From contig CBDCWP010000009.1 of assembly GCA_965223505.1 (NCBI GenBank), positions 13,233 to 77,232 on the forward strand: 64,000 bases of DNA. The letters are read 5' to 3'. The notes under the pieces were generated by a model. The model saw nothing but the letters and a program-made list of their open reading frames with translations, ran no database searches and was not told where the DNA came from. This DNA comes from Planctomycetota bacterium (GTDB lineage: Bacteria > Planctomycetota > PLA2 > JAEUHO01). Both the position numbers and the translations under genes were made by a program. Every line of letters starts with the position of its first letter. The first letter of the stretch is position 1. Shown piece by piece: positions 1-64,000 of this stretch.

Positions 1-309
1 CAGCGCCGCGAATCGTACGTCGCGGCTCGGGTCGCCGAGCAGCGCGAGCAGGGCGTCCCCCGCACCGTCCGCGGCCGCGCCTGCACGCAGCAGCTCCCCG
101 ATGGCGAATGCCGCGGCCGCGCGGTCGGGCGCGGATCCGGTGCGGGCGATCGTGATCCATTGGGCGAGCGACCTGGCGTCGTAGACGCGCGGCAGCGTCG
201 GTGGCTCCTTCGCGAACGGATCGGCGCCGCCGGACGAGGTCGACGCGCCGTCGCCGCACCCGCCGCAGGCCGCGGTGGCGATCAGGATCGGGATCGAGAG
301 CCGCCTCAA
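1..309 (-). CDS. HEAT-repeat lipoprotein (3' end runs off the window)
   Basis: Translated by hand from TTG at 309, which overlaps the stop of the upstream gene: MRRLSIPILIATAACGGC...RAAAAFAIGELL...LLALLGDPSRDVRFAAL. Lipobox-like N-terminus and HEAT-like helices. Confidence 0.6.
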   Translation of the reverse strand, partial: MRRLSIPILIATAACGGCGDGASTSSGGADPFAKEPPTLPRVYDARSLAQWITIARTGSAPDRAAAAFAIGELLRAGAAADGAGDALLALLGDPSRDVRFAAL

Positions 310-2480
310 CGAACGACCCTCAACCACATGACCTCCGGCGGCGCGTCGTACGGCTTCATGGGCCACGGCGTGTTCGCCATGCCCAGGCCGATGTCGCCGC
401 GTCGATGCACGACGCGCACCTCCACCTCCGGCGGCTTGTCCGGATCACCGAGCGGGAACCGGCAGGTTGCCGTACGGGTCTCTCCGGGCGCGAGGCGATC
501 GTCGACGAGGGTCTCGGCGTCGAAGGCCCACCAGAAGGCGGGTCGTCGCGACGACGGCTTCAGCGTTCGAACGCCGAGCACCATGCCCGCGGGGTTGCGC
601 CAGTTGCCGGGGGCGAGCTCGTTGCTGGCCGCGTCGAACTCGGTGACCCGAACCCTGTCGCTCTCCGGCGTCGGCGCCAGCCAGCGGCCGTCCTGCATCG
701 CCCAGACGCCGACGACGACGTGCTTCGACCAGGTGCCGGTCGGGATCTTGTGGCCCGCGCCGACGTTCGTGAGGGAGACCTCGACCACCCACTCGCGCTT
801 GCGCATGTCGACACGCTTCTGGACCTCGAGCTTGATCGCCTTCGACGCGAAGGACGGCTCGGTGCCCAGGAAGCGATGACTGTGCATGTCCGACGGGTCA
901 CGGTGCAGACCGTCCCAGACGATCTGGTCCACGAGCGTTCCGTCTTCGGTGCGCGTCGTCGCGCCGGGCATGTGGCAGTCTTGACAGCTCTGAACGGGCC
1001 GGTCTTCGCTCCCGCGGGTCGTGATCCAGCGCAACCACTCTTCGTACGTGTCCACCTTCGCGAGGCCGTTGTCGCGCCAGCGGCCGCCGCCCTGGTGGCA
1101 CCCCGCGCAGAGCTCGCTGGTGGCGAAGATCGGGTTGTAGGCGGCGCCCATGTACGGATACGCCGAATCGGGTAGCGTTCCGAACACGTGATGAATGGCG
1201 CCTGGACGATCCGACGACTTCGGATCCGGGCGCAACAGGCTCAGGGATCCCTGCACCCCGCTCTCGCGCAGATCGCCGACGTGGTGGATCTTGTGGCAGA
1301 AGTCGCAGTGGTTGCCGGCCGCCGCGCCGCGCGGCCAGTAGCGTCCTTTCGGCTCGGAGACGGCGTGCGCCGGCTGGTGGCAGCCGCGACAGTCGTCCGG
1401 CGCCTCGGGATCGTTCGCCAGCATGCGGTCGCGTTCCCAGTGCACCTGTCCGTTGTCCGCCATGCGCGCGTGGCGGCTGCCCACCCACTCGTCGTAGTGC
1501 CACGAGTGGCACGTACCGCACGCCATCGCGTCGTCTTCGTCGACGTCCTGTGCGGCGTTCTGCCAGACGTAGCCTGGCGTGTCGTCGAGGCTCAGCCGCG
1601 GCAGGCGCACGCGCACCGTGCCGCTCGGAAGGTCGTCCGCGAAGAAGACGCGCTCCGCGTTGCGATGATCCATCACGCCGGCGGACACGATCTGTGCGAC
1701 GGGCGCGTCGGCGCCGGTGAAAGCGAGCGTCGCGCTGCCGTCGGCGGCGGATACCACGCGCGTGTGCGCCTTGCCCTTGATCTGAACCAGCGCGCCTCCG
1801 ATCGGCGCACCGCTCTCGTCGGTGACCTTCACGCGGAACGTGTACGACTTCGACGGCGCGAGTCGCGCTAGCGCCGGGGTGACTGGAATCTGCCCTCGCA
1901 AGGCCGCGTAGGCCGGGCGTTCGCCGTCCGCGCGAACGCCATAGGCCTTCAACCAGAGTTCCGGCGCCTCGTGCGCCATGTAGATCGCGCTGACCGAGGC
2001 CCCGTCGTCGGAGAAGGTCAGCCGGCCGACGCCGTCGCTCGCCGCCCGGTAGCGGATGCCCAGGCATCCCCACGTGAAGGTCGCAACGGCGCCTCGAAAC
2101 GAGTCCGGCGATCCGGTGATGACGCCTTCCCCGAATGCAACCCAGCCGCCCCCCAAAACCTGCTTGTCGACGCCGTGGATCTCCACGACGAAGCGACCAC
2201 CGCGACGCCGCACCTCCATCGCGTACGCGGCGCGGGACAGCCAGTACTTCGCCGTCACGACGGGCCCGGTACCGGGCGGGTCGGGCACCTCCGTCCACGG
2301 CATGCCGCGGCGCTCGAGCTGGGACGTCCAAAGCGCCACGTCTTCCGCGGGCGCGAGCTCGCGAAACTCCTCCCGTTCGACGAACGCGTCTTCGCCGCAC
2401 CCCAGTGTCAATACGCACACCGTGAGGCCGAGGATCGCGCCGAGGACGATCGAGTAGGACGTCGCGCGAACCGTCGGCAT
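306..2480 (-). CDS. Multiheme (5 CxxCH) cytochrome c lipoprotein with a carboxypeptidase-regulatory-like domain
   Basis: Lipobox LTLGC; motifs CGTCH, CRGCH, CDFCH, CAGCH, CQDCH; VKVTDESGAPIGGALV beta-sandwich start; C-terminal NVGAGHKIPTG typical of c554-like multiheme proteins. Confidence 0.85.
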   Translation of the reverse strand: MPTVRATSYSIVLGAILGLTVCVLTLGCGEDAFVEREEFRELAPAEDVALWTSQLERRGMPWTEVPDPPGTGPVVTAKYWLSRAAYAMEVRRRGGRFVVEIHGVDKQVLGGGWVAFGEGVITGSPDSFRGAVATFTWGCLGIRYRAASDGVGRLTFSDDGASVSAIYMAHEAPELWLKAYGVRADGERPAYAALRGQIPVTPALARLAPSKSYTFRVKVTDESGAPIGGALVQIKGKAHTRVVSAADGSATLAFTGADAPVAQIVSAGVMDHRNAERVFFADDLPSGTVRVRLPRLSLDDTPGYVWQNAAQDVDEDDAMACGTCHSWHYDEWVGSRHARMADNGQVHWERDRMLANDPEAPDDCRGCHQPAHAVSEPKGRYWPRGAAAGNHCDFCHKIHHVGDLRESGVQGSLSLLRPDPKSSDRPGAIHHVFGTLPDSAYPYMGAAYNPIFATSELCAGCHQGGGRWRDNGLAKVDTYEEWLRWITTRGSEDRPVQSCQDCHMPGATTRTEDGTLVDQIVWDGLHRDPSDMHSHRFLGTEPSFASKAIKLEVQKRVDMRKREWVVEVSLTNVGAGHKIPTGTWSKHVVVGVWAMQDGRWLAPTPESDRVRVTEFDAASNELAPGNWRNPAGMVLGVRTLKPSSRRPAFWWAFDAETLVDDRLAPGETRTATCRFPLGDPDKPPEVEVRVVHRRGDIGLGMANTPWPMKPYDAPPEVMWLRVVR

Positions 2481-2489
2481 CCGCCCAGG

Positions 2490-3662
2490 TTACCCGCCGA
2501 CCATGTCGAAGAAGTCGTCCATGTAGACGACGTGATCGAACTGCTCCGAGAAGCCGACGTCTTCGAGCTCCGCGTGACCGATGAGCCGGCTCTCGAGCAC
2601 GACGCACATCGTGTGGGCCTCGAGCCGCGCCTTCAAATGCGCGAGCTCCGTCAGCGGCACGAGGGGGTCGTACACGCCGTTCATGAGGAAGCAGGTGACC
2701 CCCGTGAGCGGAGCCAGGTCGACGTCGGGGTCCGACGGCGAAAACGGCCGCACGTAGGGCCAGGCATCGTCCATGATCCCGGCTGCTGCAGCGGCTCGTT
2801 CCTCCGGCGATGCGATGACCAACCGCGCGTACTCACGACCCTCGTTCGTCAGCAGATCCGACGGAACGAACGACGGCATCCAGGCCTCCTCGAGCCAACC
2901 CTTGAGGCGCACCCGGTCCCATGTGTTGCGCACCCGCGCCGGAAGCGCGCCCCGAAAGAGAACGCTGCGACACAGCTCCGATGCGTGCCTGCGCTGGTAT
3001 GCGAAGTCGCCGCGGTTCGAGCCGTCGGTGATGTCGTCCGGGAACCACTGGGTGGTCGCCACACGACGTACGTCGTCCGGGGCGCCGAGAACGAACATCG
3101 CGCGCAGTCCCTGCCCCCCATCGGCGCGAAAGCCCGCCGCCGCGCGGATCGCGATCCCACCGCCCACGCTGATGGCGACGACGCCGATCCGGTCCGCACG
3201 CGTGCGAGGAATCGCGCCGTGCGACACCGCGTGCAGCAGACGCACGAGGCGCGCGACGTCGTGGTCTCCGTCCGGCGGCGACGTCAAGAGCTGGATCTGC
3301 GGGGCCACGACCACGAACCCCGCGTCCCGAAACGCCTCGACCGCCTGGATCACGCGACCGTCGTCGATGCCCTTGGGCGTGATGCCGTGTAGGAAGACCA
3401 GGACGGGGTGCCGGCCGTCGTCGTCGGGCCGAGCGATCCACAACTTGCGGTAGCCGAGCTCGGCTTCGGCGTCGGTGCGCAGCGTGAACCCGGGCAGCAC
3501 GCTTGCGTCGTCTGGGACGGGGCCCGAGGTCATGGCCAGCAGGCAGCGTAGCGCGCCCAGCCGCGGCAAGGCCGCCACGGCGCCGAACGCGAGCGCGAGG
3601 GCGACCAGCAGACCCAACGCCTGGATCGTTCGGGATGTCCAGCGTCGGTTCGGCGCGCCCAT
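2490..3662 (-). CDS. Membrane-anchored alpha/beta hydrolase
   Basis: N-terminal TM helix, VFLHG, nucleophile elbow AISVGG, YDPLV, GH. Start uncertain (3662 or 3704). Confidence 0.65.
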   Translation of the reverse strand: MGAPNRRWTSRTIQALGLLVALALAFGAVAALPRLGALRCLLAMTSGPVPDDASVLPGFTLRTDAEAELGYRKLWIARPDDDGRHPVLVFLHGITPKGIDDGRVIQAVEAFRDAGFVVVAPQIQLLTSPPDGDHDVARLVRLLHAVSHGAIPRTRADRIGVVAISVGGGIAIRAAAGFRADGGQGLRAMFVLGAPDDVRRVATTQWFPDDITDGSNRGDFAYQRRHASELCRSVLFRGALPARVRNTWDRVRLKGWLEEAWMPSFVPSDLLTNEGREYARLVIASPEERAAAAAGIMDDAWPYVRPFSPSDPDVDLAPLTGVTCFLMNGVYDPLVPLTELAHLKARLEAHTMCVVLESRLIGHAELEDVGFSEQFDHVVYMDDFFDMVGG

Positions 3663-3702
3663 CGACGCCCAGTATGCTGACTGCCGACACGGAGAGCGAA
3701 TC

Positions 3703-4653
3703 ATGCGTACTTCGAATCATTCGATCCTGGCGTTTCTCGTTCTGGCAGCCGGCGCGACGGCGTGGACCCTCGTTACGCCGAGTGCCACGTCCGCCGACGA
3801 GTCGGCGACGAAGGACGCAGGCACGATCGAGGTCGAGTTCGTCCGCGACATCGTCTTCGGCAAGGGCGGCGACGTGGAGCTGACGCTCAACCTCGCGCGT
3901 CCCAAGGGACTCACGAGGCCCGTGCCGGCGATCGTCGCGCTTCACGGCGGCGGCTGGGCCGCGGGCCGCAAGGAGCAGCTCGACGCGATCACGCGGTTGA
4001 TCGCCAAGGAAGGCATGGTCGCCGTGACCGCCCAGTACCGACTCGGACCCAAGCACGCGTGGCCGGCCCAGATCGAGGACGCGAAGTGCGCGGTGCGGTG
4101 GCTGCGCGCAAACGCGCAGGAGTGGAACGTCGATCCGGAGCGGATCGGCGCGATCGGGTTCAGCGCCGGCGCCCACCTCGCGCTGCTGCTCGGAACGATG
4201 GACCCGCGGGACGGTCTGGAGGGCGCGGGCGGCCACGCCGACCAGTCGAGCAAGGTGCAGGCGGTGATCTCGTTCTTCGGGCCCGTGGACCTCGACCGCA
4301 AGGGCGACGACGCGCGCGCCCAGATCGAGAAGCAGGTCCTCGCCCGCGTGCTGGGCCCCAAGTTCGCCGAGGACCCGGCGGCGGCGAGCCCGATCACCTA
4401 CGTCGACAAGGCCGACGCGCCGATTCTGATGTTCCAGGGCACGCGCGATCCGCTCGTGAACCACGGCCAGGCCGTTGCCATGCTCGAGAAGCTCAACGAG
4501 GTCGGCCGGACGGCGGAGGTGGTGTTCCTCGTGGGGCTGGGCCACGGTTGGCGCGAGCCCTATCTGACGGACACGTACAACACCAGCCTGCGTTTCGTCG
4601 ATCGTCACTTCCGCCCGGAGCGGATTCCCTCGATTCAGATCGACCGCAGGTAG
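3703..4653 (+). CDS. Secreted esterase/lipase (HSL/BD-FAE-type alpha/beta hydrolase)
   Basis: Signal peptide; HGGGW, GFSAG, GTRDPLV and GH catalytic motifs. Confidence 0.85.
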   Translation: MRTSNHSILAFLVLAAGATAWTLVTPSATSADESATKDAGTIEVEFVRDIVFGKGGDVELTLNLARPKGLTRPVPAIVALHGGGWAAGRKEQLDAITRLIAKEGMVAVTAQYRLGPKHAWPAQIEDAKCAVRWLRANAQEWNVDPERIGAIGFSAGAHLALLLGTMDPRDGLEGAGGHADQSSKVQAVISFFGPVDLDRKGDDARAQIEKQVLARVLGPKFAEDPAAASPITYVDKADAPILMFQGTRDPLVNHGQAVAMLEKLNEVGRTAEVVFLVGLGHGWREPYLTDTYNTSLRFVDRHFRPERIPSIQIDRR

Positions 4654-4662
4654 ACCCCCCTC

Positions 4663-4690
4663 TTGACGGGTTGGGGGCCGCGCCTAGGAT
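4663..4690 (+). promoter_or_regulatory. Sigma70-type promoter of tRNA-Leu
   Basis: TTGACG-16 nt-TAGGAT ending 16 nt before the tRNA. Confidence 0.6.
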
Positions 4691-4706
4691 CCCAATCCGA
4701 CCTGAA

Positions 4707-4793
4707 GCCGAAGTGGCGGAATTGGCAGACGCGCATGATTCAGGTTCATGTGTCCTCACGGACTTGTGGGTTCAAGTCCCACCTTCGGCACCA
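4707..4793 (+). tRNA. tRNA-Leu (anticodon CAG)
   Basis: GCCGAAG...CTTCGGCA acceptor stem plus encoded CCA; D arm GTGGCGGAATTGGCAGACGCG; anticodon arm CATGA-TTCAGGT-TCATG; long variable arm; GGTTCAAGTCC T arm. Confidence 0.97.
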
Positions 4794-4954
4794 TCCTCTC
4801 CGGGGGCTGTCCGGCCCGGCGTAACGCCGCCGTCTCACCCGTGGTGCGGGCGGCACGACCCGTGGACGTCACCTGCATCGCGTGCGAATCACTCCTGTTT
4901 CGTCGCGCGTGCACGGCGCGCGGGCTTCTCTAGGATCGACCGCGGAGGTCGTCC

Positions 4955-6229
4955 ATGCGCACACTGCTACTCTCCGTCGCCGTACTCGGCATCTGCGCGG
5001 TCGCCGCGGAGAGCGCACCCCCCAAAGGGGTCGTGCGCGCGGCCCGCGCCTATTTCGATCCCGATGAAGACCGCGGCAAGGCGCGGCTGGCGATCCGAGC
5101 CTGGCTCGACGAGGGGAACGACGCGCTGCTGAGCGACATGGACTGTCTGCGCAACTTCGTGTACCAGTCCCGCACCTTCGACGAGCCGATGTCGTCGAGA
5201 GACTGGCGGATCGAGAACGAGGTCAGTTCCTACAAGAAACGCGGCAGCCGGTACCGCATCACCTCCGAGACGCTCAACCTCGTCTACGCGACGCCCACGG
5301 CGTCGAGCTCGCGCATCGCGAACCTGCACCGCATGCCGCGGCCGAAACCGTGGCCGGTCCTGGTCTCGCTCGTCGACGAGGAAGCGATGTCTGCAAAGGA
5401 GGCGCCCGGCTTCGCGCTCCTGAAGCGTCGCTACCCACGCGCACTCAAGTCGTTCATCGAAGGGCGCTACACCGTGGTGCCGGTCGCGCCGCGCGCCAAC
5501 TACTTCGACGGCGACGGCGAGCTGCGCCGCTCTTTGATTCTGTGGCCGATGATGCGTGTCGCCCGCGAAGCCCACGTCGACTTCGATCGCATCGTGCTCG
5601 ACGGCGAAGACGCCGCGCTGGCGTTGGCGTCCACGTCGGGGTCTCTGTTCGCGGGCATCGTGCTGCGCGGTGGATCCCTCACGAAGGAAGCACGCGCGAC
5701 GGTGCGCAACTTCGCACACGTGCCCGTGTACGTCATCGGCGCTGCGCATCTCGCGAACCAGCTTCGCGCCGCGGGTCACCCTTCCGTGGCCGTCGGGACG
5801 GACGAGGAATTGCCGGCCTGGGTCGACGCGCGCTGGCGAACGATGCCCAAGGCGTTTCGTTGGACCTTGTTGGGACCGCAGCACCAGCTCGCGTGGTGGA
5901 TCAACATCGATGTTCTCGCGGCCGGGGCGACGCGCGCGTCGCTGAACGTGGAGGTCGTCGATACGGAGCGCGATCCCAACACGATCCGGATCGAGGCCCG
6001 CGGGGTCGAGCAGATCTCGCTCTTTCTCAACGACGAGATCGTCGATCTCGATCGTCCGGTCCGGGTGGTCGTCAACGGACGTGTCGTGCGAAATCAGCGG
6101 CTCGTGCGGTCGTTCGATGCGTGCTTCAGCCACCGGCCGTTCGAGGTGCGGGACTCGATGAGCTTCAGCTTCCTGTTTCCGGCGCATCTTCAACGACTGA
6201 GCGTGGCAGCACCCGCAACCGCGAAGTAG
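4955..6229 (+). CDS. Exported hypothetical protein with degenerate hydrolase-like fold
   Basis: Signal peptide; VDFDRIVLDG strand but no GxSxG; C-terminal NTIRIEARGV...VDLDRPVRVVVNG beta domain of the kind seen in esterase-like proteins. Confidence 0.6.
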   Translation: MRTLLLSVAVLGICAVAAESAPPKGVVRAARAYFDPDEDRGKARLAIRAWLDEGNDALLSDMDCLRNFVYQSRTFDEPMSSRDWRIENEVSSYKKRGSRYRITSETLNLVYATPTASSSRIANLHRMPRPKPWPVLVSLVDEEAMSAKEAPGFALLKRRYPRALKSFIEGRYTVVPVAPRANYFDGDGELRRSLILWPMMRVAREAHVDFDRIVLDGEDAALALASTSGSLFAGIVLRGGSLTKEARATVRNFAHVPVYVIGAAHLANQLRAAGHPSVAVGTDEELPAWVDARWRTMPKAFRWTLLGPQHQLAWWINIDVLAAGATRASLNVEVVDTERDPNTIRIEARGVEQISLFLNDEIVDLDRPVRVVVNGRVVRNQRLVRSFDACFSHRPFEVRDSMSFSFLFPAHLQRLSVAAPATAK

Positions 6230-6246
6230 CGCTACCATCTGCCGTC

Positions 6247-6738
6247 ATGGTGGACGCACAGACAGGCTCGGTTCTTCAGGTCAACGTGTCCGACGGCGGC
6301 GCGCCGAAGCACCCGGTCGAGAGCGCACAGGTGACCGAGTTGGGCCTGGTCGGAGACCGGCAGCGAAGCCGCGGGCACGGTGGCCCGGAACGGGCCGTGC
6401 TGCTTCTCGGCATGGATCTGATCGAGGCGCTACAGGCGGAAGGGCATCCCATCGCACCCGGTACGACGGGTGAGAACCTGACGCTCGGCGGCGTGGACTG
6501 GTCCGCCGTCACGCTCGGTTCGCGGTTCGTGTTCGAGAACGGCGTGGAGCTCGAGGCGCTTTCGTACGCGGCGCCCTGTGCCCACATCGCCGGCTCCTTC
6601 CTCGACGGCGACTACGAGCAGGTCGACGCGCGCATCCATCCCGCGCGCGGACGGATCGCGACGCGCGTCTTGACACCGGGTGAGATCCGCACGGGCGAGT
6701 CGTTCCGTGTGATCGACGAAGACGTGAAGACCGCATGA
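6247..6738 (+). CDS. MOSC domain protein (YiiM-like)
   Basis: GLVGD, HGGPERAV, GENLT, PC motifs; ATG at 6247 in the 5350..6738 frame. Confidence 0.85.
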   Translation: MVDAQTGSVLQVNVSDGGAPKHPVESAQVTELGLVGDRQRSRGHGGPERAVLLLGMDLIEALQAEGHPIAPGTTGENLTLGGVDWSAVTLGSRFVFENGVELEALSYAAPCAHIAGSFLDGDYEQVDARIHPARGRIATRVLTPGEIRTGESFRVIDEDVKTA

Positions 6739-6850
6739 ACGCCGCCGAATCGCCCTCCCCAACCGGCTGTTCCGATCGGATTCGGGAATTACGCTTCGTC
6801 CGGTCGTTGGTGTGACAAACGGGGCGAACCCCCGGGGAGGGTTGATCGCG

Positions 6851-7255
6851 ATGGATGAATTCCTGAGCTTGGTGACGTCGAAGCTCGGCACCGGCACCGA
6901 CGCGGCGAAGTCGGCGACGGGCGGCCTGCTCAGGCTGATCAAGGCGCATGGTGACAAGTCCGACGTGAGCGAGCTGTTCAGCAAGCTACCCGGCGCCGAG
7001 TCGCTCCTCGGCGAAGCGCCCGAGATGGGCGGTGGCGGTGGCGGCGGGCTGCTCGGCAGCATCGCCTCGGCGGTCGGAGGTGACGCGGGCACGGCGCTCG
7101 GCGCCGTGGAGATGTTCTCGAAGAGCGGGTTGAGCCTCGACAAGGCTGGTTCGTTCGTCGACATGTTCAAGGACTTCGCAATGAAGCACGCGGGCGAGGC
7201 GTTGATCAAACGCTTGCTCGCGAAGATCCCGGGGCTGGGAAGTCTCCTGGGCTGA
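6851..7255 (+). CDS. Small Gly-rich helical protein (DUF2780/DUF937-like)
   Basis: GGAGG RBS before ATG 6851; LFSKLPGAESLL...GGLLGSIASAVGG pattern. Confidence 0.65.
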   Translation: MDEFLSLVTSKLGTGTDAAKSATGGLLRLIKAHGDKSDVSELFSKLPGAESLLGEAPEMGGGGGGGLLGSIASAVGGDAGTALGAVEMFSKSGLSLDKAGSFVDMFKDFAMKHAGEALIKRLLAKIPGLGSLLG

Positions 7256-7273
7256 CGGTTCGCTTCGATGCCG

Positions 7274-9700
7274 CTAGAACAACGGCGTGGCGATGCCGTC
7301 GGCGTCGACGGACCACGGCGCCCAGGCCAACGAGACCGGGTCGACCGAGATGTCCGACTTGCGCGGATGGAGCGGCGTCTCCTCGAGCTCGAACGACGTG
7401 GGTTCGATGGCGCCTTGCAGCTCGTCCAGCTCGGTCTTGAACGACGCCTCGAGCTTCATGAGTGCCGCGCGTTGCACCTTCGCGTCTTCCTTCGCGCGCT
7501 CGATGTCGGCCTTCTCCTTGCTCGCGCGCCCGGCGCTGCGCATGGTCGTTCCCGCACGTGAGGCCGTCCCGACGCCCCGTGCCCGGCGACCGAAGAGCGC
7601 GCCGAGGATGGTGGTGCCGACGGAGATCCAGGTACTGCGCTTCTGCGCCTTGTACTGCTCTTCCTCGCGTTCGATCTTTTCGTCCGCCTTCCGAATGCGC
7701 TCCTGGATGCGCGCCAGCTTGGGCTCGTAGCGTTTCCTCAGCTTCTCGATCTGGACGTCGCGCTGCTCGCGAGCGATCTGCGCGATGCGTCCCCGGAACG
7801 CGCCCTCCGACTCCCCCACCTCCGAGTACGCCTTGTACGCGCGGCAACGCCACAACGGCATGGCGTGTTCGCGGTAGAGGTGCGACTTGAGGCTGCGCGC
7901 CCACGACGCGTAGCTCTTGGGTTGGGTCGCCGCGGAAGGCAACTTGGCGAACGCGGCCCCCTCTTCGGGCTCGAGCTCGGTGTCCGGCGTCGCGTCGAGC
8001 GCGTTTGATCCGCCCCACGGGTCCACACCGATCTTGCCGGTGCCCAGGGGCGCCATCGTCGCCAGCTCGCGCCAACGGTCGATGCCGCGCGTCGCGTTGA
8101 CGAAGTGCAGTCTCCCGCCCGCCATGAGCGTCGGCCGGTACAGGAGCGTTGTGTCGGCGGTCAGCGACTGCGTGCGCGTCAGGAAGGTCTCCGGCACCTT
8201 CGGCGGAACGATGGGACGCTTCTCTTGCGGCTTGCCCTCGGCCTTCTCTGCCGGCGTCGCCGTCGCGGCGTCAACGGCCGCCTTGCGGTCCGCCACCAGG
8301 GTCTTGATCTGCGCGCGGGTCAGCGGGCCCCGCAGGTACGACATCGCCCATCGGGTGTGGAACACCGTCGGCGCGCCGTCATGGACGTTGTTCATCAGGA
8401 ACACACGCCCCTGCAGGCCCGACAAGGTCGCCTCGACCCTCTGCCGGTCGAAGCCCGCGCCGGTCGACGAGGACGCGCCCTCGAGCCCGTCGAGCACGCG
8501 CGCCTTGTCCCGTTCGGTCTGCAGACGGCCAAGGAACCAGGTGCCGGCGTTCGACAGCGCCTTGTAGTCGAGATCGACGGGGTTCTGCGTCGCCAGCACC
8601 GTGCCCAACCCGAACGCGCGCGCTTGCTTGAGCAGCGTGAGCATGGGCGTCTTCGACGGTGGGTTCGCGGAGGGAGGCAGGAATCCGAACACCTCGTCCA
8701 TGTACAGCAAGGCGCGCAGGCTCGTCGATCCCGACTGCGTGCGCATCCACGCGACGACCTCGTTGAGCAGGAGTGTCACGAAGAACATGCGTTCCGCGTC
8801 CGAGAGGTGTGCGATCGACAAGATGCTGATGCGCGGCTTGCCGTCGGGTCCCCACATGAGGTTCTGAACGTCGAGTGCCTCCCCCTCCATCCACGCACTG
8901 AATCCGGGCGACGCGAGGAGGTTGTTGAGCGTCATGGCGAGCTCGAATCGGTCCTTCGACGGGAAGAACGACTCGAGATCCAGGACACCGATGCGGTCGA
9001 AGGAGGGCGCCTGGATCTCCTGGATCATCGTGCCGAGATCGAGGTCGCGGCCTTTGCGCCAGGCGCGGTCCAGGATGTTCGACAGCAGGATGTGCTCGCG
9101 GCTTCGAATCGGATCTGCGTCGATGCCGAGCAGCGCCAGGAGTCCCGACACGGATGCCATGACACGCTCGCGCATCGCGTCGGCGTCCTCGAGCAGCGCC
9201 GGCGGCGGCGCTGCGAACGATTTGAGAATGGTGATCGGAATGCCCGCGCTGCTGCCGGGGGTGTAGATCGTGACGTCGGCGGCGTCACGCAGCCGCTGGA
9301 TCCGCGCGCCGTCCTCGCCCCAGCTCGCCAACCCCTTCGTCCAGAGGGCGGCGCGATCCCTTGCGTACTCCGCCTTGGTCATGCCCTTGCGGGTCGCTTC
9401 GCCTTCGTCCACCCACGGCAGGAAGTCCTCGGGTCGAAGTTGCGGAAACGTCAACATGAGGTTGCCGATGTCGCCCTTGGGATCGATCGCGATCGCGGGG
9501 ATGCCGTCGATGGCCGCTTCCTCGAGCAACGACACGCACAAACCGGTCTTGCCGGACCCGGTCATGCCGACGCAGACGGCGTGTGTCGTCAGGTCCTTCG
9601 CGTCGTAGAGCAGCAGATCGTCGGTGATCTCGCCCTTGTCGACGTCGAAGATCTTCCCGAGGTAGAAGGCCGCCGCCTTCTCGAATGCTGGCATCGTCAT
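7274..9700 (-). CDS. HerA/FtsK-superfamily ATPase (DUF87-type) with C-terminal coiled coil
   Basis: LTTHAVCVGMTGSGKT Walker A, IDPKGD, LYMDE Walker B, ATQNP; charged coiled-coil C-terminus. Confidence 0.85.
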   Translation of the reverse strand: MTMPAFEKAAAFYLGKIFDVDKGEITDDLLLYDAKDLTTHAVCVGMTGSGKTGLCVSLLEEAAIDGIPAIAIDPKGDIGNLMLTFPQLRPEDFLPWVDEGEATRKGMTKAEYARDRAALWTKGLASWGEDGARIQRLRDAADVTIYTPGSSAGIPITILKSFAAPPPALLEDADAMRERVMASVSGLLALLGIDADPIRSREHILLSNILDRAWRKGRDLDLGTMIQEIQAPSFDRIGVLDLESFFPSKDRFELAMTLNNLLASPGFSAWMEGEALDVQNLMWGPDGKPRISILSIAHLSDAERMFFVTLLLNEVVAWMRTQSGSTSLRALLYMDEVFGFLPPSANPPSKTPMLTLLKQARAFGLGTVLATQNPVDLDYKALSNAGTWFLGRLQTERDKARVLDGLEGASSSTGAGFDRQRVEATLSGLQGRVFLMNNVHDGAPTVFHTRWAMSYLRGPLTRAQIKTLVADRKAAVDAATATPAEKAEGKPQEKRPIVPPKVPETFLTRTQSLTADTTLLYRPTLMAGGRLHFVNATRGIDRWRELATMAPLGTGKIGVDPWGGSNALDATPDTELEPEEGAAFAKLPSAATQPKSYASWARSLKSHLYREHAMPLWRCRAYKAYSEVGESEGAFRGRIAQIAREQRDVQIEKLRKRYEPKLARIQERIRKADEKIEREEEQYKAQKRSTWISVGTTILGALFGRRARGVGTASRAGTTMRSAGRASKEKADIERAKEDAKVQRAALMKLEASFKTELDELQGAIEPTSFELEETPLHPRKSDISVDPVSLAWAPWSVDADGIATPLF

Positions 9701-9739
9701 GAAGGCTCCTCCGGGCCGGCCCCGGATTATGCATGAGCG

Positions 9740-10501
9740 TCACTCCGGCAGCACGCCGGGCCCCAGGCCCGAGAGTTGAATGCCGCCGAACACGGCGGAA
9801 ACGGGCGCATGCTGCGCCGGCTCGAGGTCCATGTCCGCAGGGATCTCGCACGCCACGGCATGCGTGCGCAGTGCCGCGTTGCAAAGAACCAGATCGGAAC
9901 GCAGCCCGCCGCCGAAGGAGGGGCGTTCGGTCCCACGCACCATCAGATCCTCGAAGCCAGCGCGGCGAAGCGCGCCCAGCGCAGCACGTTCCCGATCGTG
10001 CGCGCCGAGCCGGCCGGCCCAGTGCTCGCGGTCCACGATCTCGTCGCCGCGGGGGGAGACGCCGAGGTCGCCGGCGATCACGACGCGCCCCTCATCGGCC
10101 GCCAACGACCGCGCGTGCGCCTCGAGTCCGCTCAGGAATCGCAGTCGCGCTTCGAGTCGTTCCTCGAAGCGCGGATGCCCTTGCGCCAGCCCGACCCCGT
10201 CCGGCGCCGCGGCATTGATCACCCAAACGCCGGCAACGCGCGCCGTGAACAGACCGCCTTCCGCGCTGCGCTGCACGTCGCGCGGTGGCTCGGCGCTGAT
10301 GATCGCCTGCCCTGCGCGTCCGGTACCACCCAGCAGCTTCGTGAAGTAACCGCGGTCGAACAGCGGCATCAGCGGGAACGCGCTGTCGCCGACGCCCGTG
10401 CCCTGCAGGCACAGCACCGTCGGCTGTTCCGTGTCGAGCCAGGCCAACAGATCCGACAGCTGTTTCGCAATGCCCTGCAGGCGCCAGGTCGAGATCTTCA
10501 T
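9740..10501 (-). CDS. Exodeoxyribonuclease III-like (Xth/EEP fold) protein with degenerate active site
   Basis: MKISTW...VLCLQ...GDL...LRSDLVL...QHAPV layout; ATGA overlap with the mutM stop. Confidence 0.75.
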   Translation of the reverse strand: MKISTWRLQGIAKQLSDLLAWLDTEQPTVLCLQGTGVGDSAFPLMPLFDRGYFTKLLGGTGRAGQAIISAEPPRDVQRSAEGGLFTARVAGVWVINAAAPDGVGLAQGHPRFEERLEARLRFLSGLEAHARSLAADEGRVVIAGDLGVSPRGDEIVDREHWAGRLGAHDRERAALGALRRAGFEDLMVRGTERPSFGGGLRSDLVLCNAALRTHAVACEIPADMDLEPAQHAPVSAVFGGIQLSGLGPGVLPE

Positions 10502-11346
10502 GCCCCGACCCCACGCGGCGCGCGTTGACAACGCCGGCACAGGTGCGTCCCGCGTTGCGACACGACGATGCGCGCCACCGTCGCGCCGCATCGGCGGCAG
10601 GGCTTTCCCTGCCGGCCGTACACCTGGAATTGATGTTGGTATGAGCCGGGCTGTCCCTCTGGCGTTCGATAGAACGCATCGAAGCTCGACCCCTCGCGCT
10701 CGATGGCCTGCTCGAGAATGGAGCGAATCGCGCCGTGTAGCGCCGGCACGCGCGCCGCCGGAACGCGGTCCGAACGTCGTCGTGGGTGCAGCCGCACCGA
10801 GTGAAGCGCCTCGTCGACGTAGATGTTGCCGAGCCCCGCCAGGAAGTGCTGGTCCAGGAGAAGCGGCTTGAGCATGCGCTTGCGCGTGCGCAACGCGCGG
10901 CGTAGCCACTCGACGGTGAAGTTCGCCCCAAGCGGTTCCGGACCGAGCTCGGCGAAGACGTCGTTCACGTCGCGTACGTAGGTCAGGCGTCCGAACTTCC
11001 GCACGTCCACGAACGTCAGGCAGGTGCCGTCGTCCAGGTCGAGGCGAACGCGCAGATAGGGATCGTCCTCGCGCACCGCGGGTTCGATGTGCATCCGGCC
11101 GGTCATGCGCAGATGACCGACGAGACTTCCGGCCGCGGCGCCGTCGCGCGCGAGATCGAACACGAGGTACTTGGCGCGTCGCCAGACGCGCTCGATCGTC
11201 GTGCCCCGCACCGCGTGCGAGAACCGCCGCTTCGACAGTCCGCCCAGCGTCCGCTCCCAATGGACCCGCGTTCCCTCGATGCGACGCCCGAGAAGGGGCT
11301 CTCGCAACAGGCGCACCACGGTCTCGACCTCGGGAAGCTCGGGCAT
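10498..11346 (-). CDS. mutM: Formamidopyrimidine-DNA glycosylase Fpg
   Basis: MPELPEVE, HLRMTG, LLDQ..AGLGNIYVDE, C-terminal CRRC...CRRCQ zinc finger. Confidence 0.95.
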   Translation of the reverse strand: MPELPEVETVVRLLREPLLGRRIEGTRVHWERTLGGLSKRRFSHAVRGTTIERVWRRAKYLVFDLARDGAAAGSLVGHLRMTGRMHIEPAVREDDPYLRVRLDLDDGTCLTFVDVRKFGRLTYVRDVNDVFAELGPEPLGANFTVEWLRRALRTRKRMLKPLLLDQHFLAGLGNIYVDEALHSVRLHPRRRSDRVPAARVPALHGAIRSILEQAIEREGSSFDAFYRTPEGQPGSYQHQFQVYGRQGKPCRRCGATVARIVVSQRGTHLCRRCQRAPRGVGA

Positions 11347-11355
11347 CCACCTGTC

Positions 11356-12096
11356 CTACCGCAGGAAGAAGAGGATGCCCAATCCCACCAGCGCCCACAG
11401 CACGAGCCGCGCGAACCGGTCCGGTTGCAGGCGATCGCCGACGCCGGCGCCCAGCCACGCACCCAGCGCCATCACGGGCAGATACGGCAGGCTCGTTCGC
11501 ACGGTCTCCATGTCGAGGAGCTCGGTCCCCCCCATCAACGCGATCTGCAGCGTGGCCAGAACGAAGAAGAAGGCCTGGATCGTTCCCCGAAACGCGTCCG
11601 GCGACCAACGCGCCCACGCGCCGTAGATGACCACGGGTGGTCCGCCGATGTTGAACCCCCCGCCCAGCACGCCGCCGAGGGTGCCGGCCAGCGCGGCGGA
11701 CGGGGTGTGGCCGCACACCGCGTCGTTCGCGCGCCGATTCGCGATGCGCGCCCCGAAGAGCGACCACAGCGCGGCGACCACGATCACGGCGCCCAGGACG
11801 CGCTCCAGAAGCTCGGACGGTTGCGTGTGGAGAATCGCGATCCCGACCGGAACGCCCGCCAAGCCACCGGCAATGAGGGGGATCACCGCCGACTTGATGA
11901 TCGAGCGCCGATAGCGCACGAAGAGATAGGCGTTCATGCACAGGCCGAAGAGGGCCACGAGCGGAACCGCCTGCTTGAAAGGCAGGAAGTGCGGGATGAC
12001 GCCCATGACGATCAGTCCGAACGCGAAGCCCAAGACGCCCTGCGCGAACGCCGCGAAGAGGATGACGGCGCCCAGGATCATCTGCTCCTGCGTCAC
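11356..12096 (-). CDS. TauE/SafE-family (sulfite exporter-type) membrane protein
   Basis: AFAQGVLGFAFGL and GGFNIGGPPVV motifs, multiple TM helices; start taken at the GTGA overlap with the upstream stop. Confidence 0.8.
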   Translation of the reverse strand: MTQEQMILGAVILFAAFAQGVLGFAFGLIVMGVIPHFLPFKQAVPLVALFGLCMNAYLFVRYRRSIIKSAVIPLIAGGLAGVPVGIAILHTQPSELLERVLGAVIVVAALWSLFGARIANRRANDAVCGHTPSAALAGTLGGVLGGGFNIGGPPVVIYGAWARWSPDAFRGTIQAFFFVLATLQIALMGGTELLDMETVRTSLPYLPVMALGAWLGAGVGDRLQPDRFARLVLWALVGLGILFFLR

Positions 12097-12587
12097 GATC
12101 GTCGACGCCACATCGCCCGCGCGCGCACGAGCTGAAGCGTGACGAATCCGATCACGCACCACGCGGTGAGCGCCCAGAGCATGTTGCGAACGAAGACGTA
12201 GTCGTGATCGTGCATCTGCTTGTAGACGTTGAAGAAGACGCGGCGCATCTCGTCGGCCTGCTCGGCGGGCGGCGCCGTGGAGCGAAACTCCGCGAGCGCC
12301 TCCGCGTGGGTCGTCGCCTCGTGCGTGGCACGAGCCGCGCGCACCGCACCCGCCGCCGCCACGAGCAACGGCACCGTCAGGCCGAGCTGTAACGCGAAGC
12401 GGCGTACACGGGGCCAGCGCACCTGCAGCGTCCCGAGTCCGATGATGACCGCACCCAGGAGCACGCACGCGGCTGGCAGGGTCAGGTACGCGCGGTCCAG
12501 CAGGGGCGCCGGCGTGAACACGTACGTCACTGCGACGATCAGCAGCGCCACGGAGATGAAGGCGAATTGGAGCGTCGCGATCCTCAA
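12093..12587 (-). CDS. Hypothetical membrane protein (about 4 TM)
   Basis: Hydrophobic helices, TTG start with upstream GGGAG, stop coupled to the next gene. Confidence 0.55.
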   Translation of the reverse strand: MRIATLQFAFISVALLIVAVTYVFTPAPLLDRAYLTLPAACVLLGAVIIGLGTLQVRWPRVRRFALQLGLTVPLLVAAAGAVRAARATHEATTHAEALAEFRSTAPPAEQADEMRRVFFNVYKQMHDHDYVFVRNMLWALTAWCVIGFVTLQLVRARAMWRRRS

Positions 12588-12763
12588 TCGTCACGCTCCC
12601 CATCACCGCTGTGGATCGCAGGTCCGGGCGGCGGGCCCGCGAGCGCCAGGACGTCGAGAACGGGTTCACACATCATCGGGGAGGGAGCGTAGCGTCTCCG
12701 TCCGTCCAGGCGCGAAGGGAATCGAATAGGGGCTCTTCCGCGGCCCTGATACCGTTCGCGCCC

Positions 12764-13348
12764 ATGGCACAGACACCGCCGATCTGGGATCGTTCCCGCC
12801 TGCGTTGGTTCAACGGGCTCGGCTTCGGCATCTCCTTCCTCTTGGCGATGTGGATCCTGCTGGCCTTGATCATGGTGATCCGTCCGGATCCGACACCGAG
12901 GCCCATGCCCTACCCGGTCACGTACGTGGTCGTCACGGCGGCGGCGCTCATCGCGGTCGTCGCTCTATTCGGCGTGCTGCTCTTCCGGGTGATGTGGCAC
13001 GGCCGGCACTTCTCCGAGTACAAGCCGCGGCTCTACCTGTTCTTCTGGACGTGCGCCGGCCTGCTCTTCTTCCTGTGCCAGGCCGTCATGCTATTGCGTT
13101 ACGGCTGGAAGGACTTTCCCCGGCTGGAGCCGTGGGCGTCGAGTCTGTTCTGGGCGCTCTGCTGGTTCGGACTCGGGATCTTCGGCGTCTTGGCGTACGT
13201 GAACGCCGACGTTCTGCATCACGACGAGCACGAAGACGACGAGCACGAAGACGACGAGGCGTACGACGAGCCCGACGACGACGAGCCGCCCGTCGTTCAG
13301 CCGCTCGCGTCCGGCAACGCCGAAGAGACCGAGGAGGCGATGTTCTAG
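12764..13348 (+). CDS. Hypothetical 4-TM membrane protein with His/acidic C-terminal tail
   Basis: Four hydrophobic segments followed by [23 protein letters not shown]. Confidence 0.65.
13221..13258 (+). repeat. 15-bp tandem repeat (about 2.5 copies) encoding DEHED units
   Basis: ACGACGAGCACGAAG x2 plus ACGACGAG. Confidence 0.8.
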
Positions 13349-13350
13349 CC

Positions 13351-13752
13351 GTGTCCGACGCCGACGAGATCCTGGAACGCACGGCCGAGATGTTCGGGAT
13401 CGGTCGCGGGACCCGGCACATCCTGCTCTGCGCGCAACAGACCAAGCCCAAGTGCGCCCCGTTCGACGCGACGACACGCGTGTGGAAGCACCTCAAAGCG
13501 CGCTTGAAGGCCCTGAAGCTCGACGGGGCGGTCACCAAGGACGGCGTTCCCTGCGTGCACCGCAGCAAGGTGGACTGCCTGCGCATCTGCCGCAACGGGC
13601 CCATCGCCGTCGTGTATCCGGAGGGCGTCTGGTACCACGGCGTGACCGTCGAGGTGCTGGATCGCATCATCGACAAGCATCTTCTGGGCGGCGTGCCGGT
13701 CGAAGAACACGTGTTCGCGCGCGATGGCCTGAACCCGCGAAGCTCGGATTGA
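13351..13752 (+). CDS. Thioredoxin-like [2Fe-2S] ferredoxin
   Basis: HILLC...KPKC...[22 protein letters not shown]...[17 protein letters not shown] upstream of GTG. Confidence 0.85.
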
Positions 13753-13762
13753 CGCGATCGGT

Positions 13763-15085
13763 CTACAGCGTGAACGCGAAGTCCTCGACGAGCGCGCCGG
13801 GGACGCGACCGCTGTCCGTCGAGCGGCCGCCGTACGTGTCCGACGCGAGGATCCAATCGCGTTCCTTCGTGAGCCCGACCAGGTTGTCGCCCAACATGCG
13901 GTAGATCGTCTCGTCGAACCGCATCACGTCGAGCGGCGCCACGATCCGTCCCTCTTCGACCCAAAACGTTGCGAAGCGCGTCATGCCGGTCGTGCGGCAG
14001 GCGCTTCGGTCGGAGTAGTTCAGATACCAGACATTGCCGATGTAGATTCCGGTGCCGAGCGCTTGCAGCACGTCCGCCTGCGCGATCTCGCCGGGCCCCA
14101 TGTCGATGGAGAGCGGCGACTCGTGGGCCGACGCGCCGTTCGTCGGCACGTCGTATTCCTGCGCCGAGCGCGGCGACACGAGCCAATCGGTAAGCTTGCC
14201 TTCGCGAATCAGATCCACGCGATCGGGGCGAAGGAACCCCTTCTCCTGGAAGTTCGGCGCGGTGCCCTCGGCGGTGTTCTCCGACACCGTGACCGCCGGC
14301 GAAAGCGCTACGTCGCCCTCGGCGAGCTTCAGCAGCGGCGTCTGGCGCGTACGGTGCGCCTTGAGTCCGAACCCCCCCCACGCCAGGATGCCGAGGATGT
14401 CGTGCACTGCGGCCGGCGCGAGATACACGCGGTACCGGCCCGGCGCAATCGCCTTCGGCTCCCGCTTGAGCGCTTCGAGCTGCTCTCCTGCGAGGTCGAC
14501 CTTGTGCTTGAACGCGTCCGCGTCCCACGCGAAACCCGCGTACGACGACTTCACCGCCTTGTCGGCCGTGTGGTGAAAGCTCCAGTCGAAGTTGTAGCTA
14601 TGCGTGCGGTCCCAATTGCGCTGACCCAGGGAATTCGAGAACCCGGCGCAGATCTCCCCGGCTGCGTAGATGCCGACCAGATCGCGGTCCGCGGCGGCGG
14701 CTTGGATCTCCCCGACGGCACTCTCGGGGTCCGGCAGCCGGTTCTCTCCCAGCCGCTCGGTGGAGTGGACGTCGGTCGCGTATAGCAGGTACGGATCTTC
14801 GGGCAACGACGACAGCTTGCCGCGCAACTCGGTGGCGAGCGACGTCGCGCGACCGAGGTCGACCTCACGGTCGCCGGTCAGCGTCAGCATGCCGGCGGCA
14901 TGTTGGCGGCCGCGGATCCAGTCCAACGCGATCGCGCGTTGGCGGACCGAGCCGGCCTGTCGGACCTTGCCGTGGTTGAAGCGGACGAAGCTCGAGTCCT
15001 CACCCTGGAACCCGCAGGTGAATGCCTCGTCGCCCTGGAGCAGCGTCGTCAGATGATCGCTGAGCGCGTTGAAGTCGTCTTGCAC
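13763..15085 (-). CDS. PmbA/TldE-family protein
   Basis: SFVRFNHGKVRQAG, PGRYRVYLAPAA, TGMTRFATFWVE; lacks HExxxH; directly downstream of TldD. Confidence 0.85.
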   Translation of the reverse strand: MQDDFNALSDHLTTLLQGDEAFTCGFQGEDSSFVRFNHGKVRQAGSVRQRAIALDWIRGRQHAAGMLTLTGDREVDLGRATSLATELRGKLSSLPEDPYLLYATDVHSTERLGENRLPDPESAVGEIQAAAADRDLVGIYAAGEICAGFSNSLGQRNWDRTHSYNFDWSFHHTADKAVKSSYAGFAWDADAFKHKVDLAGEQLEALKREPKAIAPGRYRVYLAPAAVHDILGILAWGGFGLKAHRTRQTPLLKLAEGDVALSPAVTVSENTAEGTAPNFQEKGFLRPDRVDLIREGKLTDWLVSPRSAQEYDVPTNGASAHESPLSIDMGPGEIAQADVLQALGTGIYIGNVWYLNYSDRSACRTTGMTRFATFWVEEGRIVAPLDVMRFDETIYRMLGDNLVGLTKERDWILASDTYGGRSTDSGRVPGALVEDFAFTL

Positions 15086-15088
15086 GAT

Positions 15089-16519
15089 CTAGGCTCCGCC
15101 AAAGACTTCGATGCCCCCGAACCAGCACGTCGGAGACGCATGGCCGACGCGGACGAGCTGGTTCGGCTCGCCCTTGCCGCAGTTGGGCGTTCCCATGACG
15201 CGGAAGGTCGATTCGTCGCCGACCCCCTTCAGGTTGCGCCAGAAGCTGGCCGAGATGCCGCGGTAGTTGGAGTTCTTGACCGGCGTCGTCAGCTTGCCGT
15301 TCTCGATCAGCTGCCCGTATTCGCATCCGAACTGGAACTTGTTGCGCGAGTCGTCGATCGACCAAGAGCAGTTCGTGGCCATGAAGACGCCGCGCTCGAT
15401 GCCCGCGATCATCTCGTCCACGCCCATGTTGCCGGGCTCGAGGTTCAGGTTCGCCATCCGATCGATGGGCGGCCGGTTCCAGCTGCACGCGCGACCGTTG
15501 GCGACGCCTTCGACGCCCGTCCGCATCTGTGAGGTTCGGCCACCTAACGGACGCATCAAGATGCCGTCCTTGATGATGTACTCGCGTTTCGCCTCTTGCC
15601 CCTCGTCGTCGTAGGCGTAGCTGGCGAGCTCGTCCCGCCGTGTCGGATCGAATGTGATGTTCAGCAGCTCCGAGCCGTAGCGATACGAACCGAACATGTC
15701 CATCGTGACGAAGCTCGTGCCGGCATAGTTGCGTTCGTCCCCGAGAATGCGGTCGAGCTCGAGCGGATGACCGATCGATTCGTGGATCTGGAGGATCATC
15801 TGATCGGGCGCGAGAATGAGATCCATGGTTCCGGTCGGACAGTCGGGCGCGTCGAGCAGCTGCACCGCCTCTTCCGCGATGCGCGGCGCGTCGGTGAAGA
15901 ACCCCGAGTCGTCGAGGAGCTCCGCCCCGCCCTGGCGCGCGAGGCCCTGGCCGGCGAGTGTGCGCTGTTGGGTTTCGGTGCCGCGGTTGGCGACGACGCC
16001 CAGCCGGGGAATCAGGTACTGGAACTGTTGCCGGACACGGCCGCCCTGCGACGTCAGAAGCAGGCTGTCGGTTTGCACGTGATCGACCTGCGAGATCCAG
16101 TCGACGATCTCGTCGCGGGTCTTGAGGCGTGCGCATTGCTCGCGTAGCAGCTCGATCCGGTCGTTCAGCGCGATGTCGTTCCACGACCGCTCGACCGACG
16201 ACGCGTACTCTGCTCGCGCATCACTGCGCGGGACGGCGCCGTAGTCGGCGACGCCGCGGCCGGCCGTACGACGGGCCCATGCAAGCGCTTCGTCCGCTGC
16301 GCGTCGAAGCCCGGCGGCGGAGAGGTCGCTGGTCGCGGCATACCCCATGCCGTCCTTCTCGACGACGGTGACCATGGCGCCGACGTCGGAGCGCGTACGC
16401 ACGGGCTGAAGGACGTCCTGACGGACACACACGCTCTCGCTGCGCTCGTCGACGAGACGCAGGGTGCAGTAGTCACCGACGGGCAACAGCTCGCGAAAGG
16501 TCTGCTCGATCTGCTGCAT
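15089..16519 (-). CDS. tldD: TldD-family metalloprotease
   Basis: HESIGHPLELDR, YDDEG, RMAN, NCGKGEP. Confidence 0.9.
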   Translation of the reverse strand: MQQIEQTFRELLPVGDYCTLRLVDERSESVCVRQDVLQPVRTRSDVGAMVTVVEKDGMGYAATSDLSAAGLRRAADEALAWARRTAGRGVADYGAVPRSDARAEYASSVERSWNDIALNDRIELLREQCARLKTRDEIVDWISQVDHVQTDSLLLTSQGGRVRQQFQYLIPRLGVVANRGTETQQRTLAGQGLARQGGAELLDDSGFFTDAPRIAEEAVQLLDAPDCPTGTMDLILAPDQMILQIHESIGHPLELDRILGDERNYAGTSFVTMDMFGSYRYGSELLNITFDPTRRDELASYAYDDEGQEAKREYIIKDGILMRPLGGRTSQMRTGVEGVANGRACSWNRPPIDRMANLNLEPGNMGVDEMIAGIERGVFMATNCSWSIDDSRNKFQFGCEYGQLIENGKLTTPVKNSNYRGISASFWRNLKGVGDESTFRVMGTPNCGKGEPNQLVRVGHASPTCWFGGIEVFGGA

Positions 16520-16657
16520 TTCGATCCTCCGCCGGCGTTTCTGCCGCGAGGCCAACGGTACCACCTGGCGGGCGCCCTTCGCCCTTTGACCCTAGCGTCG
16601 CACTCGCGGACAATCCGCCGCTTCGCGAATCCACCGGACGCCTCGACCCCCCGCGAC

Positions 16658-17653
16658 ATGATCCACGTCGACGACCTCTCCAAGACGTTTTACGTCCACA
16701 AGAAAGACCCCGGGCTCATCGGTTCGTTGCGCTCGCTGTTTCACCGTCGCAAGACGGCGAAGCACGCCGTTCAGCGCGTCTCGTTCGAAGTCGCCGAGGG
16801 CGAGATCGTCGGCCTCGTCGGCGCCAACGGCGCGGGCAAGACGACGCTGGTCAAGATGCTGGCCGGCGTGATCCACCCCACGTCGGGAGAGGCGCGCGTC
16901 CTGGGACATCGGCCCTGGGAACGCGACAACGAGTTCCGACGGCGGATCGCGTTGATCATGGGCCAGAAGGCGCAGCTCTGGTGGGACCTGCCCGCCGCCG
17001 ACTGCTTCCTCTTGCTCAAGGAGATCTACCGCATTCCGGACGATCGGTACCAGCAGACCCTGGACTACCTCTCGTCGGTGCTCGAGGTCGGCGACGAGCT
17101 CAACGTGCAGATCCGGCGGCTTTCGCTTGGCGAGAGAATGAAGATGGAGCTGATTGCGGCGCTCTTGCACAGTCCGCGCGTCGTCTTCCTCGACGAGCCG
17201 ACGATCGGCCTCGATCTCACCGCGCAACGAGCGATACGCGACTTCATCCTGGAGTATCGGGAGAGACACCGGCCCGCGATGATCCTCACGAGCCACTACA
17301 TGGAGGACATCCAGCGGCTCTGCAAGCGCATCATCATCATCCGGGACGGGGTCTTCGTGTTCGACGGCTCGCTCGACGAGGTGGTGCGCCGCTACGCGAA
17401 GCAGAAGCTGATCACGGTGCATCTCCGCAAGGGCGACGGCGCCCCGCCGTCGACCGGTGCCTGGTCGCACCTGGGCGAGATCGTGGAGTGCGACGAGAAT
17501 CAACTCTGCGTGCGTGTCCCGAGGGACGAAGTGGCGCACGCCTCCGCCGCCCTGCTCGAGGGCCTTCCGGTGCTCGACCTCTCGATCCAGGAGGAGGACG
17601 TCGGCACCATCATCGAACACATCCAGCAGGGGCGGGAAGAGGCGGTCGGATGA
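16658..17653 (+). CDS. ABC exporter ATP-binding protein
   Basis: GANGAGKT, LSLGERM, FLDEPT, TSH. Confidence 0.92.
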   Translation: MIHVDDLSKTFYVHKKDPGLIGSLRSLFHRRKTAKHAVQRVSFEVAEGEIVGLVGANGAGKTTLVKMLAGVIHPTSGEARVLGHRPWERDNEFRRRIALIMGQKAQLWWDLPAADCFLLLKEIYRIPDDRYQQTLDYLSSVLEVGDELNVQIRRLSLGERMKMELIAALLHSPRVVFLDEPTIGLDLTAQRAIRDFILEYRERHRPAMILTSHYMEDIQRLCKRIIIIRDGVFVFDGSLDEVVRRYAKQKLITVHLRKGDGAPPSTGAWSHLGEIVECDENQLCVRVPRDEVAHASAALLEGLPVLDLSIQEEDVGTIIEHIQQGREEAVG

Positions 17654-18462
17654 AACCCCGACTCTTCCTGCAGGTCTTCAGCATCGAGGCCCGGCGGCGC
17701 ATGAGCTACCGCGTCGATTTCTGGATCAACACCCTGGTCGGCTTCGTGGTGGAGTTCGGCGTCGCATACTTCATCGTCATCGCGCTGTTCGAGCACTCGA
17801 ATGCCGATCGCCTCGGTCCCTACACGCGCGAAGGCATGGTCGTCTACTACCTGTCGGTCCTGCTGATCGCGAAGATCGTGCGCGGCCCGGAATTCGGCGG
17901 TCACATCGCGGAGGACATCTACCAGGGGGCGTTGACCCGGTATCTGCTGTTCCCGGCCTCGTACTTCCATTTCAAGTACGCCGAGCACATGGGCGCGCTC
18001 GTCCCCTTGCTCCTGCAGGCCGTGCTGTTCGGTTGCGTCGCGGCCTTCGTGCTGACGATGCCGGACGAGCTGCGCATCACACCACTGTCGGTCCTGCTCT
18101 GCGTGATCTCGATCGGCATGGCCAACTTTCTGTACTTCCTCATGCGTCTCCCGCTGCAGGCGGTCGCGTTCTGGGCGGACAATGTCTGGAGTCTCGCCGT
18201 CATGTTGCGGTTGGTGACGTCGCTGCTCGGCGGCGCGATGGTCCCGCTCGTTCTCTTTCCGGAATGGGGACGGACGATCCTGGCGTACTTGCCGTTCCGG
18301 TTCCTCTTCGACGTCCCCGTTCGCACGCTCCTGGGGCAGATGGGATTCCAGGCGTGGGCGCAGGCCATGGCGCTCGCACTCGTCTGGTGCGTGGTCATCG
18401 GCGCGATCGGCCGTCTGGTCTGGCGTCGCGGGGATCTGCGTTACACGGGGGTGGGCATCTGA
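17650..18462 (+). CDS. ABC-2 family permease
   Basis: ATGA overlap; YRVDFW, DIYQGALTRYLLFP, PLVLFP, C-terminal YTGVGI. Confidence 0.85.
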   Translation: MKPRLFLQVFSIEARRRMSYRVDFWINTLVGFVVEFGVAYFIVIALFEHSNADRLGPYTREGMVVYYLSVLLIAKIVRGPEFGGHIAEDIYQGALTRYLLFPASYFHFKYAEHMGALVPLLLQAVLFGCVAAFVLTMPDELRITPLSVLLCVISIGMANFLYFLMRLPLQAVAFWADNVWSLAVMLRLVTSLLGGAMVPLVLFPEWGRTILAYLPFRFLFDVPVRTLLGQMGFQAWAQAMALALVWCVVIGAIGRLVWRRGDLRYTGVGI

Positions 18463-19250
18463 TGCTGCGCTACGCACGCCTCTACGCGAACTTCCTGCGC
18501 TTCTCCTTCAGTCGCGCCATGGAATTCCGTCTCGACTTCTTCTTCCGCATCGGCATGGACGCCGTCTGGTATCTCGTGCAGCTCGGCTTCTTCCGCATTC
18601 TCTACCTGCACACGCCCGTCTTCGGCGGGTGGGACTTCGATCAAGTCTTCGTCTTCGTTGCGGGCGTCTTCGTCGCCGACGCGATCCACATGACGGTCTT
18701 TGCGAACAACATGTGGTGGTTTCCCATCCTCGTGAACAAGGGCGACTTGGACTACTACCTGGTCCGGCCCGTCTCCTCGTTGTTCTTCCTGAGTCTGCGC
18801 GACTTCGCCGCCAACTCCTTCGTGAATCTCCTGATGGCGATCGGCATCCTCGTTTACGCCGTCTGGAGCTACCCGGCCGCGCTGGGTGCGGGCTCGATCC
18901 TCCTCTATCTGATGCTGCTCGGACTCGGCATCGCGCTGCACTACGTGATCCACATGGTCTTTCTTCTGCCGGTGTTCTGGATGCACGCGGGCGCGGGGCT
19001 GCGGGAGATCTTCTTCTCGCTGGATCAGTACGGCATGCGTCCCGACGGCATCTTCCGCGGCTGGATTCGGCGGGTGATCGTGACGGTCCTCCCGTTCGCC
19101 CTGATCGTCTCCTTTCCCACGCGAGCGCTCTTCGGAGGCGACCGGGCCGCGATCGTGCTCCACTCTCTGGCCGTCCTGGTCGGCGCCGCGCTGGTGCTCG
19201 GCCTCTTCTGGCGCCTGGCGCTGCGATCGTACTCGTCGGCGTCCTCGTAG
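18462..19250 (+). CDS. ABC-2 family permease
   Basis: MEFRLDFF, GDLDYYLVRPVS, C-terminal YSSASS. Confidence 0.85.
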   Translation: MLRYARLYANFLRFSFSRAMEFRLDFFFRIGMDAVWYLVQLGFFRILYLHTPVFGGWDFDQVFVFVAGVFVADAIHMTVFANNMWWFPILVNKGDLDYYLVRPVSSLFFLSLRDFAANSFVNLLMAIGILVYAVWSYPAALGAGSILLYLMLLGLGIALHYVIHMVFLLPVFWMHAGAGLREIFFSLDQYGMRPDGIFRGWIRRVIVTVLPFALIVSFPTRALFGGDRAAIVLHSLAVLVGAALVLGLFWRLALRSYSSASS

Positions 19251-19307
19251 AATTCCCGAGATTCCCGGCACCGATTCCGGTCTCCGCGGGGAGTCCTATG
19301 TGAAGCC

Positions 19308-21860
19308 ATGAGTCACACCCCCCACCCCGCACCGGTCGAAGCGCTTCTCCAGCATCGCGCCTGGGTTCGCAATCTGGCCCGCAGCCTCGTTCGAGACGAG
19401 AACGCGGTCGACGATCTCGAGCAGCAGACGTGGATGGCCGCCATGCGCAAGCCGCCCACAGGCGCGGCGAAGCCGTGGCTCGGCGCCGTCGTGCGCAATC
19501 TCGCGAGCAAGTCGCGACGCGCACGGGGCCGTCGATCGGTGCGCGAGGAGCGCGCGGCGCGGCCGGAGCAGGTGCGCTCGACCGCCGCGGTCGTCGCGGA
19601 GGCGGAGGTGCACGAGCAGGTCGTGCGAGCCGTGCTGCGTCTGGACGAGCCCTATCGAACGACGCTGCTGCTGCGCTTCTTCGAGGGACTTCCGCCGCGT
19701 GAGATCTCCAAGCGCATGGAGGCGCCCGTCGAGACGGTGCGTGCTCGTGTGCGGCGCGGCCTCGAGCGCATGCGCGAGTCGTTCGACCGCGAGCACGGCG
19801 GCCGCAAGCGCTGGTGCCTGATGCTCGCGCCGCTCGCGCGAGTGGACAGGGGGACGACCGCAACGGCTTCGATGGGACTAGGAGCCATTCTGATGGGAGC
19901 CAAGATCAAGATCGCGCTCGGCGTAGCGGCCATCGCGCTGCTAGGCGTCTTCTTCTTCGCGAAACCCTTCGCGGACGACGAACCGCGGGAGGACGACGAG
20001 ATCGTCGCCGACAACGACGGCATCGAACAGCAACCCGAGCTCGCCGGCAACCCGGACACGAAGCCCGAGGCGACACCGGCGCCCGAGCGCGCGCCCGAAC
20101 CCGCCGTCGTCGGTGCCCGCATCCACGTCGTCAGAGGCGACACGAGCCTGGCCAATGCGGCCGTGCGCCTGGTCGATCGTGATGACGCGTCCTTCGAGCT
20201 CGTCACGAACGGGCGCGGACGCGTCGCGCTGCCCATCGGCCTCTCCGGGCCGGCGGTCGCGTTCGTCGTCACGCAGGACGGCGCCATGCAGCGCTTCCGG
20301 GCGCAGACGTTCGGTCCCGAGGAGACCGAGCTACGACTTGCCGAGGGACCGCCCATTCGGATTCGATTCACGGACGTCGAGGGCAAGGCGTTCACCGCTG
20401 CCGAGATCGAGGAACGCTTCGAGGCGTCCAAGACCCCGCGCACGATGAAGCTGCTGTCGAGCGCGATCTTCAACAGCGACAACCTGCTCGAAGCGCGCCT
20501 ACGCGACCTGTCGAACTGGACCGTGGACGTCACGCTCGGTGCCGACGGCAGCGTGCTGCGACCGACACCACGCCCCGCTGCGGGCACGTGGCGCCTGCTG
20601 ACCTCGCGCCCCGGCTCGACACCCTTTCTGAGCGAGGCGTTCGCGCTCGCAGGCGAAGACGAGATCGCCGTCGACGTCGTCCTGGAACGCGAGCCGAAGA
20701 TGGTACGGATTCGAGCCGTCGACGCCCGGACCGAAGAGCCGCTGAGCAAGGCGCGCGTCTATGCCGTTTTCGAGTACGGCGACGATGCCCTCTTCGTCAA
20801 GGAAGACGACCGGTTCGCCGACGCGTACGGGCAGATCGACCTTCCCGTGTTCCGGAACGTGACCGGAGCGTTTCAACGGGCGCCGACCTGGTGGATCGAG
20901 ACGCCCACCCACGCACGCATGCTCACCGACAGCGAGCTCGTGCAGGCCGCAGAGAGGCTCGTCGTTCGCTGCGCGCGCCGGTTCGACGTCCGGGGCCGCG
21001 CCTATCTTCGCGACGGCACGCCCGCGGTCGGAAAGCGCGTCATGGCGATGATCGCCAAGCGTCATCCCATGCGCACGACCGTGGCGGAGGACGGCAGCTT
21101 CGCGTTTCACGGTCTGCCGTACCGCAATCGCCTCAACCCGGGCGTATCGACGAACGTCAACGCCAAGGGTAGGGTCCCGATCATCTTGTTCGAGGATCCC
21201 GCCACCATGCAGGTTCGGATGGACAACGCGAACGCGCTGCCCGGAGAGACCGTCGAGGTCACGATCGGTACGCCCGGTGTCGCGGAGGAGACCGGAACCC
21301 TGCGAGGACGCGTGACTGCGGGCGGCACGCCGCTCGTCGGTGTCATGCTGATGGCGAAGACGAGCGGCAAGGACAGGCAGATCACGAAGACCGACGGCGA
21401 AGGCCGCTTCGACATCGGCGGGCTCAAGCCCGGCATGCTCTCGATGGCCTTGTTGTGCGGCGACCCGCGCGCATCCGACGACTACATGATCCAGACCGCC
21501 GACGAGGTCACCCGTGAGCTGCGCCCGGCGGAGCCGGTCGAGGTGAACTTCGATCTGCCGGGCGGCTTCATCAAGGTGACGGTGGTCGATGACAAGACGG
21601 GCAAGCCGCTGTCGGGGATCGCCGTCGCGGCGGAAGCGATGAAGCGCGAGGTCGATACGGAGCGCTTCCCGGGGTTCCGCTATGTACCCGGTTGGGCGGA
21701 GCTGACGAACGACCAGGGGGTCGCGCTGCTCAAGGGCGTGCCGGAGGGACTCGTTCGCGTTCGGCTCTACTCGCGCGCCCACGGCGAGCACGAGCGCAAG
21801 GACCAGACCGCGGGCACCGCGGACGAGCCGCTCGAGGTCACTATCCGTCTCAAGAAGTAG
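19308..21860 (+). CDS. ECF sigma-70 factor fused to a TM helix and extracytoplasmic carboxypeptidase-regulatory-like domains
   Basis: Sigma region 2 (AVDDLEQQTW) and region 4 (LDEPYRTTLLLRFFEGL...ETVRARVRRG); TM KIALGVAAIALLGVFFF; repeated GRV...TDxxGxF beta-sandwich units. Confidence 0.85.
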   Translation: MSHTPHPAPVEALLQHRAWVRNLARSLVRDENAVDDLEQQTWMAAMRKPPTGAAKPWLGAVVRNLASKSRRARGRRSVREERAARPEQVRSTAAVVAEAEVHEQVVRAVLRLDEPYRTTLLLRFFEGLPPREISKRMEAPVETVRARVRRGLERMRESFDREHGGRKRWCLMLAPLARVDRGTTATASMGLGAILMGAKIKIALGVAAIALLGVFFFAKPFADDEPREDDEIVADNDGIEQQPELAGNPDTKPEATPAPERAPEPAVVGARIHVVRGDTSLANAAVRLVDRDDASFELVTNGRGRVALPIGLSGPAVAFVVTQDGAMQRFRAQTFGPEETELRLAEGPPIRIRFTDVEGKAFTAAEIEERFEASKTPRTMKLLSSAIFNSDNLLEARLRDLSNWTVDVTLGADGSVLRPTPRPAAGTWRLLTSRPGSTPFLSEAFALAGEDEIAVDVVLEREPKMVRIRAVDARTEEPLSKARVYAVFEYGDDALFVKEDDRFADAYGQIDLPVFRNVTGAFQRAPTWWIETPTHARMLTDSELVQAAERLVVRCARRFDVRGRAYLRDGTPAVGKRVMAMIAKRHPMRTTVAEDGSFAFHGLPYRNRLNPGVSTNVNAKGRVPIILFEDPATMQVRMDNANALPGETVEVTIGTPGVAEETGTLRGRVTAGGTPLVGVMLMAKTSGKDRQITKTDGEGRFDIGGLKPGMLSMALLCGDPRASDDYMIQTADEVTRELRPAEPVEVNFDLPGGFIKVTVVDDKTGKPLSGIAVAAEAMKREVDTERFPGFRYVPGWAELTNDQGVALLKGVPEGLVRVRLYSRAHGEHERKDQTAGTADEPLEVTIRLKK

Positions 21861-22485
21861 CCTTGTCGCGCCGCGAGACGACCACGACCTGGCGCGCATA
21901 GTCGAGCGACAGCAGGCGGAAGAGCCAGCCGAAGACGAAGCGGCGCAGCACGCGGCGCACGGCCGAGTCGGCGTACCCCCTCGCGATGCGCGTCACCGTG
22001 AGGCCGCTCGCCTCGATCATCCCGGCGAGCTGGTCGTAACAGAGCGGCGTGCGGTGGGTCGCGTCGCGCGCGTACTCGTTCGGGTGGTAGACGTTCGGCG
22101 TGCTCAGCACGAGGTGGCCGTTCGGCTTGACGCGCTCTGCGATCGCGGCCAGCCAAGCGGCAATGTCGTCGCGGTCGATGTGCTCGATCACCTCGAATGC
22201 CGTGACGACGTCGAACGTGCCGGAAACGTCCGCGATGTGCGCGTGGTCGTGCGGGTGACGGGTGTCGGGGTCGACGGACGTGTACGTCGCGCTCGGCCGC
22301 TCGCGCTCCAGGATCTGCCCGACCCGCTTCGCGCCGGCGCCGACGTCGAGCACCGCCGCCGCGTCCGCCACCAGCGGGAGCAGCTCCTTGTGCACGCGCT
22401 TGACCAGGGGCAGGTCGTAGATCGACCCGAACCGGCGCTGGATGTCACGGCGTCGCTCGTACAGGTCCGACCACGCATCCGGCAT
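21850..22485 (-). CDS. Class I SAM-dependent methyltransferase
   Basis: VLDVGAG, FDVVTAFEVIEHI, KPNGHLVLSTPN. Confidence 0.85.
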   Translation of the reverse strand: MPDAWSDLYERRRDIQRRFGSIYDLPLVKRVHKELLPLVADAAAVLDVGAGAKRVGQILERERPSATYTSVDPDTRHPHDHAHIADVSGTFDVVTAFEVIEHIDRDDIAAWLAAIAERVKPNGHLVLSTPNVYHPNEYARDATHRTPLCYDQLAGMIEASGLTVTRIARGYADSAVRRVLRRFVFGWLFRLLSLDYARQVVVVSRRDKATS

Positions 22486-22487
22486 CG

Positions 22488-23468
22488 CTAGAGGGTCCGC
22501 GCGACGTCGGCGGCGGCGTAGCTCAGGATGACGTCGGCGCCCGCACGCTTGATGGCGGTGAGACACTCGAGCATGACCGCGTCGGCATCGATCCAGCCCT
22601 TCTCCGCCGCCGCCTTGACCATCGCGTACTCCCCGCTCACGTGATACGCGGCGACGGGGACGGCAACGTGCTCCCGCACCAGCTGAACGACGTCGAGGTA
22701 GGCAAGCGCGGGTTTCACCATGACCATGTCGGCGCCCTCGTCGATGTCGAGCAGGACCTCGCGCAGGGCTTCGCGCGCGTTCGCCGGGTCCATCTGGTAG
22801 GTCTTCTTGTCGCCGCCGCGGGGTTCCGAGTCCAGCGCCGAGCGGAAAGGCCCGTAGAGCGACGATGCGTACTTGGCGGCATAGGACAGGATGCCGACGC
22901 CCGTGTGGCCCGCCTCGTCGAGCGCCGTGCGGATGGCCGCCACCCGTCCGTCCATCATGTCCGAGGGGGCGACGAGGTCGGCCCCCGCCTCCGCCTGGGA
23001 AACCGCCATCGCGGCGAGGATCGGCAGCGTGTCGTCGTTGACGACCTCGCCCTCGCGAACGACGCCGTCATGACCGTCCGACGAGTACGGGTCCATGGCG
23101 ACGTCGGTGATGACGGCAAGCGTCGGAATCTCGTTCTTCAGCGCGCGTACGGACTGCTGTAGCAGGCCGTAGGCGTTGGTCGACTCCGTTGCCCGGCTGT
23201 CCTTCTTCTCGTCACCGATCGCCGGGAACAGTGCGACGGCGGGAATGCCCAGTGCATGGGCGTCGCGTGCCTCCTCGATCAAGACGTCGATGCTGTATCG
23301 ATGACAACCCGGCATTGCGTCGATCGGTTGTCGCTCGCCCTCACCGTCGACGACGAACATCGGCAGGATGAAATTTGTAGGCGCAAGGCGGGTTTCGCGA
23401 ACGAGGGATCGAATCGCGGCCGTGCGCCGGTTACGCCGCGGTCGGGACCGTAGGTAGTCGAGGCTCAT
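22488..23468 (-). CDS. hemB: Porphobilinogen synthase (ALA dehydratase)
   Basis: DVAMDPYSSDGHDG (Cys-free metal site), APSDMMDGRV, YAAKYAS, MVKPA, AYHVSGEY. Confidence 0.97.
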   Translation of the reverse strand: MSLDYLRSRPRRNRRTAAIRSLVRETRLAPTNFILPMFVVDGEGERQPIDAMPGCHRYSIDVLIEEARDAHALGIPAVALFPAIGDEKKDSRATESTNAYGLLQQSVRALKNEIPTLAVITDVAMDPYSSDGHDGVVREGEVVNDDTLPILAAMAVSQAEAGADLVAPSDMMDGRVAAIRTALDEAGHTGVGILSYAAKYASSLYGPFRSALDSEPRGGDKKTYQMDPANAREALREVLLDIDEGADMVMVKPALAYLDVVQLVREHVAVPVAAYHVSGEYAMVKAAAEKGWIDADAVMLECLTAIKRAGADVILSYAAADVARTL

Positions 23469-23477
23469 GATGCGCGG

Positions 23478-24392
23478 CTACTCTACCGTCAGAGCCGTGC
23501 GGCCCCATAGCCACGCCGCGCCGAACACGCCCGCGCTGTCGCCCAACTCGTGTTTTCGTATGGGTGTTCGAAGCGTCGGACTGAACAACATCGCCTCGAT
23601 CGCCGGCGGACCTCGCTCGTACAGCACGGCCGCGTTCGCCATCCCGCCGCCCAGGACGACGACGTCCGGGTCGAGGACGTGAATGATCCGCGCGAGCCCC
23701 TCTCCGAAGAACCCGAGGTAGCGCTCGACCGCACGAACGGCGGCGACGTCCCCGCGACCTGCGCGCTCGAACACCTCCGCGGCGCCGACGCGTCCCGCAC
23801 CGCTCAGGCGTTGGTAGTCGGCTTCGAACCCCGGTCCGGACAAGCGCGTCTCGACGCAGCCGTGCAGGCCGCAATAGCACCGCGGCTGCGTGCCGTCCTC
23901 GAGATCGGCGATGGGGCTGTGGCCCCACTCGCCCGCGATGCCATGAACGCCGTCACGCACCTCACCCTTCCAGACAAGGCCGCCGCCCACCCCCGTGCCG
24001 AGGATGATGCCGAACACGACGTCGCCGTCACGTCCGGCCCCGTGGAGCGCTTCGGCGACGGCGAAACAGTTGGCGTCGTTCGCCACGCGCACCGGACCGT
24101 CGAGGCGCTCTTCGAGGTCACGCTGCAGCGGCCTGCCGATCAGCTCGGTCGTGTTCGCGTTCTTGACCGTGCCCGTCGTCTTCGAGATCGCACCCGGGAT
24201 GCCGACGCCGACGGTCGCGTCGGTCTCGGCGCGCGCCCGCAGATCCGTCGCGAGCCGAGCGACCGTCTCGACGATCGCCTCGTAGCCGGCGTCCCGCGGC
24301 GTCGGGACGCGCTCTCGGGCGCGCACACCTCCGTTGGCGTCGAGCAGCACGCCTTCCGTCTTCGTCCCGCCCAGGTCGATGCCGATGCGCAT
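23478..24392 (-). CDS. ROK-family sugar kinase (Mak-like)
   Basis: GIDLGGTK, NDANC, GTGVGGG, GEWGH, CYCGLHGCVE. Confidence 0.9.
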   Translation of the reverse strand: MRIGIDLGGTKTEGVLLDANGGVRARERVPTPRDAGYEAIVETVARLATDLRARAETDATVGVGIPGAISKTTGTVKNANTTELIGRPLQRDLEERLDGPVRVANDANCFAVAEALHGAGRDGDVVFGIILGTGVGGGLVWKGEVRDGVHGIAGEWGHSPIADLEDGTQPRCYCGLHGCVETRLSGPGFEADYQRLSGAGRVGAAEVFERAGRGDVAAVRAVERYLGFFGEGLARIIHVLDPDVVVLGGGMANAAVLYERGPPAIEAMLFSPTLRTPIRKHELGDSAGVFGAAWLWGRTALTVE

Positions 24393-24480
24393 GGTCCCGA
24401 GACTACGGCGAACCCGGTGGCGGGCGAACCGCGAAGACGGCGGAAGCGGTAGACTCTCGCTCCCATCTGCAAGGGAGAGA

Positions 24481-27400
24481 TTGACCGTGCGAGCCCCCGA
24501 CCTTCGGCCCCGAACTTGGATGCTGCTTGCGGCGCTTTGCGGCGTCCTCGCCGGGACCCCGGCCGACGCGAACGCCCAAGATCAGGAGCCGATGCGGCTC
24601 GTACCGTCGATGGATCTCTCTCCCGACGGGAAGCAGCTCGTCGTGGCGTGGCGCGGCGACCTGTGGATCGCGTCGACGTCCGGCGGTGAAGCGCGGCGGT
24701 TGACCCACCACCCCGCCAACGACCACATGCCGTGGGTCTCGCCCGACGGGACCCGCGTGGCGTTCCTCAGCAACCGCACGGGCGTCGATCAGGTCTGGCT
24801 GATCGCGCTGGACGGCGGACCCGCGAAGCAGGTCACGCACCACACCGAGGGGTTCGGCCTGTATGGCTGGTTTCCGAGTGGCGACGCCGTGTTGGTCCGG
24901 GCCCGGCACGACCATCACTGGCGCCAAGGGCTGCGTTTCTTCAAGCGCACGCTCGATCCGATCGATCCCCTCGAGCTGCTGTTCGACGCCTACGGCGGCA
25001 GCGCGTCGATCTCCCCCGACGGCAAGCACATCGTGTTCGCCCGGGAGGGCGAGCGCTGGTGGCGCAAGGGCTATGTCGGCCCGCGCGCGTCGCAGATCTG
25101 GACGTACGACCTGGAGAAGAAGACGTTTCGAAAGTTGACCGACGGCGAACACGGCGAGCGCTGGCCGTTGTGGATCGACAGCGACTCGCTCTATTTCGTC
25201 AGCCAGGCAGACGGGACGTTCAACCTCTGGCGCATGAACCGCGACGGGACGAAGCGCAAGCAGTTGACGTTCCTGAAGGACGACGGCGTGATGTTCCCGC
25301 ACGTCAGCGCAGACCGTTCGACGCTCGTGTTCCGGCGCCTCTTCGATCTGTACACGTACGATCCGAAAGAGGGTGGCGAGCCGCGGCACGTGTCCCTCGT
25401 CCATGCCGGAGACCGGGAGATCGAACGCGTGCAGCGTCGCACCGTCACGCGCGCGAGCGCGGCGGCCTTCACCGACGACGCCCGCGAGATCGCCATCGTG
25501 GCCGATGGCGACGTTTGGGTCATGGACACGGAGCTGCGCGAGCCCAAGCGCGTGACGCACACGGCCGCCGAGGAGCGCGACCCCGTGTTCTCACCGGACT
25601 TCAAGACGCTGTACTTCGTGAGCGATGCGCTCGGCACCCCGGACGTGTTCAGCGCGACACGCGCGGACGAGACGAAGTACTGGTGGCAGAACGACGAGTT
25701 CGTCATGAAGCGGCTCACGAACGACGAGGAGGTCGAAGCGGGCCTGCGCTTTACGCCGGACGGCAAGCGAATCAGCTTCGTCAAGGGCCGCGGGGATCTG
25801 TGGACCATGACCCCGGACGGCACGGATGCGATTCGCGTGCTCTCGTCCTGGAACCGTCCGGACTACGACTTCTCCCCCGACGGGAATTGGGTCGCCTACG
25901 CGCTCAGCGACAACGACTTCAATCGCGACGTGTTCATCACCAAGGCCGACGGAACCGGCGAGCCCGTCAACGTGTCGCGCCACCCGGATGACGAGACCAG
26001 TCCGCGCTGGTCGCCCGACGGCAAGGTACTGGCCTTCGTGGGCCGGCGTTGGGAGCAGGAATTCGACATCTACTACGTGTGGCTCCAGAAGCCGGACGAC
26101 GAACGCAGCAGCCGTGACCGCAAGCTCGAGAAGGCGCTCGAGAAGATGGCGGGCCGGAAGAAGAAGAAACCCGGCAAGGCGGCGGACACGACGAAGCCGA
26201 CGGCCGAGAAGCATCCGACGACCGGGACGTGGAGCGGGCGCCTGAAGGGCGAGCCTCCGATCCCCCCCGACGGTTTGGAGATCACCCTCGTCATCACCCG
26301 CAACGAAGACGAATCGCTGGTCATGCGCCTCGAGGTGCCGGGGCAATTCGATCTCGCCGACGTCCCGTTCACGTTCGACGACGAGACCAACAAGGTGTCG
26401 TTCGAGGTCGCGTCGCCACTCGGCCTTCTCAAGGGCGAGGGCACCAAGTCCGGGAAGGTGATCGAGGGCGCGTGGTCCATCGAAGGCACGATGTCGGGCA
26501 CGTTCCGGGTCGAGCGACAGTCCGAAGAGCCGACGAGCGGCGACGCCGGCGCTGCGGACACCTCGACGCCGGCGGCGAAGAAGACCTCCGAGAAATCCGC
26601 AGAGACGCCGAAGCCGATCGAAATCGACTTCGACGGCATCGCCGATCGCGTGCGGCGCATCACGATCAACGACTCCACCGAAGGCAACTTGATCTGGTCG
26701 CACGACTCGAGGCGCCTGGCGTTCACCGCGACGGTCAACGGGGCGATCGGGACGTACACCGTCACGTTTCCCGACGAGCTGACGCCCAAGCTGCTGTCAG
26801 CGACCCGCGGATCGAACGGACGTTGGCTCAAGGAGGGCAACCAGATCGTCTGGCTCGTCGGCGGTCTACCGGCCACGCTGAGCGGTCTCGATGGCAAGCC
26901 TGCCCGATCCGGTGGCCCTCGCTCGACGTCGTACGCTTTCCAGGTTCAGAACGAGATCGACCTTCCCTCCGAACACGCGGCGGCCTTCGATGTCGCGTGG
27001 CGCATCATGCGGGACAACTGGTACGACGCGCGCATGAACAACCGCGACTGGGATGCGGTGCGCCGCAAGTACCGCCCCATGGCGAAGGCGTGCCTGCGGC
27101 GTGACGAGCTGGAGCTCGTCGTGAACTTGATGCTCGGTGAGCTCAACGGCTCCCACCTCGGGTTCCGCGCCTCCAAGACGGCCTGGACGGCGCCCGGCTG
27201 GAAGCAAGTCACCGGACACCTCGGGCTGCGCTACGACCCGTCGTTCGAGGGACCCGGATTGAGGGTGCGCGACGTCGTCCCGCGTTCCCCGGCCGACCTC
27301 GCGAAGCACCGCATCGAGGCCGGCGAGATCGTCACGTCGATCGACGGGCGCCCGGTCGAGCCGTACACCAATCTCGTTCCGATCATGACCGGCGTCCCCA

Positions 27401-28170
27401 ACCGTTCGATCGAGGTCGAGGTGCGCAACGCAGAAGGCGAAGAACGCACGCTCGCGATCCGGCCGACGACCTACGCGGCGATCCGCGGTCTCATGTACGA
27501 CTACTGGATCGACCGCACGCGCGCCAAGGTGGACGAGCTGAGCCAGGGATCGCTCGGCTACCTCCACGTGCGCGGCATGAACTGGTCGAGCTTTCAACGA
27601 TTCGAGGCCGAACTGTACAAGGCCGGCCACGGCAAGGACGGGTTGATCATCGACGTACGTGAGAACGGGGGCGGGTTCACGACCGACCACCTGCTCACGT
27701 GCCTCACGCAGCCACGCCATGCGATCACCGTTCCGCGTGGCGGCGGGCCGGGGTACCCCCAGAGCCGCATGGTCTACGCGAGCTGGCACAAGCCGATCGT
27801 CGTGCTCTGCAACCAGAACAGTTTCAGCAACGCGGAGATCTTCAGTCACGCGATCAAGAGCCTGAAGCGCGGCAAGGTCGTCGGGGTGCAGACCGCAGGC
27901 GGCGTCGTCAGCACCGGCGGCGCACGCGTCATGGGCGTAGGCAGTCTGCGCCTGCCGTTCCGCGGCTGGTTCGTGAAGGACACGGGGCTAGACATGGAGC
28001 TCAACGGGTGCGTACCGGACATCACGGTGTGGCCCGAGCCGGGCGAGGCGGCGGCGGGCAAGGACCGGCAGCTCGAGGCCGCAGTGGAGGCGTTGTCCGC
28101 TTCGGTCGCGGAGTGGAAGGCGCGTCCCCGTCCGAAGCTCGTTCCCGCCAGCGAACGACGGACGAAGTGA
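24481..28170 (+). CDS. Tricorn-type S41 protease (PD40 propellers, PDZ, S41 domain)
   Basis: Signal peptide, repeated SPDGK motifs, ELNGSHL, PDZ, IIDVRENGGG, NSFSNAE; start at TTG after AAGGGAG (uncertain). Confidence 0.9.
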   Translation: MTVRAPDLRPRTWMLLAALCGVLAGTPADANAQDQEPMRLVPSMDLSPDGKQLVVAWRGDLWIASTSGGEARRLTHHPANDHMPWVSPDGTRVAFLSNRTGVDQVWLIALDGGPAKQVTHHTEGFGLYGWFPSGDAVLVRARHDHHWRQGLRFFKRTLDPIDPLELLFDAYGGSASISPDGKHIVFAREGERWWRKGYVGPRASQIWTYDLEKKTFRKLTDGEHGERWPLWIDSDSLYFVSQADGTFNLWRMNRDGTKRKQLTFLKDDGVMFPHVSADRSTLVFRRLFDLYTYDPKEGGEPRHVSLVHAGDREIERVQRRTVTRASAAAFTDDAREIAIVADGDVWVMDTELREPKRVTHTAAEERDPVFSPDFKTLYFVSDALGTPDVFSATRADETKYWWQNDEFVMKRLTNDEEVEAGLRFTPDGKRISFVKGRGDLWTMTPDGTDAIRVLSSWNRPDYDFSPDGNWVAYALSDNDFNRDVFITKADGTGEPVNVSRHPDDETSPRWSPDGKVLAFVGRRWEQEFDIYYVWLQKPDDERSSRDRKLEKALEKMAGRKKKKPGKAADTTKPTAEKHPTTGTWSGRLKGEPPIPPDGLEITLVITRNEDESLVMRLEVPGQFDLADVPFTFDDETNKVSFEVASPLGLLKGEGTKSGKVIEGAWSIEGTMSGTFRVERQSEEPTSGDAGAADTSTPAAKKTSEKSAETPKPIEIDFDGIADRVRRITINDSTEGNLIWSHDSRRLAFTATVNGAIGTYTVTFPDELTPKLLSATRGSNGRWLKEGNQIVWLVGGLPATLSGLDGKPARSGGPRSTSYAFQVQNEIDLPSEHAAAFDVAWRIMRDNWYDARMNNRDWDAVRRKYRPMAKACLRRDELELVVNLMLGELNGSHLGFRASKTAWTAPGWKQVTGHLGLRYDPSFEGPGLRVRDVVPRSPADLAKHRIEAGEIVTSIDGRPVEPYTNLVPIMTGVPNRSIEVEVRNAEGEERTLAIRPTTYAAIRGLMYDYWIDRTRAKVDELSQGSLGYLHVRGMNWSSFQRFEAELYKAGHGKDGLIIDVRENGGGFTTDHLLTCLTQPRHAITVPRGGGPGYPQSRMVYASWHKPIVVLCNQNSFSNAEIFSHAIKSLKRGKVVGVQTAGGVVSTGGARVMGVGSLRLPFRGWFVKDTGLDMELNGCVPDITVWPEPGEAAAGKDRQLEAAVEALSASVAEWKARPRPKLVPASERRTK

Positions 28171-28180
28171 CGCGCCGTAG

Positions 28181-28290
28181 GTAGGGGCAGCCCTTGTGGC
28201 TGCCCAACCTGGGACGCGCATGATCGAGACTGCGGTCATCCCTTGTGGCTGCGCAACCAGGGACGCGCCGCGCCCAGGAGTCGCCCCTAC
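28181..28290. repeat. REP/REPIN-like element between convergent genes
   Basis: GTAGGGGC...GCCCCTAC terminal inverted repeat; internal hairpin GGGCAGCC-CTTGT-GGCTGCCC; 29-bp direct repeat at 28191-28219 and 28240-28268 (2 mismatches). Confidence 0.65.
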
Positions 28291-28955
28291 ATCAACGTCA
28301 CGAAGTCCTCGAGGCGCTTCTTCGTGATCGCCGGCACCTGCGCGTCCGGGGCTGGATAGCCGACCACGAGCAGCAGGAACGGTCGCTCGTTCTTCGGCCG
28401 TGAGAGGATCTCGTTGAGAAAGCCCATCGGGCTGGGTGTGTGCGTGAGCGTTGTGAGCCCGGCACGATGCAGCGCGGCGATGAGCATCCCGGTCGCGATG
28501 CCGACGGACTCGTCGACGTAGTAGCGCTTGATGGTGCGGCCGTCCTCGGCGACGCCGTAGCGCTCCCCGAAGATCGCGATGAGAACCGGCGCCGTCTCGA
28601 GGAACGGCTTCTTCTCGTCCGTTCCCAGCGCCGCCAGCGCGTCGAGCCACTCCTGGGGTGCGCGCTCGCGGTAGAACGCGCGCTCCTCGGCCTCCGCCGC
28701 CTTTCGGATCTTCGACTTCACCTCGGCGTCTCGAATCACCACGAAGTGCCAGGGCTGCATGTTGGCGCCGCTCGGCGCGGTGCCGGCCGCCCGCAGGCAG
28801 TCGTCGATGACGTCTTGCGGGACGTCGCGCTCCGCGTAGTCGCGAACGGTGCGGCGGCCGCGCAGCTCTTCGTAGAAGGCGCGGGCGCGGCGCTTCATCT
28901 CGTCCGTGTCCAGCGCCTGGAAGGTCAACGGTTCGAAGGCGGGTTCGGTCGTCAT
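28287..28955 (-). CDS. Nitroreductase-family flavoprotein, iodotyrosine deiodinase type
   Basis: [45 protein letters not shown]. Confidence 0.85.
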
Positions 28956-29040
28956 GCCGCCAGTCTCACCGAACGTCCGTTCGCTTCCAAACCGGGCGCC
29001 CCTGGTTGCCACCCCCGAAAGCGGGTAGAAGGACACTGCC

Positions 29041-30873
29041 ATGACGGCGACCAGCACGTACATCCTCGGGATCAACGCCTACGATCACGACGTCAGTGCA
29101 TGCCTGCTTCGCGACGGTCGCGTCGTCGCGGCGATCTCGAAGGAGCGGCTGAACCGGATCAAGCATGCCGCCGGGTTCTACGGCGACCCGGTCCGCTACT
29201 GCCTCATTGCCGCCGGCATCGACCTCGACCGCGTGGACCTGATCGTTCGCAACTGCTACCTGCTGCCGGTCGAGGAGATGGAGGACATGCTCCGCGGGCG
29301 CGTGGACGCGCACCTGCTCGACCCCCTCGACCGCGCGGAAGCGGTCTCGTCGCCGATGTTCGGCGCCGGGCCGCCGCGCTACGTCACGTGCTCGCACCAC
29401 CTCGCGCACGCGTACAGCGCGTTCGCCGTCTCGCCGTTCGACTCCGGCGCCGTCATGGTCGTCGACGGAGTCGGCAGCTACCGGCAAGACGTCCTCGAGC
29501 CCGTGCCGGAGGCCTACGACACCCAGCCTCTCGCGCGCGAGGCGGAGTCGTACTACGCGTTCGAGGGCGGTGAGCTTCGAACGATCGAGAAGGTCTGGTT
29601 GCCCCCCACCAAGGGCTTCGTCAACGACGATTTCTTCACGCAGAAGGGCCTGGGCGCGCTGTACAGCCGGGTCTCGACCTACGTGTTCGGGCACTGGAAC
29701 CGGTGCGGCGAGGTCATGGGGTTGGCGTCGTACGGCACGCCCGGTCCGCGCCGGTTGATGGAGCTCGAGGACGGGCATCTGGTCGTGCATCCGTGGCCGA
29801 CGAGCGCGGAGCACCCCTTCACGGGCGAGACCGACGCGGAGTGGAACGAGAGCGGGCACCGCCGGCACTGGGAGGATCTGTGCGCGCAGGTGCAGCGTGA
29901 CACCGAGGAGATCCTGCTCGAGCGCGCGCGACGGCTGCACGCGTGCACGGGAAGCCCGAACCTCGTCATCGCCGGCGGCGTGGGCCTGAACTGCGTGGCG
30001 AATGGACGGATCCTGCGCGAGTCCCCCTTCGAGAACGTCTTCATCCAACCCGCCGCAGGCGACGACGGCGTCGCGATCGGCTGCGCCATGTACGGGCACC
30101 TGGCGCTGATGGGCGGCAGCCGAACCTACGTGATGAACCACGCCTATCTGGGCCGCTCCTACAGCGATGATCAGGTGAACGCGGCGACGGCGCAGGCGAT
30201 CGTGCGCGTCACCAGCGCGCGGCGCAAGGCCGATGACGTGGTGCGGGAGGCGGCGGATCTGCTCGCGGACGGCGGCGTGATCGGCTGGTTCCAAGGCGGC
30301 TCGGAGTTCGGCCCCCGCGCCCTCGGCCATCGGAGCATCCTGGCCGACCCGCGACAGCGGAAGATGACCGACCACGTGAACGAGCGCGTGAAGCACCGCC
30401 AGCCGTTCCGGCCCTTCGCGCCGCTCGTGCTTGCAGAGCGCGCGCACGAGCTCTTCGAGGGCGACGTCGTTTCCCCGTTCATGCTGCTCGCCTTCGACGT
30501 GAAGCCCGACGCGCGCGATCTCATCCCGGCAGTCGTCCATGTCGACGGAACGGCGCGCGTACAGACGGTTCGCAAGGAGGAGGAACCGCAGCTGCACGCC
30601 CTGATCTCGGCGTTCGCGGAGCGTACGGGCGTGCCGGTGCTGCTCAACACGTCGTTCAACGACCGCGGCGACCCGCTCGTGGAGACCCCCACCGACGCCG
30701 TCGAAACCTATCTCAAGACGGGGCTCGACGCGCTGGTCATCCACGATTGGATCCTTCGCAAGCGCGGCGCCTACCGGATGTTTCGACCGTTCGTCAAGGC
30801 CGCAGTCCGGCTCACCGAGTCGCTGCGCTTGGAGTCGTTGCGTTCGAGCGCCTTTCGGCGGATCAAGAAGTAG
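29041..30873 (+). CDS. O-carbamoyltransferase (NodU/CmcH/TobZ family)
   Basis: [65 protein letters not shown]. Confidence 0.92.
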
Positions 30874-30888
30874 TTCCTTGCCTGGTTT

Positions 30889-31587
30889 CTAGGCCAGATC
30901 GAACAACAGGAACTCCGAACCTTCCTTGGCCTGGATCTTCAGCTTCTTCTCGTCGCTGATCGCGGCGCCGTCGCCCTCGTCCAGTCGCACGCCGTTCACG
31001 TCGAGCCGTCCGCTGGCGACCTGGATCCAGGCGTGCCGCTTCGGGGCGATCTCGTGCGTGACCACCTCGTCGGCCTTCAGGATCGACGCATACATGCTGA
31101 CGTCTTGATTGATCTGGATGCTGCCGTCGGTTCCCTTCCGGGAGGCAACCAGCTTGAGCTTGCCGCGCCGGTCCTTCTGCGGGATGGTCTTCTCCATGTA
31201 ACCCGGCTTCAGATTGCGCTTCTCGGGCAAGATCCAGATCTGCATAAGGTGCACGAGCTCTTTCTTCGACGGGTTGAACTCGCTGTGGCGGATGCCGCGT
31301 CCGGCGGACATGCGCTGCATCGTGTCGGGACGGATGACGCCCCCGTTGCCCTCGCTGTCCTTGTGCTCGAGCGCGCCCTCGAGGACGTACGTGATGATCT
31401 CCATGTCGTTGTGCGGGTGCATGGGGAAGCCCTTGCCCGCCTGGATCCAGTCCTCGTTCAGGACCCGGAGGTGTCGGAAGCCCATGTGGCGCTTGTCGTA
31501 GTAGCGCGCGAACGAAAAGGAGTAGCGGGTCGACAGCCAGCCGTACTCGGCGCGGCCTCGGTCGCGGGACTTGCGGACTCGAATCAT
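30889..31587 (-). CDS. Pirin-family protein (YhhW-like)
   Basis: LRVLNED, GFPMHPHNDMEI, HKDS, MSAGRGIRHSE, QIWI. Confidence 0.93.
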   Translation of the reverse strand: MIRVRKSRDRGRAEYGWLSTRYSFSFARYYDKRHMGFRHLRVLNEDWIQAGKGFPMHPHNDMEIITYVLEGALEHKDSEGNGGVIRPDTMQRMSAGRGIRHSEFNPSKKELVHLMQIWILPEKRNLKPGYMEKTIPQKDRRGKLKLVASRKGTDGSIQINQDVSMYASILKADEVVTHEIAPKRHAWIQVASGRLDVNGVRLDEGDGAAISDEKKLKIQAKEGSEFLLFDLA

Positions 31588-31605
31588 GGGGTGTCTCCAG
31601 CCGGG

Positions 31606-31634
31606 ATATTACTTGTTGCAACATCTAATGTCAA
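31606..31634 (-). promoter_or_regulatory. Sigma70 promoter of the pirin gene with overlapping palindromic operator
   Basis: Minus strand TTGACA-17 nt-TAATAT; palindrome ATTA-CT-TGTTGCAACA-TC-TAAT at 31608-31629. Confidence 0.8.
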
Positions 31635-31737
31635 GCATGGGCTGCGACTGGGGCTTTCGTCCGGCCCCACGGGGTGATCGGGCGCCCGAAAAACCCGACT
31701 TTGGGGGCAACACTTTCGCGGGGGGCGGCGTTTGTGA

Positions 31738-31840
31738 AGGGTGGCGACGGGAGACGCCGAGCCGCACGTCCGAGGCGGGCGGTGCGGAGCTCCCACTGCT
31801 AGGCCGGGTCTCCAAATGCGGGGGAGGCCCGGTCGTTTTC
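31738..31840 (+). ncRNA. Candidate small RNA (ECF-like promoter, internal stem-loop, intrinsic terminator)
   Basis: GGCAAC-17 nt-CGTTT at 31706-31733; GGGAG...CCGCAC...GTGCGG...CTCCC stem; plus-strand terminator; both neighbouring genes are on the minus strand. Confidence 0.4.
31802..31840 (+). terminator. Intrinsic terminator, plus strand
   Basis: GGCCGGGTCTCC / GGAGGCCCGGTC 12-bp stem with two G-U pairs, followed by GTTTTC. Confidence 0.6.
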
Positions 31841-31967
31841 TAGTTTCTGGCATCGCGCCGCCAAGACGATGGCGGCGCGTGCGCGAAGGGCCTTGCGCAA
31901 GAACGCGACACGTACCGGGGCGTGGCCGGGCGTACGTGGTGGCATCGCGCCGCGAAGACGAAACGCC

Positions 31968-32729
31968 CTACCCACGAAGCGCCTTGGCGATCGACGGAAG
32001 CACGTCGCCGCCGCGACCTCGCAAGGACCACCCCACGTGCTCGCTCGCGATCGTCGGCTCCGGGTTGACCTCGAGCGTCAGCTTCCCCATCCGGGCGGCA
32101 TACAACACGGGCTCGACGATGTAGGGAAACACCGCCGTCGTACCCGCGATGACCACGAGGTCCGGCGGGTCCGCGTAGAACGCCGACTGGACCTCCTGGA
32201 GCTTGCGGCCGTCGAGCATCTCGCCGAACAACACCACGTCGGGACGCAGATTGCCGCCGCACGCGTCACACCGGGGTACGCCGTCGATCGCGCGGATCGC
32301 GTCGGCTGAGAGCCGGTCGTGGGTGCGGCAGCTCATGCAGCGGGTCTCGTGGACGTTGCCGTGGATCTCGATCACCCGGCGCGATCCTGCTTCCAGATGC
32401 AGACCGTCCACATTCTGCGTCAGCAGGGTGAAGCGCGCGACCGACCGCTCGATCTCGGCCAGCGCGACGTGCGCCGGGTTGGGCGCCGCATCGACGGAGA
32501 GACGTGCGAGCGCCGCCACGACCTTCCAGGTCCGCGCCGGATCCCTCTGCAGCGTGGGGCCGCTCAACGCCTCGACGGTCCGATCGCCTTCTTCCTCGTC
32601 GTCGTACAAACCGCCCTTTCCGCGGTACGTCTGGATGCCCGACTCGGCCGACACGCCTGCCCCGGTGATCGCGCCGACGCTGCGAACCGATCCGAGCGCG
32701 GCGATCAGGTCGTCCGGAAGATCCATCAT
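31968..32729 (-). CDS. NAD-dependent deacylase (sirtuin)
   Basis: TGAGVSAESGIQTYRG, TQNVDGLH, HG, CxxC...CxxC, LRPDVVLFGE. Confidence 0.92.
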   Translation of the reverse strand: MMDLPDDLIAALGSVRSVGAITGAGVSAESGIQTYRGKGGLYDDEEEGDRTVEALSGPTLQRDPARTWKVVAALARLSVDAAPNPAHVALAEIERSVARFTLLTQNVDGLHLEAGSRRVIEIHGNVHETRCMSCRTHDRLSADAIRAIDGVPRCDACGGNLRPDVVLFGEMLDGRKLQEVQSAFYADPPDLVVIAGTTAVFPYIVEPVLYAARMGKLTLEVNPEPTIASEHVGWSLRGRGGDVLPSIAKALRG

Positions 32730-33850
32730 TGCGGCCCTCGGATCTTTCGTAGCGTCTCTCGCGCCGCGTCGCGCACGAGCGCGTCCAAATCGTCGTCATT
32801 CGCGATGCGCTCGATGCGTTCGATCATCTGCGCACGGTCGACGTCCAGCTCGTGCAGGGTCCGGGCCGCCATGAGCCGGTTGTGCGGGGTCTCGTGATCG
32901 AGGAGCCGGCGTAGCGCCGGAACGGCCTCGTTCCCGACGAGCTTCAGCGCCCAGTAGCCCATCGCAACCCGCTGTGACCGGCTCACGTGCGCCTCGAGCG
33001 CTGCGAGCGCGGGGCGCCCGACACTGCCGAGCGCCGTCGCCGCCCAGGAGCGTACGTTCGCGTCTTCCTCCGCGTCGATCCGCTCGATGAGCTCGTCGAC
33101 GGCCGGCGCGGCCATCGGCCCCATTCGACCGAGCGCCATCGCGGCGTAGGCGCGCACCTCGCGATCCTCGTCGCGAAGGGCCGTTCGAAGCGGGGTCACG
33201 ACGTGCTGGAACGGATAGTCGCCGTCGTCGGGCTGCGGCTCCATGTCGATGCGCGCGATCCCGTACGCGGCGGCGCGGCGCATGCGTACGTCCGCGTGGC
33301 CGAGCGCCGCGAGCAGCGTCGGCAGCAGCCGTTCGCCGCCTCGCGTTCGGGCCAGTGCCCGCAGTGCGTTGGCGGCGAGCAGTGCGGACTCCGACGCCGC
33401 GGCGTCTCGGAGCAGGCGCGCGCCCTCGTCGTCGACCGCGCGCAGCGAACCGATCGTCGTCGCCGCGGCGACGCGAACACGGCGCTGCGGGTGTACCGCA
33501 AGATGGACGAGACGCCCGAGCAACGGCGTGTCCGGCGCTCCGTAGTGATGAAGCGAAACCAGCGCCGCCCACTGCACCGCCGGCCGGTCGGTGTCGAGCG
33601 CCTCGAGAAGCATCGTGCGCCGCGCGTCGACGGCTTCCCGGGGCGGCAGCGACGCCTCAACGCGGGCCTGGACCGCCGAGGCGACGAACGTCTCGCTCTG
33701 GCCCGCCTCGAGGTCGGCCCACGCGCGGCGCGCCGCACGCTCGAACGCCGATTCCGGCTCCTTCGGCGCCTGCTGCGCCACGACGACGAGACCGATCGCG
33801 AGACCCGCACCCAGGAGCAGCAGACCCGTCCAGCGCACGCGAACGTCCAT
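32726..33850 (-). CDS. Membrane-anchored HEAT-repeat protein
   Basis: N-terminal TM helix; repeats such as ALRDEDREVRAYAAMALGRMG; overlaps both neighbours. Confidence 0.8.
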   Translation of the reverse strand: MDVRVRWTGLLLLGAGLAIGLVVVAQQAPKEPESAFERAARRAWADLEAGQSETFVASAVQARVEASLPPREAVDARRTMLLEALDTDRPAVQWAALVSLHHYGAPDTPLLGRLVHLAVHPQRRVRVAAATTIGSLRAVDDEGARLLRDAAASESALLAANALRALARTRGGERLLPTLLAALGHADVRMRRAAAYGIARIDMEPQPDDGDYPFQHVVTPLRTALRDEDREVRAYAAMALGRMGPMAAPAVDELIERIDAEEDANVRSWAATALGSVGRPALAALEAHVSRSQRVAMGYWALKLVGNEAVPALRRLLDHETPHNRLMAARTLHELDVDRAQMIERIERIANDDDLDALVRDAARETLRKIRGPQ

Positions 33851-35448
33851 CAGACGTCGGCGTCCGCGTGCTGGAAGGTCGATGCGTCTGCGCGGTCCCA
33901 CTCGCGCTGGAGAGTGGGATGCGCGTTCCCCTGCAGCAACGAACCGGACTCCTGATACGGATAGATGTCGCCGTAGTGCGCCGACACGCGCTCGCTCACG
34001 CGACGCCAGACGTGGTGTGGCTCGATCTGGTACGGCGCGTCGAGTCCCGCCGCGGCGATCAGCTCGAGCAGGCTCTCGATGGTGTCGTGGTGGTAGCGGA
34101 AAACCCGCGTGCCCTTGTCTTCGACGTCCAAGCCCGCGACGAGCGCCGGGTTCTGTGTCGTGATGCCGACCGGACAGTGGTTCGAGTTGCAACGAAGCGC
34201 CTGAATGCACCCCAGCGCGAGCATCATGCCGCGCGCGGACGCGCACAGGTCCGCGCCCATCGCCAGCGCGCGCACCACGTGGAAACCAGTGATGATCTTG
34301 CCGCTCGCGATCACGCGCACGCGATCCCGGAGACCCGCCGCCACGAGGGCGTTGTGAACGAACACGACGCCTTCCCGCATCGGCCAGCCCACGGAGTTGC
34401 TGAACTCGAGCGGCGCCGCGCCGGTGCCGCCCTCTCCGCCGTCGACGCTGATGAAGTCCGGCGCGATGTCCGTCTCCCGCATCGCCTTGCAGATGCTGAA
34501 GAACTCGACGCGGTCGCCGACGCAGAGCTTGAAGCCCACCGGCTTGCCGCCCGAGAGCTGGCGGAGCTTCTCGATGAACTCGAGCAGTCCCACCGGTGTG
34601 TCGAACACGCGGTGAGACGGCGGCGAGAGGACGTCCTTGCCCAGCGGCACGCCGCGAATCCTGGCGATTTCGGGGGTGACCTTGCGCGCGGGAAGGATGC
34701 CGCCGTGCCCGGGCTTCGCGCCTTGCGAGAGCTTCAGCTCCACCATCTTCACTTCGTCGCGACGGGCCTCCTCCCGATAGCGGCCGGGGTCGAAACCGCC
34801 GTCGTCTGAACGGCACCCGAAGTAGCCGGTGCCGATCTGCCAGATCAGGTCGCCCCCGTGCGAGAGGTGATAGGGACTGATGCCGCCCTCGCCGGTGTTG
34901 TGCGCGAACCCACCGGCCTTCGCGCCGCGATTGAGCGCTCGCACCGCCGCCTTGCTCAAGGAGCCGTAGCTCATCGCGGAGATGTTCAGATGCGACGCGT
35001 CGTAGGGCTTCGTGCATGCCTGGCCGCCGATCCGCACGCGCGGCTCATCGCCGGGCGGCGCCTTCGCCTGAAGCGAGTGACTGAGCCACTCGTAGCCCGG
35101 CTGGTACACGTCGAATTGCGTGCCGAACGGGACGGTCGAGAGCGCGCCCTTGGCGCGTTGATAGACGACCGTGCGAAAGACGCGGTTCAGCGGCCTTCCG
35201 TCCGTGTCGGACTCGATGAAGTACTGCTGAATCTCCGGACGGATCGACTCGAACACGTATCGGAAGCGACCGATCAGGGGCCAGTTCCGCAGCACCGTGC
35301 GCCGGCGTTGGAGCGCATCGTAGAGCCCCAGGAGGATCAAGGGGCCCAGGACGAGCAAGGACCAGAGGATCGGCGGCCAGAACGTCCAGGTCCATGCGAT
35401 CGCCGCGAGCACGACGACCACGGCGACGTAGAAAACGCGGCGGAACAT
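33850..35448 (-). CDS. FMN-binding glutamate synthase-family protein (membrane-anchored)
   Basis: Two N-terminal TM helices; SAMSYGSLS, NTGEGG, ELKLSQGAKPGHGG, DGGEGGTGAAP, CIQALRCNSNHCP. Confidence 0.92.
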   Translation of the reverse strand: MFRRVFYVAVVVVLAAIAWTWTFWPPILWSLLVLGPLILLGLYDALQRRRTVLRNWPLIGRFRYVFESIRPEIQQYFIESDTDGRPLNRVFRTVVYQRAKGALSTVPFGTQFDVYQPGYEWLSHSLQAKAPPGDEPRVRIGGQACTKPYDASHLNISAMSYGSLSKAAVRALNRGAKAGGFAHNTGEGGISPYHLSHGGDLIWQIGTGYFGCRSDDGGFDPGRYREEARRDEVKMVELKLSQGAKPGHGGILPARKVTPEIARIRGVPLGKDVLSPPSHRVFDTPVGLLEFIEKLRQLSGGKPVGFKLCVGDRVEFFSICKAMRETDIAPDFISVDGGEGGTGAAPLEFSNSVGWPMREGVVFVHNALVAAGLRDRVRVIASGKIITGFHVVRALAMGADLCASARGMMLALGCIQALRCNSNHCPVGITTQNPALVAGLDVEDKGTRVFRYHHDTIESLLELIAAAGLDAPYQIEPHHVWRRVSERVSAHYGDIYPYQESGSLLQGNAHPTLQREWDRADASTFQHADADV

Positions 35449-35499
35449 GCGCACAAGGTACGAGGAAGATCCGGCGCAAGCTCGCAGTACGCTGAGTCC

Positions 35500-36408
35500 A
35501 TGACGGCGCGGCCGCTGATCCTCCTCGTTGCGGTCCTGGCCGTTCTCACGGGCTGCCGAACCACCGTGCCGCAGGCACGCGCGCCGGAAGGGGTCCGGGC
35601 CGCCGAACCGCCCGCGTTGCGCGTCGCGGGCTACAACGCGTGGGTCCTCCCGCTCGCGTCCCTGGACTTGCGCGCGCGCCTGCGGCGCATGCCGAAGGCG
35701 CTCGCGGCCTTCGACCCGGACGTGATCTGCTTCCAGGAGATCTGGGCGCACGAGGAGGCGATCGCCGACGCGCTTCCCGCGCTCCCGCATGCCGCGACGG
35801 CCGGGGGCGGCTTGATGGTTCTCTCCCGCCATCCGATCGTCGCGCAGTCCTTCGTGCCGTTCCCGCGGTACGCCGGTCTCTCGCTGGTCGAGCGTCTCTC
35901 GGGCAAAGGCGTGCTGGACGTCGTCGTGCGCACACCCCGGGGCGACGTCCGGATCGTGAACAGCCATCTGTCGCTCGACCTGGACCGAGAGTCCGTGCCT
36001 CGTCGGGCGCAGCTCGACTTCCTGATCGGGCGCTTGAACGCGCGCCGCGATCTGCCGTTGGTCCTTTCCGCGGACCTGAACACGGCTTCGGTATACGACG
36101 GTGCACGATCACCCGAGTACCTGTCGCTCACGCACACCGCGAACTTGACCGACGCGAAACCACCCAAGCACCTGGGCGGAGAGCACTTCGACCCCGGACC
36201 GCCCACGCGCGTCGGGTGGCCGCGCACGTTCGAGGCGATCCTGTACGAATGGGCGCCCGACTACCTGATGTTCCGAAACGGAGCGGACACGTCGGTCCGT
36301 CTCGAGCTGCAGGCGTTCGAGCTGGCGCTTCACACCCCGCAAACGGCGCTTTCCGATCACAATCTCCTGGTCGGCACCTGGATCCTGCGTGGAAGCGAGA
36401 CGCCATGA
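35500..36408 (+). CDS. EEP-family phosphodiesterase lipoprotein (sphingomyelinase-like)
   Basis: Lipobox LTGC; YN, FQE, NSHL, ADLN, DY and SDH motifs intact. Confidence 0.8.
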   Translation: MTARPLILLVAVLAVLTGCRTTVPQARAPEGVRAAEPPALRVAGYNAWVLPLASLDLRARLRRMPKALAAFDPDVICFQEIWAHEEAIADALPALPHAATAGGGLMVLSRHPIVAQSFVPFPRYAGLSLVERLSGKGVLDVVVRTPRGDVRIVNSHLSLDLDRESVPRRAQLDFLIGRLNARRDLPLVLSADLNTASVYDGARSPEYLSLTHTANLTDAKPPKHLGGEHFDPGPPTRVGWPRTFEAILYEWAPDYLMFRNGADTSVRLELQAFELALHTPQTALSDHNLLVGTWILRGSETP

Positions 36409-37124
36409 GCACACCCGACCTCCCCCTGGACGACTTCGACGCCATCGTATTCTTCACGGGTGCGGGGCTCTCGGCCGAGAGCGGCGTGCCGACCTATCGC
36501 GGCAAGGGCGGAATCTGGGGCAGCTACGACTGGCAGGAGTACGCCTGCCAGCGGGCGTTCGACCGCGATCCGGACCGCGTCTGGGCGTTCCACGACGAGC
36601 GCCGGCGACGGCTCGGCGCGGCGCAGCCCTGTCCGGCCCATCGCATGATCGCGGAGGTGCAGCGCCGCAAGCCCGGGACGAAGATCGTCACCCAGAACAT
36701 CGACGGGCTGCATCAGCGCTCGGGCGCCGACGAGGTGATCGAGCTCCACGGCAGCATCTGGCGGCTGCGTTGCGAGTGCGCCGACTCCCCCCGCCACGAC
36801 GACGAGGTGCCGCTCGCCGAACGGCGCTGCGGAGCGTGCGGCGCGTGGCTGCGGCCGGACATCGTGTGGTTCGAGGACCCGATGCAGGTCGAGCCGTTGC
36901 GCGCCGCGGCCGCGGCGATCCAGAGCTGTGACCTCCTGATCAGCATCGGTACGTCGGGCGTCGTCTACCCCGCGGCCGAGCTGCCGCAGCTCGCCGTTCG
37001 CGGTGGCGCCATCTGCGTGGAGATCAACCCGGAGGCGACGCCGGTCTCGCAATGGTATTCCGTTCACATCCGCAAGGGCGCGAGCGAAGCCCTCGCCGGA
37101 CTCTGGCCGATGCTCAGCGACTGA
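36405..37124 (+). CDS. NAD-dependent deacylase (CobB-like sirtuin)
   Basis: TGAGLSAESGVPTYRG, TQNIDGLH, HGS, CEC...CGAC, GTSGVVYPAA; ATGA overlap with the upstream gene. Confidence 0.92.
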   Translation: MSTPDLPLDDFDAIVFFTGAGLSAESGVPTYRGKGGIWGSYDWQEYACQRAFDRDPDRVWAFHDERRRRLGAAQPCPAHRMIAEVQRRKPGTKIVTQNIDGLHQRSGADEVIELHGSIWRLRCECADSPRHDDEVPLAERRCGACGAWLRPDIVWFEDPMQVEPLRAAAAAIQSCDLLISIGTSGVVYPAAELPQLAVRGGAICVEINPEATPVSQWYSVHIRKGASEALAGLWPMLSD

Positions 37125-38286
37125 GGTAGCGCGCGGCGACCCCGGTCAGCATGCGCACGCCGATCGGCAACGCCGCTTCGTCGATGTCGAAGTACGGGGA
37201 GTGATGCGGGTGGACCTTGCCCGTCTCCTCGTTGCGCGAGCCGACGAAGAAGTAGCAGCCGGGCACTCGCGCCAGCACTTCGGAGAAGTCCTCGCCTCCC
37301 ATCGTGCGCTCGTCCACGATGTTCTCCGCGCCGACGACCTCCCGCGCCTCTTCGCGAACGAGCTCGGCCATGTCGGCATCGTTGACGGTCGGCCGGATCA
37401 TGCGGTCGAAATCGATCTCGGCCTCGCAGCCGCAGCTCTTGGCGGCGTGGTGCACGACCCGCTCGACGTGCTCCGGCGCCGCCGCCCACACGTCGTCGTC
37501 GAACGTCCGTACCGTGCCCGACAGCTCCACGTGCTGCGGGATGATGTTGAAATTGTCTCCGCCTTCGATGCGTCCGACGGTGACGACCGCCGATTTCAGC
37601 GGATGGACGTTGCGCGCCACGATCTGCTGGAGGCTCGTGATGACGTGCGCGGCGGCGAGGATGGGATCCTTCGCCTCGTGCGGCATCGCGCCGTGACCGC
37701 CCGATCCGACGATACGAATGGTGAACTCGTCGACCGACGCCATGAACGGCCCGTCCACGACGGCGACCTTGCCGACCGGCAGGTGGTTCCACAGGTGCAA
37801 CCCGAACGCCGCGTCCACCGTCGGGTCCTCGAGCACGCCGTCTTCGATCATCGCGAGCGCGCCGTTGCCGCCCTCTTCCGCCGGTTGGAACATCAGCTTG
37901 ATCGTGCCGCGCCGGGGCGGCTCGATGCGCTTGAGCACCCGCGCGGCCGTCAACGCGATGGCCGTGTGTCCGTCGTGGCCGCAGGCGTGCATGACGTTCG
38001 GGTGCATCGAGCGGTATTCGACCTCGTTGAGCTCTTGGAGCGGCAAGGCGTCCATGTCGGCGCGCAACAGCACGCAGGGGCCGGCCTCCGCCCCTTCGAG
38101 TGTGGTGACCACGCCCGTCTTGCCGATCCCGGTCGTCGTTGCGTAGCCGAGACCGTCCAATCGGTCGCGAACCAGCTGCGACGTGCGCGCCTCTTCGTAC
38201 TTGAGCTCCGGATGCATGTGGATGTCGCGGCGCGTGGCGATCAGCTCGTCGCGCTCTTCATCGGTGGGCGTGAGGACGTCCGGCAT
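37114..38286 (-). CDS. M20D amidohydrolase
   Basis: HMHPEL, RADMDALP, MHACGHDGH, FQPAEE, GEDF, HHSP. Confidence 0.92.
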   Translation of the reverse strand: MPDVLTPTDEERDELIATRRDIHMHPELKYEEARTSQLVRDRLDGLGYATTTGIGKTGVVTTLEGAEAGPCVLLRADMDALPLQELNEVEYRSMHPNVMHACGHDGHTAIALTAARVLKRIEPPRRGTIKLMFQPAEEGGNGALAMIEDGVLEDPTVDAAFGLHLWNHLPVGKVAVVDGPFMASVDEFTIRIVGSGGHGAMPHEAKDPILAAAHVITSLQQIVARNVHPLKSAVVTVGRIEGGDNFNIIPQHVELSGTVRTFDDDVWAAAPEHVERVVHHAAKSCGCEAEIDFDRMIRPTVNDADMAELVREEAREVVGAENIVDERTMGGEDFSEVLARVPGCYFFVGSRNEETGKVHPHHSPYFDIDEAALPIGVRMLTGVAARYLSR

Positions 38287-38309
38287 GGTGGGCTCCCGAG
38301 TTCGGCGCG

Positions 38310-38828
38310 TCAGGATAGCCGTTGGCGCGTCGGGCGCCGGAGCGGAAACGGCCGGGGCCGTGTGTCGGCGCGCACGTACAGAGGGTGGCGGGGCTGTCCG
38401 GCCGCCGTGAGGCCGAGGCAGGAGAGCTTCTGCAAGCCGAGTCGGCGCAGCAGAGCACGAACGGCCCGGTCACGTCCGTGCAGCGCGCCGTGGTTGCCCC
38501 ACGCGAGCAGCGTCGCATCCGCGGCGCGCATCGTCTCGCGCAACGCACGGTCGTTGCCCGGGCCGACCGGATCGTGAACCCGCCGCAGGCTCGCGGGCCG
38601 GTGGGCACGCCAGCCGAAGAGGTTCACGACGTCGAGGGCGCCGTAGCCCCAGCGCCGGGCGAAGTCGATGCAGCGGCGAATCGTCGGATCGTCACGTTCA
38701 CCATCGGCGGCGCTGGGGTTGAGCATCACGAACGCGATGCGCGACCCCGCCGCGTCCCAGGTGCGGCGAAGCCGGTAGCGATAGCGTCGCGATCGATCGA
38801 AGGATGCGGAGCGGTGGAGCCGCGTCAC
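38310..38828 (-). CDS. DUF1643 family protein
   Basis: YRYRLRRTW, MLNPSAAD..DDPTIRRC, VNLF, AWG, PRHPLY. Confidence 0.88.
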   Translation of the reverse strand: MTRLHRSASFDRSRRYRYRLRRTWDAAGSRIAFVMLNPSAADGERDDPTIRRCIDFARRWGYGALDVVNLFGWRAHRPASLRRVHDPVGPGNDRALRETMRAADATLLAWGNHGALHGRDRAVRALLRRLGLQKLSCLGLTAAGQPRHPLYVRADTRPRPFPLRRPTRQRLS

Positions 38829-39748
38829 TTCAGCTTCACTTCCACCGTCTGAATCAAGAACAGCCCCTTGTGCGGGTCGTCGATCACCTTCGGGTAAACC
38901 TGTCCCGGCTCGGTCGCGAACGCGGCCTCGATGATCGCCGGAGGAACGTACGTCTCACCCCAACGCATCCAGAAGTCCTTGTAGGTCTTGGGCTTCCCCG
39001 GCCTGCGCACCCAGAGAAGCCCGTCCTCCGCGCGGGTTTCCTTGTTCTCGGAGTACTTTCGCGCGAGATCGGCGAAGTTCTCACCGGCGAGTGCGCGATC
39101 GAGGATCTTCTGCGCGTGCTGCGAAGCCTGAAAGTGAGTTCGCCATACCTTCGCATCCCACTTGACGACGTCCTTCCCGAGGCCCGTGTGGACGATCGAG
39201 ATCACCCGCAGCTTGACGCGTTGTTTCATCAACGTCTCGAAGCGCGCTTGCAGACGACGGCCGTCACTCTCCGAGACGCGGCGCGCGAACCAGAAGCCGC
39301 CCTGCCAGTCCACGATCGGTGTCAGCTCCCCCACCTCGGCGGCGAGGACCGCTCGGTCGCGATGGTCGAACGCACGCTCGCGCGTCAGCGGAATCGGAAA
39401 GTAGCCGTCCGCCATCCCCCCCGGCGCGTTGCTGTGCTCCCGCGCGAGATTCCCGAGGCTCTCCCCTTGTTCGACACGGCGCCGTAGCTCGCCCGCCAAG
39501 CGCCTCGCTTCGTCCTTCGATCGGTTCATGCGCCGGCCGACGCGGGCATGCGGCGGCGAAAGATAGGTCAGCCAGATCTCCTGCCCGTAATAGACCTTCC
39601 CGGCTTGGTCGGCGGGAATCGTCGGCGGCTCGTCGTCCGGCGCGGGAGCGCCCGTCGCGGCGTTTCCGTCCGGCCCGCAGCCGGCCACCGAGAGGAGGAC
39701 CAGCAGGCAGGCGAACCGCCGGATCTTCAGCGTGGTCGAGACGGGCAT
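38825..39748 (-). CDS. Parvulin-type peptidyl-prolyl isomerase lipoprotein (two rotamase domains)
   Basis: Lipobox VAGC; GESLGNLAREHS and GENFADLARKYS. Confidence 0.75.
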   Translation of the reverse strand: MPVSTTLKIRRFACLLVLLSVAGCGPDGNAATGAPAPDDEPPTIPADQAGKVYYGQEIWLTYLSPPHARVGRRMNRSKDEARRLAGELRRRVEQGESLGNLAREHSNAPGGMADGYFPIPLTRERAFDHRDRAVLAAEVGELTPIVDWQGGFWFARRVSESDGRRLQARFETLMKQRVKLRVISIVHTGLGKDVVKWDAKVWRTHFQASQHAQKILDRALAGENFADLARKYSENKETRAEDGLLWVRRPGKPKTYKDFWMRWGETYVPPAIIEAAFATEPGQVYPKVIDDPHKGLFLIQTVEVKLK

Positions 39749-39882
39749 GGCAGAACCTCGGTCGACGCGCGGACCCCCCGCATTGCGACGCCATTCTACG
39801 GGTTGCCGGGGCTCTCGCCGCAAGCCGCGACTCCGACCGACCGATCGGGTTTGAGTGGAGCCCCATCGGAGGGACCCCACCC

Positions 39883-40632
39883 ATGTTGCGCACCTGTTTC
39901 GTCGTCTTCACACTGGTCCTGATCGTCGCCCCCGCCGCATTCGCGGAGGATCGAGACGCCGCCCAGATCGAGGCCAAACGGATCATCGAGAACCTCAAGT
40001 CGAAGGACGACGACGTGCGGGCCGAGGCCGCCACCGCGGCCCTCGGCTGCCAGCACACCTCGCTCGTCTCGCCGCTCATCAAGCGCCTGCGTGACGACAG
40101 CCATGCGGTACGTACGGGCGCGGCGGCGGCGTTGGGCGCCCGCAGCGACAAGAGCGACAAGCGCAAGGCCGCTGCCGCGCTCGCGGCGCGCATGCCCCAA
40201 CTCGAGAAGGACCCCCTCGACAAGGACGAGCTGCTCGTCGTCATCCAGGCGCTGCAAGACCTGGCGCAGACCTCCTCGATCAAGCCGCTCCTGAAAGGCA
40301 TGGACAAGGACACGGACGCGGACGTCAGGCGCGCTCGACTCATGGCGGTCGCGAACGTTCCCGATGCGGAAGCGATCGAGCGGCTGATCGGATTCCTCGA
40401 TGCGGGGCGCAAGCGCGCTCGCAAGGGCGAACACCGCGCGGCCGTCGACGCGCTGCAGTGGGCCACCGGCGCGAAGGCGGGCGGCGGCGCTGACGGCTGG
40501 CGCGCGTGGTGGCGCGAGGCGAAGAAGACCTTCGATTTCGAGGCCGCGGCCAAGCGCCGCAAGGAGACGGGGTCTTCCAACGCGCGCAAGAAGGGCGGCG
40601 ACAAGAAGAACAATCGCAAGAAGAAGTCGTGA
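39883..40632 (+). CDS. Secreted HEAT-repeat protein with Lys-rich tail
   Basis: Signal peptide; LRDDSHAVRTGAAAALG; ALQWATG...WRAWW C-terminal motif. Confidence 0.75.
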   Translation: MLRTCFVVFTLVLIVAPAAFAEDRDAAQIEAKRIIENLKSKDDDVRAEAATAALGCQHTSLVSPLIKRLRDDSHAVRTGAAAALGARSDKSDKRKAAAALAARMPQLEKDPLDKDELLVVIQALQDLAQTSSIKPLLKGMDKDTDADVRRARLMAVANVPDAEAIERLIGFLDAGRKRARKGEHRAAVDALQWATGAKAGGGADGWRAWWREAKKTFDFEAAAKRRKETGSSNARKKGGDKKNNRKKKS

Positions 40633-40635
40633 GAC

Positions 40636-40658
40636 CCGTCCCTTATTCGTAGGGACGG
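40636..40658. terminator. Hairpin at the junction of convergent genes
   Basis: CCGTCCCT-TATTCGT-AGGGACGG perfect 8-bp stem; no U tract. Confidence 0.35.
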
Positions 40659-41215
40659 CTCGATTCGCGCCGCGCCAGGATTTCGTACAGCACGACGCTC
40701 GCGCACGTGGCGATGTTCAGGCTGTTCGTGATGCCGTGCACCGGCAACTCCACGACCTCGTCGGCCAACGCCACCAGCCCGTCCCGAACGCCCTCGCGCT
40801 CGTGCCCGAAGACCACGACGGTGCGCTCGCCGTAGTCGGCGTCGCGCCATGAGACCGTGCCTTCCCCCTGCTCGATCACGATGACGCGCCATCCTGCGTC
40901 TTTCTTCGCCCGTACGGCGGGAACGGGGTCCTCGACGTGCCGCCACGGGACGACGTCGAGACTCCCGCCCACGCCTGTCTTCTCGATCCGGTTGCCGGCC
41001 TTCTCGCTCACACCCGGATACGGAGTGATCCCGGCCAGCCAGAGAGCGCGGACGTTCACGCAGTCGCACAGCCGAAACATCAAGCCGACGTTGTACGCGC
41101 TGCGCACGTTGTCCAACACCACGATCGCGTCCATCCGGCCGGCCGCTCGCTCGGCGGTCGTCGGCCGCGCGTCGACGAGCTCATCCGTCGTCATTCGGCG
41201 GAATCGAAGGGACAT
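40643..41215 (-). CDS. TrmH/SpoU-family RNA methyltransferase
   Basis: LDNVRSAYNVG, VFGHEREG, SLNIA. Confidence 0.9.
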   Translation of the reverse strand: MSLRFRRMTTDELVDARPTTAERAAGRMDAIVVLDNVRSAYNVGLMFRLCDCVNVRALWLAGITPYPGVSEKAGNRIEKTGVGGSLDVVPWRHVEDPVPAVRAKKDAGWRVIVIEQGEGTVSWRDADYGERTVVVFGHEREGVRDGLVALADEVVELPVHGITNSLNIATCASVVLYEILARRESSRPYE

Positions 41216-41238
41216 GGTTGCGTCTCCACGCGTTCCTC

Positions 41239-41281
41239 GTGATTGCCGTGGGGTGAATCGCCAAGTAGGCTACCCAATCAC
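41239..41281 (+). promoter_or_regulatory. Possible sigma70 promoter flanked by an inverted repeat
   Basis: TTGCCG-17 nt-TAGGCT (41243-41271) bracketed by GTGATTG...CAATCAC. Confidence 0.4.
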
Positions 41282-41301
41282 CGTTGTGAACAGAGAAAGA
41301 G

Positions 41302-41844
41302 ATGAGTGGCGAAGAGCAAACACCGTCGATACCCGCTGAGTTGCCGCTCTTTGCCTACGGCACGCTGAAGACCGGGTTCAAGAACCACGAGCACTACTGC
41401 CGCGGCGCCAAGCTGTCCGCGCACGGTCGCGCCTGGGGCCGGCTCTACCGTCTGCATCCGAACGTTCCGACGCTGGAAGTGCCCGAGGCGACCGTGCTTT
41501 TGCGGGGCAGCGCCGACTACGCGAAGGACCTCGACGCCCTGCAGGAGCTCGCGGAGGATCCGCCTCCGTTCGACTGGAGCTCGTACCGCGCAGGAAGGGG
41601 ATGGCGGCTGATCGAGGGCGAGCTGTTGACCTTCCCCGATCCGATGGAGCGGATCGGGATCCTCGATGCCGTCGAGGGCTTCCATCCGCGAACGCCCGAG
41701 TACTACGAGCGGATCCTGATTCCGCTGCAAACGGGAGCGGCGGACCGTCCGCTCGGATGGACGTTCGCGTGGACCTACGCCCTGCCCGCCGGCGAGGAGC
41801 CGCCCGGCAAGGTGCTCTCCATGAACGAGTGGAAGTCGTCCTAG
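41302..41844 (+). CDS. Gamma-glutamylcyclotransferase (AIG2-like)
   Basis: LFAYGTLK, GEL, LDAVEG, YYER, AWTY. Confidence 0.85.
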   Translation: MSGEEQTPSIPAELPLFAYGTLKTGFKNHEHYCRGAKLSAHGRAWGRLYRLHPNVPTLEVPEATVLLRGSADYAKDLDALQELAEDPPPFDWSSYRAGRGWRLIEGELLTFPDPMERIGILDAVEGFHPRTPEYYERILIPLQTGAADRPLGWTFAWTYALPAGEEPPGKVLSMNEWKSS

Positions 41845-41853
41845 GCGGGCGGC

Positions 41854-42765
41854 GTGGCCAGCGCACAGGCATTCCGCAACGCACCGGACGCGGCGTACTA
41901 TGAGGCGGGCGGCGACGTCCCCGAAGCGGTCTCGCGTGAGCAGGTAAAGACGACCCGGCATTGGTTGCTCGAACGTGTCCACGTTCCGGCTCGCGTTCCC
42001 GGCGACCTGGCGATCGTGCCGCGGTCCACGGATGCGATCGAGCTCCTGCACTGGAAGCCGCGCGTCGCCGCGAGCCGCAAGCGCCCGCTGATCCTGATGT
42101 CGCCGATCCTGGGCAACACCACGATGCTCGTCGATCGATTTGCCGCGTACTTCGCGCGTGTCGGATTCCACGCGGTGATCGTTCAGCGCAAGGAGCTCGA
42201 CTTCCATCCGACCCAGTCACTCGAGCTGGCCGAGGCGGAGTACCGGACGCTGGTGATGCGAAGCAGGCAGGCACTCGACTGGCTGATCGAACAGGAGGGC
42301 ATCGACGAAACGCGACTGGGGACCTTCGGCGTCAGCGCCGGCGCCATCATCAGCAGCTTGGTTGCCGGTGCGGACTCGCGGCTTCGGGGGCATGTTTGGA
42401 TGTTGCCCGGCGCGCCGCTCTCCGACGTGATGATCGACACGGTCGAAGACCCGTTTCGCACCTACGTGCGGGACACGATGAAGGCCACGGGGCTGAACAA
42501 GGGCCAGCTGCGCGAACGGCTCACGGAGATCATGGTGACCGACCCGCTGATCCTCGCGGATCGCGTAGACACGAGCCGCGTGCTGCTCTTCCTGGCGCGG
42601 TTCGATCGCTCGGTGCCCACGGCCTCGGGGCTCGCGCTGTGGAAGGCGCTGGGGCGCCCTGAGCTCGTGATGATGCCCACCGGGCACTACACGACCTTCG
42701 TCGTGCTGCCGTGGCTCAAACGCCGCGCGCGCGCGCACTTCGAGCGAGTACTCGGCGGCCCGTAG
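41854..42765 (+). CDS. Alpha/beta hydrolase
   Basis: GVSAG nucleophile, FDRSVP, TGHY. Confidence 0.75.
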   Translation: MASAQAFRNAPDAAYYEAGGDVPEAVSREQVKTTRHWLLERVHVPARVPGDLAIVPRSTDAIELLHWKPRVAASRKRPLILMSPILGNTTMLVDRFAAYFARVGFHAVIVQRKELDFHPTQSLELAEAEYRTLVMRSRQALDWLIEQEGIDETRLGTFGVSAGAIISSLVAGADSRLRGHVWMLPGAPLSDVMIDTVEDPFRTYVRDTMKATGLNKGQLRERLTEIMVTDPLILADRVDTSRVLLFLARFDRSVPTASGLALWKALGRPELVMMPTGHYTTFVVLPWLKRRARAHFERVLGGP

Positions 42766-42777
42766 CGCCTGGAATGC

Positions 42778-42811
42778 CGACGGCGGCCGCCCCGTCGAGC
42801 GGCCGCCGTCG
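42778..42811. terminator. GC-rich hairpin between convergent genes
   Basis: CGACGGCGGCCGC-8 nt-GCGGCCGCCGTCG perfect 13-bp stem; no U tract. Confidence 0.5.
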
Positions 42812-42843
42812 CGGTGTGTCGTCGGTCTCGGTTCGAAGGAGCG

Positions 42844-45800
42844 CTAGTCGCGACAGTCGAGCCAGACGTTCTTGTCGTGGGCGCAGTCATCGAGCTCCGC
42901 CCAGATCAGCAGGTCTTGTGGCACACCCGTCACGTCGTGCCAGCAGTCGCACTCGAAATCGATGCGAACCCTCGCGCGCCAATGGTCGCCGCTGACGCGC
43001 CAGATCTTGGCAACCTTCAGGAACCCGTCGCGCTTGCCGTCGTCCCAGTGGTCGCCGTCGAACTCGACGCGGATATCCGCCAGGACCTTCGAGCCGTCCT
43101 TCGCCTTCACACGGAAGGTGTGGTCGTCTCGATCACCAATCCAGAAGTCGATGACGCAGAGCTCACGCATCTCCGTGCTCTCACACGGCTCGCACCAGCG
43201 CCAGGACTCCCAGCTCCAGGTGTCGACGACGAGGAAGCTCGCGTCGTACTTACAGTCGTTCCAATCGTCGCGCACTTGCCGCAGCCACCAGTCCTTGTCC
43301 TTCGACAAGTCGCACTCGGGCATCTCAGGACAGCCATCGGTCCAGTCGAACATGGCGCCCGGCCGGAGGTGCTCGCAGCGGAAGATCGCGCACCCTTCCT
43401 TCTCACATCCGTTGATTTCGACAGCGACACGGCGCTCGCGGTCGCCGAATCGCCCCTTGTAGAACCAGTCCTTCTGGGCGATCAGCTTGAGCGTGACGGT
43501 CGCGATGCCGTTGCGCACCACGACGTTCTCGACGATCAACACGCCGTCGTGCCCGACCTGCCGGCCCGGGAACGCACCCTTCCACTCGACCCAGACACTG
43601 TCGAGCTCGTCGGACCACGGCGAGCAGCCGTCGCGGAAGTCCGCGCCCAGCTGGAAGCAGTCTTCGTCGCCCACCCAGATCTTGGTTTCGAGCGTGACCT
43701 CGTGCAGGTCGCCCTCGCAGCAGGGGTTGTTCGGGCACTTCTCGCAGTAGCAATAGGTCGCCCAGAGCGTCTCACACGGCTCGAGACAGAGCGTGGTGAT
43801 CTCACTCTCACCCTCGCAAGGCTCCCAGTCCTTCAGTTGCGGTTGATCCTTGGAGACGCAGACGTCGTAGCAGCCGGGCGGGAGGCTCCAGCAGCAAACG
43901 CCCCACCTGTCGGTGAAGCCGGTCGAGATGACCTTGTCCGATCCCTTGCGCTTGATGTCGACCTTGATCCACTCGAGGTTCGTGTCGACGCCCTCATCGA
44001 ACTTGTCGTCACACTTGCCCTTCGGCTGGCCGAAGACGCGGACACAGATCCACTGCTCACACTTGCAGTAGCGGAAATCCTTGTCGCGGCAGCTGACGCC
44101 GCACTCCACCGTCGGCGTGTAGACCTTCGGGTCCTGCAAGATGTAGCTCGCGTTGCCCGGACCCTGGAGGATCCGGACCTCGACCTCGCCGGTCGGAACG
44201 TTCTCGAAGCAGTAGAGACCATCCGCATCGGTCGTCGTGGTGTCCCGGTAGCCGACGTCCAGCGCGAAGCCGCCGATCCCGATGATCTCGACGACCACGC
44301 CCTCGAGGCAGAGGTCCCCCTCCTTCATCCAGAACATGCCGTCGCAATCGCAATCGAGCCAGACCTTGCCGCACACCTCCTGGCAGCAGTACCCGAACTC
44401 GACGCGCTCTTCCTCGCCGCAATCGATCGTGACACACTGCTTGCGCTCACCCTTGCACAGGCACCAATACTGGCGCAGCTCGAAGGTGTCCTCGATCTCG
44501 ACGCAGTAGTCACCCGGCAAGAGCCCCTTGACCTTGACGCAACCGAAGGCGTCGGTCTCGAGATCCTGGATGAAGGTGCCGTTCGCGTCCGTCAGGACGA
44601 GACGAGCCTTGTTGATCGGAATGTCGCCGTCGTCGAACCGACAGTCGCACTCATCGACCGGCTCCTTCCAGACCTGGATCTTGATCGAGCCCAGCGGGCA
44701 GACCAGGAACTCGACGCGCGCCGCGCCCCCGTCGGGACAGACGACCGTCTTGCTCCGATCGGAGCACAGGCGCTTGTCCGCGGGTACGGAGCTCTCGTCG
44801 ATGGTCACCGTGTAGGTGCCGGGAACGAGGTTCAGGAACTCAACGCAGCCGTCGGCGTCGGTCGTGCCCATCCGGTCGCCGGGGCTGAGCATGATCTTCA
44901 CGCCGGGAACGCCCGGCTCGCCGGGCTCACAGACGCCGTCGCAGTCCGCGTCGCAGCAGACCTTGACCTTGATGTCGCAGGTCGGCGGCGGCTCGCAGCA
45001 GTAGCCGAAGTTGTTGTCGACCGACATGTCGACCTTGCCCAGTTCGACGAGATGCGAGCTCGGGAACGGACCGGCGGGATCACAGAAGACCTCGCCCGGA
45101 GGCGGCAACGGATCCGTCAGGATCGTGACGGTGTAGTTGCCGGGCGGCAGGTCGTAGTCGTCGTCGCTGAAGCAGTAGAACCCGTTGGCGTCCGTCACCT
45201 CGGTGAACCCGCCGGGATTGAGCTGGACCACCGCACCCGGAAGCGGGCTTTGCGGCGGGTTGGGCGGAACGCCGTTGAGCGGTCCCGGACCGCCGACCGA
45301 GGTCACCGCCGGGCCGCAGTACACCGTGCCGCAGATCGACACCGGACAGGTGAGCTGGAAGAAGCAATCCTGTTGCTCTCCGCCTGGCACCACCTCGATC
45401 ATGCAGCAGCCGTCGAGCGGGTTCAGGAACGAGGAGCCCGGCGCGAGCGACGCCGGGTCGATACACAGGTTGTACTCGCCGAACGGGAGTTGGTTGCCGT
45501 TCTCGTCGTCGAGGCAGATCTCGCCGTTCAGGTCCGTCGAGACCTGGCGGATCGTCTGGTTCGTGCCCTTGTCGATCACGTCGACCAGGATGCCGGCGCA
45601 GGGCACGTCGACGCCCTCGTCGAACTCGCTGTTCCCCGGCTTCGGACGGCTGCGCTCGCACCAGATCTTGATGAAGACTTTGGGCGTGTCGCAGTCGTAG
45701 ATGAAGTCGATGCCCGTGACCTCGGTCATCTGACCGGTCGGCGGCACCGTGACCTCGCGCGGGTTGTCGTTGTTCGGGCAGTTGGAGAGCACGATCGTCG

Positions 45801-48024
45801 TGTTCGGCGGCGGCGTCACGGAGACCGTGACGTCGTAGGTCTCGCCGGGTGTGAGCGGCTCGTCGGCGCTCGATATGAACTCCCAGCACGTCGTGAAGTC
45901 GCCGATGGTCACGGGGTACGTCGCTTCGTAGCTCGACGCGTTCCCGTCGATCGGCAGATCGCCGCCGGAGATCGTGACCGTGACGAGCGTGCCCAACGGC
46001 AAGTCCTCGTCACCGATGCAGTCGCCGTCGGTGTCGCAGACCAAGCACCCGCTGAGCTTGATCGGGCACTCGTAGATGAACGTGCAGGGCGGCAGCTTCG
46101 GCGGCAGCGACTCGGGTGTGTTGATCACGCACGGGTTCTCGTTGCCGGGACAGTCTTCCGGCGATTTGAGCGCCGGCATCGTCACGGTGGACGACGGCAC
46201 GCCGTCGACCGTGACGGTGACGTTGTAGACGGCATTGGGCTCGAGCTCGCCGCTGGTGAACTCGTAGCAGTCCGTGTCGGGGTTCAGCGTAAGCTCCACG
46301 CCGCCGCCCAGACCCGGCCCCGTCGCGGTCACGACGATGGTCTTGCCGGGGAAGACGACGTGCAGCGGTCGGTCGATCTCGCAGTCGCCGTCGTCGTCGC
46401 AGCCCAGGCAGGCCTCGATCGTCGTGTCGCAATCCTCCGGCGTCGTGCCGAAGTCTTCGCTCATTTTCAGGAAGATGAAGTTGCCCGCATCGACTTCGGC
46501 GAAGCGCACCGACCACAGGTTGTTCGCGCCGGGGTTCGCCTTGAAGTGATCCTTGTCGAGCGGAATGTTCAGGTACTGATCGTCGCCGTCCGTGGTCCAT
46601 GCGTCGGCGCCGGCGCCGTTGTCGAGCACCTGGATCGCCAGGACCTGGTCCTGCCTGTCGTTGTTCACCGAAGCGTGAATCGGCTGGAGTCCGTTCGTCG
46701 GTTGCAGACGCATGCCGGTCGCGAGGGGATGCAGCGGCTCGGACGAGTAGGCGACGCCGTTGAAGCCAGCAGCGAAGGGATCCGACACCGGGGTCGGTGT
46801 GATCGCCCAACGCACCGCGTCGCCGATGCGAAACGCCGTGTTGTCTCGGAGGTCCGTGACCGCCTCGCCGCCCATCCCGAACGCGAGCTGCGAGTGGCAG
46901 CCGCTTTCCAGGTTCGGGTCGGGATTGGGGTCGTTCGCCACACCGCCGTGGTCGGCCGGGATCCCGAAGTTCTCGAAGTCACAGTCGGGATCGTTCGCCT
47001 CGTTCTCGTCCCTCAAGATCGGAGGGTTCCAGTCCGCGTCCGACTCGCCGAAGATGAACGTGTCGGGGCAGATGACGCGCGTGTTGTGGAAGAAGAAGTC
47101 GAAGGTGCCGTCGTACTGGTTGATGCCACCGGAGGGCGGCGGAAGCGGTTCGCCGGGCATGGGATCCATGGTCTGGCCCTGCGGAACCTGGCCCTGGTTG
47201 ATGAAGGGATAGCGCTGGTCGATGATGCCGCCGGAGAAGCCGAGGATGCTCCCACCCGGAATGAGATACGTACTGTTGAACGCCACCTTGTGTCCGCAGC
47301 GTTCCGTGCCCTGAAGCAGGCCGCCCGGGAACGCGGGCAAGAGCGAGATGACCATGACGAACTTGTACGACGACGCGTCGTCCGGACGCGCATTACCGCC
47401 GAACTGGTTGTCGACGAGCGTCTCGAAGGCGGCCGGTTCCATGTCGAAGAACGCCGCCCACGCGTTGTCGGGCGAGGCGTCGGACGACGTCTCGAGCAGA
47501 CGCGTGATGCGGTTCGGCAGCGCGTCGTACTGGGGCGTTTCCGTACACCACTCGGTGACCGCCGCCGCCACGTCCATCCCGTCCTGCTTGTCCAAGAACA
47601 GGTCGAACTGCACGCGCGGGTGCTGCAGCAGGACACTGTCCGGAGCGAACTGATCCCACTTGCCTGTCACGTTTGGATCGAACAGCGCGATCTGCATCGG
47701 CGTGTCGTCGGCGCCCGGACGCTCGAAGTCGAGCTTGATGATCGTTCGAACCGGCTGGTCGACGAGCATGCCCCCCGCGTTCTTGCACTGCTCGCCCGTC
47801 GTGTTGTTCCCAAGCCCCGAAAGCACGAGGAACTTCGCGCTGTTCTCGTCCTTGTCGGGCAAAGCCTGGAAGGAGGCGTCGGCGATGACGGTGTCGGTCG
47901 ATGTCTCGAAGTTGTTGTTGTTGTCGACACGATCCGGATCGGGATCCGCCGCATCGGCAGGCAGCCCTCCCAGCACGATCGGAAGCGCGATCGCCGCGAC
48001 GACAATGAATAGACGATTGACCAT
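42844..48024 (-). CDS. Large secreted cysteine-rich protein with SdrD-B/Cna-B-like repeats (about 1,726 aa)
   Basis: GGAGGAG RBS; signal peptide MVNRLFIVVAAIALP...ADA; repeats such as CDADCDGVCEPGEPGVPGVKIML...TTDADGCVEFLNLVPGTYTV. Confidence 0.85.
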   Translation of the reverse strand: MVNRLFIVVAAIALPIVLGGLPADAADPDPDRVDNNNNFETSTDTVIADASFQALPDKDENSAKFLVLSGLGNNTTGEQCKNAGGMLVDQPVRTIIKLDFERPGADDTPMQIALFDPNVTGKWDQFAPDSVLLQHPRVQFDLFLDKQDGMDVAAAVTEWCTETPQYDALPNRITRLLETSSDASPDNAWAAFFDMEPAAFETLVDNQFGGNARPDDASSYKFVMVISLLPAFPGGLLQGTERCGHKVAFNSTYLIPGGSILGFSGGIIDQRYPFINQGQVPQGQTMDPMPGEPLPPPSGGINQYDGTFDFFFHNTRVICPDTFIFGESDADWNPPILRDENEANDPDCDFENFGIPADHGGVANDPNPDPNLESGCHSQLAFGMGGEAVTDLRDNTAFRIGDAVRWAITPTPVSDPFAAGFNGVAYSSEPLHPLATGMRLQPTNGLQPIHASVNNDRQDQVLAIQVLDNGAGADAWTTDGDDQYLNIPLDKDHFKANPGANNLWSVRFAEVDAGNFIFLKMSEDFGTTPEDCDTTIEACLGCDDDGDCEIDRPLHVVFPGKTIVVTATGPGLGGGVELTLNPDTDCYEFTSGELEPNAVYNVTVTVDGVPSSTVTMPALKSPEDCPGNENPCVINTPESLPPKLPPCTFIYECPIKLSGCLVCDTDGDCIGDEDLPLGTLVTVTISGGDLPIDGNASSYEATYPVTIGDFTTCWEFISSADEPLTPGETYDVTVSVTPPPNTTIVLSNCPNNDNPREVTVPPTGQMTEVTGIDFIYDCDTPKVFIKIWCERSRPKPGNSEFDEGVDVPCAGILVDVIDKGTNQTIRQVSTDLNGEICLDDENGNQLPFGEYNLCIDPASLAPGSSFLNPLDGCCMIEVVPGGEQQDCFFQLTCPVSICGTVYCGPAVTSVGGPGPLNGVPPNPPQSPLPGAVVQLNPGGFTEVTDANGFYCFSDDDYDLPPGNYTVTILTDPLPPPGEVFCDPAGPFPSSHLVELGKVDMSVDNNFGYCCEPPPTCDIKVKVCCDADCDGVCEPGEPGVPGVKIMLSPGDRMGTTDADGCVEFLNLVPGTYTVTIDESSVPADKRLCSDRSKTVVCPDGGAARVEFLVCPLGSIKIQVWKEPVDECDCRFDDGDIPINKARLVLTDANGTFIQDLETDAFGCVKVKGLLPGDYCVEIEDTFELRQYWCLCKGERKQCVTIDCGEEERVEFGYCCQEVCGKVWLDCDCDGMFWMKEGDLCLEGVVVEIIGIGGFALDVGYRDTTTTDADGLYCFENVPTGEVEVRILQGPGNASYILQDPKVYTPTVECGVSCRDKDFRYCKCEQWICVRVFGQPKGKCDDKFDEGVDTNLEWIKVDIKRKGSDKVISTGFTDRWGVCCWSLPPGCYDVCVSKDQPQLKDWEPCEGESEITTLCLEPCETLWATYCYCEKCPNNPCCEGDLHEVTLETKIWVGDEDCFQLGADFRDGCSPWSDELDSVWVEWKGAFPGRQVGHDGVLIVENVVVRNGIATVTLKLIAQKDWFYKGRFGDRERRVAVEINGCEKEGCAIFRCEHLRPGAMFDWTDGCPEMPECDLSKDKDWWLRQVRDDWNDCKYDASFLVVDTWSWESWRWCEPCESTEMRELCVIDFWIGDRDDHTFRVKAKDGSKVLADIRVEFDGDHWDDGKRDGFLKVAKIWRVSGDHWRARVRIDFECDCWHDVTGVPQDLLIWAELDDCAHDKNVWLDCRD

Positions 48025-48375
48025 CTGCGTTCTCCTCCGCATCCCCTGCGGCAGCTCGCCGGCCCGAATGAGGACCTCTGTCTCGCGCATTCGATGCACC
48101 TGGGATGCCGAACGACCTTCGCTTCCGGCTGCGCACACAAGTACCTGCCTGATCGAAGCTTGTGATCCCCCGGTGATCACCAAGCCGAACACCGTGTCCA
48201 AAAAGAACAGCGCGCGTTCAAGTTCTGCGACGGCCCCCATCCGGCAGGGCGCTGCGGGCAATACTGCGGAAAACCTGACAAGGAAGCCAGCGTTTTCGAT
48301 GAATCGCGATTGGGCGCCTCGGGACGGGACGCCGGGCGCCGCGCTCGCCGCGGGGCCGCGGCCCGACACAGCTGA

Positions 48376-48411
48376 AATTGCAAGAAGGGCGGGCTCGAAA
48401 GCCCGCCCTTC
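48376..48411 (-). terminator. Intrinsic terminator of the Cys-rich lipoprotein gene
   Basis: Minus strand GAAGGGCGGGCT-TTCG-AGCCCGCCCTTC followed by TTGCAATT. Confidence 0.75.
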
Positions 48412-48437
48412 CGCAGATGTCTCGGACGTGCTGCGCG

Positions 48438-49580
48438 CTACTCGTGCAGCGTGGTGCTCTCGGTCTCGACCGCGACCTCGGTGCCGTCTTCCATCTGGAC
48501 GGAGGCGGAGACCTGGACGAGCTTCGTCGGGGGCGCGGAGAGCACCTTCGCGTGGAACTCCATTGCGCGCTCCTGACCGACACCGAGCGGAAACACCGAG
48601 CTCGTCGCGCTCTGTCCACCGCCGTCGAACGTCACACCCTCGCCGCGTCCGGAAACGAACTCGAGATGCTCGGGCAGCGAGATCGCGACCTTCAGGTTGG
48701 GCATGGCTTCACTCGCCGCGTCGCTCAAGATCACCATCTTGTAGACGACGGTGTCGCCGGGACGGAAAATGCCTTCTTCCGAACCGTCCGCCGCCTTGTC
48801 GTCCATGCGGACCTCGAGGGCGGGAAGGGCTTCTTCGACCTCGACGGGAACCTCGCAGTCTTCGTTGCGACGCCACTCCCAGCGTCCGGGTGTCGTGCAG
48901 ACCTCCCGGGTGCGGGTCTCGTACTTCGCCGGCACCATGATGGTCTGGCAGAAACCCTCCTTGATCAGGTAGCGCTCCTCGACGCACTTGTAGCGAGCCG
49001 GCGAGTACTCGACGCAGAGCTTCGACGGCGCGACGCACACGCGCTCCTTGCGAGTGCCCCAGACCGCCGGCTTCACCTTCTTGACGTAGCACTCACACTG
49101 CGACTCGCCCTCCCCTGCGACGGTGGGCTTGCAGCACGTCTTGCACCACATCTCCTGCTCCGGCTTGACAAGGACGTCCTTGTCCTTGGTCGTCCACAGG
49201 CCCGGCTTGCACACCTCGCGAACGTTCGCGGGCGCCACACACACGAGCTTCGGGCGGTACCCGTACTCCGGCGGCACCCACACCTTCTTGCACTGCTTCG
49301 GGCAGACGCAAACGCGCTCGGTGACGGTCTTCGTGACGGGCGGGATCCAGTAGCGGCACCATGCCTCGCCGACGTTGGCCTCCGGCGGCTTGTCGGCGGG
49401 CCCGTCTGCGCACGGATCGACCGGCGCGCAGGGATCGCACGGGTCTTCGCAGGGATCCTCGCAGCACGCGACGGCCGAAATCGGATTTCGGCTGCCCGCG
49501 CAGGCTCCCAGCAGAAGCACGATCAGACAAAGGCTGAACAGGGTCAGCCAGGCTCGGTTACGCGAAGTCGTCGACGCCAT
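48438..49580 (-). CDS. Cysteine-rich lipoprotein: DPC head, PAxY repeats, C-terminal DUF11/OmcB-like domain
   Basis: Lipobox LLGAC; CCEDPCEDPCDPCAP; 25 Cys counted; GDTVVYKMVI...LPEHLEFVS...LGVGQERAMEF...ETESTTL. Confidence 0.75.
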   Translation of the reverse strand: MASTTSRNRAWLTLFSLCLIVLLLGACAGSRNPISAVACCEDPCEDPCDPCAPVDPCADGPADKPPEANVGEAWCRYWIPPVTKTVTERVCVCPKQCKKVWVPPEYGYRPKLVCVAPANVREVCKPGLWTTKDKDVLVKPEQEMWCKTCCKPTVAGEGESQCECYVKKVKPAVWGTRKERVCVAPSKLCVEYSPARYKCVEERYLIKEGFCQTIMVPAKYETRTREVCTTPGRWEWRRNEDCEVPVEVEEALPALEVRMDDKAADGSEEGIFRPGDTVVYKMVILSDAASEAMPNLKVAISLPEHLEFVSGRGEGVTFDGGGQSATSSVFPLGVGQERAMEFHAKVLSAPPTKLVQVSASVQMEDGTEVAVETESTTLHE

Positions 49581-49812
49581 TCCGGCAATCCTCCCTGGAG
49601 CGCTGTGCAGGCGGTCGCGGAGCGAATCCACGACGCCGAACGGCCCTCCCTCAGACCGGTCTGCGATGCCCGCGGAGCGTACCACCGGATCGCCGCGATC
49701 CGATGGCCCGAAAGCCGCCGGATGAAGCCGCCGGGCCCGTGCAACCGCCTTCCAAGCGGTCCGTGGGCCGCCGGCGTCACGGCACTGTCACCGGCGCGGT
49801 CGACCCGGCGAT

Positions 49813-50649
49813 CTAGTTCCCGGCTTTGGCGAGAAACGCGTCGCGCAACGCCTTCGCTTCGTCATGCAGACTCGTGTTCGTGAACGCGCCGACCAGTCGC
49901 TCGTAGGCGCCGCGCGCCCCGCGACGATCCCCGGACGCGAACAGGCGGTCCGCGGCTCGGGCGCGAGCCTCCATCGTCTCGCGCGCGAGGGTGGTCACCT
50001 TCGCCGCAGCGGCCTCCTCCTCCGCCGTTACGTCCTCGGCTTTCATCGCGCGTTCGCTCAGCAGGAGCGCGTGACCCAGGCGCCCGTGCCAGACGTCTTC
50101 GCGAATCGTCTTGAAGGACGCCGGCACCTTGCCGAGCTGCTGAAGCCGGTAGCGGCGCAGCTCTTGCTCGATGATGGGCACCGACATCTTGTTGCTCGAC
50201 TTGACGCGGCCGTCGGTCCCGATGACGTAGTCGACCGGCCGGCGACCGACGCCGTATTTGGCAGCCTGCGAGCCGTCGCGATCGCAAGCGACGGGAAAGT
50301 CGTACCGCGGGTTCAACGTGCGCAGCTTCCCGCGAACGACGTCGGGTCGGTGCTCGTGCACGACGGTGAGCACCTGCAGCCCGCTCGTTCCGTAGCGGTC
50401 GTAGAGGTCCTGCACCTCCTTGAGCTGCCGGTGACAGATCGGGCAGTCCTTGAGCCAGAACTTCACCCACACCACCTTGCCGCGGTGCGCGGAGAGCGTC
50501 GTCCCTTTCTCGAAGCCGTTGAACCCTTCACGAAACGACATGTCGGGCGCCATCTGGCCGTCCAGGTCGCGGCCGGCGGCGAACACGTCGTCTCCGGAAA
50601 ATGCGGTGACGACCAGCGCGAGTAGGACGGGTCCGAAGATGTTGCGCAT
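49813..50649 (-). CDS. Exported TlpA-like thioredoxin-fold protein with helical C-terminal extension
   Basis: Signal peptide; APD, RGKVVWVKFWLKDCPIC, YGV..RP..YVIGTDGRV. Confidence 0.8.
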   Translation of the reverse strand: MRNIFGPVLLALVVTAFSGDDVFAAGRDLDGQMAPDMSFREGFNGFEKGTTLSAHRGKVVWVKFWLKDCPICHRQLKEVQDLYDRYGTSGLQVLTVVHEHRPDVVRGKLRTLNPRYDFPVACDRDGSQAAKYGVGRRPVDYVIGTDGRVKSSNKMSVPIIEQELRRYRLQQLGKVPASFKTIREDVWHGRLGHALLLSERAMKAEDVTAEEEAAAAKVTTLARETMEARARAADRLFASGDRRGARGAYERLVGAFTNTSLHDEAKALRDAFLAKAGN

Positions 50650-50737
50650 GTGCCTGCTCTCACACGGGACGGCCGACTCTCCGTGATTCTACGGGTCGAA
50701 GGGCCGCCGGGCGACGATCAGGTTTGCGGCGTTGCGC

Positions 50738-52216
50738 TCAGCTCTTGGCGGTTCGCGCACCCCAACGCGTGTGGCGCCACACGTCGGGATGGAAGAGCGC
50801 CAGAATCGCCATGATCTCGAGCCGCCCGAACCACATCCCGATCGCAAGCAGCAGCTTGATGCCGTCGGAAAAGCCGTCGAAGCTGTCCATGGGTCCGACC
50901 GGGCCGAATCCGGGACCGATATTGCCCAAGCACGCGAGACTCGCGCTCATCCCGGTCACCATGTCGGCCTCGCCCGACGCCACGACGATGGTCCCGAGGA
51001 CCAGATACGCCAGCAGGTAGAGCACGACCAGCGTGATGACCGCGCGCAGCACACCGCTCTTGATCGGACTCGTCTTGTAGCGGATCGGTATGACGGCGCG
51101 CGGGTGGAGGACCTGCGTCGCCTCGCGCCGGATGAACTTGAAGAGCAGCAGGTAGCGAATCATCTTCGGTCCGCCGCACGCGGAGCCGGCGCACCCACCA
51201 AGCAGCATGGCCACGACGAGCAACATGCGCGCACCGTCGCCCCACTGCGGTGATCGCACGTAGTCGACGCTCGCATAGCCCGTGGACGAAGCGAGGCTCG
51301 TCACCTGGAACGCGGCGTCGCGGATCGCACCCATCCCGAAGTCGCCTCCGGATATCAGCATCGCGACCGCGAGCGTCGCGATCAGGCACATGAAGAAGTA
51401 CGCGAGGAACTCGCCGTCGCGGAGCAGGGAGCCGGGCTTGCCCGATACCGCGCGCCATTGAAGCGGATAGCTCGTCCCGGAGATGACCATGAAGACGACG
51501 AAGATCCACTCAGCCGTCGGATTCGCGTACCCCATGATGGACTCGCCGTTCGGCGAGAAGCCGCCGGCAGAGAGCGTCGTCAGCGCGTGCACCGCAGCGT
51601 CGTACCAATCGAACCCCGCCCACAACAGACACCCGGTGAGGATCGCGGTCAGACCGATGTAGAGCAGCCACAAGCGCGTGGCGGCGGAGCGGACCTGCGG
51701 GCTGATCCCTTCGGACGTCGCCGTAGACGCCTCGGCGAAGAACAGCTGACGTCCGGCAATGCCGAGTCGCGGCAGCACGACGACGAACAGCGCGATGACG
51801 CCGATGCCGCCGAACCACTGCGTCATTGCGCGCCAGAGAAAGAACGCCCGGTTGTAGTTCGGCGAGCTGAAGTCGAGCACCGTCGCGCCCGTGGTGGTCA
51901 AGCCGGACATGGCCTCGAAGAACGCGTTGACGGGGGGCATCCCGTGAAACAGGTACGGCACCCCGGCGAACGCGGCGACGACCAGCCACGTTCCGCTCAC
52001 GACCGCCATCGCCTCGCCGCGATGGAGGAAGTCGGTCTTCTGGAATCCGCGCGCCATCACGCTGCCGATCGCAGCGGCCGCGACGAGCGAGATGGCGAAG
52101 TAGCCCGCCACCTGGTATTCCCCGTCGATCATCGCCATGAAAATCGGCGCCAGGAAGGCGATCGAGAACAGCCGCAGCAGGTTGCCGATCACCCCGAGGA
52201 CGAGCGAGACGCGCAT
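50738..52216 (-). CDS. trkH: Trk potassium uptake membrane protein
   Basis: FEAMSGLTTTGAT, SAGGFS, STGY, GGCAGSACGGPK, LGNIGPG, GRLE. Confidence 0.95.
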   Translation of the reverse strand: MRVSLVLGVIGNLLRLFSIAFLAPIFMAMIDGEYQVAGYFAISLVAAAAIGSVMARGFQKTDFLHRGEAMAVVSGTWLVVAAFAGVPYLFHGMPPVNAFFEAMSGLTTTGATVLDFSSPNYNRAFFLWRAMTQWFGGIGVIALFVVVLPRLGIAGRQLFFAEASTATSEGISPQVRSAATRLWLLYIGLTAILTGCLLWAGFDWYDAAVHALTTLSAGGFSPNGESIMGYANPTAEWIFVVFMVISGTSYPLQWRAVSGKPGSLLRDGEFLAYFFMCLIATLAVAMLISGGDFGMGAIRDAAFQVTSLASSTGYASVDYVRSPQWGDGARMLLVVAMLLGGCAGSACGGPKMIRYLLLFKFIRREATQVLHPRAVIPIRYKTSPIKSGVLRAVITLVVLYLLAYLVLGTIVVASGEADMVTGMSASLACLGNIGPGFGPVGPMDSFDGFSDGIKLLLAIGMWFGRLEIMAILALFHPDVWRHTRWGARTAKS

Positions 52217-52218
52217 GG

Positions 52219-53589
52219 CTAGGCGGATCCGTCTTCCGCGAGATGCTCGAGCCGATTCATCAGGAAGTTGCGGATCTTGTCGTCCTCTTCCTTCGTGCAG
52301 AAGACCAGCAGGCGGTCGTCCCCCTGAACGACGTCGTCACCGCGCGGAATGATGACGCGCCCCTTGCGCAGGATCGCCCCGATGATCGCGAAGACCTCGG
52401 TGCGCATCTTCGTGAGCGGGACGGGCTTGAGCCCCGCGGGCAACTTGAGCTCGATGACCTCCGCGTCACCGTGCTCGAGCTCGGCCAGCAACTGTGAGCG
52501 GCTGGTGTCGATGCGGCGCAGCACGGAGCGCATCGCCGCGCCGCTGGCGGAGCGCACGACGTCGATGCCGACCTTCTCGAAGAGCCGCTCGTTCGCGACG
52601 TGGTTCGCGCGGGTCACGATCCGCTTCACGCCGAGACTCTTCGCGAGCAGCGAAACGAGGAGGTTTTTCTCGTCGTGGCTGGTCACGGCGACGAGCACGC
52701 CGGATTCGCCGATCTGCTCCTCCTCGAGGAGATCGAGATCGGTGCCGTCGCCGTGGAGCACGAGTCCCTGCACGAGTGCCGACACGGCCTCGCTTCGCTT
52801 GCGGCTCGACTCGATCAGCTTCACGTTCCAACCGGCCTCCTCGAGTCCCAACGCGACCGACAAGCCGACGACGCCGCCGCCGACGACGGTAGCGCTCGTG
52901 CTTTGGGAGCCGTTGGCCGACGTACGCAGATAGCGCGAGAGGAGGCGATTGATGCCCGCCATGGTCCCCATCGCGGTGACCTTGTCGCCGGGCTGGAAGT
53001 GGGTGTCGCCCTTCGGGAGCAGCATCTCGTCGTCGCGGCGGGCCATGACGAGCACCACGCCCTCCGGCACGCCGACGTCCTTGAGCGGCCCGCGCGTGAT
53101 GGGCGCACCGTCCTCGATGGCATGCCGCAAGAGATGCACGCGTCCGCCCTCGAACGCCTCGACGTCGAGCGCGCCGGGCACGGCGATGATGCGCAGGATC
53201 TCCGTCGACAACTGGTGCGCGGGGCGAACGACGAGCCCGAGACCGAGGGACTCGGCGAACGCGTCGACGTCGTCTTCCGACGCCTGTGTCTCGGGCCGGA
53301 ACTGGAAGCAGATCGTACGCTTGGCGCCCAGCCGCGACGCCGTCAGACAGGAGACGAGGTTCTGCTCGTCGATCGGCGCCGCGCCGATGAAGATCTCGGC
53401 GGACTCGACACCGGCTCTGCGCAACACGTCCGCGGACGTCACCCGCCCGAAGACCATCTCGACGTCGAGACGCGAGTGCGTGCCCCCCTCGTCGGTCTCC
53501 GGCAGGATGAGCGTCACCTCGTGCTCTTCCATCAGGGCTTCCGCCAGTCGGAAGGCCACCTCGTCTTCGCCGCCGATCAGGATGTGCAT
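52219..53589 (-). CDS. trkA: Trk potassium uptake regulatory protein (two RCK units)
   Basis: Two RCK N/C pairs; VVGGGVVG, LHGDGTD, DEKN; adjacent to trkH. Confidence 0.9.
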   Translation of the reverse strand: MHILIGGEDEVAFRLAEALMEEHEVTLILPETDEGGTHSRLDVEMVFGRVTSADVLRRAGVESAEIFIGAAPIDEQNLVSCLTASRLGAKRTICFQFRPETQASEDDVDAFAESLGLGLVVRPAHQLSTEILRIIAVPGALDVEAFEGGRVHLLRHAIEDGAPITRGPLKDVGVPEGVVLVMARRDDEMLLPKGDTHFQPGDKVTAMGTMAGINRLLSRYLRTSANGSQSTSATVVGGGVVGLSVALGLEEAGWNVKLIESSRKRSEAVSALVQGLVLHGDGTDLDLLEEEQIGESGVLVAVTSHDEKNLLVSLLAKSLGVKRIVTRANHVANERLFEKVGIDVVRSASGAAMRSVLRRIDTSRSQLLAELEHGDAEVIELKLPAGLKPVPLTKMRTEVFAIIGAILRKGRVIIPRGDDVVQGDDRLLVFCTKEEDDKIRNFLMNRLEHLAEDGSA

Positions 53590-53698
53590 GGAATGGCCGT
53601 CACTCGTTTACGCCGAGAGGGACGCGTGCAGGGCGACGCAATTGTAGAGAGGCCCGCTTCGTCCCCCACAAGAGAACTCGGCTGGGCGTCGTCCCCAC

Positions 53699-54490
53699 CT
53701 AACGCACATTTGCCGCCGCCTGCTCCTCGGCCACGACGGTAGGGATCAGACCGGCCAGACGCTCGGCGCGCGCGGCGGGCTCGGGGTGGGTCGAGAGGAA
53801 CTCCGGCTGCCGGTCGCCGGCGCGCGCGCCCATGCGCTGCCAGAGCCGGACCGCGGCGTAGGGGTCGTAGCCTGCGCGGACCATGTATCGCAAGCCGATC
53901 GCGTCGGCTTCGTACTCGTGGGTGCGCGAGTAGGGCAACGTGAATCCGACCTCCGCGCCCAGTCCGAGCCCTGCCATGACGACGTCCCGCGTCGAGCCCG
54001 TCGCGTTGCCCAGCGTCACCTCGGCGATGCCCAACACGCCCTGGGAGACCAGCTCCTGGCTGACGCGCTCGGCGCCGTGATGCGCCGTTGCGTGCGCGAC
54101 CTCGTGCCCGATGACGGCGGCAAGCCCGTTCTCGTCCTGCGTGATCGGGAGGATGCCGGTATAGACGGCGACCTTGCCACCGGGCAGGCAGAACGCGTTG
54201 ACCGTGTCGGGATCGTCGATCAGCTTGAACTCCCAGGCGAAGTTCTCGCCGGTCGTCGCCGCGATCCGGCGTCCGACGCGCTCTACCATCTGCGCCTCCG
54301 GCGTGCCGGTGATGATGCGCTTGTCCTTGAGGATCTCCTCGTAGGCCTCGATGCCCATCGACATCTCCTGCGACTCGCTGATGAGCCGCAGTTGAGAACG
54401 ATCCGTGAACGGAACGCTGCCGCAGGCCGCGATCACGACCGGCGCAATGGCGATCCACGCGCACGTCACGATCCATCCCTGTACTCGCAT
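53699..54490 (-). CDS. M48-family metallopeptidase lipoprotein
   Basis: IAAC lipobox; VNAFCLPGG, GHEVAH, EYEAD, FLSTHP. Confidence 0.92.
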   Translation of the reverse strand: MRVQGWIVTCAWIAIAPVVIAACGSVPFTDRSQLRLISESQEMSMGIEAYEEILKDKRIITGTPEAQMVERVGRRIAATTGENFAWEFKLIDDPDTVNAFCLPGGKVAVYTGILPITQDENGLAAVIGHEVAHATAHHGAERVSQELVSQGVLGIAEVTLGNATGSTRDVVMAGLGLGAEVGFTLPYSRTHEYEADAIGLRYMVRAGYDPYAAVRLWQRMGARAGDRQPEFLSTHPEPAARAERLAGLIPTVVAEEQAAANVR

Positions 54491-54585
54491 GACGCAAACC
54501 CCCTTCGCCGGCTCGCAGACCGGTCCGTCAGTCGGGCCAAGTGGTCAACTGCGATTGTGCACGGGGACGCAGCGCCGGTCGCGGG

Positions 54586-56658
54586 CTACTCGGTCCGTTC
54601 CGCCCGCGCGAGGCAACGCCGGGCGACGGCGGCGACGTTTTCGGCCGTGAAGCCGTACTCTTCCATCAGGCGGTCTCCCGGCGCGGACGCGCCGAAGCGA
54701 TCGACCGTGACGAGGTCGCCGCTCGGCCCGATCCAGCGGTGCCAACCCAAGGACGCGCCGGCTTCGATGCCGATCCGCACGTCGCAGCCGCCGAAGAGCG
54801 CTTCCCGATCGTCGGCGTCCATCTCGTCCAGGCGCTCCCAGCACGGCATGGAGACGACGCGCGCCGTCACGCCCTCGTCCTGGAGCAAGCGCGCGGCGTC
54901 GAGCGCGAGCGCGACCTCCGAGCCGGTGGCCAACAACACGACGTCCGGGTTCACCGCGCCCTCGCGCAGGACGTACGCACCGCGTGCCGTGCCCGAGGCC
55001 GGCGCCAGCCGGTCGCGATCGAGAATCGGCAGGCCCTGGCGCGTGAGGATCAGCGCCGTCGGCCCGTTCGACTCGAGCGCGATACGCCATGCCTCGGCGG
55101 TTTCGTTGGCGTCCGCGGGCCGCACCACGTTCAAACCGGGGATGGCGCGCAGCGCCGCGAGGTGCTCGATCGGCTGATGCGTCGGGCCGTCCTCGCCGAC
55201 CCCCAGCGAATCGTGCGTGAAGACGTAGACGACGGGCAGCTTCATGAGCGCGGCCAGGCGGATCGCGGCGCGCATGTAGTCGCTGAACACCAGGAAGGTG
55301 CCGCCGTACGGTCGGATCCCTCCGTGCAGCGCCATGCCGTTCATGACCGCGCCCATCGCGTGCTCGCGTACGCCGAAGTGCAAGGTGCGCCCTTCGTAGG
55401 CGCCCGCGCGAATGTCGGTCGTGCCGGGCAGCGTCGTGTTGTTCGAGCCGGCCAGATCCGACGAGCCGCCGATGAGCAGGGGAATGTGCGCGCCGAGCGA
55501 CGCCAAGACCTTGCCGGACGCCTTGCGCGTCGCCAGCTTCGCGCCGGCGTCGAACGTCGGCAGCGCCGAAGACCATTCGGCGGGCAGCTCGCCGGCCCAC
55601 GCCGACTCGAGCGCGGCCGCGCGTTCGGGATGGGCGCTGCGGTAGGCGTCCATGCGCGCTTCCCAGCGCTCGACCTCGGCGGCGCCGCGCGCGCCCACCT
55701 CGCGCATGTGCGTGGCCACGTCGTCGGGCACCAGGAACTGCGCGTCCTCGGGCCAACCGAGGGCCTGCTTGGTCAAGCGGACCTCGTCCTCGCCCAGCGG
55801 CGCGCCGTGCGCGGCGGAGCTGTCCTGCTTGTTGGGGCTGCCGTGTCCGATGTGGGTGCGGCAGCAGATGAGCGTCGGCTTCGACGTCTCGGCGCGCGCG
55901 GCATCGCACGCCTGCACGTAGGCGTCGGTGCCCTCGTCGACGTGCACCGAGAGAACGTTCCAGCCGTACGCGGCGAAGCGAGCCGCCACGTCTTCGCTGA
56001 ACGAGAGGTCGGTCGTGCCGTCGATCGTGATGCGGTTGTCGTCCCAGAACACGCACAGCTTGTGAAGGCCCAAATGGCCGGCGAGGCTCGCCGCCTCCGC
56101 GCACACGCCTTCCATCAGATCGCCGTCGCTCGCGAGCACCCACGTGCGGTGATCCACTACTTCGTGCTCGTCCGTGTTGAAACGCGCTGCCAGGAGGCGC
56201 TCGGCGAGCGCCATGCCGACGCCGTTTCCGAAGCCCTGGCCCAGGGGACCGGTCGTCGTCTCGACGCCCGGCACCTCGCGGTACTCGGGGTGCCCGGCGG
56301 CGGGGCTGCCCCACTGCCGGAAGTTCTTGATCGCGTCCAGCGACAGGTCGTAGCCGGTCAGGTGCAGATAGGCGTACTGCAGCATGCTCGCGTGTCCGCA
56401 CGAGAGCACGAAGCGGTCGCGATCCGCCCAGGTCGGATGGGCGCTGCTGTACTTCATGACGCGGGTCCAGAGCGCGTAGCCCAGCGGCGCCTGGCCCATG
56501 GGCGGCCCCGGATGCCCGGCGCGGGCGGCCTGAACGGCGTCCATGGCGAGCGTTCGCACCGTGTTGATGGTGAGCGCTTCGAGGCTGGTCCCGGCGGGCT
56601 GCGGATCCGACACGGTCACCTCGTCTCCGGTGTGTGAGCTCGCAACGGAATCCGACAT
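54586..56658 (-). CDS. tkt: Transketolase
   Basis: GHPG, DRDRFVLSCGH, TTGPLGQG, DGDLMEG, FGVREH, THDSLGVGEDGPTHQP. Confidence 0.97.
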   Translation of the reverse strand: MSDSVASSHTGDEVTVSDPQPAGTSLEALTINTVRTLAMDAVQAARAGHPGPPMGQAPLGYALWTRVMKYSSAHPTWADRDRFVLSCGHASMLQYAYLHLTGYDLSLDAIKNFRQWGSPAAGHPEYREVPGVETTTGPLGQGFGNGVGMALAERLLAARFNTDEHEVVDHRTWVLASDGDLMEGVCAEAASLAGHLGLHKLCVFWDDNRITIDGTTDLSFSEDVAARFAAYGWNVLSVHVDEGTDAYVQACDAARAETSKPTLICCRTHIGHGSPNKQDSSAAHGAPLGEDEVRLTKQALGWPEDAQFLVPDDVATHMREVGARGAAEVERWEARMDAYRSAHPERAAALESAWAGELPAEWSSALPTFDAGAKLATRKASGKVLASLGAHIPLLIGGSSDLAGSNNTTLPGTTDIRAGAYEGRTLHFGVREHAMGAVMNGMALHGGIRPYGGTFLVFSDYMRAAIRLAALMKLPVVYVFTHDSLGVGEDGPTHQPIEHLAALRAIPGLNVVRPADANETAEAWRIALESNGPTALILTRQGLPILDRDRLAPASGTARGAYVLREGAVNPDVVLLATGSEVALALDAARLLQDEGVTARVVSMPCWERLDEMDADDREALFGGCDVRIGIEAGASLGWHRWIGPSGDLVTVDRFGASAPGDRLMEEYGFTAENVAAVARRCLARAERTE

Positions 56659-56743
56659 GGGCCGCGCCCTCCCTTCGGCGGTTCTGGTTGTGGCGGGATT
56701 CTAGCCACCCAGGCCCCCGCTCCCGACCGGAGTTCGCAGTGGA

Positions 56744-58114
56744 TTACTTCCCCCCGCCGGTCAGCACGGGCGGCGTCATCGGAATGAAGGGCTTGCGCGT
56801 GCTGCGCTTCAGGAAGAGGAGCGCGAAGCACGTTTGCGAGGTGGCGAGCTCGGTCGCGTCGGCCGGCCGATCTTTCTTGTCCGCTTCCTTCCATCCACCC
56901 TCGGCTTCCTGAGCGCTGAGCAGGTACTCCGCGCCCTCCCGGTACCAATCGTGCTTGCCGATCCAGCGCACACCGGTCTTCGCGCCGACGCGCTCGAGGC
57001 CGTAGAGGTAGTAGTAGTGCCACATCTGCGGCGTGCCCGACGTGTCCGGGTTGTCTTTGACCGTGAACACGTCCGCCAGCCACGCCAAGCCGTCGAGAAT
57101 GCCCCGGTCCATGCGCTTGCGCAGCGCCGGATCCAGCTTCTTCAGGAGCCAGAGCCGCTCCTTCGTCAGCGCCAGGCACGTGACGCCCGCCGCCGTCATC
57201 GAGCCGGTCGGGTACATCTGCTGGCCGGGGATGTAGGTCCAGCCTCGCATCTGCGTCTCGCCGACCTCCTTGAAGCGCGACGCCGGGTCGTCCCCGGGTT
57301 CCCAGGCTTCGTTCTCGATGAAGATCGGGACGTCGAGCCCGTCGTCTTCCTGGGACGTCAGGACGTACTCGGCGGCCTTCTGCCAGGTTTCGGGGGGCGC
57401 CACGATGCCGCAGCTCGCGGCCGCCTCGAGCGCCAGCAACGCGTATTGCACGTTCGAGAGGTCGGTCTCGCCCTCCTCGGCCGCGATGGGGTTGCCCGGG
57501 TACCGCCAGCCGCCCGAGGGGTGCTGATTGCGAACGATGAGGCTCACCAGCTCCTTGATCCACTTCCGGACCCACGACGGGTACTTGCACTTGGCGGGCT
57601 TCGGAGGGACGGCCTTGCCGTAGCGGTCCCGCTTGAGCGGCTTCGGCTTCTCGATCCCCCGGTAGAGAGCGTCGAGCGCCATGATCAGCGTCGCGGCGGT
57701 GTAGATCGTGACCTGGTTGTTGCCCTTCAGATTCCATGAACCGTTGCCGCCGGCGTAGTGGAATTGGCAGAACTTCATGCACTTCTTGACGCTGTCGTGG
57801 TCCGGCTCTACGCCGCAGTGCGCCAGCGTGAGCATGACGAGCGCATTCAGCCCCACCTCCATGATGTTGTACTGGCGCGGCAGGAGGTCTTCGCTGAAGC
57901 CGGGGTAGCTGCCGTTCTTCTTCTGGGTGCCCTGCAACCACGCGACGCCGCGGTCGATCGCCTTGTTGACGCGTTCTTGGAACGCTGCCAGGTCCTTCGC
58001 GGCCTTGGCCTTCGCGGCCTCGCGATCGACGGGCTTGGCGTCGTCGGCGACGGCAGTCGAGAGACAGCAGGGCAGGGCGATCGAGAGCAACAGCATCAGG
58101 CGAACGACACGCAT
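56744..58114 (-). CDS. Secreted prenyltransferase/squalene-oxidase-repeat (alpha/alpha barrel) protein
   Basis: Signal peptide; QW-like motifs QKKNGSY, QHPSGGW, QEAEGGW; YYLYGLERVG...DWY; TCFALLFL. Confidence 0.8.
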   Translation of the reverse strand: MRVVRLMLLLSIALPCCLSTAVADDAKPVDREAAKAKAAKDLAAFQERVNKAIDRGVAWLQGTQKKNGSYPGFSEDLLPRQYNIMEVGLNALVMLTLAHCGVEPDHDSVKKCMKFCQFHYAGGNGSWNLKGNNQVTIYTAATLIMALDALYRGIEKPKPLKRDRYGKAVPPKPAKCKYPSWVRKWIKELVSLIVRNQHPSGGWRYPGNPIAAEEGETDLSNVQYALLALEAAASCGIVAPPETWQKAAEYVLTSQEDDGLDVPIFIENEAWEPGDDPASRFKEVGETQMRGWTYIPGQQMYPTGSMTAAGVTCLALTKERLWLLKKLDPALRKRMDRGILDGLAWLADVFTVKDNPDTSGTPQMWHYYYLYGLERVGAKTGVRWIGKHDWYREGAEYLLSAQEAEGGWKEADKKDRPADATELATSQTCFALLFLKRSTRKPFIPMTPPVLTGGGK

Positions 58115-58175
58115 GGCGACACCCTACCGCCGTCGTCCGTGCACGCTCAAGCGTGAAGGGCGCCGGGACACGAAA

Positions 58176-58213
58176 CGAAAAAACGGCCCCGCGTCGGAGG
58201 ACGCGGGGCCGTT
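58176..58213 (-). terminator. Intrinsic terminator of the second Cys-rich lipoprotein gene
   Basis: AACGGCCCCGCGTC-4 nt-GACGCGGGGCCGTT perfect stem followed by a T run on the minus strand. Confidence 0.85.
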
Positions 58214-58285
58214 GATCTCTGCTTCGTGCGAAGCGAACCATTCCGCTTCGCGCGAGGCGAAGCCGGAAGTACTGGGTCGGAGGGA

Positions 58286-59095
58286 CTACTCGTCGCCGGA
58301 CTCTTCGGCCGGAGCGACCTCGACCTCGCCGCCTTCACCGGCGTCGTCCGGGACTTCGCAGTCCTTGTTGCGGCGCCACTCCCAGCGGCAGGGCTCGACC
58401 TGGCGCTTGCGCACGACGGTCTTGTACTTGGCCGGGACCTGCTCGGTCTCGTAGTAGCCGGCCTTCGTGCAGACCTGCTCTTCGACCGTCTTGAACTTCG
58501 CGGGGATCGTCTCGGTCTCGGTGCGAGCCGGCGTCACCATCACGCGTTTGGTCACGGTCTTGTACTTGGCCGGAATCTCGACCAGCATCCAGCAGTCACC
58601 CTGCTTCTGGCCCTCTTCGAGCATCTTCGGCGTGCAGTCGACCTTGCGCCACTCGGTGCGCGCCGGGCAGCAGCAAACCTGCTCTTCCTGATTCTCGTAG
58701 ACGGCGGGAATCGTGGTGCACTTCTGCTGCGCCGGCTGGCAGCACACCTGACGCGTGCGCGTCTCGTACTGCGGCGGAACCCAGGTCTTCTTGCAGCCCG
58801 CGGGCTCACATATGACCTGCTCTTCGTACTCCTCGAACTTGGCGGGGATGAAGATGCGACACCAGGCCTCACCGGCCTTGGCCTCTTCCGGGATCCCGTC
58901 GGGACGCCGGCTCGAGCACGGATCGCAGTCATCGCAGGGATCGCACGGGTCGCAGTCGGTCCCGCACGGATCGATGTCGATGTCGCACAGATCAATGTCA
59001 CACGGATCGAAATCACACGGGTCCCAACCGCAGCATCCCGCCGCGAGGGTCCCACAGACCGCTACGACGAGCATGGTCTTCAAAGCGTTGGCCAT
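58286..59095 (-). CDS. Cysteine-rich lipoprotein with DPC head and six 23-aa PAxY repeats; paralog of 48438..49580
   Basis: AAGGAGG RBS; LAAGCC lipobox; 26 Cys in 269 aa; shares GEAWCR and RWEWRRNxDCEVP with the paralog. Confidence 0.8.
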   Translation of the reverse strand: MANALKTMLVVAVCGTLAAGCCGWDPCDFDPCDIDLCDIDIDPCGTDCDPCDPCDDCDPCSSRRPDGIPEEAKAGEAWCRIFIPAKFEEYEEQVICEPAGCKKTWVPPQYETRTRQVCCQPAQQKCTTIPAVYENQEEQVCCCPARTEWRKVDCTPKMLEEGQKQGDCWMLVEIPAKYKTVTKRVMVTPARTETETIPAKFKTVEEQVCTKAGYYETEQVPAKYKTVVRKRQVEPCRWEWRRNKDCEVPDDAGEGGEVEVAPAEESGDE

Positions 59096-59359
59096 CGAAA
59101 AACCTCCTTGGTAGGACCAACCCCCGCCGAATCACGCCGTCTTTACGCGAGCTCCGGTCTTGAGCGGGGCGCATCGCCGCACCAGCGCGACGAGAAACGA
59201 GCACCACCCGCGGGGACTGCCCTTGAATCCTCAGCGAGAAGTCTACCGATCGGGGCTCTTTCGAAGCCCGTTTTTTGGTTCCCGCGTACGCCTTTCGCGG
59301 CATGCTTTCGCGTTGTTGGCGCATTCTGACCCGCTGCGGCGCCGTCGGCCTCGTCCGAA

Positions 59360-59376
59360 TGTCACGTCTTTGTCAC
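59360..59376. promoter_or_regulatory. TGTCAC direct repeat with 11-bp period (OmpR/PhoB-type site)
   Basis: TGTCAC-GTCTT-TGTCAC in the divergent intergenic region. Confidence 0.4.
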
Positions 59377-59466
59377 AACCGCGCTGGTGGCGGCCTGGCG
59401 TCGAATGCCGGACGGCGACCCGGAGCGGGTAGGCTGTCGGCGCCGTAACCACGCAGGGGCCCTCGC

Positions 59467-59736
59467 ATGGAGCAGCACGTCGTCCGCCTCACGGATCTCA
59501 CCGGCTGGACCTACCTCGGCGGCGACGACGAGGCCAAGAAGCCGATCGAGCTGGTCGTCCGCGCGTTCGAACACGACGTTCTGGGCGCCGTCGGCGACGG
59601 CGCCGGCGCCCCCACGACCGATCCGCTGGTCGTGCCGGTCGGCGAGGGACGCCGGCTCGAGGGCAAGCACTTCTTCGTCAAGCCGGCGCCCCCCGCGCGC
59701 GCCTGTCTCATCTCGCACCGCGGACTGCTCGAGTGA
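59467..59736 (+). CDS. Small hypothetical protein (89 aa)
   Basis: Purine-rich RBS, GC3-biased codons, GTGA overlap with the TolC start. Confidence 0.55.
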   Translation: MEQHVVRLTDLTGWTYLGGDDEAKKPIELVVRAFEHDVLGAVGDGAGAPTTDPLVVPVGEGRRLEGKHFFVKPAPPARACLISHRGLLE

Positions 59737-61457
59737 CGCACCGCCTGCCGATCCGGCGGCGCGCGCTGAAGTGCATCGGCTGCTCGCTCGCGCTCGCACT
59801 GTTGACCCTCGGCGCGTGCCGAGCGCCGACGAAGAAGGCCGCCGATCGCGAGGTCTATCGCATCCTCGCGGCGAAGCGCGCGTTGGTTCCCGAGCTGGTC
59901 GGCACGCTCGACATCGAGGCCAAGCGACGACTCACCAAGGCCGCGCGCGAACGCACGCGCTACGAGCTCACGTTGGACGACGCGGTCTCGCTGGCGATGC
60001 TCACGTCGCGCGACTTTCAACGCCAACGCGAGGACGTCTATATCGCCGCGCTCGATCTGACCGCGGTCATCAACGACTACTGCGGCGTGCTGACCGGCGG
60101 CGGCCTCGGCGAGCTGTCGTTCGACGAGGACGGGACCACGCTCGACGTCGACGGCGACCTGACGCTCTCGCGCGCGTTCAAGACGGGCGGCCTGGCGATC
60201 GTCGGCGTGACGCTGGACATCTTGCGCAACCTGACGGGGAGTCCGCTCACGGTCGCACAACACATCATCACAGCGGACATCGTCTTGCCGTTGGCGCGCG
60301 GGTCCGGCGAGCTCGTCGGACGCGAACCGTTGCGCCAGGCCGAACGCAATGTGCTCTATGCGCTTCGAAGCTACGCCCGCTTTCAGCAGGAGCTGCGTGT
60401 CGACATCGCGTCGCAGTTCTATCGCGCGCTGCAGTCGCGCATCACCTGGCAAAACGAAGAGCTGGCCTATGAGAGTCTCACGCTGCTCATCGACGAGCAG
60501 AACGACAAGGCCAAGGCCGGGACGATTCCGAAGTTCGAGGTGGACGAGGCGCAGCAGGATCTGCTCGACGGCGACGACGACCGCCAGCGCGCACGCGCGG
60601 ACTTCGAGAGCGCGCTCGACAGCTTGAAATTCTCCCTCGGCATCCCCACGACCGTGGAGATCGTCCTGCGCAACGACGATCTCGAAGCGTTGCGCGCATC
60701 CGGGCCGCAGCCGAATCCCTTCCCGCTCGAAGAGGCCCTGGTGCTCGCGGCCCGCAAGCGGCTGGACCTGATGAACGACAGGGACCGCGAGCAGGACGCG
60801 GTTCGGGGCATCTACGTCGCGGCCGACGCCCTCGGCATCCAGGTGGACCTCCTGCTCGGCGGTAGCGTCTCGACCCCGTCCGAGAAGCCCCTCGACCTCG
60901 CGAGCGCGTCGGCGAACGGCAGCTTCGGGCTCGACGTGGATCTACCCCTCAATCGCATCGCGGAGCGCAACGCCTATCGGCGCGCGATCATCGACGCGCG
61001 CCGATCGCAGCGCACCCGCGAGCGAACCCAGGACCTCGTCGATCTGCAGGTGCGGGACGTGTACCGCAACGTCGAGGCCGCCCGTCGTAGCTACGAGATC
61101 CAGCTTCAGGGCGTGGAGCTCGCGCAGAAGCGCGTCGAGAGCACCAGCCTCCTGCTGCAGCGCGGCGACGCCGACATCCGGGCTCGGCTCTTCGCGGAAG
61201 ACTCGCGCGTGCAGGCGCGCAACCGGTTGATCCGCGGGCTCGTGGACTACGCGATCGCTCGGCTCGAGCTCGAACGCGACGTCGGGACCCTCGCGGTGGT
61301 TGGCGTGGATCGCTGGACCGCGGCCGACTTCGCCGACCCGCCCCCGCCGCCTGCGATCGAGGACGACGGGCCGAACGCGCCGGGCGCGCCCCCCGCCGAA
61401 TCGTCGGATTTGGGGGATCCTCCCGCGGCGCCGGAGCGTCCAAACGGGGACCGCTAG
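59733..61457 (+). CDS. TolC-family outer-membrane efflux lipoprotein
   Basis: Lipobox LGAC; LTLDDAVSLA, LPLARG, alternating coiled-coil and beta segments, DYAIARLELERDVG. Confidence 0.85.
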   Translation: MTHRLPIRRRALKCIGCSLALALLTLGACRAPTKKAADREVYRILAAKRALVPELVGTLDIEAKRRLTKAARERTRYELTLDDAVSLAMLTSRDFQRQREDVYIAALDLTAVINDYCGVLTGGGLGELSFDEDGTTLDVDGDLTLSRAFKTGGLAIVGVTLDILRNLTGSPLTVAQHIITADIVLPLARGSGELVGREPLRQAERNVLYALRSYARFQQELRVDIASQFYRALQSRITWQNEELAYESLTLLIDEQNDKAKAGTIPKFEVDEAQQDLLDGDDDRQRARADFESALDSLKFSLGIPTTVEIVLRNDDLEALRASGPQPNPFPLEEALVLAARKRLDLMNDRDREQDAVRGIYVAADALGIQVDLLLGGSVSTPSEKPLDLASASANGSFGLDVDLPLNRIAERNAYRRAIIDARRSQRTRERTQDLVDLQVRDVYRNVEAARRSYEIQLQGVELAQKRVESTSLLLQRGDADIRARLFAEDSRVQARNRLIRGLVDYAIARLELERDVGTLAVVGVDRWTAADFADPPPPPAIEDDGPNAPGAPPAESSDLGDPPAAPERPNGDR

Positions 61458-61532
61458 GCCTCCAACCCGCGCACGCGCCGCGAGTGCGGGCTACAGTGGC
61501 GGTTCCTTCCTCGAAACGCGCGAGAACCTCCC

Positions 61533-63218
61533 ATGCGTCCCCGCCGTCGTGCGATTCCGTTGCCGCTCCTCATCGTCCTGGTGCTGATCCTCCCGATCGG
61601 CGCCGGCTTGTGGCTCTACCAGGCCGGCTGGGGCGGCGCGACCGAGAGCGACGTCCCGTTGAGCGCCCCGCTCGAGCGCCAAACGCTGCGCGTCAGCGTG
61701 CTCGAGTCCGGGAGCCTCGAGGCCCTGGAGTCCACGGTGATCGCCAGCGAGGTCGAGGGCCGCAACGCGATCCTCTACCTCGTCGAGGAGGGAACGGTCA
61801 TCACGCCCGAGGACGTCGCCGCCGGGACGATCCTCGTCAAGCTCGACAGCTCCAACCTCGAAGAGAAGCTCGAGAACCAACGCATTCAGGTCACCGCGGC
61901 CACCGAAAGCTTGAAGAATGCGGAGGCCAACCTCCGGATCCAGCAGCATCAGAATGCGAGCGACATCCGGAAGGCGGAGCAGTCGCTTCGGTTCGCGCGC
62001 ATCGACCTCGTCCGGTACATCGGCGAAGCGCTCGGCGACCAGCTTCTGGGCGTCTACGAGGAGTCACAGCGCTCGGCCGAGCCGCTCAAGGGCGCGGATC
62101 AGATCCACACGGCGCTGCACGACCTCATCGTGAGCTTGCTCGACAACCAGGCGCTCGCGGGGGAAGCGTTGCAGAAGCGCCGCGAGCTGGTCAGCAACAT
62201 CAGCCTCGCGAAGGAAGATCTGCGCCGCGCGGAGATCAAGCTCAAGTGGTCGACGGAGCTCGAGGCCAAGGGCTACATCAGCACGGAGGACCTGGAGCTC
62301 GACCGCGCCGCCGTCGACCGCAACCGTGTCGACCTCGAGCGCGCCGAGACCGCGCTCACGCAGTACAGCCGCTACGACTTCCCGAAGGAGGTCGAGCGGC
62401 TGGTCTCCGAGCTCGTCGAAGCCGACGACAACTTGGTGCGGGTGAAGTCGAAGGCGCAGTCCGCGGCCGACAAGGCCCAAGCCGAGGTGCGCTCCAAGCG
62501 CGAACAGGAGACGCTGAAGCGCCAGCGCTTCGAGAAGTACGAGGAGCAGCTCGGCAAGTGCGTCATCCGCGCGACGACACCCGGACTGGTCGTGTACGCC
62601 TCCAGCGGCCGCGAACGCCACTGGCGCGACGACGAGCGCATCCAGGAAGGCACGTCGATCCGCGAGCGACAGCAGATCATCCGCATCCCGACGCCGGGCA
62701 GTCTCGGTGCGCGCATCGCCGTCCACGAAACCGTGGTCGATCGCGTGGAGCCGGGTCTCAAGGCTTGGGTCGTGGTCGACGCGCAGCCCGACGACCGTCT
62801 CGAGGGCGTCGTCAAGTCCGTCGCCACGCTGCCCAACCCGGCCAACCGCTGGATCAACCCCGACCTGAAGGTCTACGCAACGGTGATCGAGCTCACGGGC
62901 CAGCATCCCACGCTCAAACCCGGGATGAGCGTGCAAGTCGAGATCGACCTTGCGGAGCTGACGGACGTGTTGGCGGTGCCGGTCCAGGCCGTCGGCGGAC
63001 GCTGGGACAAGCCGCGTGTCTGGGTCGCCACCGAGGACGGCCTGGAGGAACGCGAGGTCGAGCTGGGCGTGTCGAACGACCGCTACGTGGTCGTCAAGTC
63101 GGGCCTCGCCGCCGGCGAGCGCATCTCGCTCGCGCCGCCGCGCGAGCCCCAGCAGAAGAAGAAGCCCGATGACGGCGGCAAGCCGAAGCGCGGCGGGCGG
63201 AGCCCGAGCGACAAATGA
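61533..63218 (+). CDS. Periplasmic adaptor (MacA/HlyD-like) with extended coiled coil
   Basis: TM anchor; LVEEG...ILVKLD lipoyl half; IRATTPGLVVY; LKPGMS; LAVPVQAV; VELG..ND. Confidence 0.88.
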   Translation: MRPRRRAIPLPLLIVLVLILPIGAGLWLYQAGWGGATESDVPLSAPLERQTLRVSVLESGSLEALESTVIASEVEGRNAILYLVEEGTVITPEDVAAGTILVKLDSSNLEEKLENQRIQVTAATESLKNAEANLRIQQHQNASDIRKAEQSLRFARIDLVRYIGEALGDQLLGVYEESQRSAEPLKGADQIHTALHDLIVSLLDNQALAGEALQKRRELVSNISLAKEDLRRAEIKLKWSTELEAKGYISTEDLELDRAAVDRNRVDLERAETALTQYSRYDFPKEVERLVSELVEADDNLVRVKSKAQSAADKAQAEVRSKREQETLKRQRFEKYEEQLGKCVIRATTPGLVVYASSGRERHWRDDERIQEGTSIRERQQIIRIPTPGSLGARIAVHETVVDRVEPGLKAWVVVDAQPDDRLEGVVKSVATLPNPANRWINPDLKVYATVIELTGQHPTLKPGMSVQVEIDLAELTDVLAVPVQAVGGRWDKPRVWVATEDGLEEREVELGVSNDRYVVVKSGLAAGERISLAPPREPQQKKKPDDGGKPKRGGRSPSDK

Positions 63219-63898
63219 CCGTCGTCGCGGAGCTGGACGGGGTCAGCCGGATCTACGAGATGGGTTCGGTCGAGGTGCGCGCACTGGACGGCGTGTCGCT
63301 GCGCATTGAAGAGGGCGAGTACGTGGCCGTCATGGGCCAATCCGGGTCGGGCAAGTCGACGCTGCTGAACATCCTGGGGTGCCTGGATCGCCCGTCGGCA
63401 GGACACTACTTTCTCGCCGACACGGACGTGTCGGACCTGCGCGACGACGATCTTTCGCGCGAACGCAATGACCGTCTCGGCTTCATCTTCCAGGCCTACA
63501 ACCTCATCCCCCATCTCACGGTGCTCGAGAACATCGAGGTGCCGCTCGAGTACGCCGGGGTGTCGCCGCGCGAAGCGCGCGCGCGGGCGATCGAGCTCGC
63601 CGAGCGCATGGGCCTTGGTGACCGCATGAACCACAAGCCCACCGAGCTGTCCGGCGGGCAGCAGCAGCGCGTGGCCATCGCGCGGGCGCTGGCGAACCGC
63701 CCGGTCGTGTTGCTGGCCGACGAGCCGACCGGCAATCTCGACTCCACGACCGGGACCGAGATCCTCGCCCTCCTGGACGAGCTGAACGCCGACCGCGTCA
63801 CGATGATCGTCGTCACGCACGACCCCAACGTCGCCAAGCGCGCGACGCGCACGATTCACATGCTCGACGGACGCGTGGATCGAGAGGTACGGGCATGA
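63215..63898 (+). CDS. ABC ATP-binding protein (MacB/LolD-like)
   Basis: GQSGSGKST, LSGGQQQRVAIARAL, ADEPTGNLD, VTHD. Confidence 0.95.
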   Translation: MTVVAELDGVSRIYEMGSVEVRALDGVSLRIEEGEYVAVMGQSGSGKSTLLNILGCLDRPSAGHYFLADTDVSDLRDDDLSRERNDRLGFIFQAYNLIPHLTVLENIEVPLEYAGVSPREARARAIELAERMGLGDRMNHKPTELSGGQQQRVAIARALANRPVVLLADEPTGNLDSTTGTEILALLDELNADRVTMIVVTHDPNVAKRATRTIHMLDGRVDREVRA

Positions 63899-64000
63899 AG
63901 AGCCGACGCCTCGTTACGCTCGCGTGGAAGAGCCTGTGGATGCACCCGCTGCGCTCGCTCCTCACGGTGCTCGGCATCGTGTGCGGCGTGATGTCGGTCG
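63895..64000 (+). CDS. MacB-type ABC permease (partial, 5' end)
   Basis: ATGA overlap; MKSRRLVTLAWKSLWMHPLRSLLTVLGIVCGVMSV. Confidence 0.85.
   Translation, partial: MKSRRLVTLAWKSLWMHPLRSLLTVLGIVCGVMSV

Follow-up and report, generated by a model that had tools for sequence, protein, structure and literature searches.

Do the cysteine-rich exported proteins encoded close together in a planctomycete genome form a disulfide-linked envelope layer comparable to that of Chlamydia? The question came from a sequence-only reading of the window, a 64,000-nucleotide stretch of a Planctomycetota contig, which proposed an OmcA/OmcB-like scaffold of two rod-like lipoproteins, a giant chain protein and a dedicated redox catalyst. 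The gene coordinates, cysteine counts, common orientation and both hairpins underlying that reading were confirmed (Table 1), with 413 bp between the lipoprotein 1 and giant genes, 232 bp between the thioredoxin-fold (trx) and lipoprotein 1 genes and 88 bp between trkH and trx. The two lipoproteins are indeed paralogues (40% identity over 191 aa, E 7e-41). Measured against 4249 genome ORFs, a rough and noisy reference set with a median of 1.1%, the lipoproteins reach or approach the 99th percentile (5.8%) in cysteine content and the giant falls slightly short of it, and GC3 is 0.86-0.89 in all four genes, as in neighbour genes.

Table 1. Coordinates of the analysed features in the window
Feature	Position	Strand	Description
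Hairpin 3' of giant gene	42778..42811	-	15-bp stem, opposite convergent alpha/beta-hydrolase gene
Giant Cys-rich protein gene	42844..48024	-	1726 aa, 92 Cys (5.3%)
Hairpin after lipoprotein 1	48384..48411	-	perfect 12-bp stem, TTCG loop, weak T-tract
Rod lipoprotein 1 gene	48438..49580	-	380 aa, 25 Cys, lipobox LGAC27
Lipoprotein 1 C-terminal DUF11/CLIPPER-like Ig head	48441..48827	-	family search, fold match
Lipoprotein 1 rod, residues 71-242	48855..49370	-	predicted two-stranded beta-hairpin, 23-aa unit (12-2-7-2)
Exported TlpA/ResA-like thioredoxin-fold (trx) gene	49813..50649	-	278 aa; CPIC residues 69-72 (50434-50445)
Intervening block: squalene-cyclase-like alpha/alpha barrel, transketolase, M48 peptidase, TrkA, TrkH	50738..58114	-	
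Intrinsic terminator of lipoprotein 2	58182..58213	-	14-bp stem + T6
Rod lipoprotein 2 gene, headless paralogue	58286..59095	-	269 aa, 26 Cys (9.7%)
Lipoprotein 2 rod	58358-58873	-	69-nt repeat spacing

Perfect-stem terminators had been assigned to both lipoprotein genes. That of lipoprotein 2 is canonical, and similar stems lie 3' of most orthologues, whereas the stem of lipoprotein 1 is perfect but its T-tract weak; this hairpin, located between the lipoprotein 1 and giant genes, was unlisted by the terminator scan and is either a terminator or a stabilising stem. A sigma-70 scan, uninformative at such GC, matched no promoter. The conserved intervening block, in which transketolase and TrkA were identified from sequence motifs judged by eye rather than by family search, joins the two lipoprotein genes physically, and a functional link is probably absent. 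A related-locus search returned only 2 loci, and a public contig identical to the window across 41500-56047 is probably the source sample and hence not independent support.

Rod model and placement of cysteines

Lipoprotein 1, which has matches in 24/24 family genomes, runs from its lipobox (C27) through a Cys/Asp/Pro-rich linker and the rod to a DUF11-type head, and a lipobox is present in both lipoproteins and in 13/13 lipoprotein-2 orthologues. Both proteins are built from 23-residue repeats whose predicted fold is a single long beta-hairpin, a two-stranded rod of ~25 nm; the lipid anchor and, where there is one, the head would lie at the same rod end. The proposed rod shape was supported in three ways: by the AlphaFold model of lipoprotein 1 (pLDDT 85.3, with a pTM of only 0.44), which has symmetric strands at 74-148 and 164-238; by covariation, whose top anti-diagonal register is i+j=312; and by rod length, as 11/11 lengthened lipoprotein-2 rods (among 25) are extended by even multiples of 23 aa, in steps of 46. 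In this model a base pair, C75/C242, and a tip pair, C150/C164, would close the rod within the chain. The genome holds four rod paralogues, of which paralogue 3 is unlinked to lipoproteins 1 and 2. Rod matches group into 1395 clusters at 50% identity. Neither in the two lipoproteins nor in the 72 homologues is the rod covered by a Pfam model, fold matches included no solved rod counterpart (those of lipoprotein 1 were mostly to its head, the rod being barely sampled), and the accessible portions of the open-access literature gave no account of this repeat family.

The shaft cysteines are placed where partners are rare. Across 63 full-length homologues, 100 of 611 have a cross-strand cysteine within 2 residues, against 31 +/- 2% under random placement, and 436 of 611 (median 7 per chain) have neither a cross- nor a same-strand cysteine neighbour; these distances derive from strand register rather than coordinates, and since the homologues share ancestry they do not provide independent counts. 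Cross-strand partners exist for 0/131 and 0/58 shaft cysteines in the paralogue sets and for 4/10 in the window's own lipoprotein 1, and neither C114 (kept in 70/72 homologues) nor C182 (71/72) has one. Such avoidance of cross-strand partners suggests inter-chain disulfides. Cysteine matches peaked where the register was shifted by about -9 or +9; a staggered inter-chain register is at most a lead here, as the repeat's 9/14 bulge spacing could yield these peaks and covariation has no peak there.

Avoidance of pairing positions would also suit cysteines that stay as free thiols or bind metal, acting as a metal or oxidant sink or as sites where other proteins attach, and maintained in the reduced state by reductases. 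The spread of 4-28 cysteines per rod and the CC, CxC and CCC clusters agree with such thiol arrays, as does the reducing character of the enzyme classes encoded nearby (see below). However, near-invariant cysteines recur at fixed repeat phases, isolated along the strand, a pattern more typical of registered bonds than of a metal site; none of the columns listed holds a conserved His, and the genome's VKOR implies an oxidising periplasm. We consider thiol arrays improbable.

The sequence-only reading named OmcB as a DUF11 protein; the Cys-rich body of OmcB is formed by tandem DUF11 domains. Here a DUF11 domain makes up the head at the C-terminus of lipoprotein 1 and is not present in the giant. 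DUF11 was matched in 37/72 lipoprotein 1 homologues, and the head aligns with 9IFR (Z 13.7, rmsd 3.2, 119 aligned), level with 7WRK, consistent with a CnaA-like Ig fold. It is without cysteine in 62/72 homologues. Elsewhere in the genome, three unlinked proteins (C30, C38, C42) end in the same head, and the genome's multi-DUF11 lipoprotein is also located on C30.

Thioredoxin-type neighbours

The trx protein resembles the TlpA/ResA class in its Redoxin/AhpC-TSA fold (AhpC-TSA 7e-16, Redoxin 6e-11), its conserved CxxC and cis-Pro, and its putative export, for which a signal-peptide-like N-terminus was judged by eye. It differs from that class in scoring below every curated NCBIfam cut-off of the ResA/TlpA/StoA set (50.8 against 170 bits for ResA, 15.7/230 and 33.9/210 for the others), in a helical C-terminal extension of ~110 aa, and in having orthologues restricted to the planctomycete family. 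TlpA/ResA proteins usually act as reductases, not oxidases. The expected co-occurrence with the lipoprotein was found: of 20 relatives that could be judged, 19 have trx directly upstream of lipoprotein 1, and its CPxC is intact in 24/24 copies, four of the 24 relatives having been excluded from the synteny count (G007, with no trx match and 57% complete, and G012, G023 and G024, with contig ends).

This adjacency could still be incidental, with the rods serving as envelope struts or small disulfide-stiffened oligomers that form no lattice, and trx being the last gene of its block with a general periplasmic redox role. A conserved tkt-(M48)-(trkA-trkH) block also ends, on its 3' side, with trx, which is closer to trkH than to lipoprotein 1 (88 against a further 232 bp), the housekeeping adjacency of transketolase and the cyclase-like gene is about equally conserved, G005 retains trx beside transketolase while lacking lipoprotein 1, and Redoxin matches number 17 in the genome. 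At 20/20 rod loci from four other planctomycete families, where some rods are very rich in cysteine (58 Cys), BLAST detected no trx, DsbH-type or giant neighbour. Against an incidental neighbourhood, trk and M48 genes vary in presence across relatives while trx is constant, and in G014, where the block splits, trx remains with the lipoprotein rather than with transketolase. Moreover, the unlinked paralogue 3 adjoins a second, unrelated thioredoxin-type gene, encoding an exported DUF255/DsbH + DsbD_N protein, in its own genome and 9/9 relatives (10/10). Speaking against a link between this neighbour and a disulfide scaffold, some paralogue-3 rods are down to 4-6 Cys and yet keep it. DsbH/DsbD-N proteins are a reducing class. 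With ~34 thioredoxin-fold matches genome-wide, two of four rod genes having such a neighbour corresponds to p of about 0.002, calculated post hoc. An incidental neighbourhood appears unlikely to us, and we infer that trx may be dedicated to the rods.

The reading we favour, for which the balance of evidence is about even, is that the rods probably form a disulfide-linked scaffold over a normal peptidoglycan wall, probably tended by the adjacent trx protein, with the giant as an optional neighbour. In such a scaffold the lipid-anchored rods of ~25 nm would bond to neighbouring rods through their side cysteines, and the DUF11 head of lipoprotein 1 may dock partners. The genome encodes one VKOR and two DsbD, with no DsbB match at 92% completeness; VKOR would oxidise the shaft cysteines, and the TlpA-like protein together with the DsbH/DsbD-N protein of paralogue 3, supplied by DsbD, would reduce or reshuffle their disulfides.

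The giant protein and the wall

The giant comprises a signal peptide, a conserved ~480-aa N-terminal domain, an SdrD-B/prealbumin-like chain (SdrD_B at 93.6 bits over 4 stretches, cut-off 29.7) and two C-terminal domains; its terminal domains match no Pfam family, and the family search returned no DUF11 match. A homologue search with the N-terminal domain gave at least one relative besides itself among the best 7998 candidates, and its model, built from 11 sequences (pLDDT 50), had a best VIA Z of 6.3, against assorted beta-sandwiches, which is uninformative. The layout of the giant is shared with SdrD-B/DUF11 (CLIPPER) fibrillar adhesins, for which an N-terminal domain, a tandem stalk and C-terminal domains are described as typical in the available text (10.1101/2025.04.25.650565) and whose structure 9IFR the head of lipoprotein 1 matches. 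Unlike those stalks, the giant carries 7-12 Cys per stalk domain and family-less terminal domains, and the lipoprotein 1 head lacks the isopeptide residues, as first-strand Lys and late-strand Asn are not conserved in the alignment columns, read without superposition. An identity as anammox S-layer protein was rejected, as that match covers 20 of 1400 bits over 70 residues and reflects a shared stalk domain. The giant is probably transcribed separately, as a surface or adhesin-type chain whose disulfides are mostly intradomain.

The full Chlamydia-like model, in which the lipoproteins correspond to OmcA, the giant to OmcB and trx to a dedicated oxidase in one obligatory layer, draws on the trx-lipoprotein-giant order in 9/19 relatives (nearby in one more), on a giant that is found next to or near lipoprotein 1 solely in relatives whose lipoprotein 1 keeps its head (10/13 vs 0/6, phylogenetically confounded) and on uniformly Cys-rich giant orthologues (2.3-4.1%). 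It is countered by 8/24 family genomes that all carry rods and yet have no giant match whatsoever, by the hairpin and 413 bp separating the giant from lipoprotein 1, by SdrD-B instead of DUF11 in the giant with the multi-DUF11 lipoprotein elsewhere in the genome, and by intact peptidoglycan genes. Because it is adjacent in only 9/19 relatives, lies behind a terminator-like hairpin and lacks DUF11, the giant is an optional neighbour and no OmcB equivalent, and its role as core scaffold is not supported. Overall we judge the full model very improbable: the rods, unpartnered cysteines and trx adjacency are supported, while the OmcA/OmcB identity, the giant core and the wall substitute are not.

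As for the wall, murA, mraY, FtsW, RodA and PBPs/transpeptidases are all present, as are two OmpA-type domains. With full peptidoglycan synthesis kept, any scaffold would add to the wall, and together with the OmpA-type domains it leaves no obvious need for a Chlamydia-like substitute.

Relation to known cysteine-rich envelopes

Disulfide-linked envelopes have precedents in the YTV wall proteins and the chlamydial COMC, as far as the available text of the sources goes (PMC8567305, PMC10632474, PMC6752827). YTV proteins of Planctomycetia were found in wall preparations and proposed as regulators of wall rigidity (PMC8567305, PMC10632474, PMC12673574; available portions). Like them (PF07639), the lipoproteins are exported, Cys-rich and made of beta-repeats, but the repeat period is 23 aa against ~16 aa (by eye) and the lipoproteins have a lipid anchor. 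We found no YTV membership: PF07639 had 0 matches on both lipoproteins, the 72 homologues and 25/25 family genomes, with the control planctomycete G038 positive, and comparison of the rod with two YTV proteins of one genome detected no homology (hhalign probability 0.3, E 0.23; BLAST E 0.39). The same comparisons ruled out a YTV cluster suggested by the ESM Atlas (0.81, below the reliable range), and two sister-family YTV matches proved to be unrelated proteins of 720-880 aa with 0-2 Cys.

The chlamydial COMC combines a Cys-rich lipoprotein, Dsb-type enzymes and inter-protein disulfides (PMC6752827, PMC2811131), with OmcA at 9 kDa and OmcB at 60 kDa (PMC2811131), each as given in the accessible parts of these papers. 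Our locus shares the Cys-rich lipoprotein, the Dsb-type enzymes and one DUF11 domain, in lipoprotein 1; it differs in lipoproteins of 27-40 kDa, a rod of different fold and the lack of an omcAB-like gene pair. Membership is contradicted by the lipoprotein sizes (269 and 380 aa), by the giant without DUF11 and by the absence of any Pfam or NCBIfam match to chlamydial families on window proteins. Chlam_OMP6 (PF03504) gave 0 genome matches, but with none in the control genomes either this zero carries little weight.

The closest known kind is a PG_binding_1 (PF01471)-headed rod of Gammaproteobacteria and others, entered in databases as 'peptidoglycan-binding protein', which is homologous (E down to 2e-47) and has the base motifs, tip cysteine and 23-aa repeat in common with the lipoproteins. 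The PF01471 head is present on 102/140 newly listed rod representatives, and these headed relatives have an odd rod cysteine number in 95/95 and 75/93 cases and a lone invariant tip Cys. In contrast, the lipoprotein family lacks this head, with no match to family proteins spanning it, carries 11-26 rod cysteines against mostly 3-5, and has a paired tip Cys and thioredoxin-fold gene neighbours. The rod may descend from the widespread peptidoglycan-binding rod by loss of its head, and the family rods may have acquired their ~7 free shaft cysteines per chain.

The peptidoglycan-headed kind of rod is thus already known, and the headless, Cys-studded variant beside thioredoxin-type genes is new. 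To our knowledge, YTV proteins are reported solely from class Planctomycetia and OmcA/B solely from Chlamydiae. We tentatively suggest, as a possibility short of an even one, that a third disulfide-linked envelope arose independently among PVC bacteria, in which a tip-Cys-joined, peptidoglycan-binding rod would have become headless, expanded to four paralogues, been studded with cysteines and gained two thioredoxin-type editors, converging on YTV and OmcA/B with peptidoglycan kept. The rod itself is widespread (1395 clusters) yet without a Pfam model, and its headed form, with the lone invariant tip Cys, occurs in culturable carriers. The present planctomycete family, which is uncultured, lacks YTV proteins, contains peptidoglycan synthesis genes and has an unrelated rod that is Cys-rich and more than once adjoins a thioredoxin-type gene; if the suggestion is true, Cys-cross-linked envelopes would have originated repeatedly among PVC bacteria and would be compatible with a wall.

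Gene content of the locus and its relatives

Contig C9, which holds the window, belongs to a genome of 5.15 Mb (92% complete); close homologues carry Planctomycetota names. We confirmed the four minus-strand reading frames singled out by the sequence-only reading, with 92 cysteines in the giant SdrD-B-type protein, 25 in lipoprotein 1, 26 in lipoprotein 2 and three, with a CPIC motif, in the TlpA/ResA-like thioredoxin, and the two lipoproteins are indeed paralogous (40% over 191 aa). Each lipoprotein gene had also been given its own terminator; this stands for lipoprotein 2, where it is canonical, and less clearly for lipoprotein 1, whose perfect 12-bp stem has a weak T-tract and is unlisted by the terminator scan. 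That stem and 413 bp separate lipoprotein 1 from the giant gene, with gaps of 232 bp between the thioredoxin gene and lipoprotein 1 and 88 bp between trkH and the thioredoxin gene. Family-wide, the gene for an exported squalene-cyclase/prenyltransferase-like alpha/alpha barrel protein (56744-58114) comes immediately, or almost immediately, after lipoprotein 2 on its downstream side. Divergent from lipoprotein 2, genes for an outer-membrane efflux protein, an HlyD-type adaptor and an ABC ATPase (59733-63898) are kept in most relatives and could reflect an export route or plain synteny.

Two further rod paralogues lie on C12 and C26, and the lipoprotein-1-type head also ends three unlinked proteins of the genome. 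In the one from C30, two single-base frameshifts (L050:904, 1473) are probably assembly errors, since they are missing from one public, independent contig.

Rod and head proteins encoded outside the window (G000, source genome; G252, another genome; C, contig; L, fetched locus)
Feature	Location	Properties	Context
Third rod paralogue	G000:C12:8129-11539 (L053); relatives L068-L073, L076-L078		directly upstream of DUF255/DsbH protein gene
Fourth, divergent rod lipoprotein	G000:C26:19350-20042 (L054)	230 aa, 20 Cys	upstream of ferredoxin-like gene
Multi-DUF11 lipoprotein	G000:C30, L050:830-3003	Big_1 and tandem DUF11 domains, terminal head as in lipoprotein 1	
Two secreted two-domain proteins	G000:C38 (L051), G000:C42 (L052)	~265 aa, terminal DUF11 head as in lipoprotein 1	
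Headless rod	L088:4375-6117 (G252)	580 aa, 58 Cys	other planctomycete family; no thioredoxin neighbour seen

Predicted hairpin rods and their cysteines

Pfam and NCBIfam searches returned no family above cut-off for either lipoprotein; repeats in lipoprotein 2 are spaced at 69 nt. The AlphaFold model of lipoprotein 1 (alignment of 72 homologues; pLDDT 85.3, pTM 0.44) shows a linker of Cys, Asp and Pro as disordered and residues 74-238 as a single two-stranded hairpin of 12-2-7-2 units, with residues 149-163 forming its tip; a beta-sandwich head completes the protein, and lipid anchor and head are predicted at the same rod end. The top covariation anti-diagonal (i+j=312), drawn from the same alignment, has the register of the model. 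Among 25 measured lipoprotein-2 rods, 14 span 168-172 aa and the remaining 11 are all longer by about 2, 4, 6, 8 or 12 units, none by an odd number, which fits a hairpin whose two arms lengthen together; register and even-step lengths thus agree with the predicted fold. At 3.3 Å per residue, an arm would measure about 25 nm, an upper bound that ignores twist. The head is DUF11/CLIPPER-like (DUF11 in 37/72 homologues; structure match 9IFR, Z 13.7), lacks the isopeptide residues and is absent from 6 of 19 lipoprotein-1 orthologues. Several proteins per family genome end in this head, which may serve them as a common module for docking or sorting.

Near-invariant cysteines lie close together in the AlphaFold topology at the base (C75/C242) and tip (C150/C164). 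Across 63 full-length homologues, which are kin, and with distances taken from the strand register, 100 of 611 shaft cysteines face another cysteine, half of the random 31 ± 2%, and 436 lack any cysteine across from them or within two residues, a median of 7 in each chain. Two paralogue sets contain no facing cysteines (0/131 in 13 rods, 0/58 in nine), and the window's own lipoprotein 1 has two cross-strand pairs, accounting for 4 of its 10 shaft cysteines. Conserved partnerless positions include C114 (70/72), C182 (71/72), C228 (56/71) and C211 (52/72). Exclusively intramolecular pairing, named by the sequence-only reading as fatal to a cross-linked system, is therefore not what we find under the hairpin model. 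Shaft cysteines might instead form free-thiol or metal arrays, which we consider quite improbable. VKOR and two domains of DsbD type are encoded in the genome, whose 92% complete sequence yielded no DsbB.

Thioredoxin-type neighbours and the giant protein

For the thioredoxin and lipoprotein 1 genes, co-occurrence in relatives was borne out: of the 20 relatives that could be judged, 19 have the thioredoxin gene immediately upstream of a gene of the lipoprotein-1 type (exception, genome G005; four unjudgeable ones left out), and CPxC and the cis-Pro are intact in 20 orthologues and four tandem second copies. M48, trkA and trkH are variably present in the block, and genome G014 has the thioredoxin-lipoprotein pair apart from the transketolase block. 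Within the block, conservation of transketolase and the cyclase-like gene is about as high as that of the thioredoxin-lipoprotein adjacency, which is thus weak alone, and the neighbourhood could be incidental, with the rods acting as struts or small oligomers. We judge this rather unlikely; stronger support than the lipoprotein 1 adjacency comes from paralogue 3, whose gene adjoins that of an exported DUF255 (Thioredox_DsbH), six-hairpin and DsbD_N protein with a CHWC motif (DsbD_N seen in an orthologue scanned whole) at 10/10 loci, our genome plus 9/9 paralogue-3 loci among 11 fetched. The genome has about 34 thioredoxin-fold matches among roughly 4200 genes, and such neighbours at two of four rod genes have a chance of about p 0.002, post hoc; BLAST found none at 20/20 rod loci of other families. 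In four relatives (L028, L029, L031, L059), a second CPxC thioredoxin gene lies in tandem upstream of the first, and lipoprotein 1 is headless in all.

Behind its signal peptide, the giant has an N-terminal domain of ~480 aa that is conserved, then SdrD-B-like domains holding 7-12 cysteines each, and finally C-terminal domains matching no known family, a layout like that of fibrillar surface proteins as excerpted from 10.1101/2025.04.25.650565. Orthologues at L034, L057 and L021 end in basic, Lys/Ser-rich tails that the window's giant lacks. The giant directly follows lipoprotein 1 in 9/19 relatives, comes 5.7 kb further along in G014, and is unmatched in 8 of the 24 family genomes. Contrary to its proposed role, the protein is not an OmcB-like partner, and an obligatory four-part OmcAB-like layer is very doubtful. 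The giant accompanies head-bearing lipoproteins only (10/13 vs 0/6 headless), a confounded hint that it docks on the head.

Wider rod family and a candidate envelope scaffold

Homology links the rod to a large family without a name (740 matches; 1395 clusters at 50% identity), and 102 of 140 newly listed representatives end in a PG_binding_1-type head. These peptidoglycan-headed rods are Cys-poor, with mostly odd cysteine numbers (95/95 scored of 99 examined; 75/93 in a second set with 9 excluded, 50 having exactly three), an invariant tip cysteine and no cysteine at the partner position. Protein P0129 and its relatives are such rods, with a near-universal odd number and one lone invariant tip cysteine. 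From sequence, odd number and lone tip cysteine suggest covalent tip-to-tip joining in many bacteria. The PG_binding_1-type head is absent from rods of the studied family, which carry 11-26 cysteines (62/72 homologues scored); because the headed form is more widespread, a distribution rather than a rooted tree, we infer that a headed ancestor lost its head and gained cysteines. Rods are present in 24/24 family genomes vs 0/16 others, and a profile search outside the family found them in 14/290 genomes, headless and with 4-58 cysteines; enrichment in the G252 rod is apparently independent.

A YTV family search of the genomes and homology comparisons rejected the rods as YTV proteins. Sister-family proteins (L066:2540-5173, L067:2258-4417; 720-880 aa) are Cys-free, with a pilin-like N-terminus, a weak YTV score and a long inserted beta-repeat, possibly another long hairpin. 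We found no paper describing the 23-aa-repeat rod in the open-access literature; new here are a rod form that has no head and is studded with cysteines, the rule that rod lengths change in even steps, the lack of partners for shaft and tip cysteines, and the twofold thioredoxin association.

The genome encodes murA, mraY, FtsW/RodA and transpeptidases, and we give about an even chance to what we regard as the likeliest model, in which lipid-anchored hairpin rods would join side to side through disulfides into an envelope scaffold on top of peptidoglycan, with oxidation via VKOR and editing by the TlpA-like and DsbH-like neighbours. Such a scaffold would work like YTV walls (PMC8567305, PMC10632474, PMC12673574) and the chlamydial COMC (PMC6752827, PMC2811131), as excerpts of these sources describe them, with rods that are members of neither.

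Follow-up and report, generated by a model that had tools for sequence, protein, structure and literature searches.

Organization of the locus

The window analysed here is a stretch of 64,000 nucleotides from contig CBDCWP010000009.1 (assembly GCA_965223505.1) of a member of the Planctomycetota. It carries the gene of a cysteine-rich lipoprotein, placed between the gene of a secreted redoxin and that of a giant cysteine-rich protein. The features considered are the following.

48438..49580 (-), whole gene: 380-aa cysteine-rich lipoprotein and stop codon (ORF and translation)
49590..49595 (-), GGGAGG, Shine-Dalgarno-like, ahead of ATG 49580 (read from the sequence)
49500..49580 (-), predicted type II signal peptide and lipobox LLLGA↓C27, residues 1-27 (sequence and conservation of Cys27)
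49395..49499 (-), Cys/Pro/Asp/Glu-rich head or tether, residues 28-62, with six Cys beyond the lipid Cys (composition)
48846..49394 (-), stalk: GEAWCR motif, six 23-residue PAxY repeats modelled as beta-hairpins, closing GRWEWRRNxDCEVP; 17 Cys
48441..48845 (-), Cys-free terminal DUF11/CLIPPER-type Ig-like domain, residues 246-380, beginning LPALEVRMDD and ending ETESTTLHE
48384..48411 (-), 12-bp G+C-rich hairpin, terminator-like, no T tract, 27 nt after the lipoprotein stop
49813..50649 (-), upstream redoxin: secreted, thioredoxin fold, CPIC, ResA/TlpA/DsbE-like (AhpC-TSA 7.1e-16, Redoxin 6.4e-11)
42844..48042 (-), downstream giant secreted cysteine-rich protein (SdrD_B 1.7e-26, CarboxypepD_reg 1.5e-21)
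58286..59095 (-), paralogue P0089, 269 aa: lipobox, more extreme DPC-repeat head, same stalk, no DUF11 domain

The longest ORF of the lipoprotein gene, 48438..49685 (-), opens at an upstream GTG. The ATG at 49580, which gives the 380-aa protein, was favoured over the GTG at 49685 because the GGGAGG box stands 9 nt before it. The protein has 25 Cys (~6.6%). The features originally noted in it, a lipobox, a Cys-rich head, PAxY repeats and a Cys-free end closing on ETESTTLHE, were all recovered at 48438-49580 (-). The lipoprotein is real and conserved, and it is made of a cysteine-rich tether, a hitherto undescribed stalk of 23-residue beta-hairpin repeats and a terminal DUF11 (OmcB-type) domain. 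No useful match to the lipoprotein came from Pfam, NCBIfam or PDB sequences (MG2 at E 0.069 only). It had no Pfam match of its own even at E ≤ 10, and the family profile gave 0 matches to PDB sequences at E ≤ 1. The full-length model reached a pLDDT of 84.5. A homodimer prediction with two copies of residues 63-380, run without controls, gave no answer (score 0.00 against a mark of 0.42) and weighs neither for nor against a dimer.

In all 16 related loci having upstream DNA, the gene directly upstream of the orthologue is that of the redoxin. The redoxin matched the ResA family at 1.7e-13, under that family's cut-off. The longest ORF of the giant neighbour is 1841 aa, with a likely start at MRRRTQ (48042), and beyond residue 640 lie 86 of its 94 Cys. 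A giant gene was found downstream in 12/16 related loci having at least 1 kb of downstream DNA. Loci L011, L014 and L019 have the redoxin and the lipoprotein with no giant gene downstream, and L023 has only 1.4 kb of downstream DNA. Three or four genomes are thus without the giant gene and, therefore, the giant protein is no obligatory partner. RNA folding of 48375-48440(-) gave -33.5 kcal/mol (z -4.5, 0/200 shuffles as stable). The post-stop hairpin was not listed by a consensus terminator scan, which returned one terminator-like site, within a coding region, and a consensus promoter scan of 47800-50900 found none. Together with spacers of 232 nt and ~390 nt, the hairpin suggests three separate transcripts rather than one operon.

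Distribution of the lipoprotein family

Among 2667 candidates, 168 relatives were found at E ≤ 1e-3, about 70 of which are near-full-length with equal architecture and 40-58% identity. At E ≤ 1e-10, the lipoprotein matched 4/4 sampled genomes of its own family and 0/4 of the sister family. One of 192 other sampled Planctomycetota genomes matched at this threshold, on the stalk only. In the sampled genomes, the full lipoprotein family did not turn up outside the GTDB family to which the window belongs, a group of uncultured Planctomycetota. The genome encodes two paralogues with the stalk but without any end domain. P0089 contains 26 Cys in its 269 aa, and the spacing between the two genes, lipoprotein and P0089, is kept in a related contig (L015, L024).

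Lipid anchor and cysteine-rich tether

The N-terminus reads MASTTSRNRAW and continues as a hydrophobic run up to LLLGAC; residues 7-26 are helical in the full-length model. Cys27 is kept in 54/55 aligned orthologues. Export of the protein and its lipidation at Cys27 are strongly predicted.

After Cys27, the head reads CCEDPCEDPCDPCAPVDPC. The 36 residues 27-62 include 7 Cys, and head cysteines are mainly spaced as C-x2-C and C-x3-C. Head length varies from 19 to 54 residues among the 55 orthologues, and the sequence is hypervariable, without conservation. At least three head Cys are present in 50/55 orthologues, the other 5/55 having the lipid Cys alone. The head was modelled at pLDDT < 50. 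Overall, the data strongly support a tether that is disordered, evolves fast and abounds in Cys, Pro and acidic residues.

A stalk of 23-residue repeats

Residues 63-245 form the stalk. Its repeat units begin at residues 80, 103, 126, 171, 194 and 217 and form two groups of three, separated by a Cys-rich insert at ~146-164. The 23-residue periodicity of residues 76-245 has z = 4.5 relative to 200 shuffles; the same period was found in the window's paralogue (z = 7.1) and in two distant relatives (z = 8.3 and 15.0). Modelled alone, the stalk showed 14 strands at pLDDT 92.9. The models strongly support an elongated ribbon of six beta-hairpin repeats. Six stalk Cys positions are kept in at least 52/55 orthologues, and these nearly invariant residues most likely form three structural disulfides, the pairs being expected among C75, C114, C150, C164, C182 and C242. 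No solved fold was found for the stalk (VIA best Z 2.6; Foldseek best E 7.2e-3 at TM 0.12), nor any Pfam family when the lipoprotein, the 55 orthologues and the stalk relatives were scanned.

Using phmmer with the lipoprotein, 770 representatives were obtained at E ≤ 1e-3, and many of the matches listed fall on the stalk. E-values to PAxY-repeat proteins with PG_binding_1 reach ~1e-29 (e.g. P0135). Such proteins (P0092, P0117, P0135) have an equal repeat period, the motifs GE.W/Y.C..., PAxYxT... and a closing EWR..LC, and a lipobox or signal peptide. Unlike the lipoprotein, they have few cysteines (5-10 Cys in 450-548 aa) and end in PF01471 instead of DUF11. A C-terminal PF01471 was present in 5/10 scanned stalk relatives and absent from the lipoprotein and its 55 orthologues. 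Some stalk relatives carry an Lpp-like coiled coil, a weak match below cut-off. In the Atlas, Pseudomonadota was the commonest assignment for the nearest clusters (score 0.84, a lead only). The repeat is widespread though it has neither a Pfam model nor a solved structure, and it looks like a general envelope spacer able to carry either a peptidoglycan-binding or a DUF11 domain.

The YTV proteins (PF07639) of Planctomycetes resemble the lipoprotein: they too are envelope proteins rich in cysteine and have short P.Y.T-like repeats. A link to these YTV cell-wall proteins, proposed by the Atlas (score 0.80, a lead only), was rejected: comparison of the stalk profile with the genome's YTV-like ORF gave an hhalign probability of 0.2%. 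PF07639 did not match the lipoprotein, and its sole match in the genome was on contig C26.

A terminal DUF11/CLIPPER domain

The last cysteine of the protein is C242: residues 246-380 (135 aa) have 0 Cys as compared to 17 in the preceding 183. The original prediction of a DUF11-like domain at the C-terminus was borne out, although not with the lipoprotein sequence alone. PF01345 did not match the lipoprotein itself at E ≤ 10, and its 4 matches in the genome at E ≤ 0.01 all fell outside the lipoprotein gene. However, 31/55 orthologues (best E 7.3e-8) and 19/24 further sequence relatives of the end domain matched this family. A paralogous domain on contig C38, 41% identical, overlaps a 32.5-bit PF01345 match (cut-off 24.6). 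With profiles, hhalign aligned the end domain to generic DUF11 repeats with a probability of 97.3% (E 2.5e-11), and BLASTP against DUF11-repeat proteins gave 2e-8 and 6e-9. Thus, the check by Pfam and HHpred-type searches that had been proposed for this region failed with the single sequence and succeeded with the orthologues and with hhalign profiles.

The best solved fold was 9IFR, a DUF11/CLIPPER crystal structure, ranked first by both Foldseek (E 2.3e-6, TM 0.73 on target) and VIA (Z 13.7, rmsd 3.1, 120 residues, with many other Ig-like folds within 2 Z units). The end domain shares with DUF11/CLIPPER proteins (PF01345, 9IFR) a CnaA-like Ig beta-sandwich and a signature around LP..LEFVSG.G. 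Unlike their tandem stalk repeats, it stands as one copy at the very C-terminus and has no Cys. As judged from the alignment, without a structure, the K/D/N isopeptide positions are replaced in the end domain, whereas generic and internal DUF11 repeats in that alignment keep the K, the D (before LP) and the N. Some DUF11 domains without the Lys/Asp/Asn isopeptide residues are described in bioRxiv 10.1101/2025.04.25.650565. The data strongly support a divergent single DUF11/CLIPPER Ig domain of a subtype without the isopeptide triad.

This subtype occupies the extreme C-terminus of its carriers. Four different proteins of the genome carry it C-terminally, with near-identical endings ETESTT[LV]xx; in the 3 carriers other than the lipoprotein, the match stops 2 residues before the stop. 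The single-stretch phmmer matches that reach query residue 378-380 end at most 13 residues from the protein end. At least 13 further carriers have unrelated N-terminal parts (CARDB, DUF7507, DUF11). These observations strongly support a placement that is always C-terminal.

Comparison with OmcB-type last domains

A resemblance to the last domain of OmcB had also been claimed. The comparators used here were planctomycetal OmcB-type proteins (L038, L039 and nine more), not chlamydial OmcB. Besides DUF11, these proteins contain Chlam_OMP6, which matched at 46.3 and 45.2 bits with a cut-off of 34.1. The sole hhalign match of the family profile to them was their last domain (E 4.9e-4), and with trimmed domains the probability was 80.9% (E 1.2e-5). 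Both domains have the start G[LF]PAL.[VI]E[MV].D, the ending E.EST and no K/D/N triad. The resemblance thus held with planctomycetal comparators. By BLASTP, the lipoprotein found nothing in a planctomycetal OmcB-type protein (best E 4.0); the relation is visible to profiles only. When residues 246-380 were used in a word-indexed search, just 10 relatives, all close, came back and OmcB was not among them; the method is too insensitive for this to serve as a test.

In a tree from all columns, the end domain grouped with OmcB-type last domains as opposed to internal or generic DUF11 repeats, with support 92/97. Without the motif columns, which are those by which the sequences had been chosen, the grouping vanished (2 changes), although it was not rejected (AU p 0.223). 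Generic DUF11 (E 2.5e-11) is no more distant from the end domain than are the OmcB-type last domains (E 1.2e-5).

Chlam_OMP6 (PF03504) matched neither the lipoprotein nor its 55 orthologues, and its genome scan gave one sub-threshold match, on another contig. OmcB-type proteins were found in 17/201 sampled Planctomycetota genomes, all of other families, and in 0/5 of the lipoprotein's family (E ≤ 0.001). The lipoprotein is like OmcB and OmcB-type proteins in being a PVC envelope protein with a DUF11-superfamily last domain at its extreme C-terminus. Unlike OmcB, it has no Chlam_OMP6 and one DUF11 domain rather than several; its cysteines lie outside the DUF11 part, and it has a lipobox and a stalk of 23-residue repeats. 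A Cys-free planctomycetal OmcB homologue with C-terminal similarity was reported in 2006 (PMC1403754).

The lipoprotein is probably not an OmcA-OmcB fusion

The head had been proposed to be OmcA-like. PF03503 (Chlam_OMP3) did not match the lipoprotein at E ≤ 10 or the 55 orthologues at E ≤ 0.01, and its genome scan gave no match on the lipoprotein gene. The profile was also without a match in 29 genomes of the family at E ≤ 0.01; this last scan adds little, because the profile matched nowhere, controls included. The suggested N-terminal search for OmcA kin, run with residues 20-66 against proteins of 30-208 aa, yielded 5 word-sharing candidates, none at E ≤ 10. With this and a head that is hypervariable in orthologues, the OmcA-like assignment was not upheld. 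Small Cys-rich OmcA-like lipoprotein ORFs were also sought beside 14 OmcB-type loci, a test of little power given the short flanks. Three were found, at L045, L047 and L048, and are regarded as probably spurious. Those at L045 and L047 are short and lie within the OmcB-type gene span on the opposite strand; that at L048 has 90 aa.

Some likeness to OmcA can be listed: a type II signal peptide with a Cys-rich stretch directly after it, and a gene upstream of one for a large Cys-rich protein. In contrast, there is no profile or word similarity, the lipoprotein head is of low complexity and hypervariable, and the lipoprotein has 380 aa and ~6.6% Cys as compared to 88 aa and 15% Cys given for OmcA in PMC1403754. 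OmcA is reportedly beyond BLASTP detection even between Chlamydiaceae and Protochlamydia (PMC1403754), so a failed detection is compatible with a common origin.

The original prediction saw here two proteins in one chain, that is, either a true evolutionary join of OmcA and OmcB or their ancestor before it was split, with a head homologous to OmcA and an end orthologous to the last domain of OmcB, which would inform the origin of the chlamydial layer. We regard this as improbable. The all-column grouping of the end domain with OmcB-type last domains argues for it, as do their common start motif, E.EST ending and triad loss, and both phyla belong to the PVC group. In addition, a lipobox, a Cys-rich stretch and a large Cys-rich protein downstream were the criterion for the annotation of OmcA in Protochlamydia (PMC1403754). 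However, PF03503 and PF03504 match neither the lipoprotein, its 55 orthologues nor the gene in the genome scan. Used by itself as a query, the head retrieves nothing; it is also unconserved among orthologues, and the OmcB-type grouping is lost without the motif columns. The end domain is as close or closer to generic DUF11, and the 0/5 count of OmcB-type proteins in this family stands against their presence elsewhere in the phylum. Moreover, half of the chain (63-245) is an unrelated repeat module, absent from both OmcA and OmcB. Because its parts are a tether, a repeat stalk and a DUF11 end, the lipoprotein is only half of the proposed chimera: the DUF11/OmcB-type end stood and the OmcA head did not. 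Overall, the lipoprotein is most probably not a fusion of OmcA and OmcB.

Proposed role and alternatives

Our best reading, to which we give a probability of about 55%, is that of a lipid-anchored, disulfide-stapled stalk lipoprotein in a redox-managed cysteine-rich envelope, like the chlamydial layer and not an OmcA/OmcB fusion. Disulfides, partners and cellular location are all deduced from the sequence, the models and the order of the genes. Anchored by the lipid at Cys27, the protein would begin with its disordered Cys/Pro/acidic tether. The ribbon would then act as a rigid spacer fixing the distance of the terminal Ig domain from the membrane. Cysteines of the tether, and perhaps those at the stalk surface, may link the protein through intermolecular disulfides to other envelope proteins rich in cysteine, the giant 94-Cys neighbour being the first candidate. 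The adjacent secreted TlpA/ResA-like redoxin might set or edit these disulfides. Since 5/55 orthologues have no tether Cys beyond the lipid Cys, cross-linking through the tether would not be universal. TlpA/ResA-type redoxins are classically reductants in cytochrome or copper-centre assembly, so the redoxin fits roles other than disulfide editing too. The locus is like the chlamydial OmcA/OmcB layer in having a Cys-rich lipoprotein gene beside that of a large Cys-rich protein, plus a DUF11 module. We consider it as possibly analogous to that layer and claim no ancestry to it.

The cysteines might instead only stabilise the fold, the stalk spanning the periplasm as an envelope spacer and DUF11 replacing the peptidoglycan-binding domain as the wall-binding end. 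The stalk relatives, with their lipobox or signal peptide, C-terminal PG_binding_1 and sometimes a weak Lpp-like coiled coil, are in line with such a function, as are the six nearly invariant Cys within the stalk and the dispensable tether Cys. We hold this account to be unlikely, though a serious one. Indeed, both paralogues in the genome have the stalk without an end domain, this DUF11 subtype has no known ligand, and the conserved linkage to the redoxin and the giant Cys-rich protein is left unexplained. The DUF11 subtype stands at the C-terminus of four different proteins of the genome with near-identical endings, of no fewer than 13 additional carriers whose N-terminal parts are unrelated and, similarly, of OmcB-type proteins. 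This could also mean that secreted proteins of the lineage have it in common as a module for sorting, docking or assembly, through which they enter a single surface structure or are recognised by a single machinery. This seems quite improbable to us: a second sorting signal is unexpected in a lipoprotein that is already anchored, no machinery or partner was identified, and terminal placement may be mere inherited architecture.

The Cys-rich head, with its CxxC and CxxxC, could in turn be a periplasmic buffer for a metal such as copper, kept reduced by the TlpA-like neighbour. The C-x2-C and C-x3-C spacing that dominates the heads would suit it, and TlpA-type proteins act as reductants of the cysteines that bind copper in Sco and CoxB. 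Nevertheless, the heads show no conserved metal-site geometry, their length and Cys count vary, their cysteines are lost in 5/55 orthologues and no metal-handling gene was seen among the scanned neighbours. A metal buffer is thus the most doubtful of these proposals, and highly improbable. The stapled stalk lipoprotein is the reading that we retain.

Significance

A wider reading is that the isopeptide-less terminal DUF11 is one ancient PVC module, present in OmcB-type proteins and in a number of envelope proteins from this family of Planctomycetota, and that lipoprotein, redoxin and giant protein are the free-living counterpart of the disulfide-cross-linked outer membrane complex of chlamydiae. 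This reading is speculative and improbable. Should it be true, the lipoprotein would serve as the anchor in the membrane, with its stalk as a new, structurally uncharted ribbon of 23-residue beta-hairpins. The chlamydial link has to be tempered: the DUF11/OmcB-type relation to Planctomycetes is real and was noticed already in 2006, and the link to OmcA is not demonstrable. Cell-wall preparations of Planctomycetes are reported to contain cysteine-rich proteins (PMC8567305). With redoxin, Cys-rich lipoprotein and giant Cys-rich protein kept in this order, the locus provides a trio that can be tested and that bears on how planctomycetal cysteine-rich layers may be anchored and redox-managed.

Layout of the lipoprotein

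The longest open reading frame of the lipoprotein gene spans 48438..49685 on the reverse strand. The ATG at 49580 is best read as its start, because a GGGAGG box precedes it by 9 nt and the orthologues begin at the same place in a 55-sequence alignment (A1). The 380-aa product has four parts.

Parts of the lipoprotein
Residues 1-27: type II signal peptide, positively charged at its beginning, then hydrophobic, ending LLLGA-C
Residues 28-62: Cys-rich head, CCEDPCEDPCDPCAPVDPC plus flanks
Residues 63-245: stalk, a conserved PPEA..GEAWCR motif, six 23-residue units and a closing GRWEWRRNEDCEVP
Residues 246-380: terminal domain, 0 Cys, last residues ETESTTLHE

The lipid Cys (Cys27) was found in 54 of the 55 aligned orthologues. 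Counted with it, the head comprises 36 residues, including 7 Cys, 7 Pro and 7 Asp/Glu. Each of the six stalk units begins P[AP]x[YW], and 17 Cys are distributed across residues 63-245. The 23-residue period is significant in a paralogue within the window (z 7.1) and in two distant relatives (z 8.3 and 15.0). It is also significant in the lipoprotein itself (z 4.5), where every detail named in the original prediction, that is the lipobox, the Cys-rich head, the PAxY repeats and the Cys-free ETESTTLHE end, was seen in the sequence.

The stalk is built of PAxY repeats

Each of six stalk cysteines (C75, C114, C150, C164, C182 and C242) is conserved in 52 or more of the 55 orthologues. Modelled alone (residues 60-246, 75 sequences), the stalk reached a pLDDT of 92.9. 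The model consists of 14 strands, alternately of about 12 and about 7 residues, with two sets of seven flanking a Cys-rich insert. No solved structure resembles it: a comparison with 48,161 solved chains gave 8 at Z >= 2, the best at Z 2.6. The best Foldseek match had an E-value of 7.2e-3 and a TM-score of 0.12, and no Pfam or NCBIfam model covers the stalk. We regard the 23-residue PAxY beta-hairpin repeat as a candidate for a new domain family. The repeat (window 48846-49394, reverse strand; also in the stalk relatives P0092, P0098, P0117 and P0135) is common in lipoproteins with a peptidoglycan-binding end. The stalk relatives contain few Cys, are 370-670 aa long, and bear a lipobox or signal peptide as well as a C-terminal PG_binding_1 domain, the latter found in 5 of 10 scanned.

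Two paralogues in the same genome have a lipobox, a Cys-rich head and the stalk, and no DUF11 domain.

Stalk-only paralogues
Window 58286-59095, reverse strand: P0089
G000:C12:8300-8923 (L034), on another contig: second paralogue

Both carry an acidic or proline-rich tail. In P0089 the head takes the form of an extreme DPC repeat (CCGWDPCDFDPCDIDLCDIDIDPCGTDCDPCDPCDDCDPC), to which the studied lipoprotein's head is closer than to the orthologous heads of other species. These sequences hint that head composition co-varies within the genome.

The terminal domain is a divergent DUF11 domain

The terminal domain had been predicted to be of DUF11/OmcB type. The lipoprotein itself matched no Pfam family (MG2 at E 0.069 only), and a scan of the whole genome with PF01345 (DUF11) left its gene untouched. 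However, PF01345 matched 31/55 orthologues at E <= 0.01 (best 7.3e-8), as well as 19 of 24 other proteins linked by phmmer to residues ~240-380. BLASTP of the lipoprotein against two multi-DUF11 proteins gave 2e-8 and 6e-9 across the LP..LEFVSG.G core. The AlphaFold model of the lipoprotein had a pLDDT of 84.5, exceeding 90 across most of the terminal domain, and its closest solved match was 9IFR (Foldseek E 2.3e-6, VIA-align Z 13.7), the first DUF11 crystal structure, whose authors give the domain the new name CLIPPER (bioRxiv 10.1101/2025.04.25.650565). From the orthologue and relative matches, the BLASTP alignments and the 9IFR fold, the terminal domain therefore belongs, as a divergent member, to the DUF11 superfamily; to this extent the prediction held. 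An isopeptide bond is described in the same preprint (bioRxiv 10.1101/2025.04.25.650565). In our alignment, generic DUF11 repeats retain all three isopeptide residues (Lys, Asn and the Asp preceding LP); the window domain does not retain them. Compared as trimmed-domain profiles, the lipoprotein's own family and generic DUF11 matched with a probability of 97.3% (E 2.5e-11).

This Cys-free subtype also closes three further proteins encoded in the genome, which are 41-49% identical to it across residues 240/250-378. All three matches end 2 residues short of the stop codon, at ...ETESTT[LV]K[NR].

Same-genome carriers of the Cys-free DUF11 subtype (L035-L037)
G000:C30:174098-174493
G000:C42:132093-132512
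G000:C38:174356-174745

At least 13 metagenomic proteins with unrelated N-terminal parts (CARDB, DUF7507 or DUF11) end in the same way. Many metagenomic proteins of ~275 aa consist of a signal peptide, a Cys-bearing CARDB-like domain and the terminal subtype. The subtype looks like a lineage-specific C-terminal module.

Comparison with OmcB-type proteins

The supplementary tables of PMC2811131 reportedly cover chlamydial outer membrane proteins and their orthologues in PVC phyla, and may bear on the extent to which the OmcB link is already on record. As a stand-in for OmcB we scanned 201 Planctomycetota genomes with PF03504 (Chlam_OMP6, the N-terminal OmcB domain); the comparators are planctomycetal, not chlamydial. 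Matches at E <= 0.001 occurred in 17/201 genomes and in 0/5 of the window's GTDB family. Two OmcB-type ORFs (478 and 472 aa) passed the cut-off of 34.1 bits, with scores of 46.3 and 45.2, and DUF11 repeats are present in both.

OmcB-type loci in other Planctomycetota families (Chlam_OMP6 above cut-off, DUF11 repeats, EEEST[HQ]VY end)
L038:400-1833, reverse strand
L039:1420-2835, forward strand
L041-L054

A further OmcB-type protein, L040, begins with a lipobox-like ATSC. Eleven OmcB-type ORFs all end in ...EEEST[HQ]VY or a close variant, and the last domain of each starts G[FQI][PA]A[LI]L[LI]E[VM]ID; the window subtype starts [GA]LPAL[EQ]VEM.D and ends ETESTTL. Against OmcB-type proteins, the family profile matched the last domain only (E 4.9e-4, probability 32%). 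With trimmed domains, the own family matched OmcB-type last domains with 80.9% probability (E 1.2e-5) and their internal DUF11 repeats with 55% (E 1.2e-4). The other carriers of the subtype matched the last domains with 97.5% (E 8.9e-12).

A maximum-likelihood tree (58 domains, 136 columns) separated own family, other carriers and OmcB-type last domains from generic and internal repeats with support 92/97, for sequences that had been picked by start motif. When the tree was rebuilt without columns 1-11, 136-168 and one long row, the grouping was not recovered: the three groups no longer formed one side of a branch, and forcing them together cost only 2.6 log-likelihood units (AU p 0.223). Specific kinship of the window domain with OmcB-type last domains is therefore no more than plausible on these alignments. 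A Cys-free OmcB homologue of Rhodopirellula baltica, similar in the C-terminal region, was already described in 2006 (PMC1403754).

The head and OmcA

The head had been proposed to be OmcA-like. In A1, conservation starts only from RPPEAKPGEAWC; the heads (19-54 residues) are not alignable. At least 3 Cys occur in 50/55 heads, mostly with C-x2-C or C-x3-C spacing, and the remaining 5/55 have the lipid Cys only. AlphaFold models the head as disordered (pLDDT < 50). PF03503 (OmcA) gave nothing on the lipoprotein at E <= 10 or on the 55 orthologues at E <= 0.01. In the genome scan it did not match the lipoprotein gene and gave two sub-threshold matches, both on other contigs; similar matches occurred in 6/14 unrelated control genomes. 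A search with residues 20-66 against proteins of 30-208 aa yielded 5 word-sharing candidates, 0 at E <= 10. These searches give no evidence of OmcA homology; what the head and OmcA have in common is composition and position. OmcA is described as matching only Cys-rich proteins and as undetectable even in Protochlamydia, where its annotation follows from being rich in Cys and located upstream of a large Cys-rich protein (PMC1403754). The window gene has the same position, which is a weak criterion.

A conserved locus in one planctomycetal family

A word-indexed search gave 168 relatives at E <= 1e-3 out of 2667 candidates; ~70 match the lipoprotein in length and architecture (40-58% identity). 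Only a few have names, and these are given as Planctomycetota MAG proteins. Exhaustive phmmer against 1.84 billion representatives returned 770 matches at E <= 1e-3, of which 190 reached <= 1e-10 and 21 reached <= 1e-30. Among the 201 sampled genomes, matches at E <= 1e-10 were found in the window's genome, in 4/4 others of its GTDB family, in 0/4 of the sister family and in 1/192 other Planctomycetota, there to the stalk only.

Features around the lipoprotein gene
49813-50649, reverse strand: redoxin gene (AhpC-TSA 7.1e-16; ResA/TlpA/DsbE-like, below those families' cut-offs)
48384-48411, reverse strand: 12-bp G+C hairpin, perfect stem, UUCG loop, 27 nt past the stop codon, no T tract
42844-48042, reverse strand: giant secreted Cys-rich gene, SdrD_B/CarboxypepD_reg-type repeats, 94 Cys
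56616-58241, reverse strand: 541-aa ORF, no Pfam match, adjoining the stalk-only paralogue in six loci (L008, L014, L022, L023, L024, L025)

In 16/16 related loci with upstream DNA, the gene immediately upstream encodes a secreted thioredoxin-fold protein, and a giant Cys-rich gene lies downstream in 12/16 with at least 1 kb of downstream DNA. The conserved order is paralogue, unknown gene, transketolase, (M48 peptidase), TrkA, TrkH, redoxin, lipoprotein and giant gene; the redoxin-lipoprotein pair is kept at loci without TrkAH. Between the lipoprotein and giant genes, the hairpin (-33.5 kcal/mol, z -4.5) may serve as a terminator or else as an element of RNA stability. The giant protein has a Cys-poor N-terminal part of ~600 aa and 86/94 Cys after residue 640. 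Past the Cys-poor part come repeats that carry CxxCDxDGDC-like motifs, and a C-terminal region rich in Cys and Trp. Against the anammox S-layer family (Kustd1514) it scored 20 bits, far below the family cut-off.

At L019 (CAWDIE010000009.1), the orthologue is a 285-aa ORF matching residues 9-245 only, and therefore has no DUF11 domain; the giant gene is absent downstream. It is also absent at L011 and L014, where the full lipoprotein is kept. These natural variants are useful for seeing which parts depend on each other.

In the proposed mechanism, a lipid-anchored, disulfide-stapled ribbon would display the terminal Ig domain, its Cys-rich tether would be open to intermolecular disulfides with Cys-rich envelope proteins, and a dedicated redoxin would govern these disulfides. 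The absence of a downstream giant gene in three or four related genomes, and of tether Cys in five orthologues, argues against a strict partnership of lipoprotein and giant protein.

Of the predicted joining of OmcA and OmcB in one chain, the terminal DUF11 domain of OmcB-type kind stood, but the OmcA head, with no PF03503 match, found no support. The window gene is not an OmcA-OmcB chimera. Overall, the gene product combines three elements in a new way: a lipoprotein tether, a repeat stalk that is undescribed, and a DUF11 domain of OmcB-type kind at its end. The surrounding envelope locus is conserved and redox-flavoured, and belongs to a single uncultured family of Planctomycetota.
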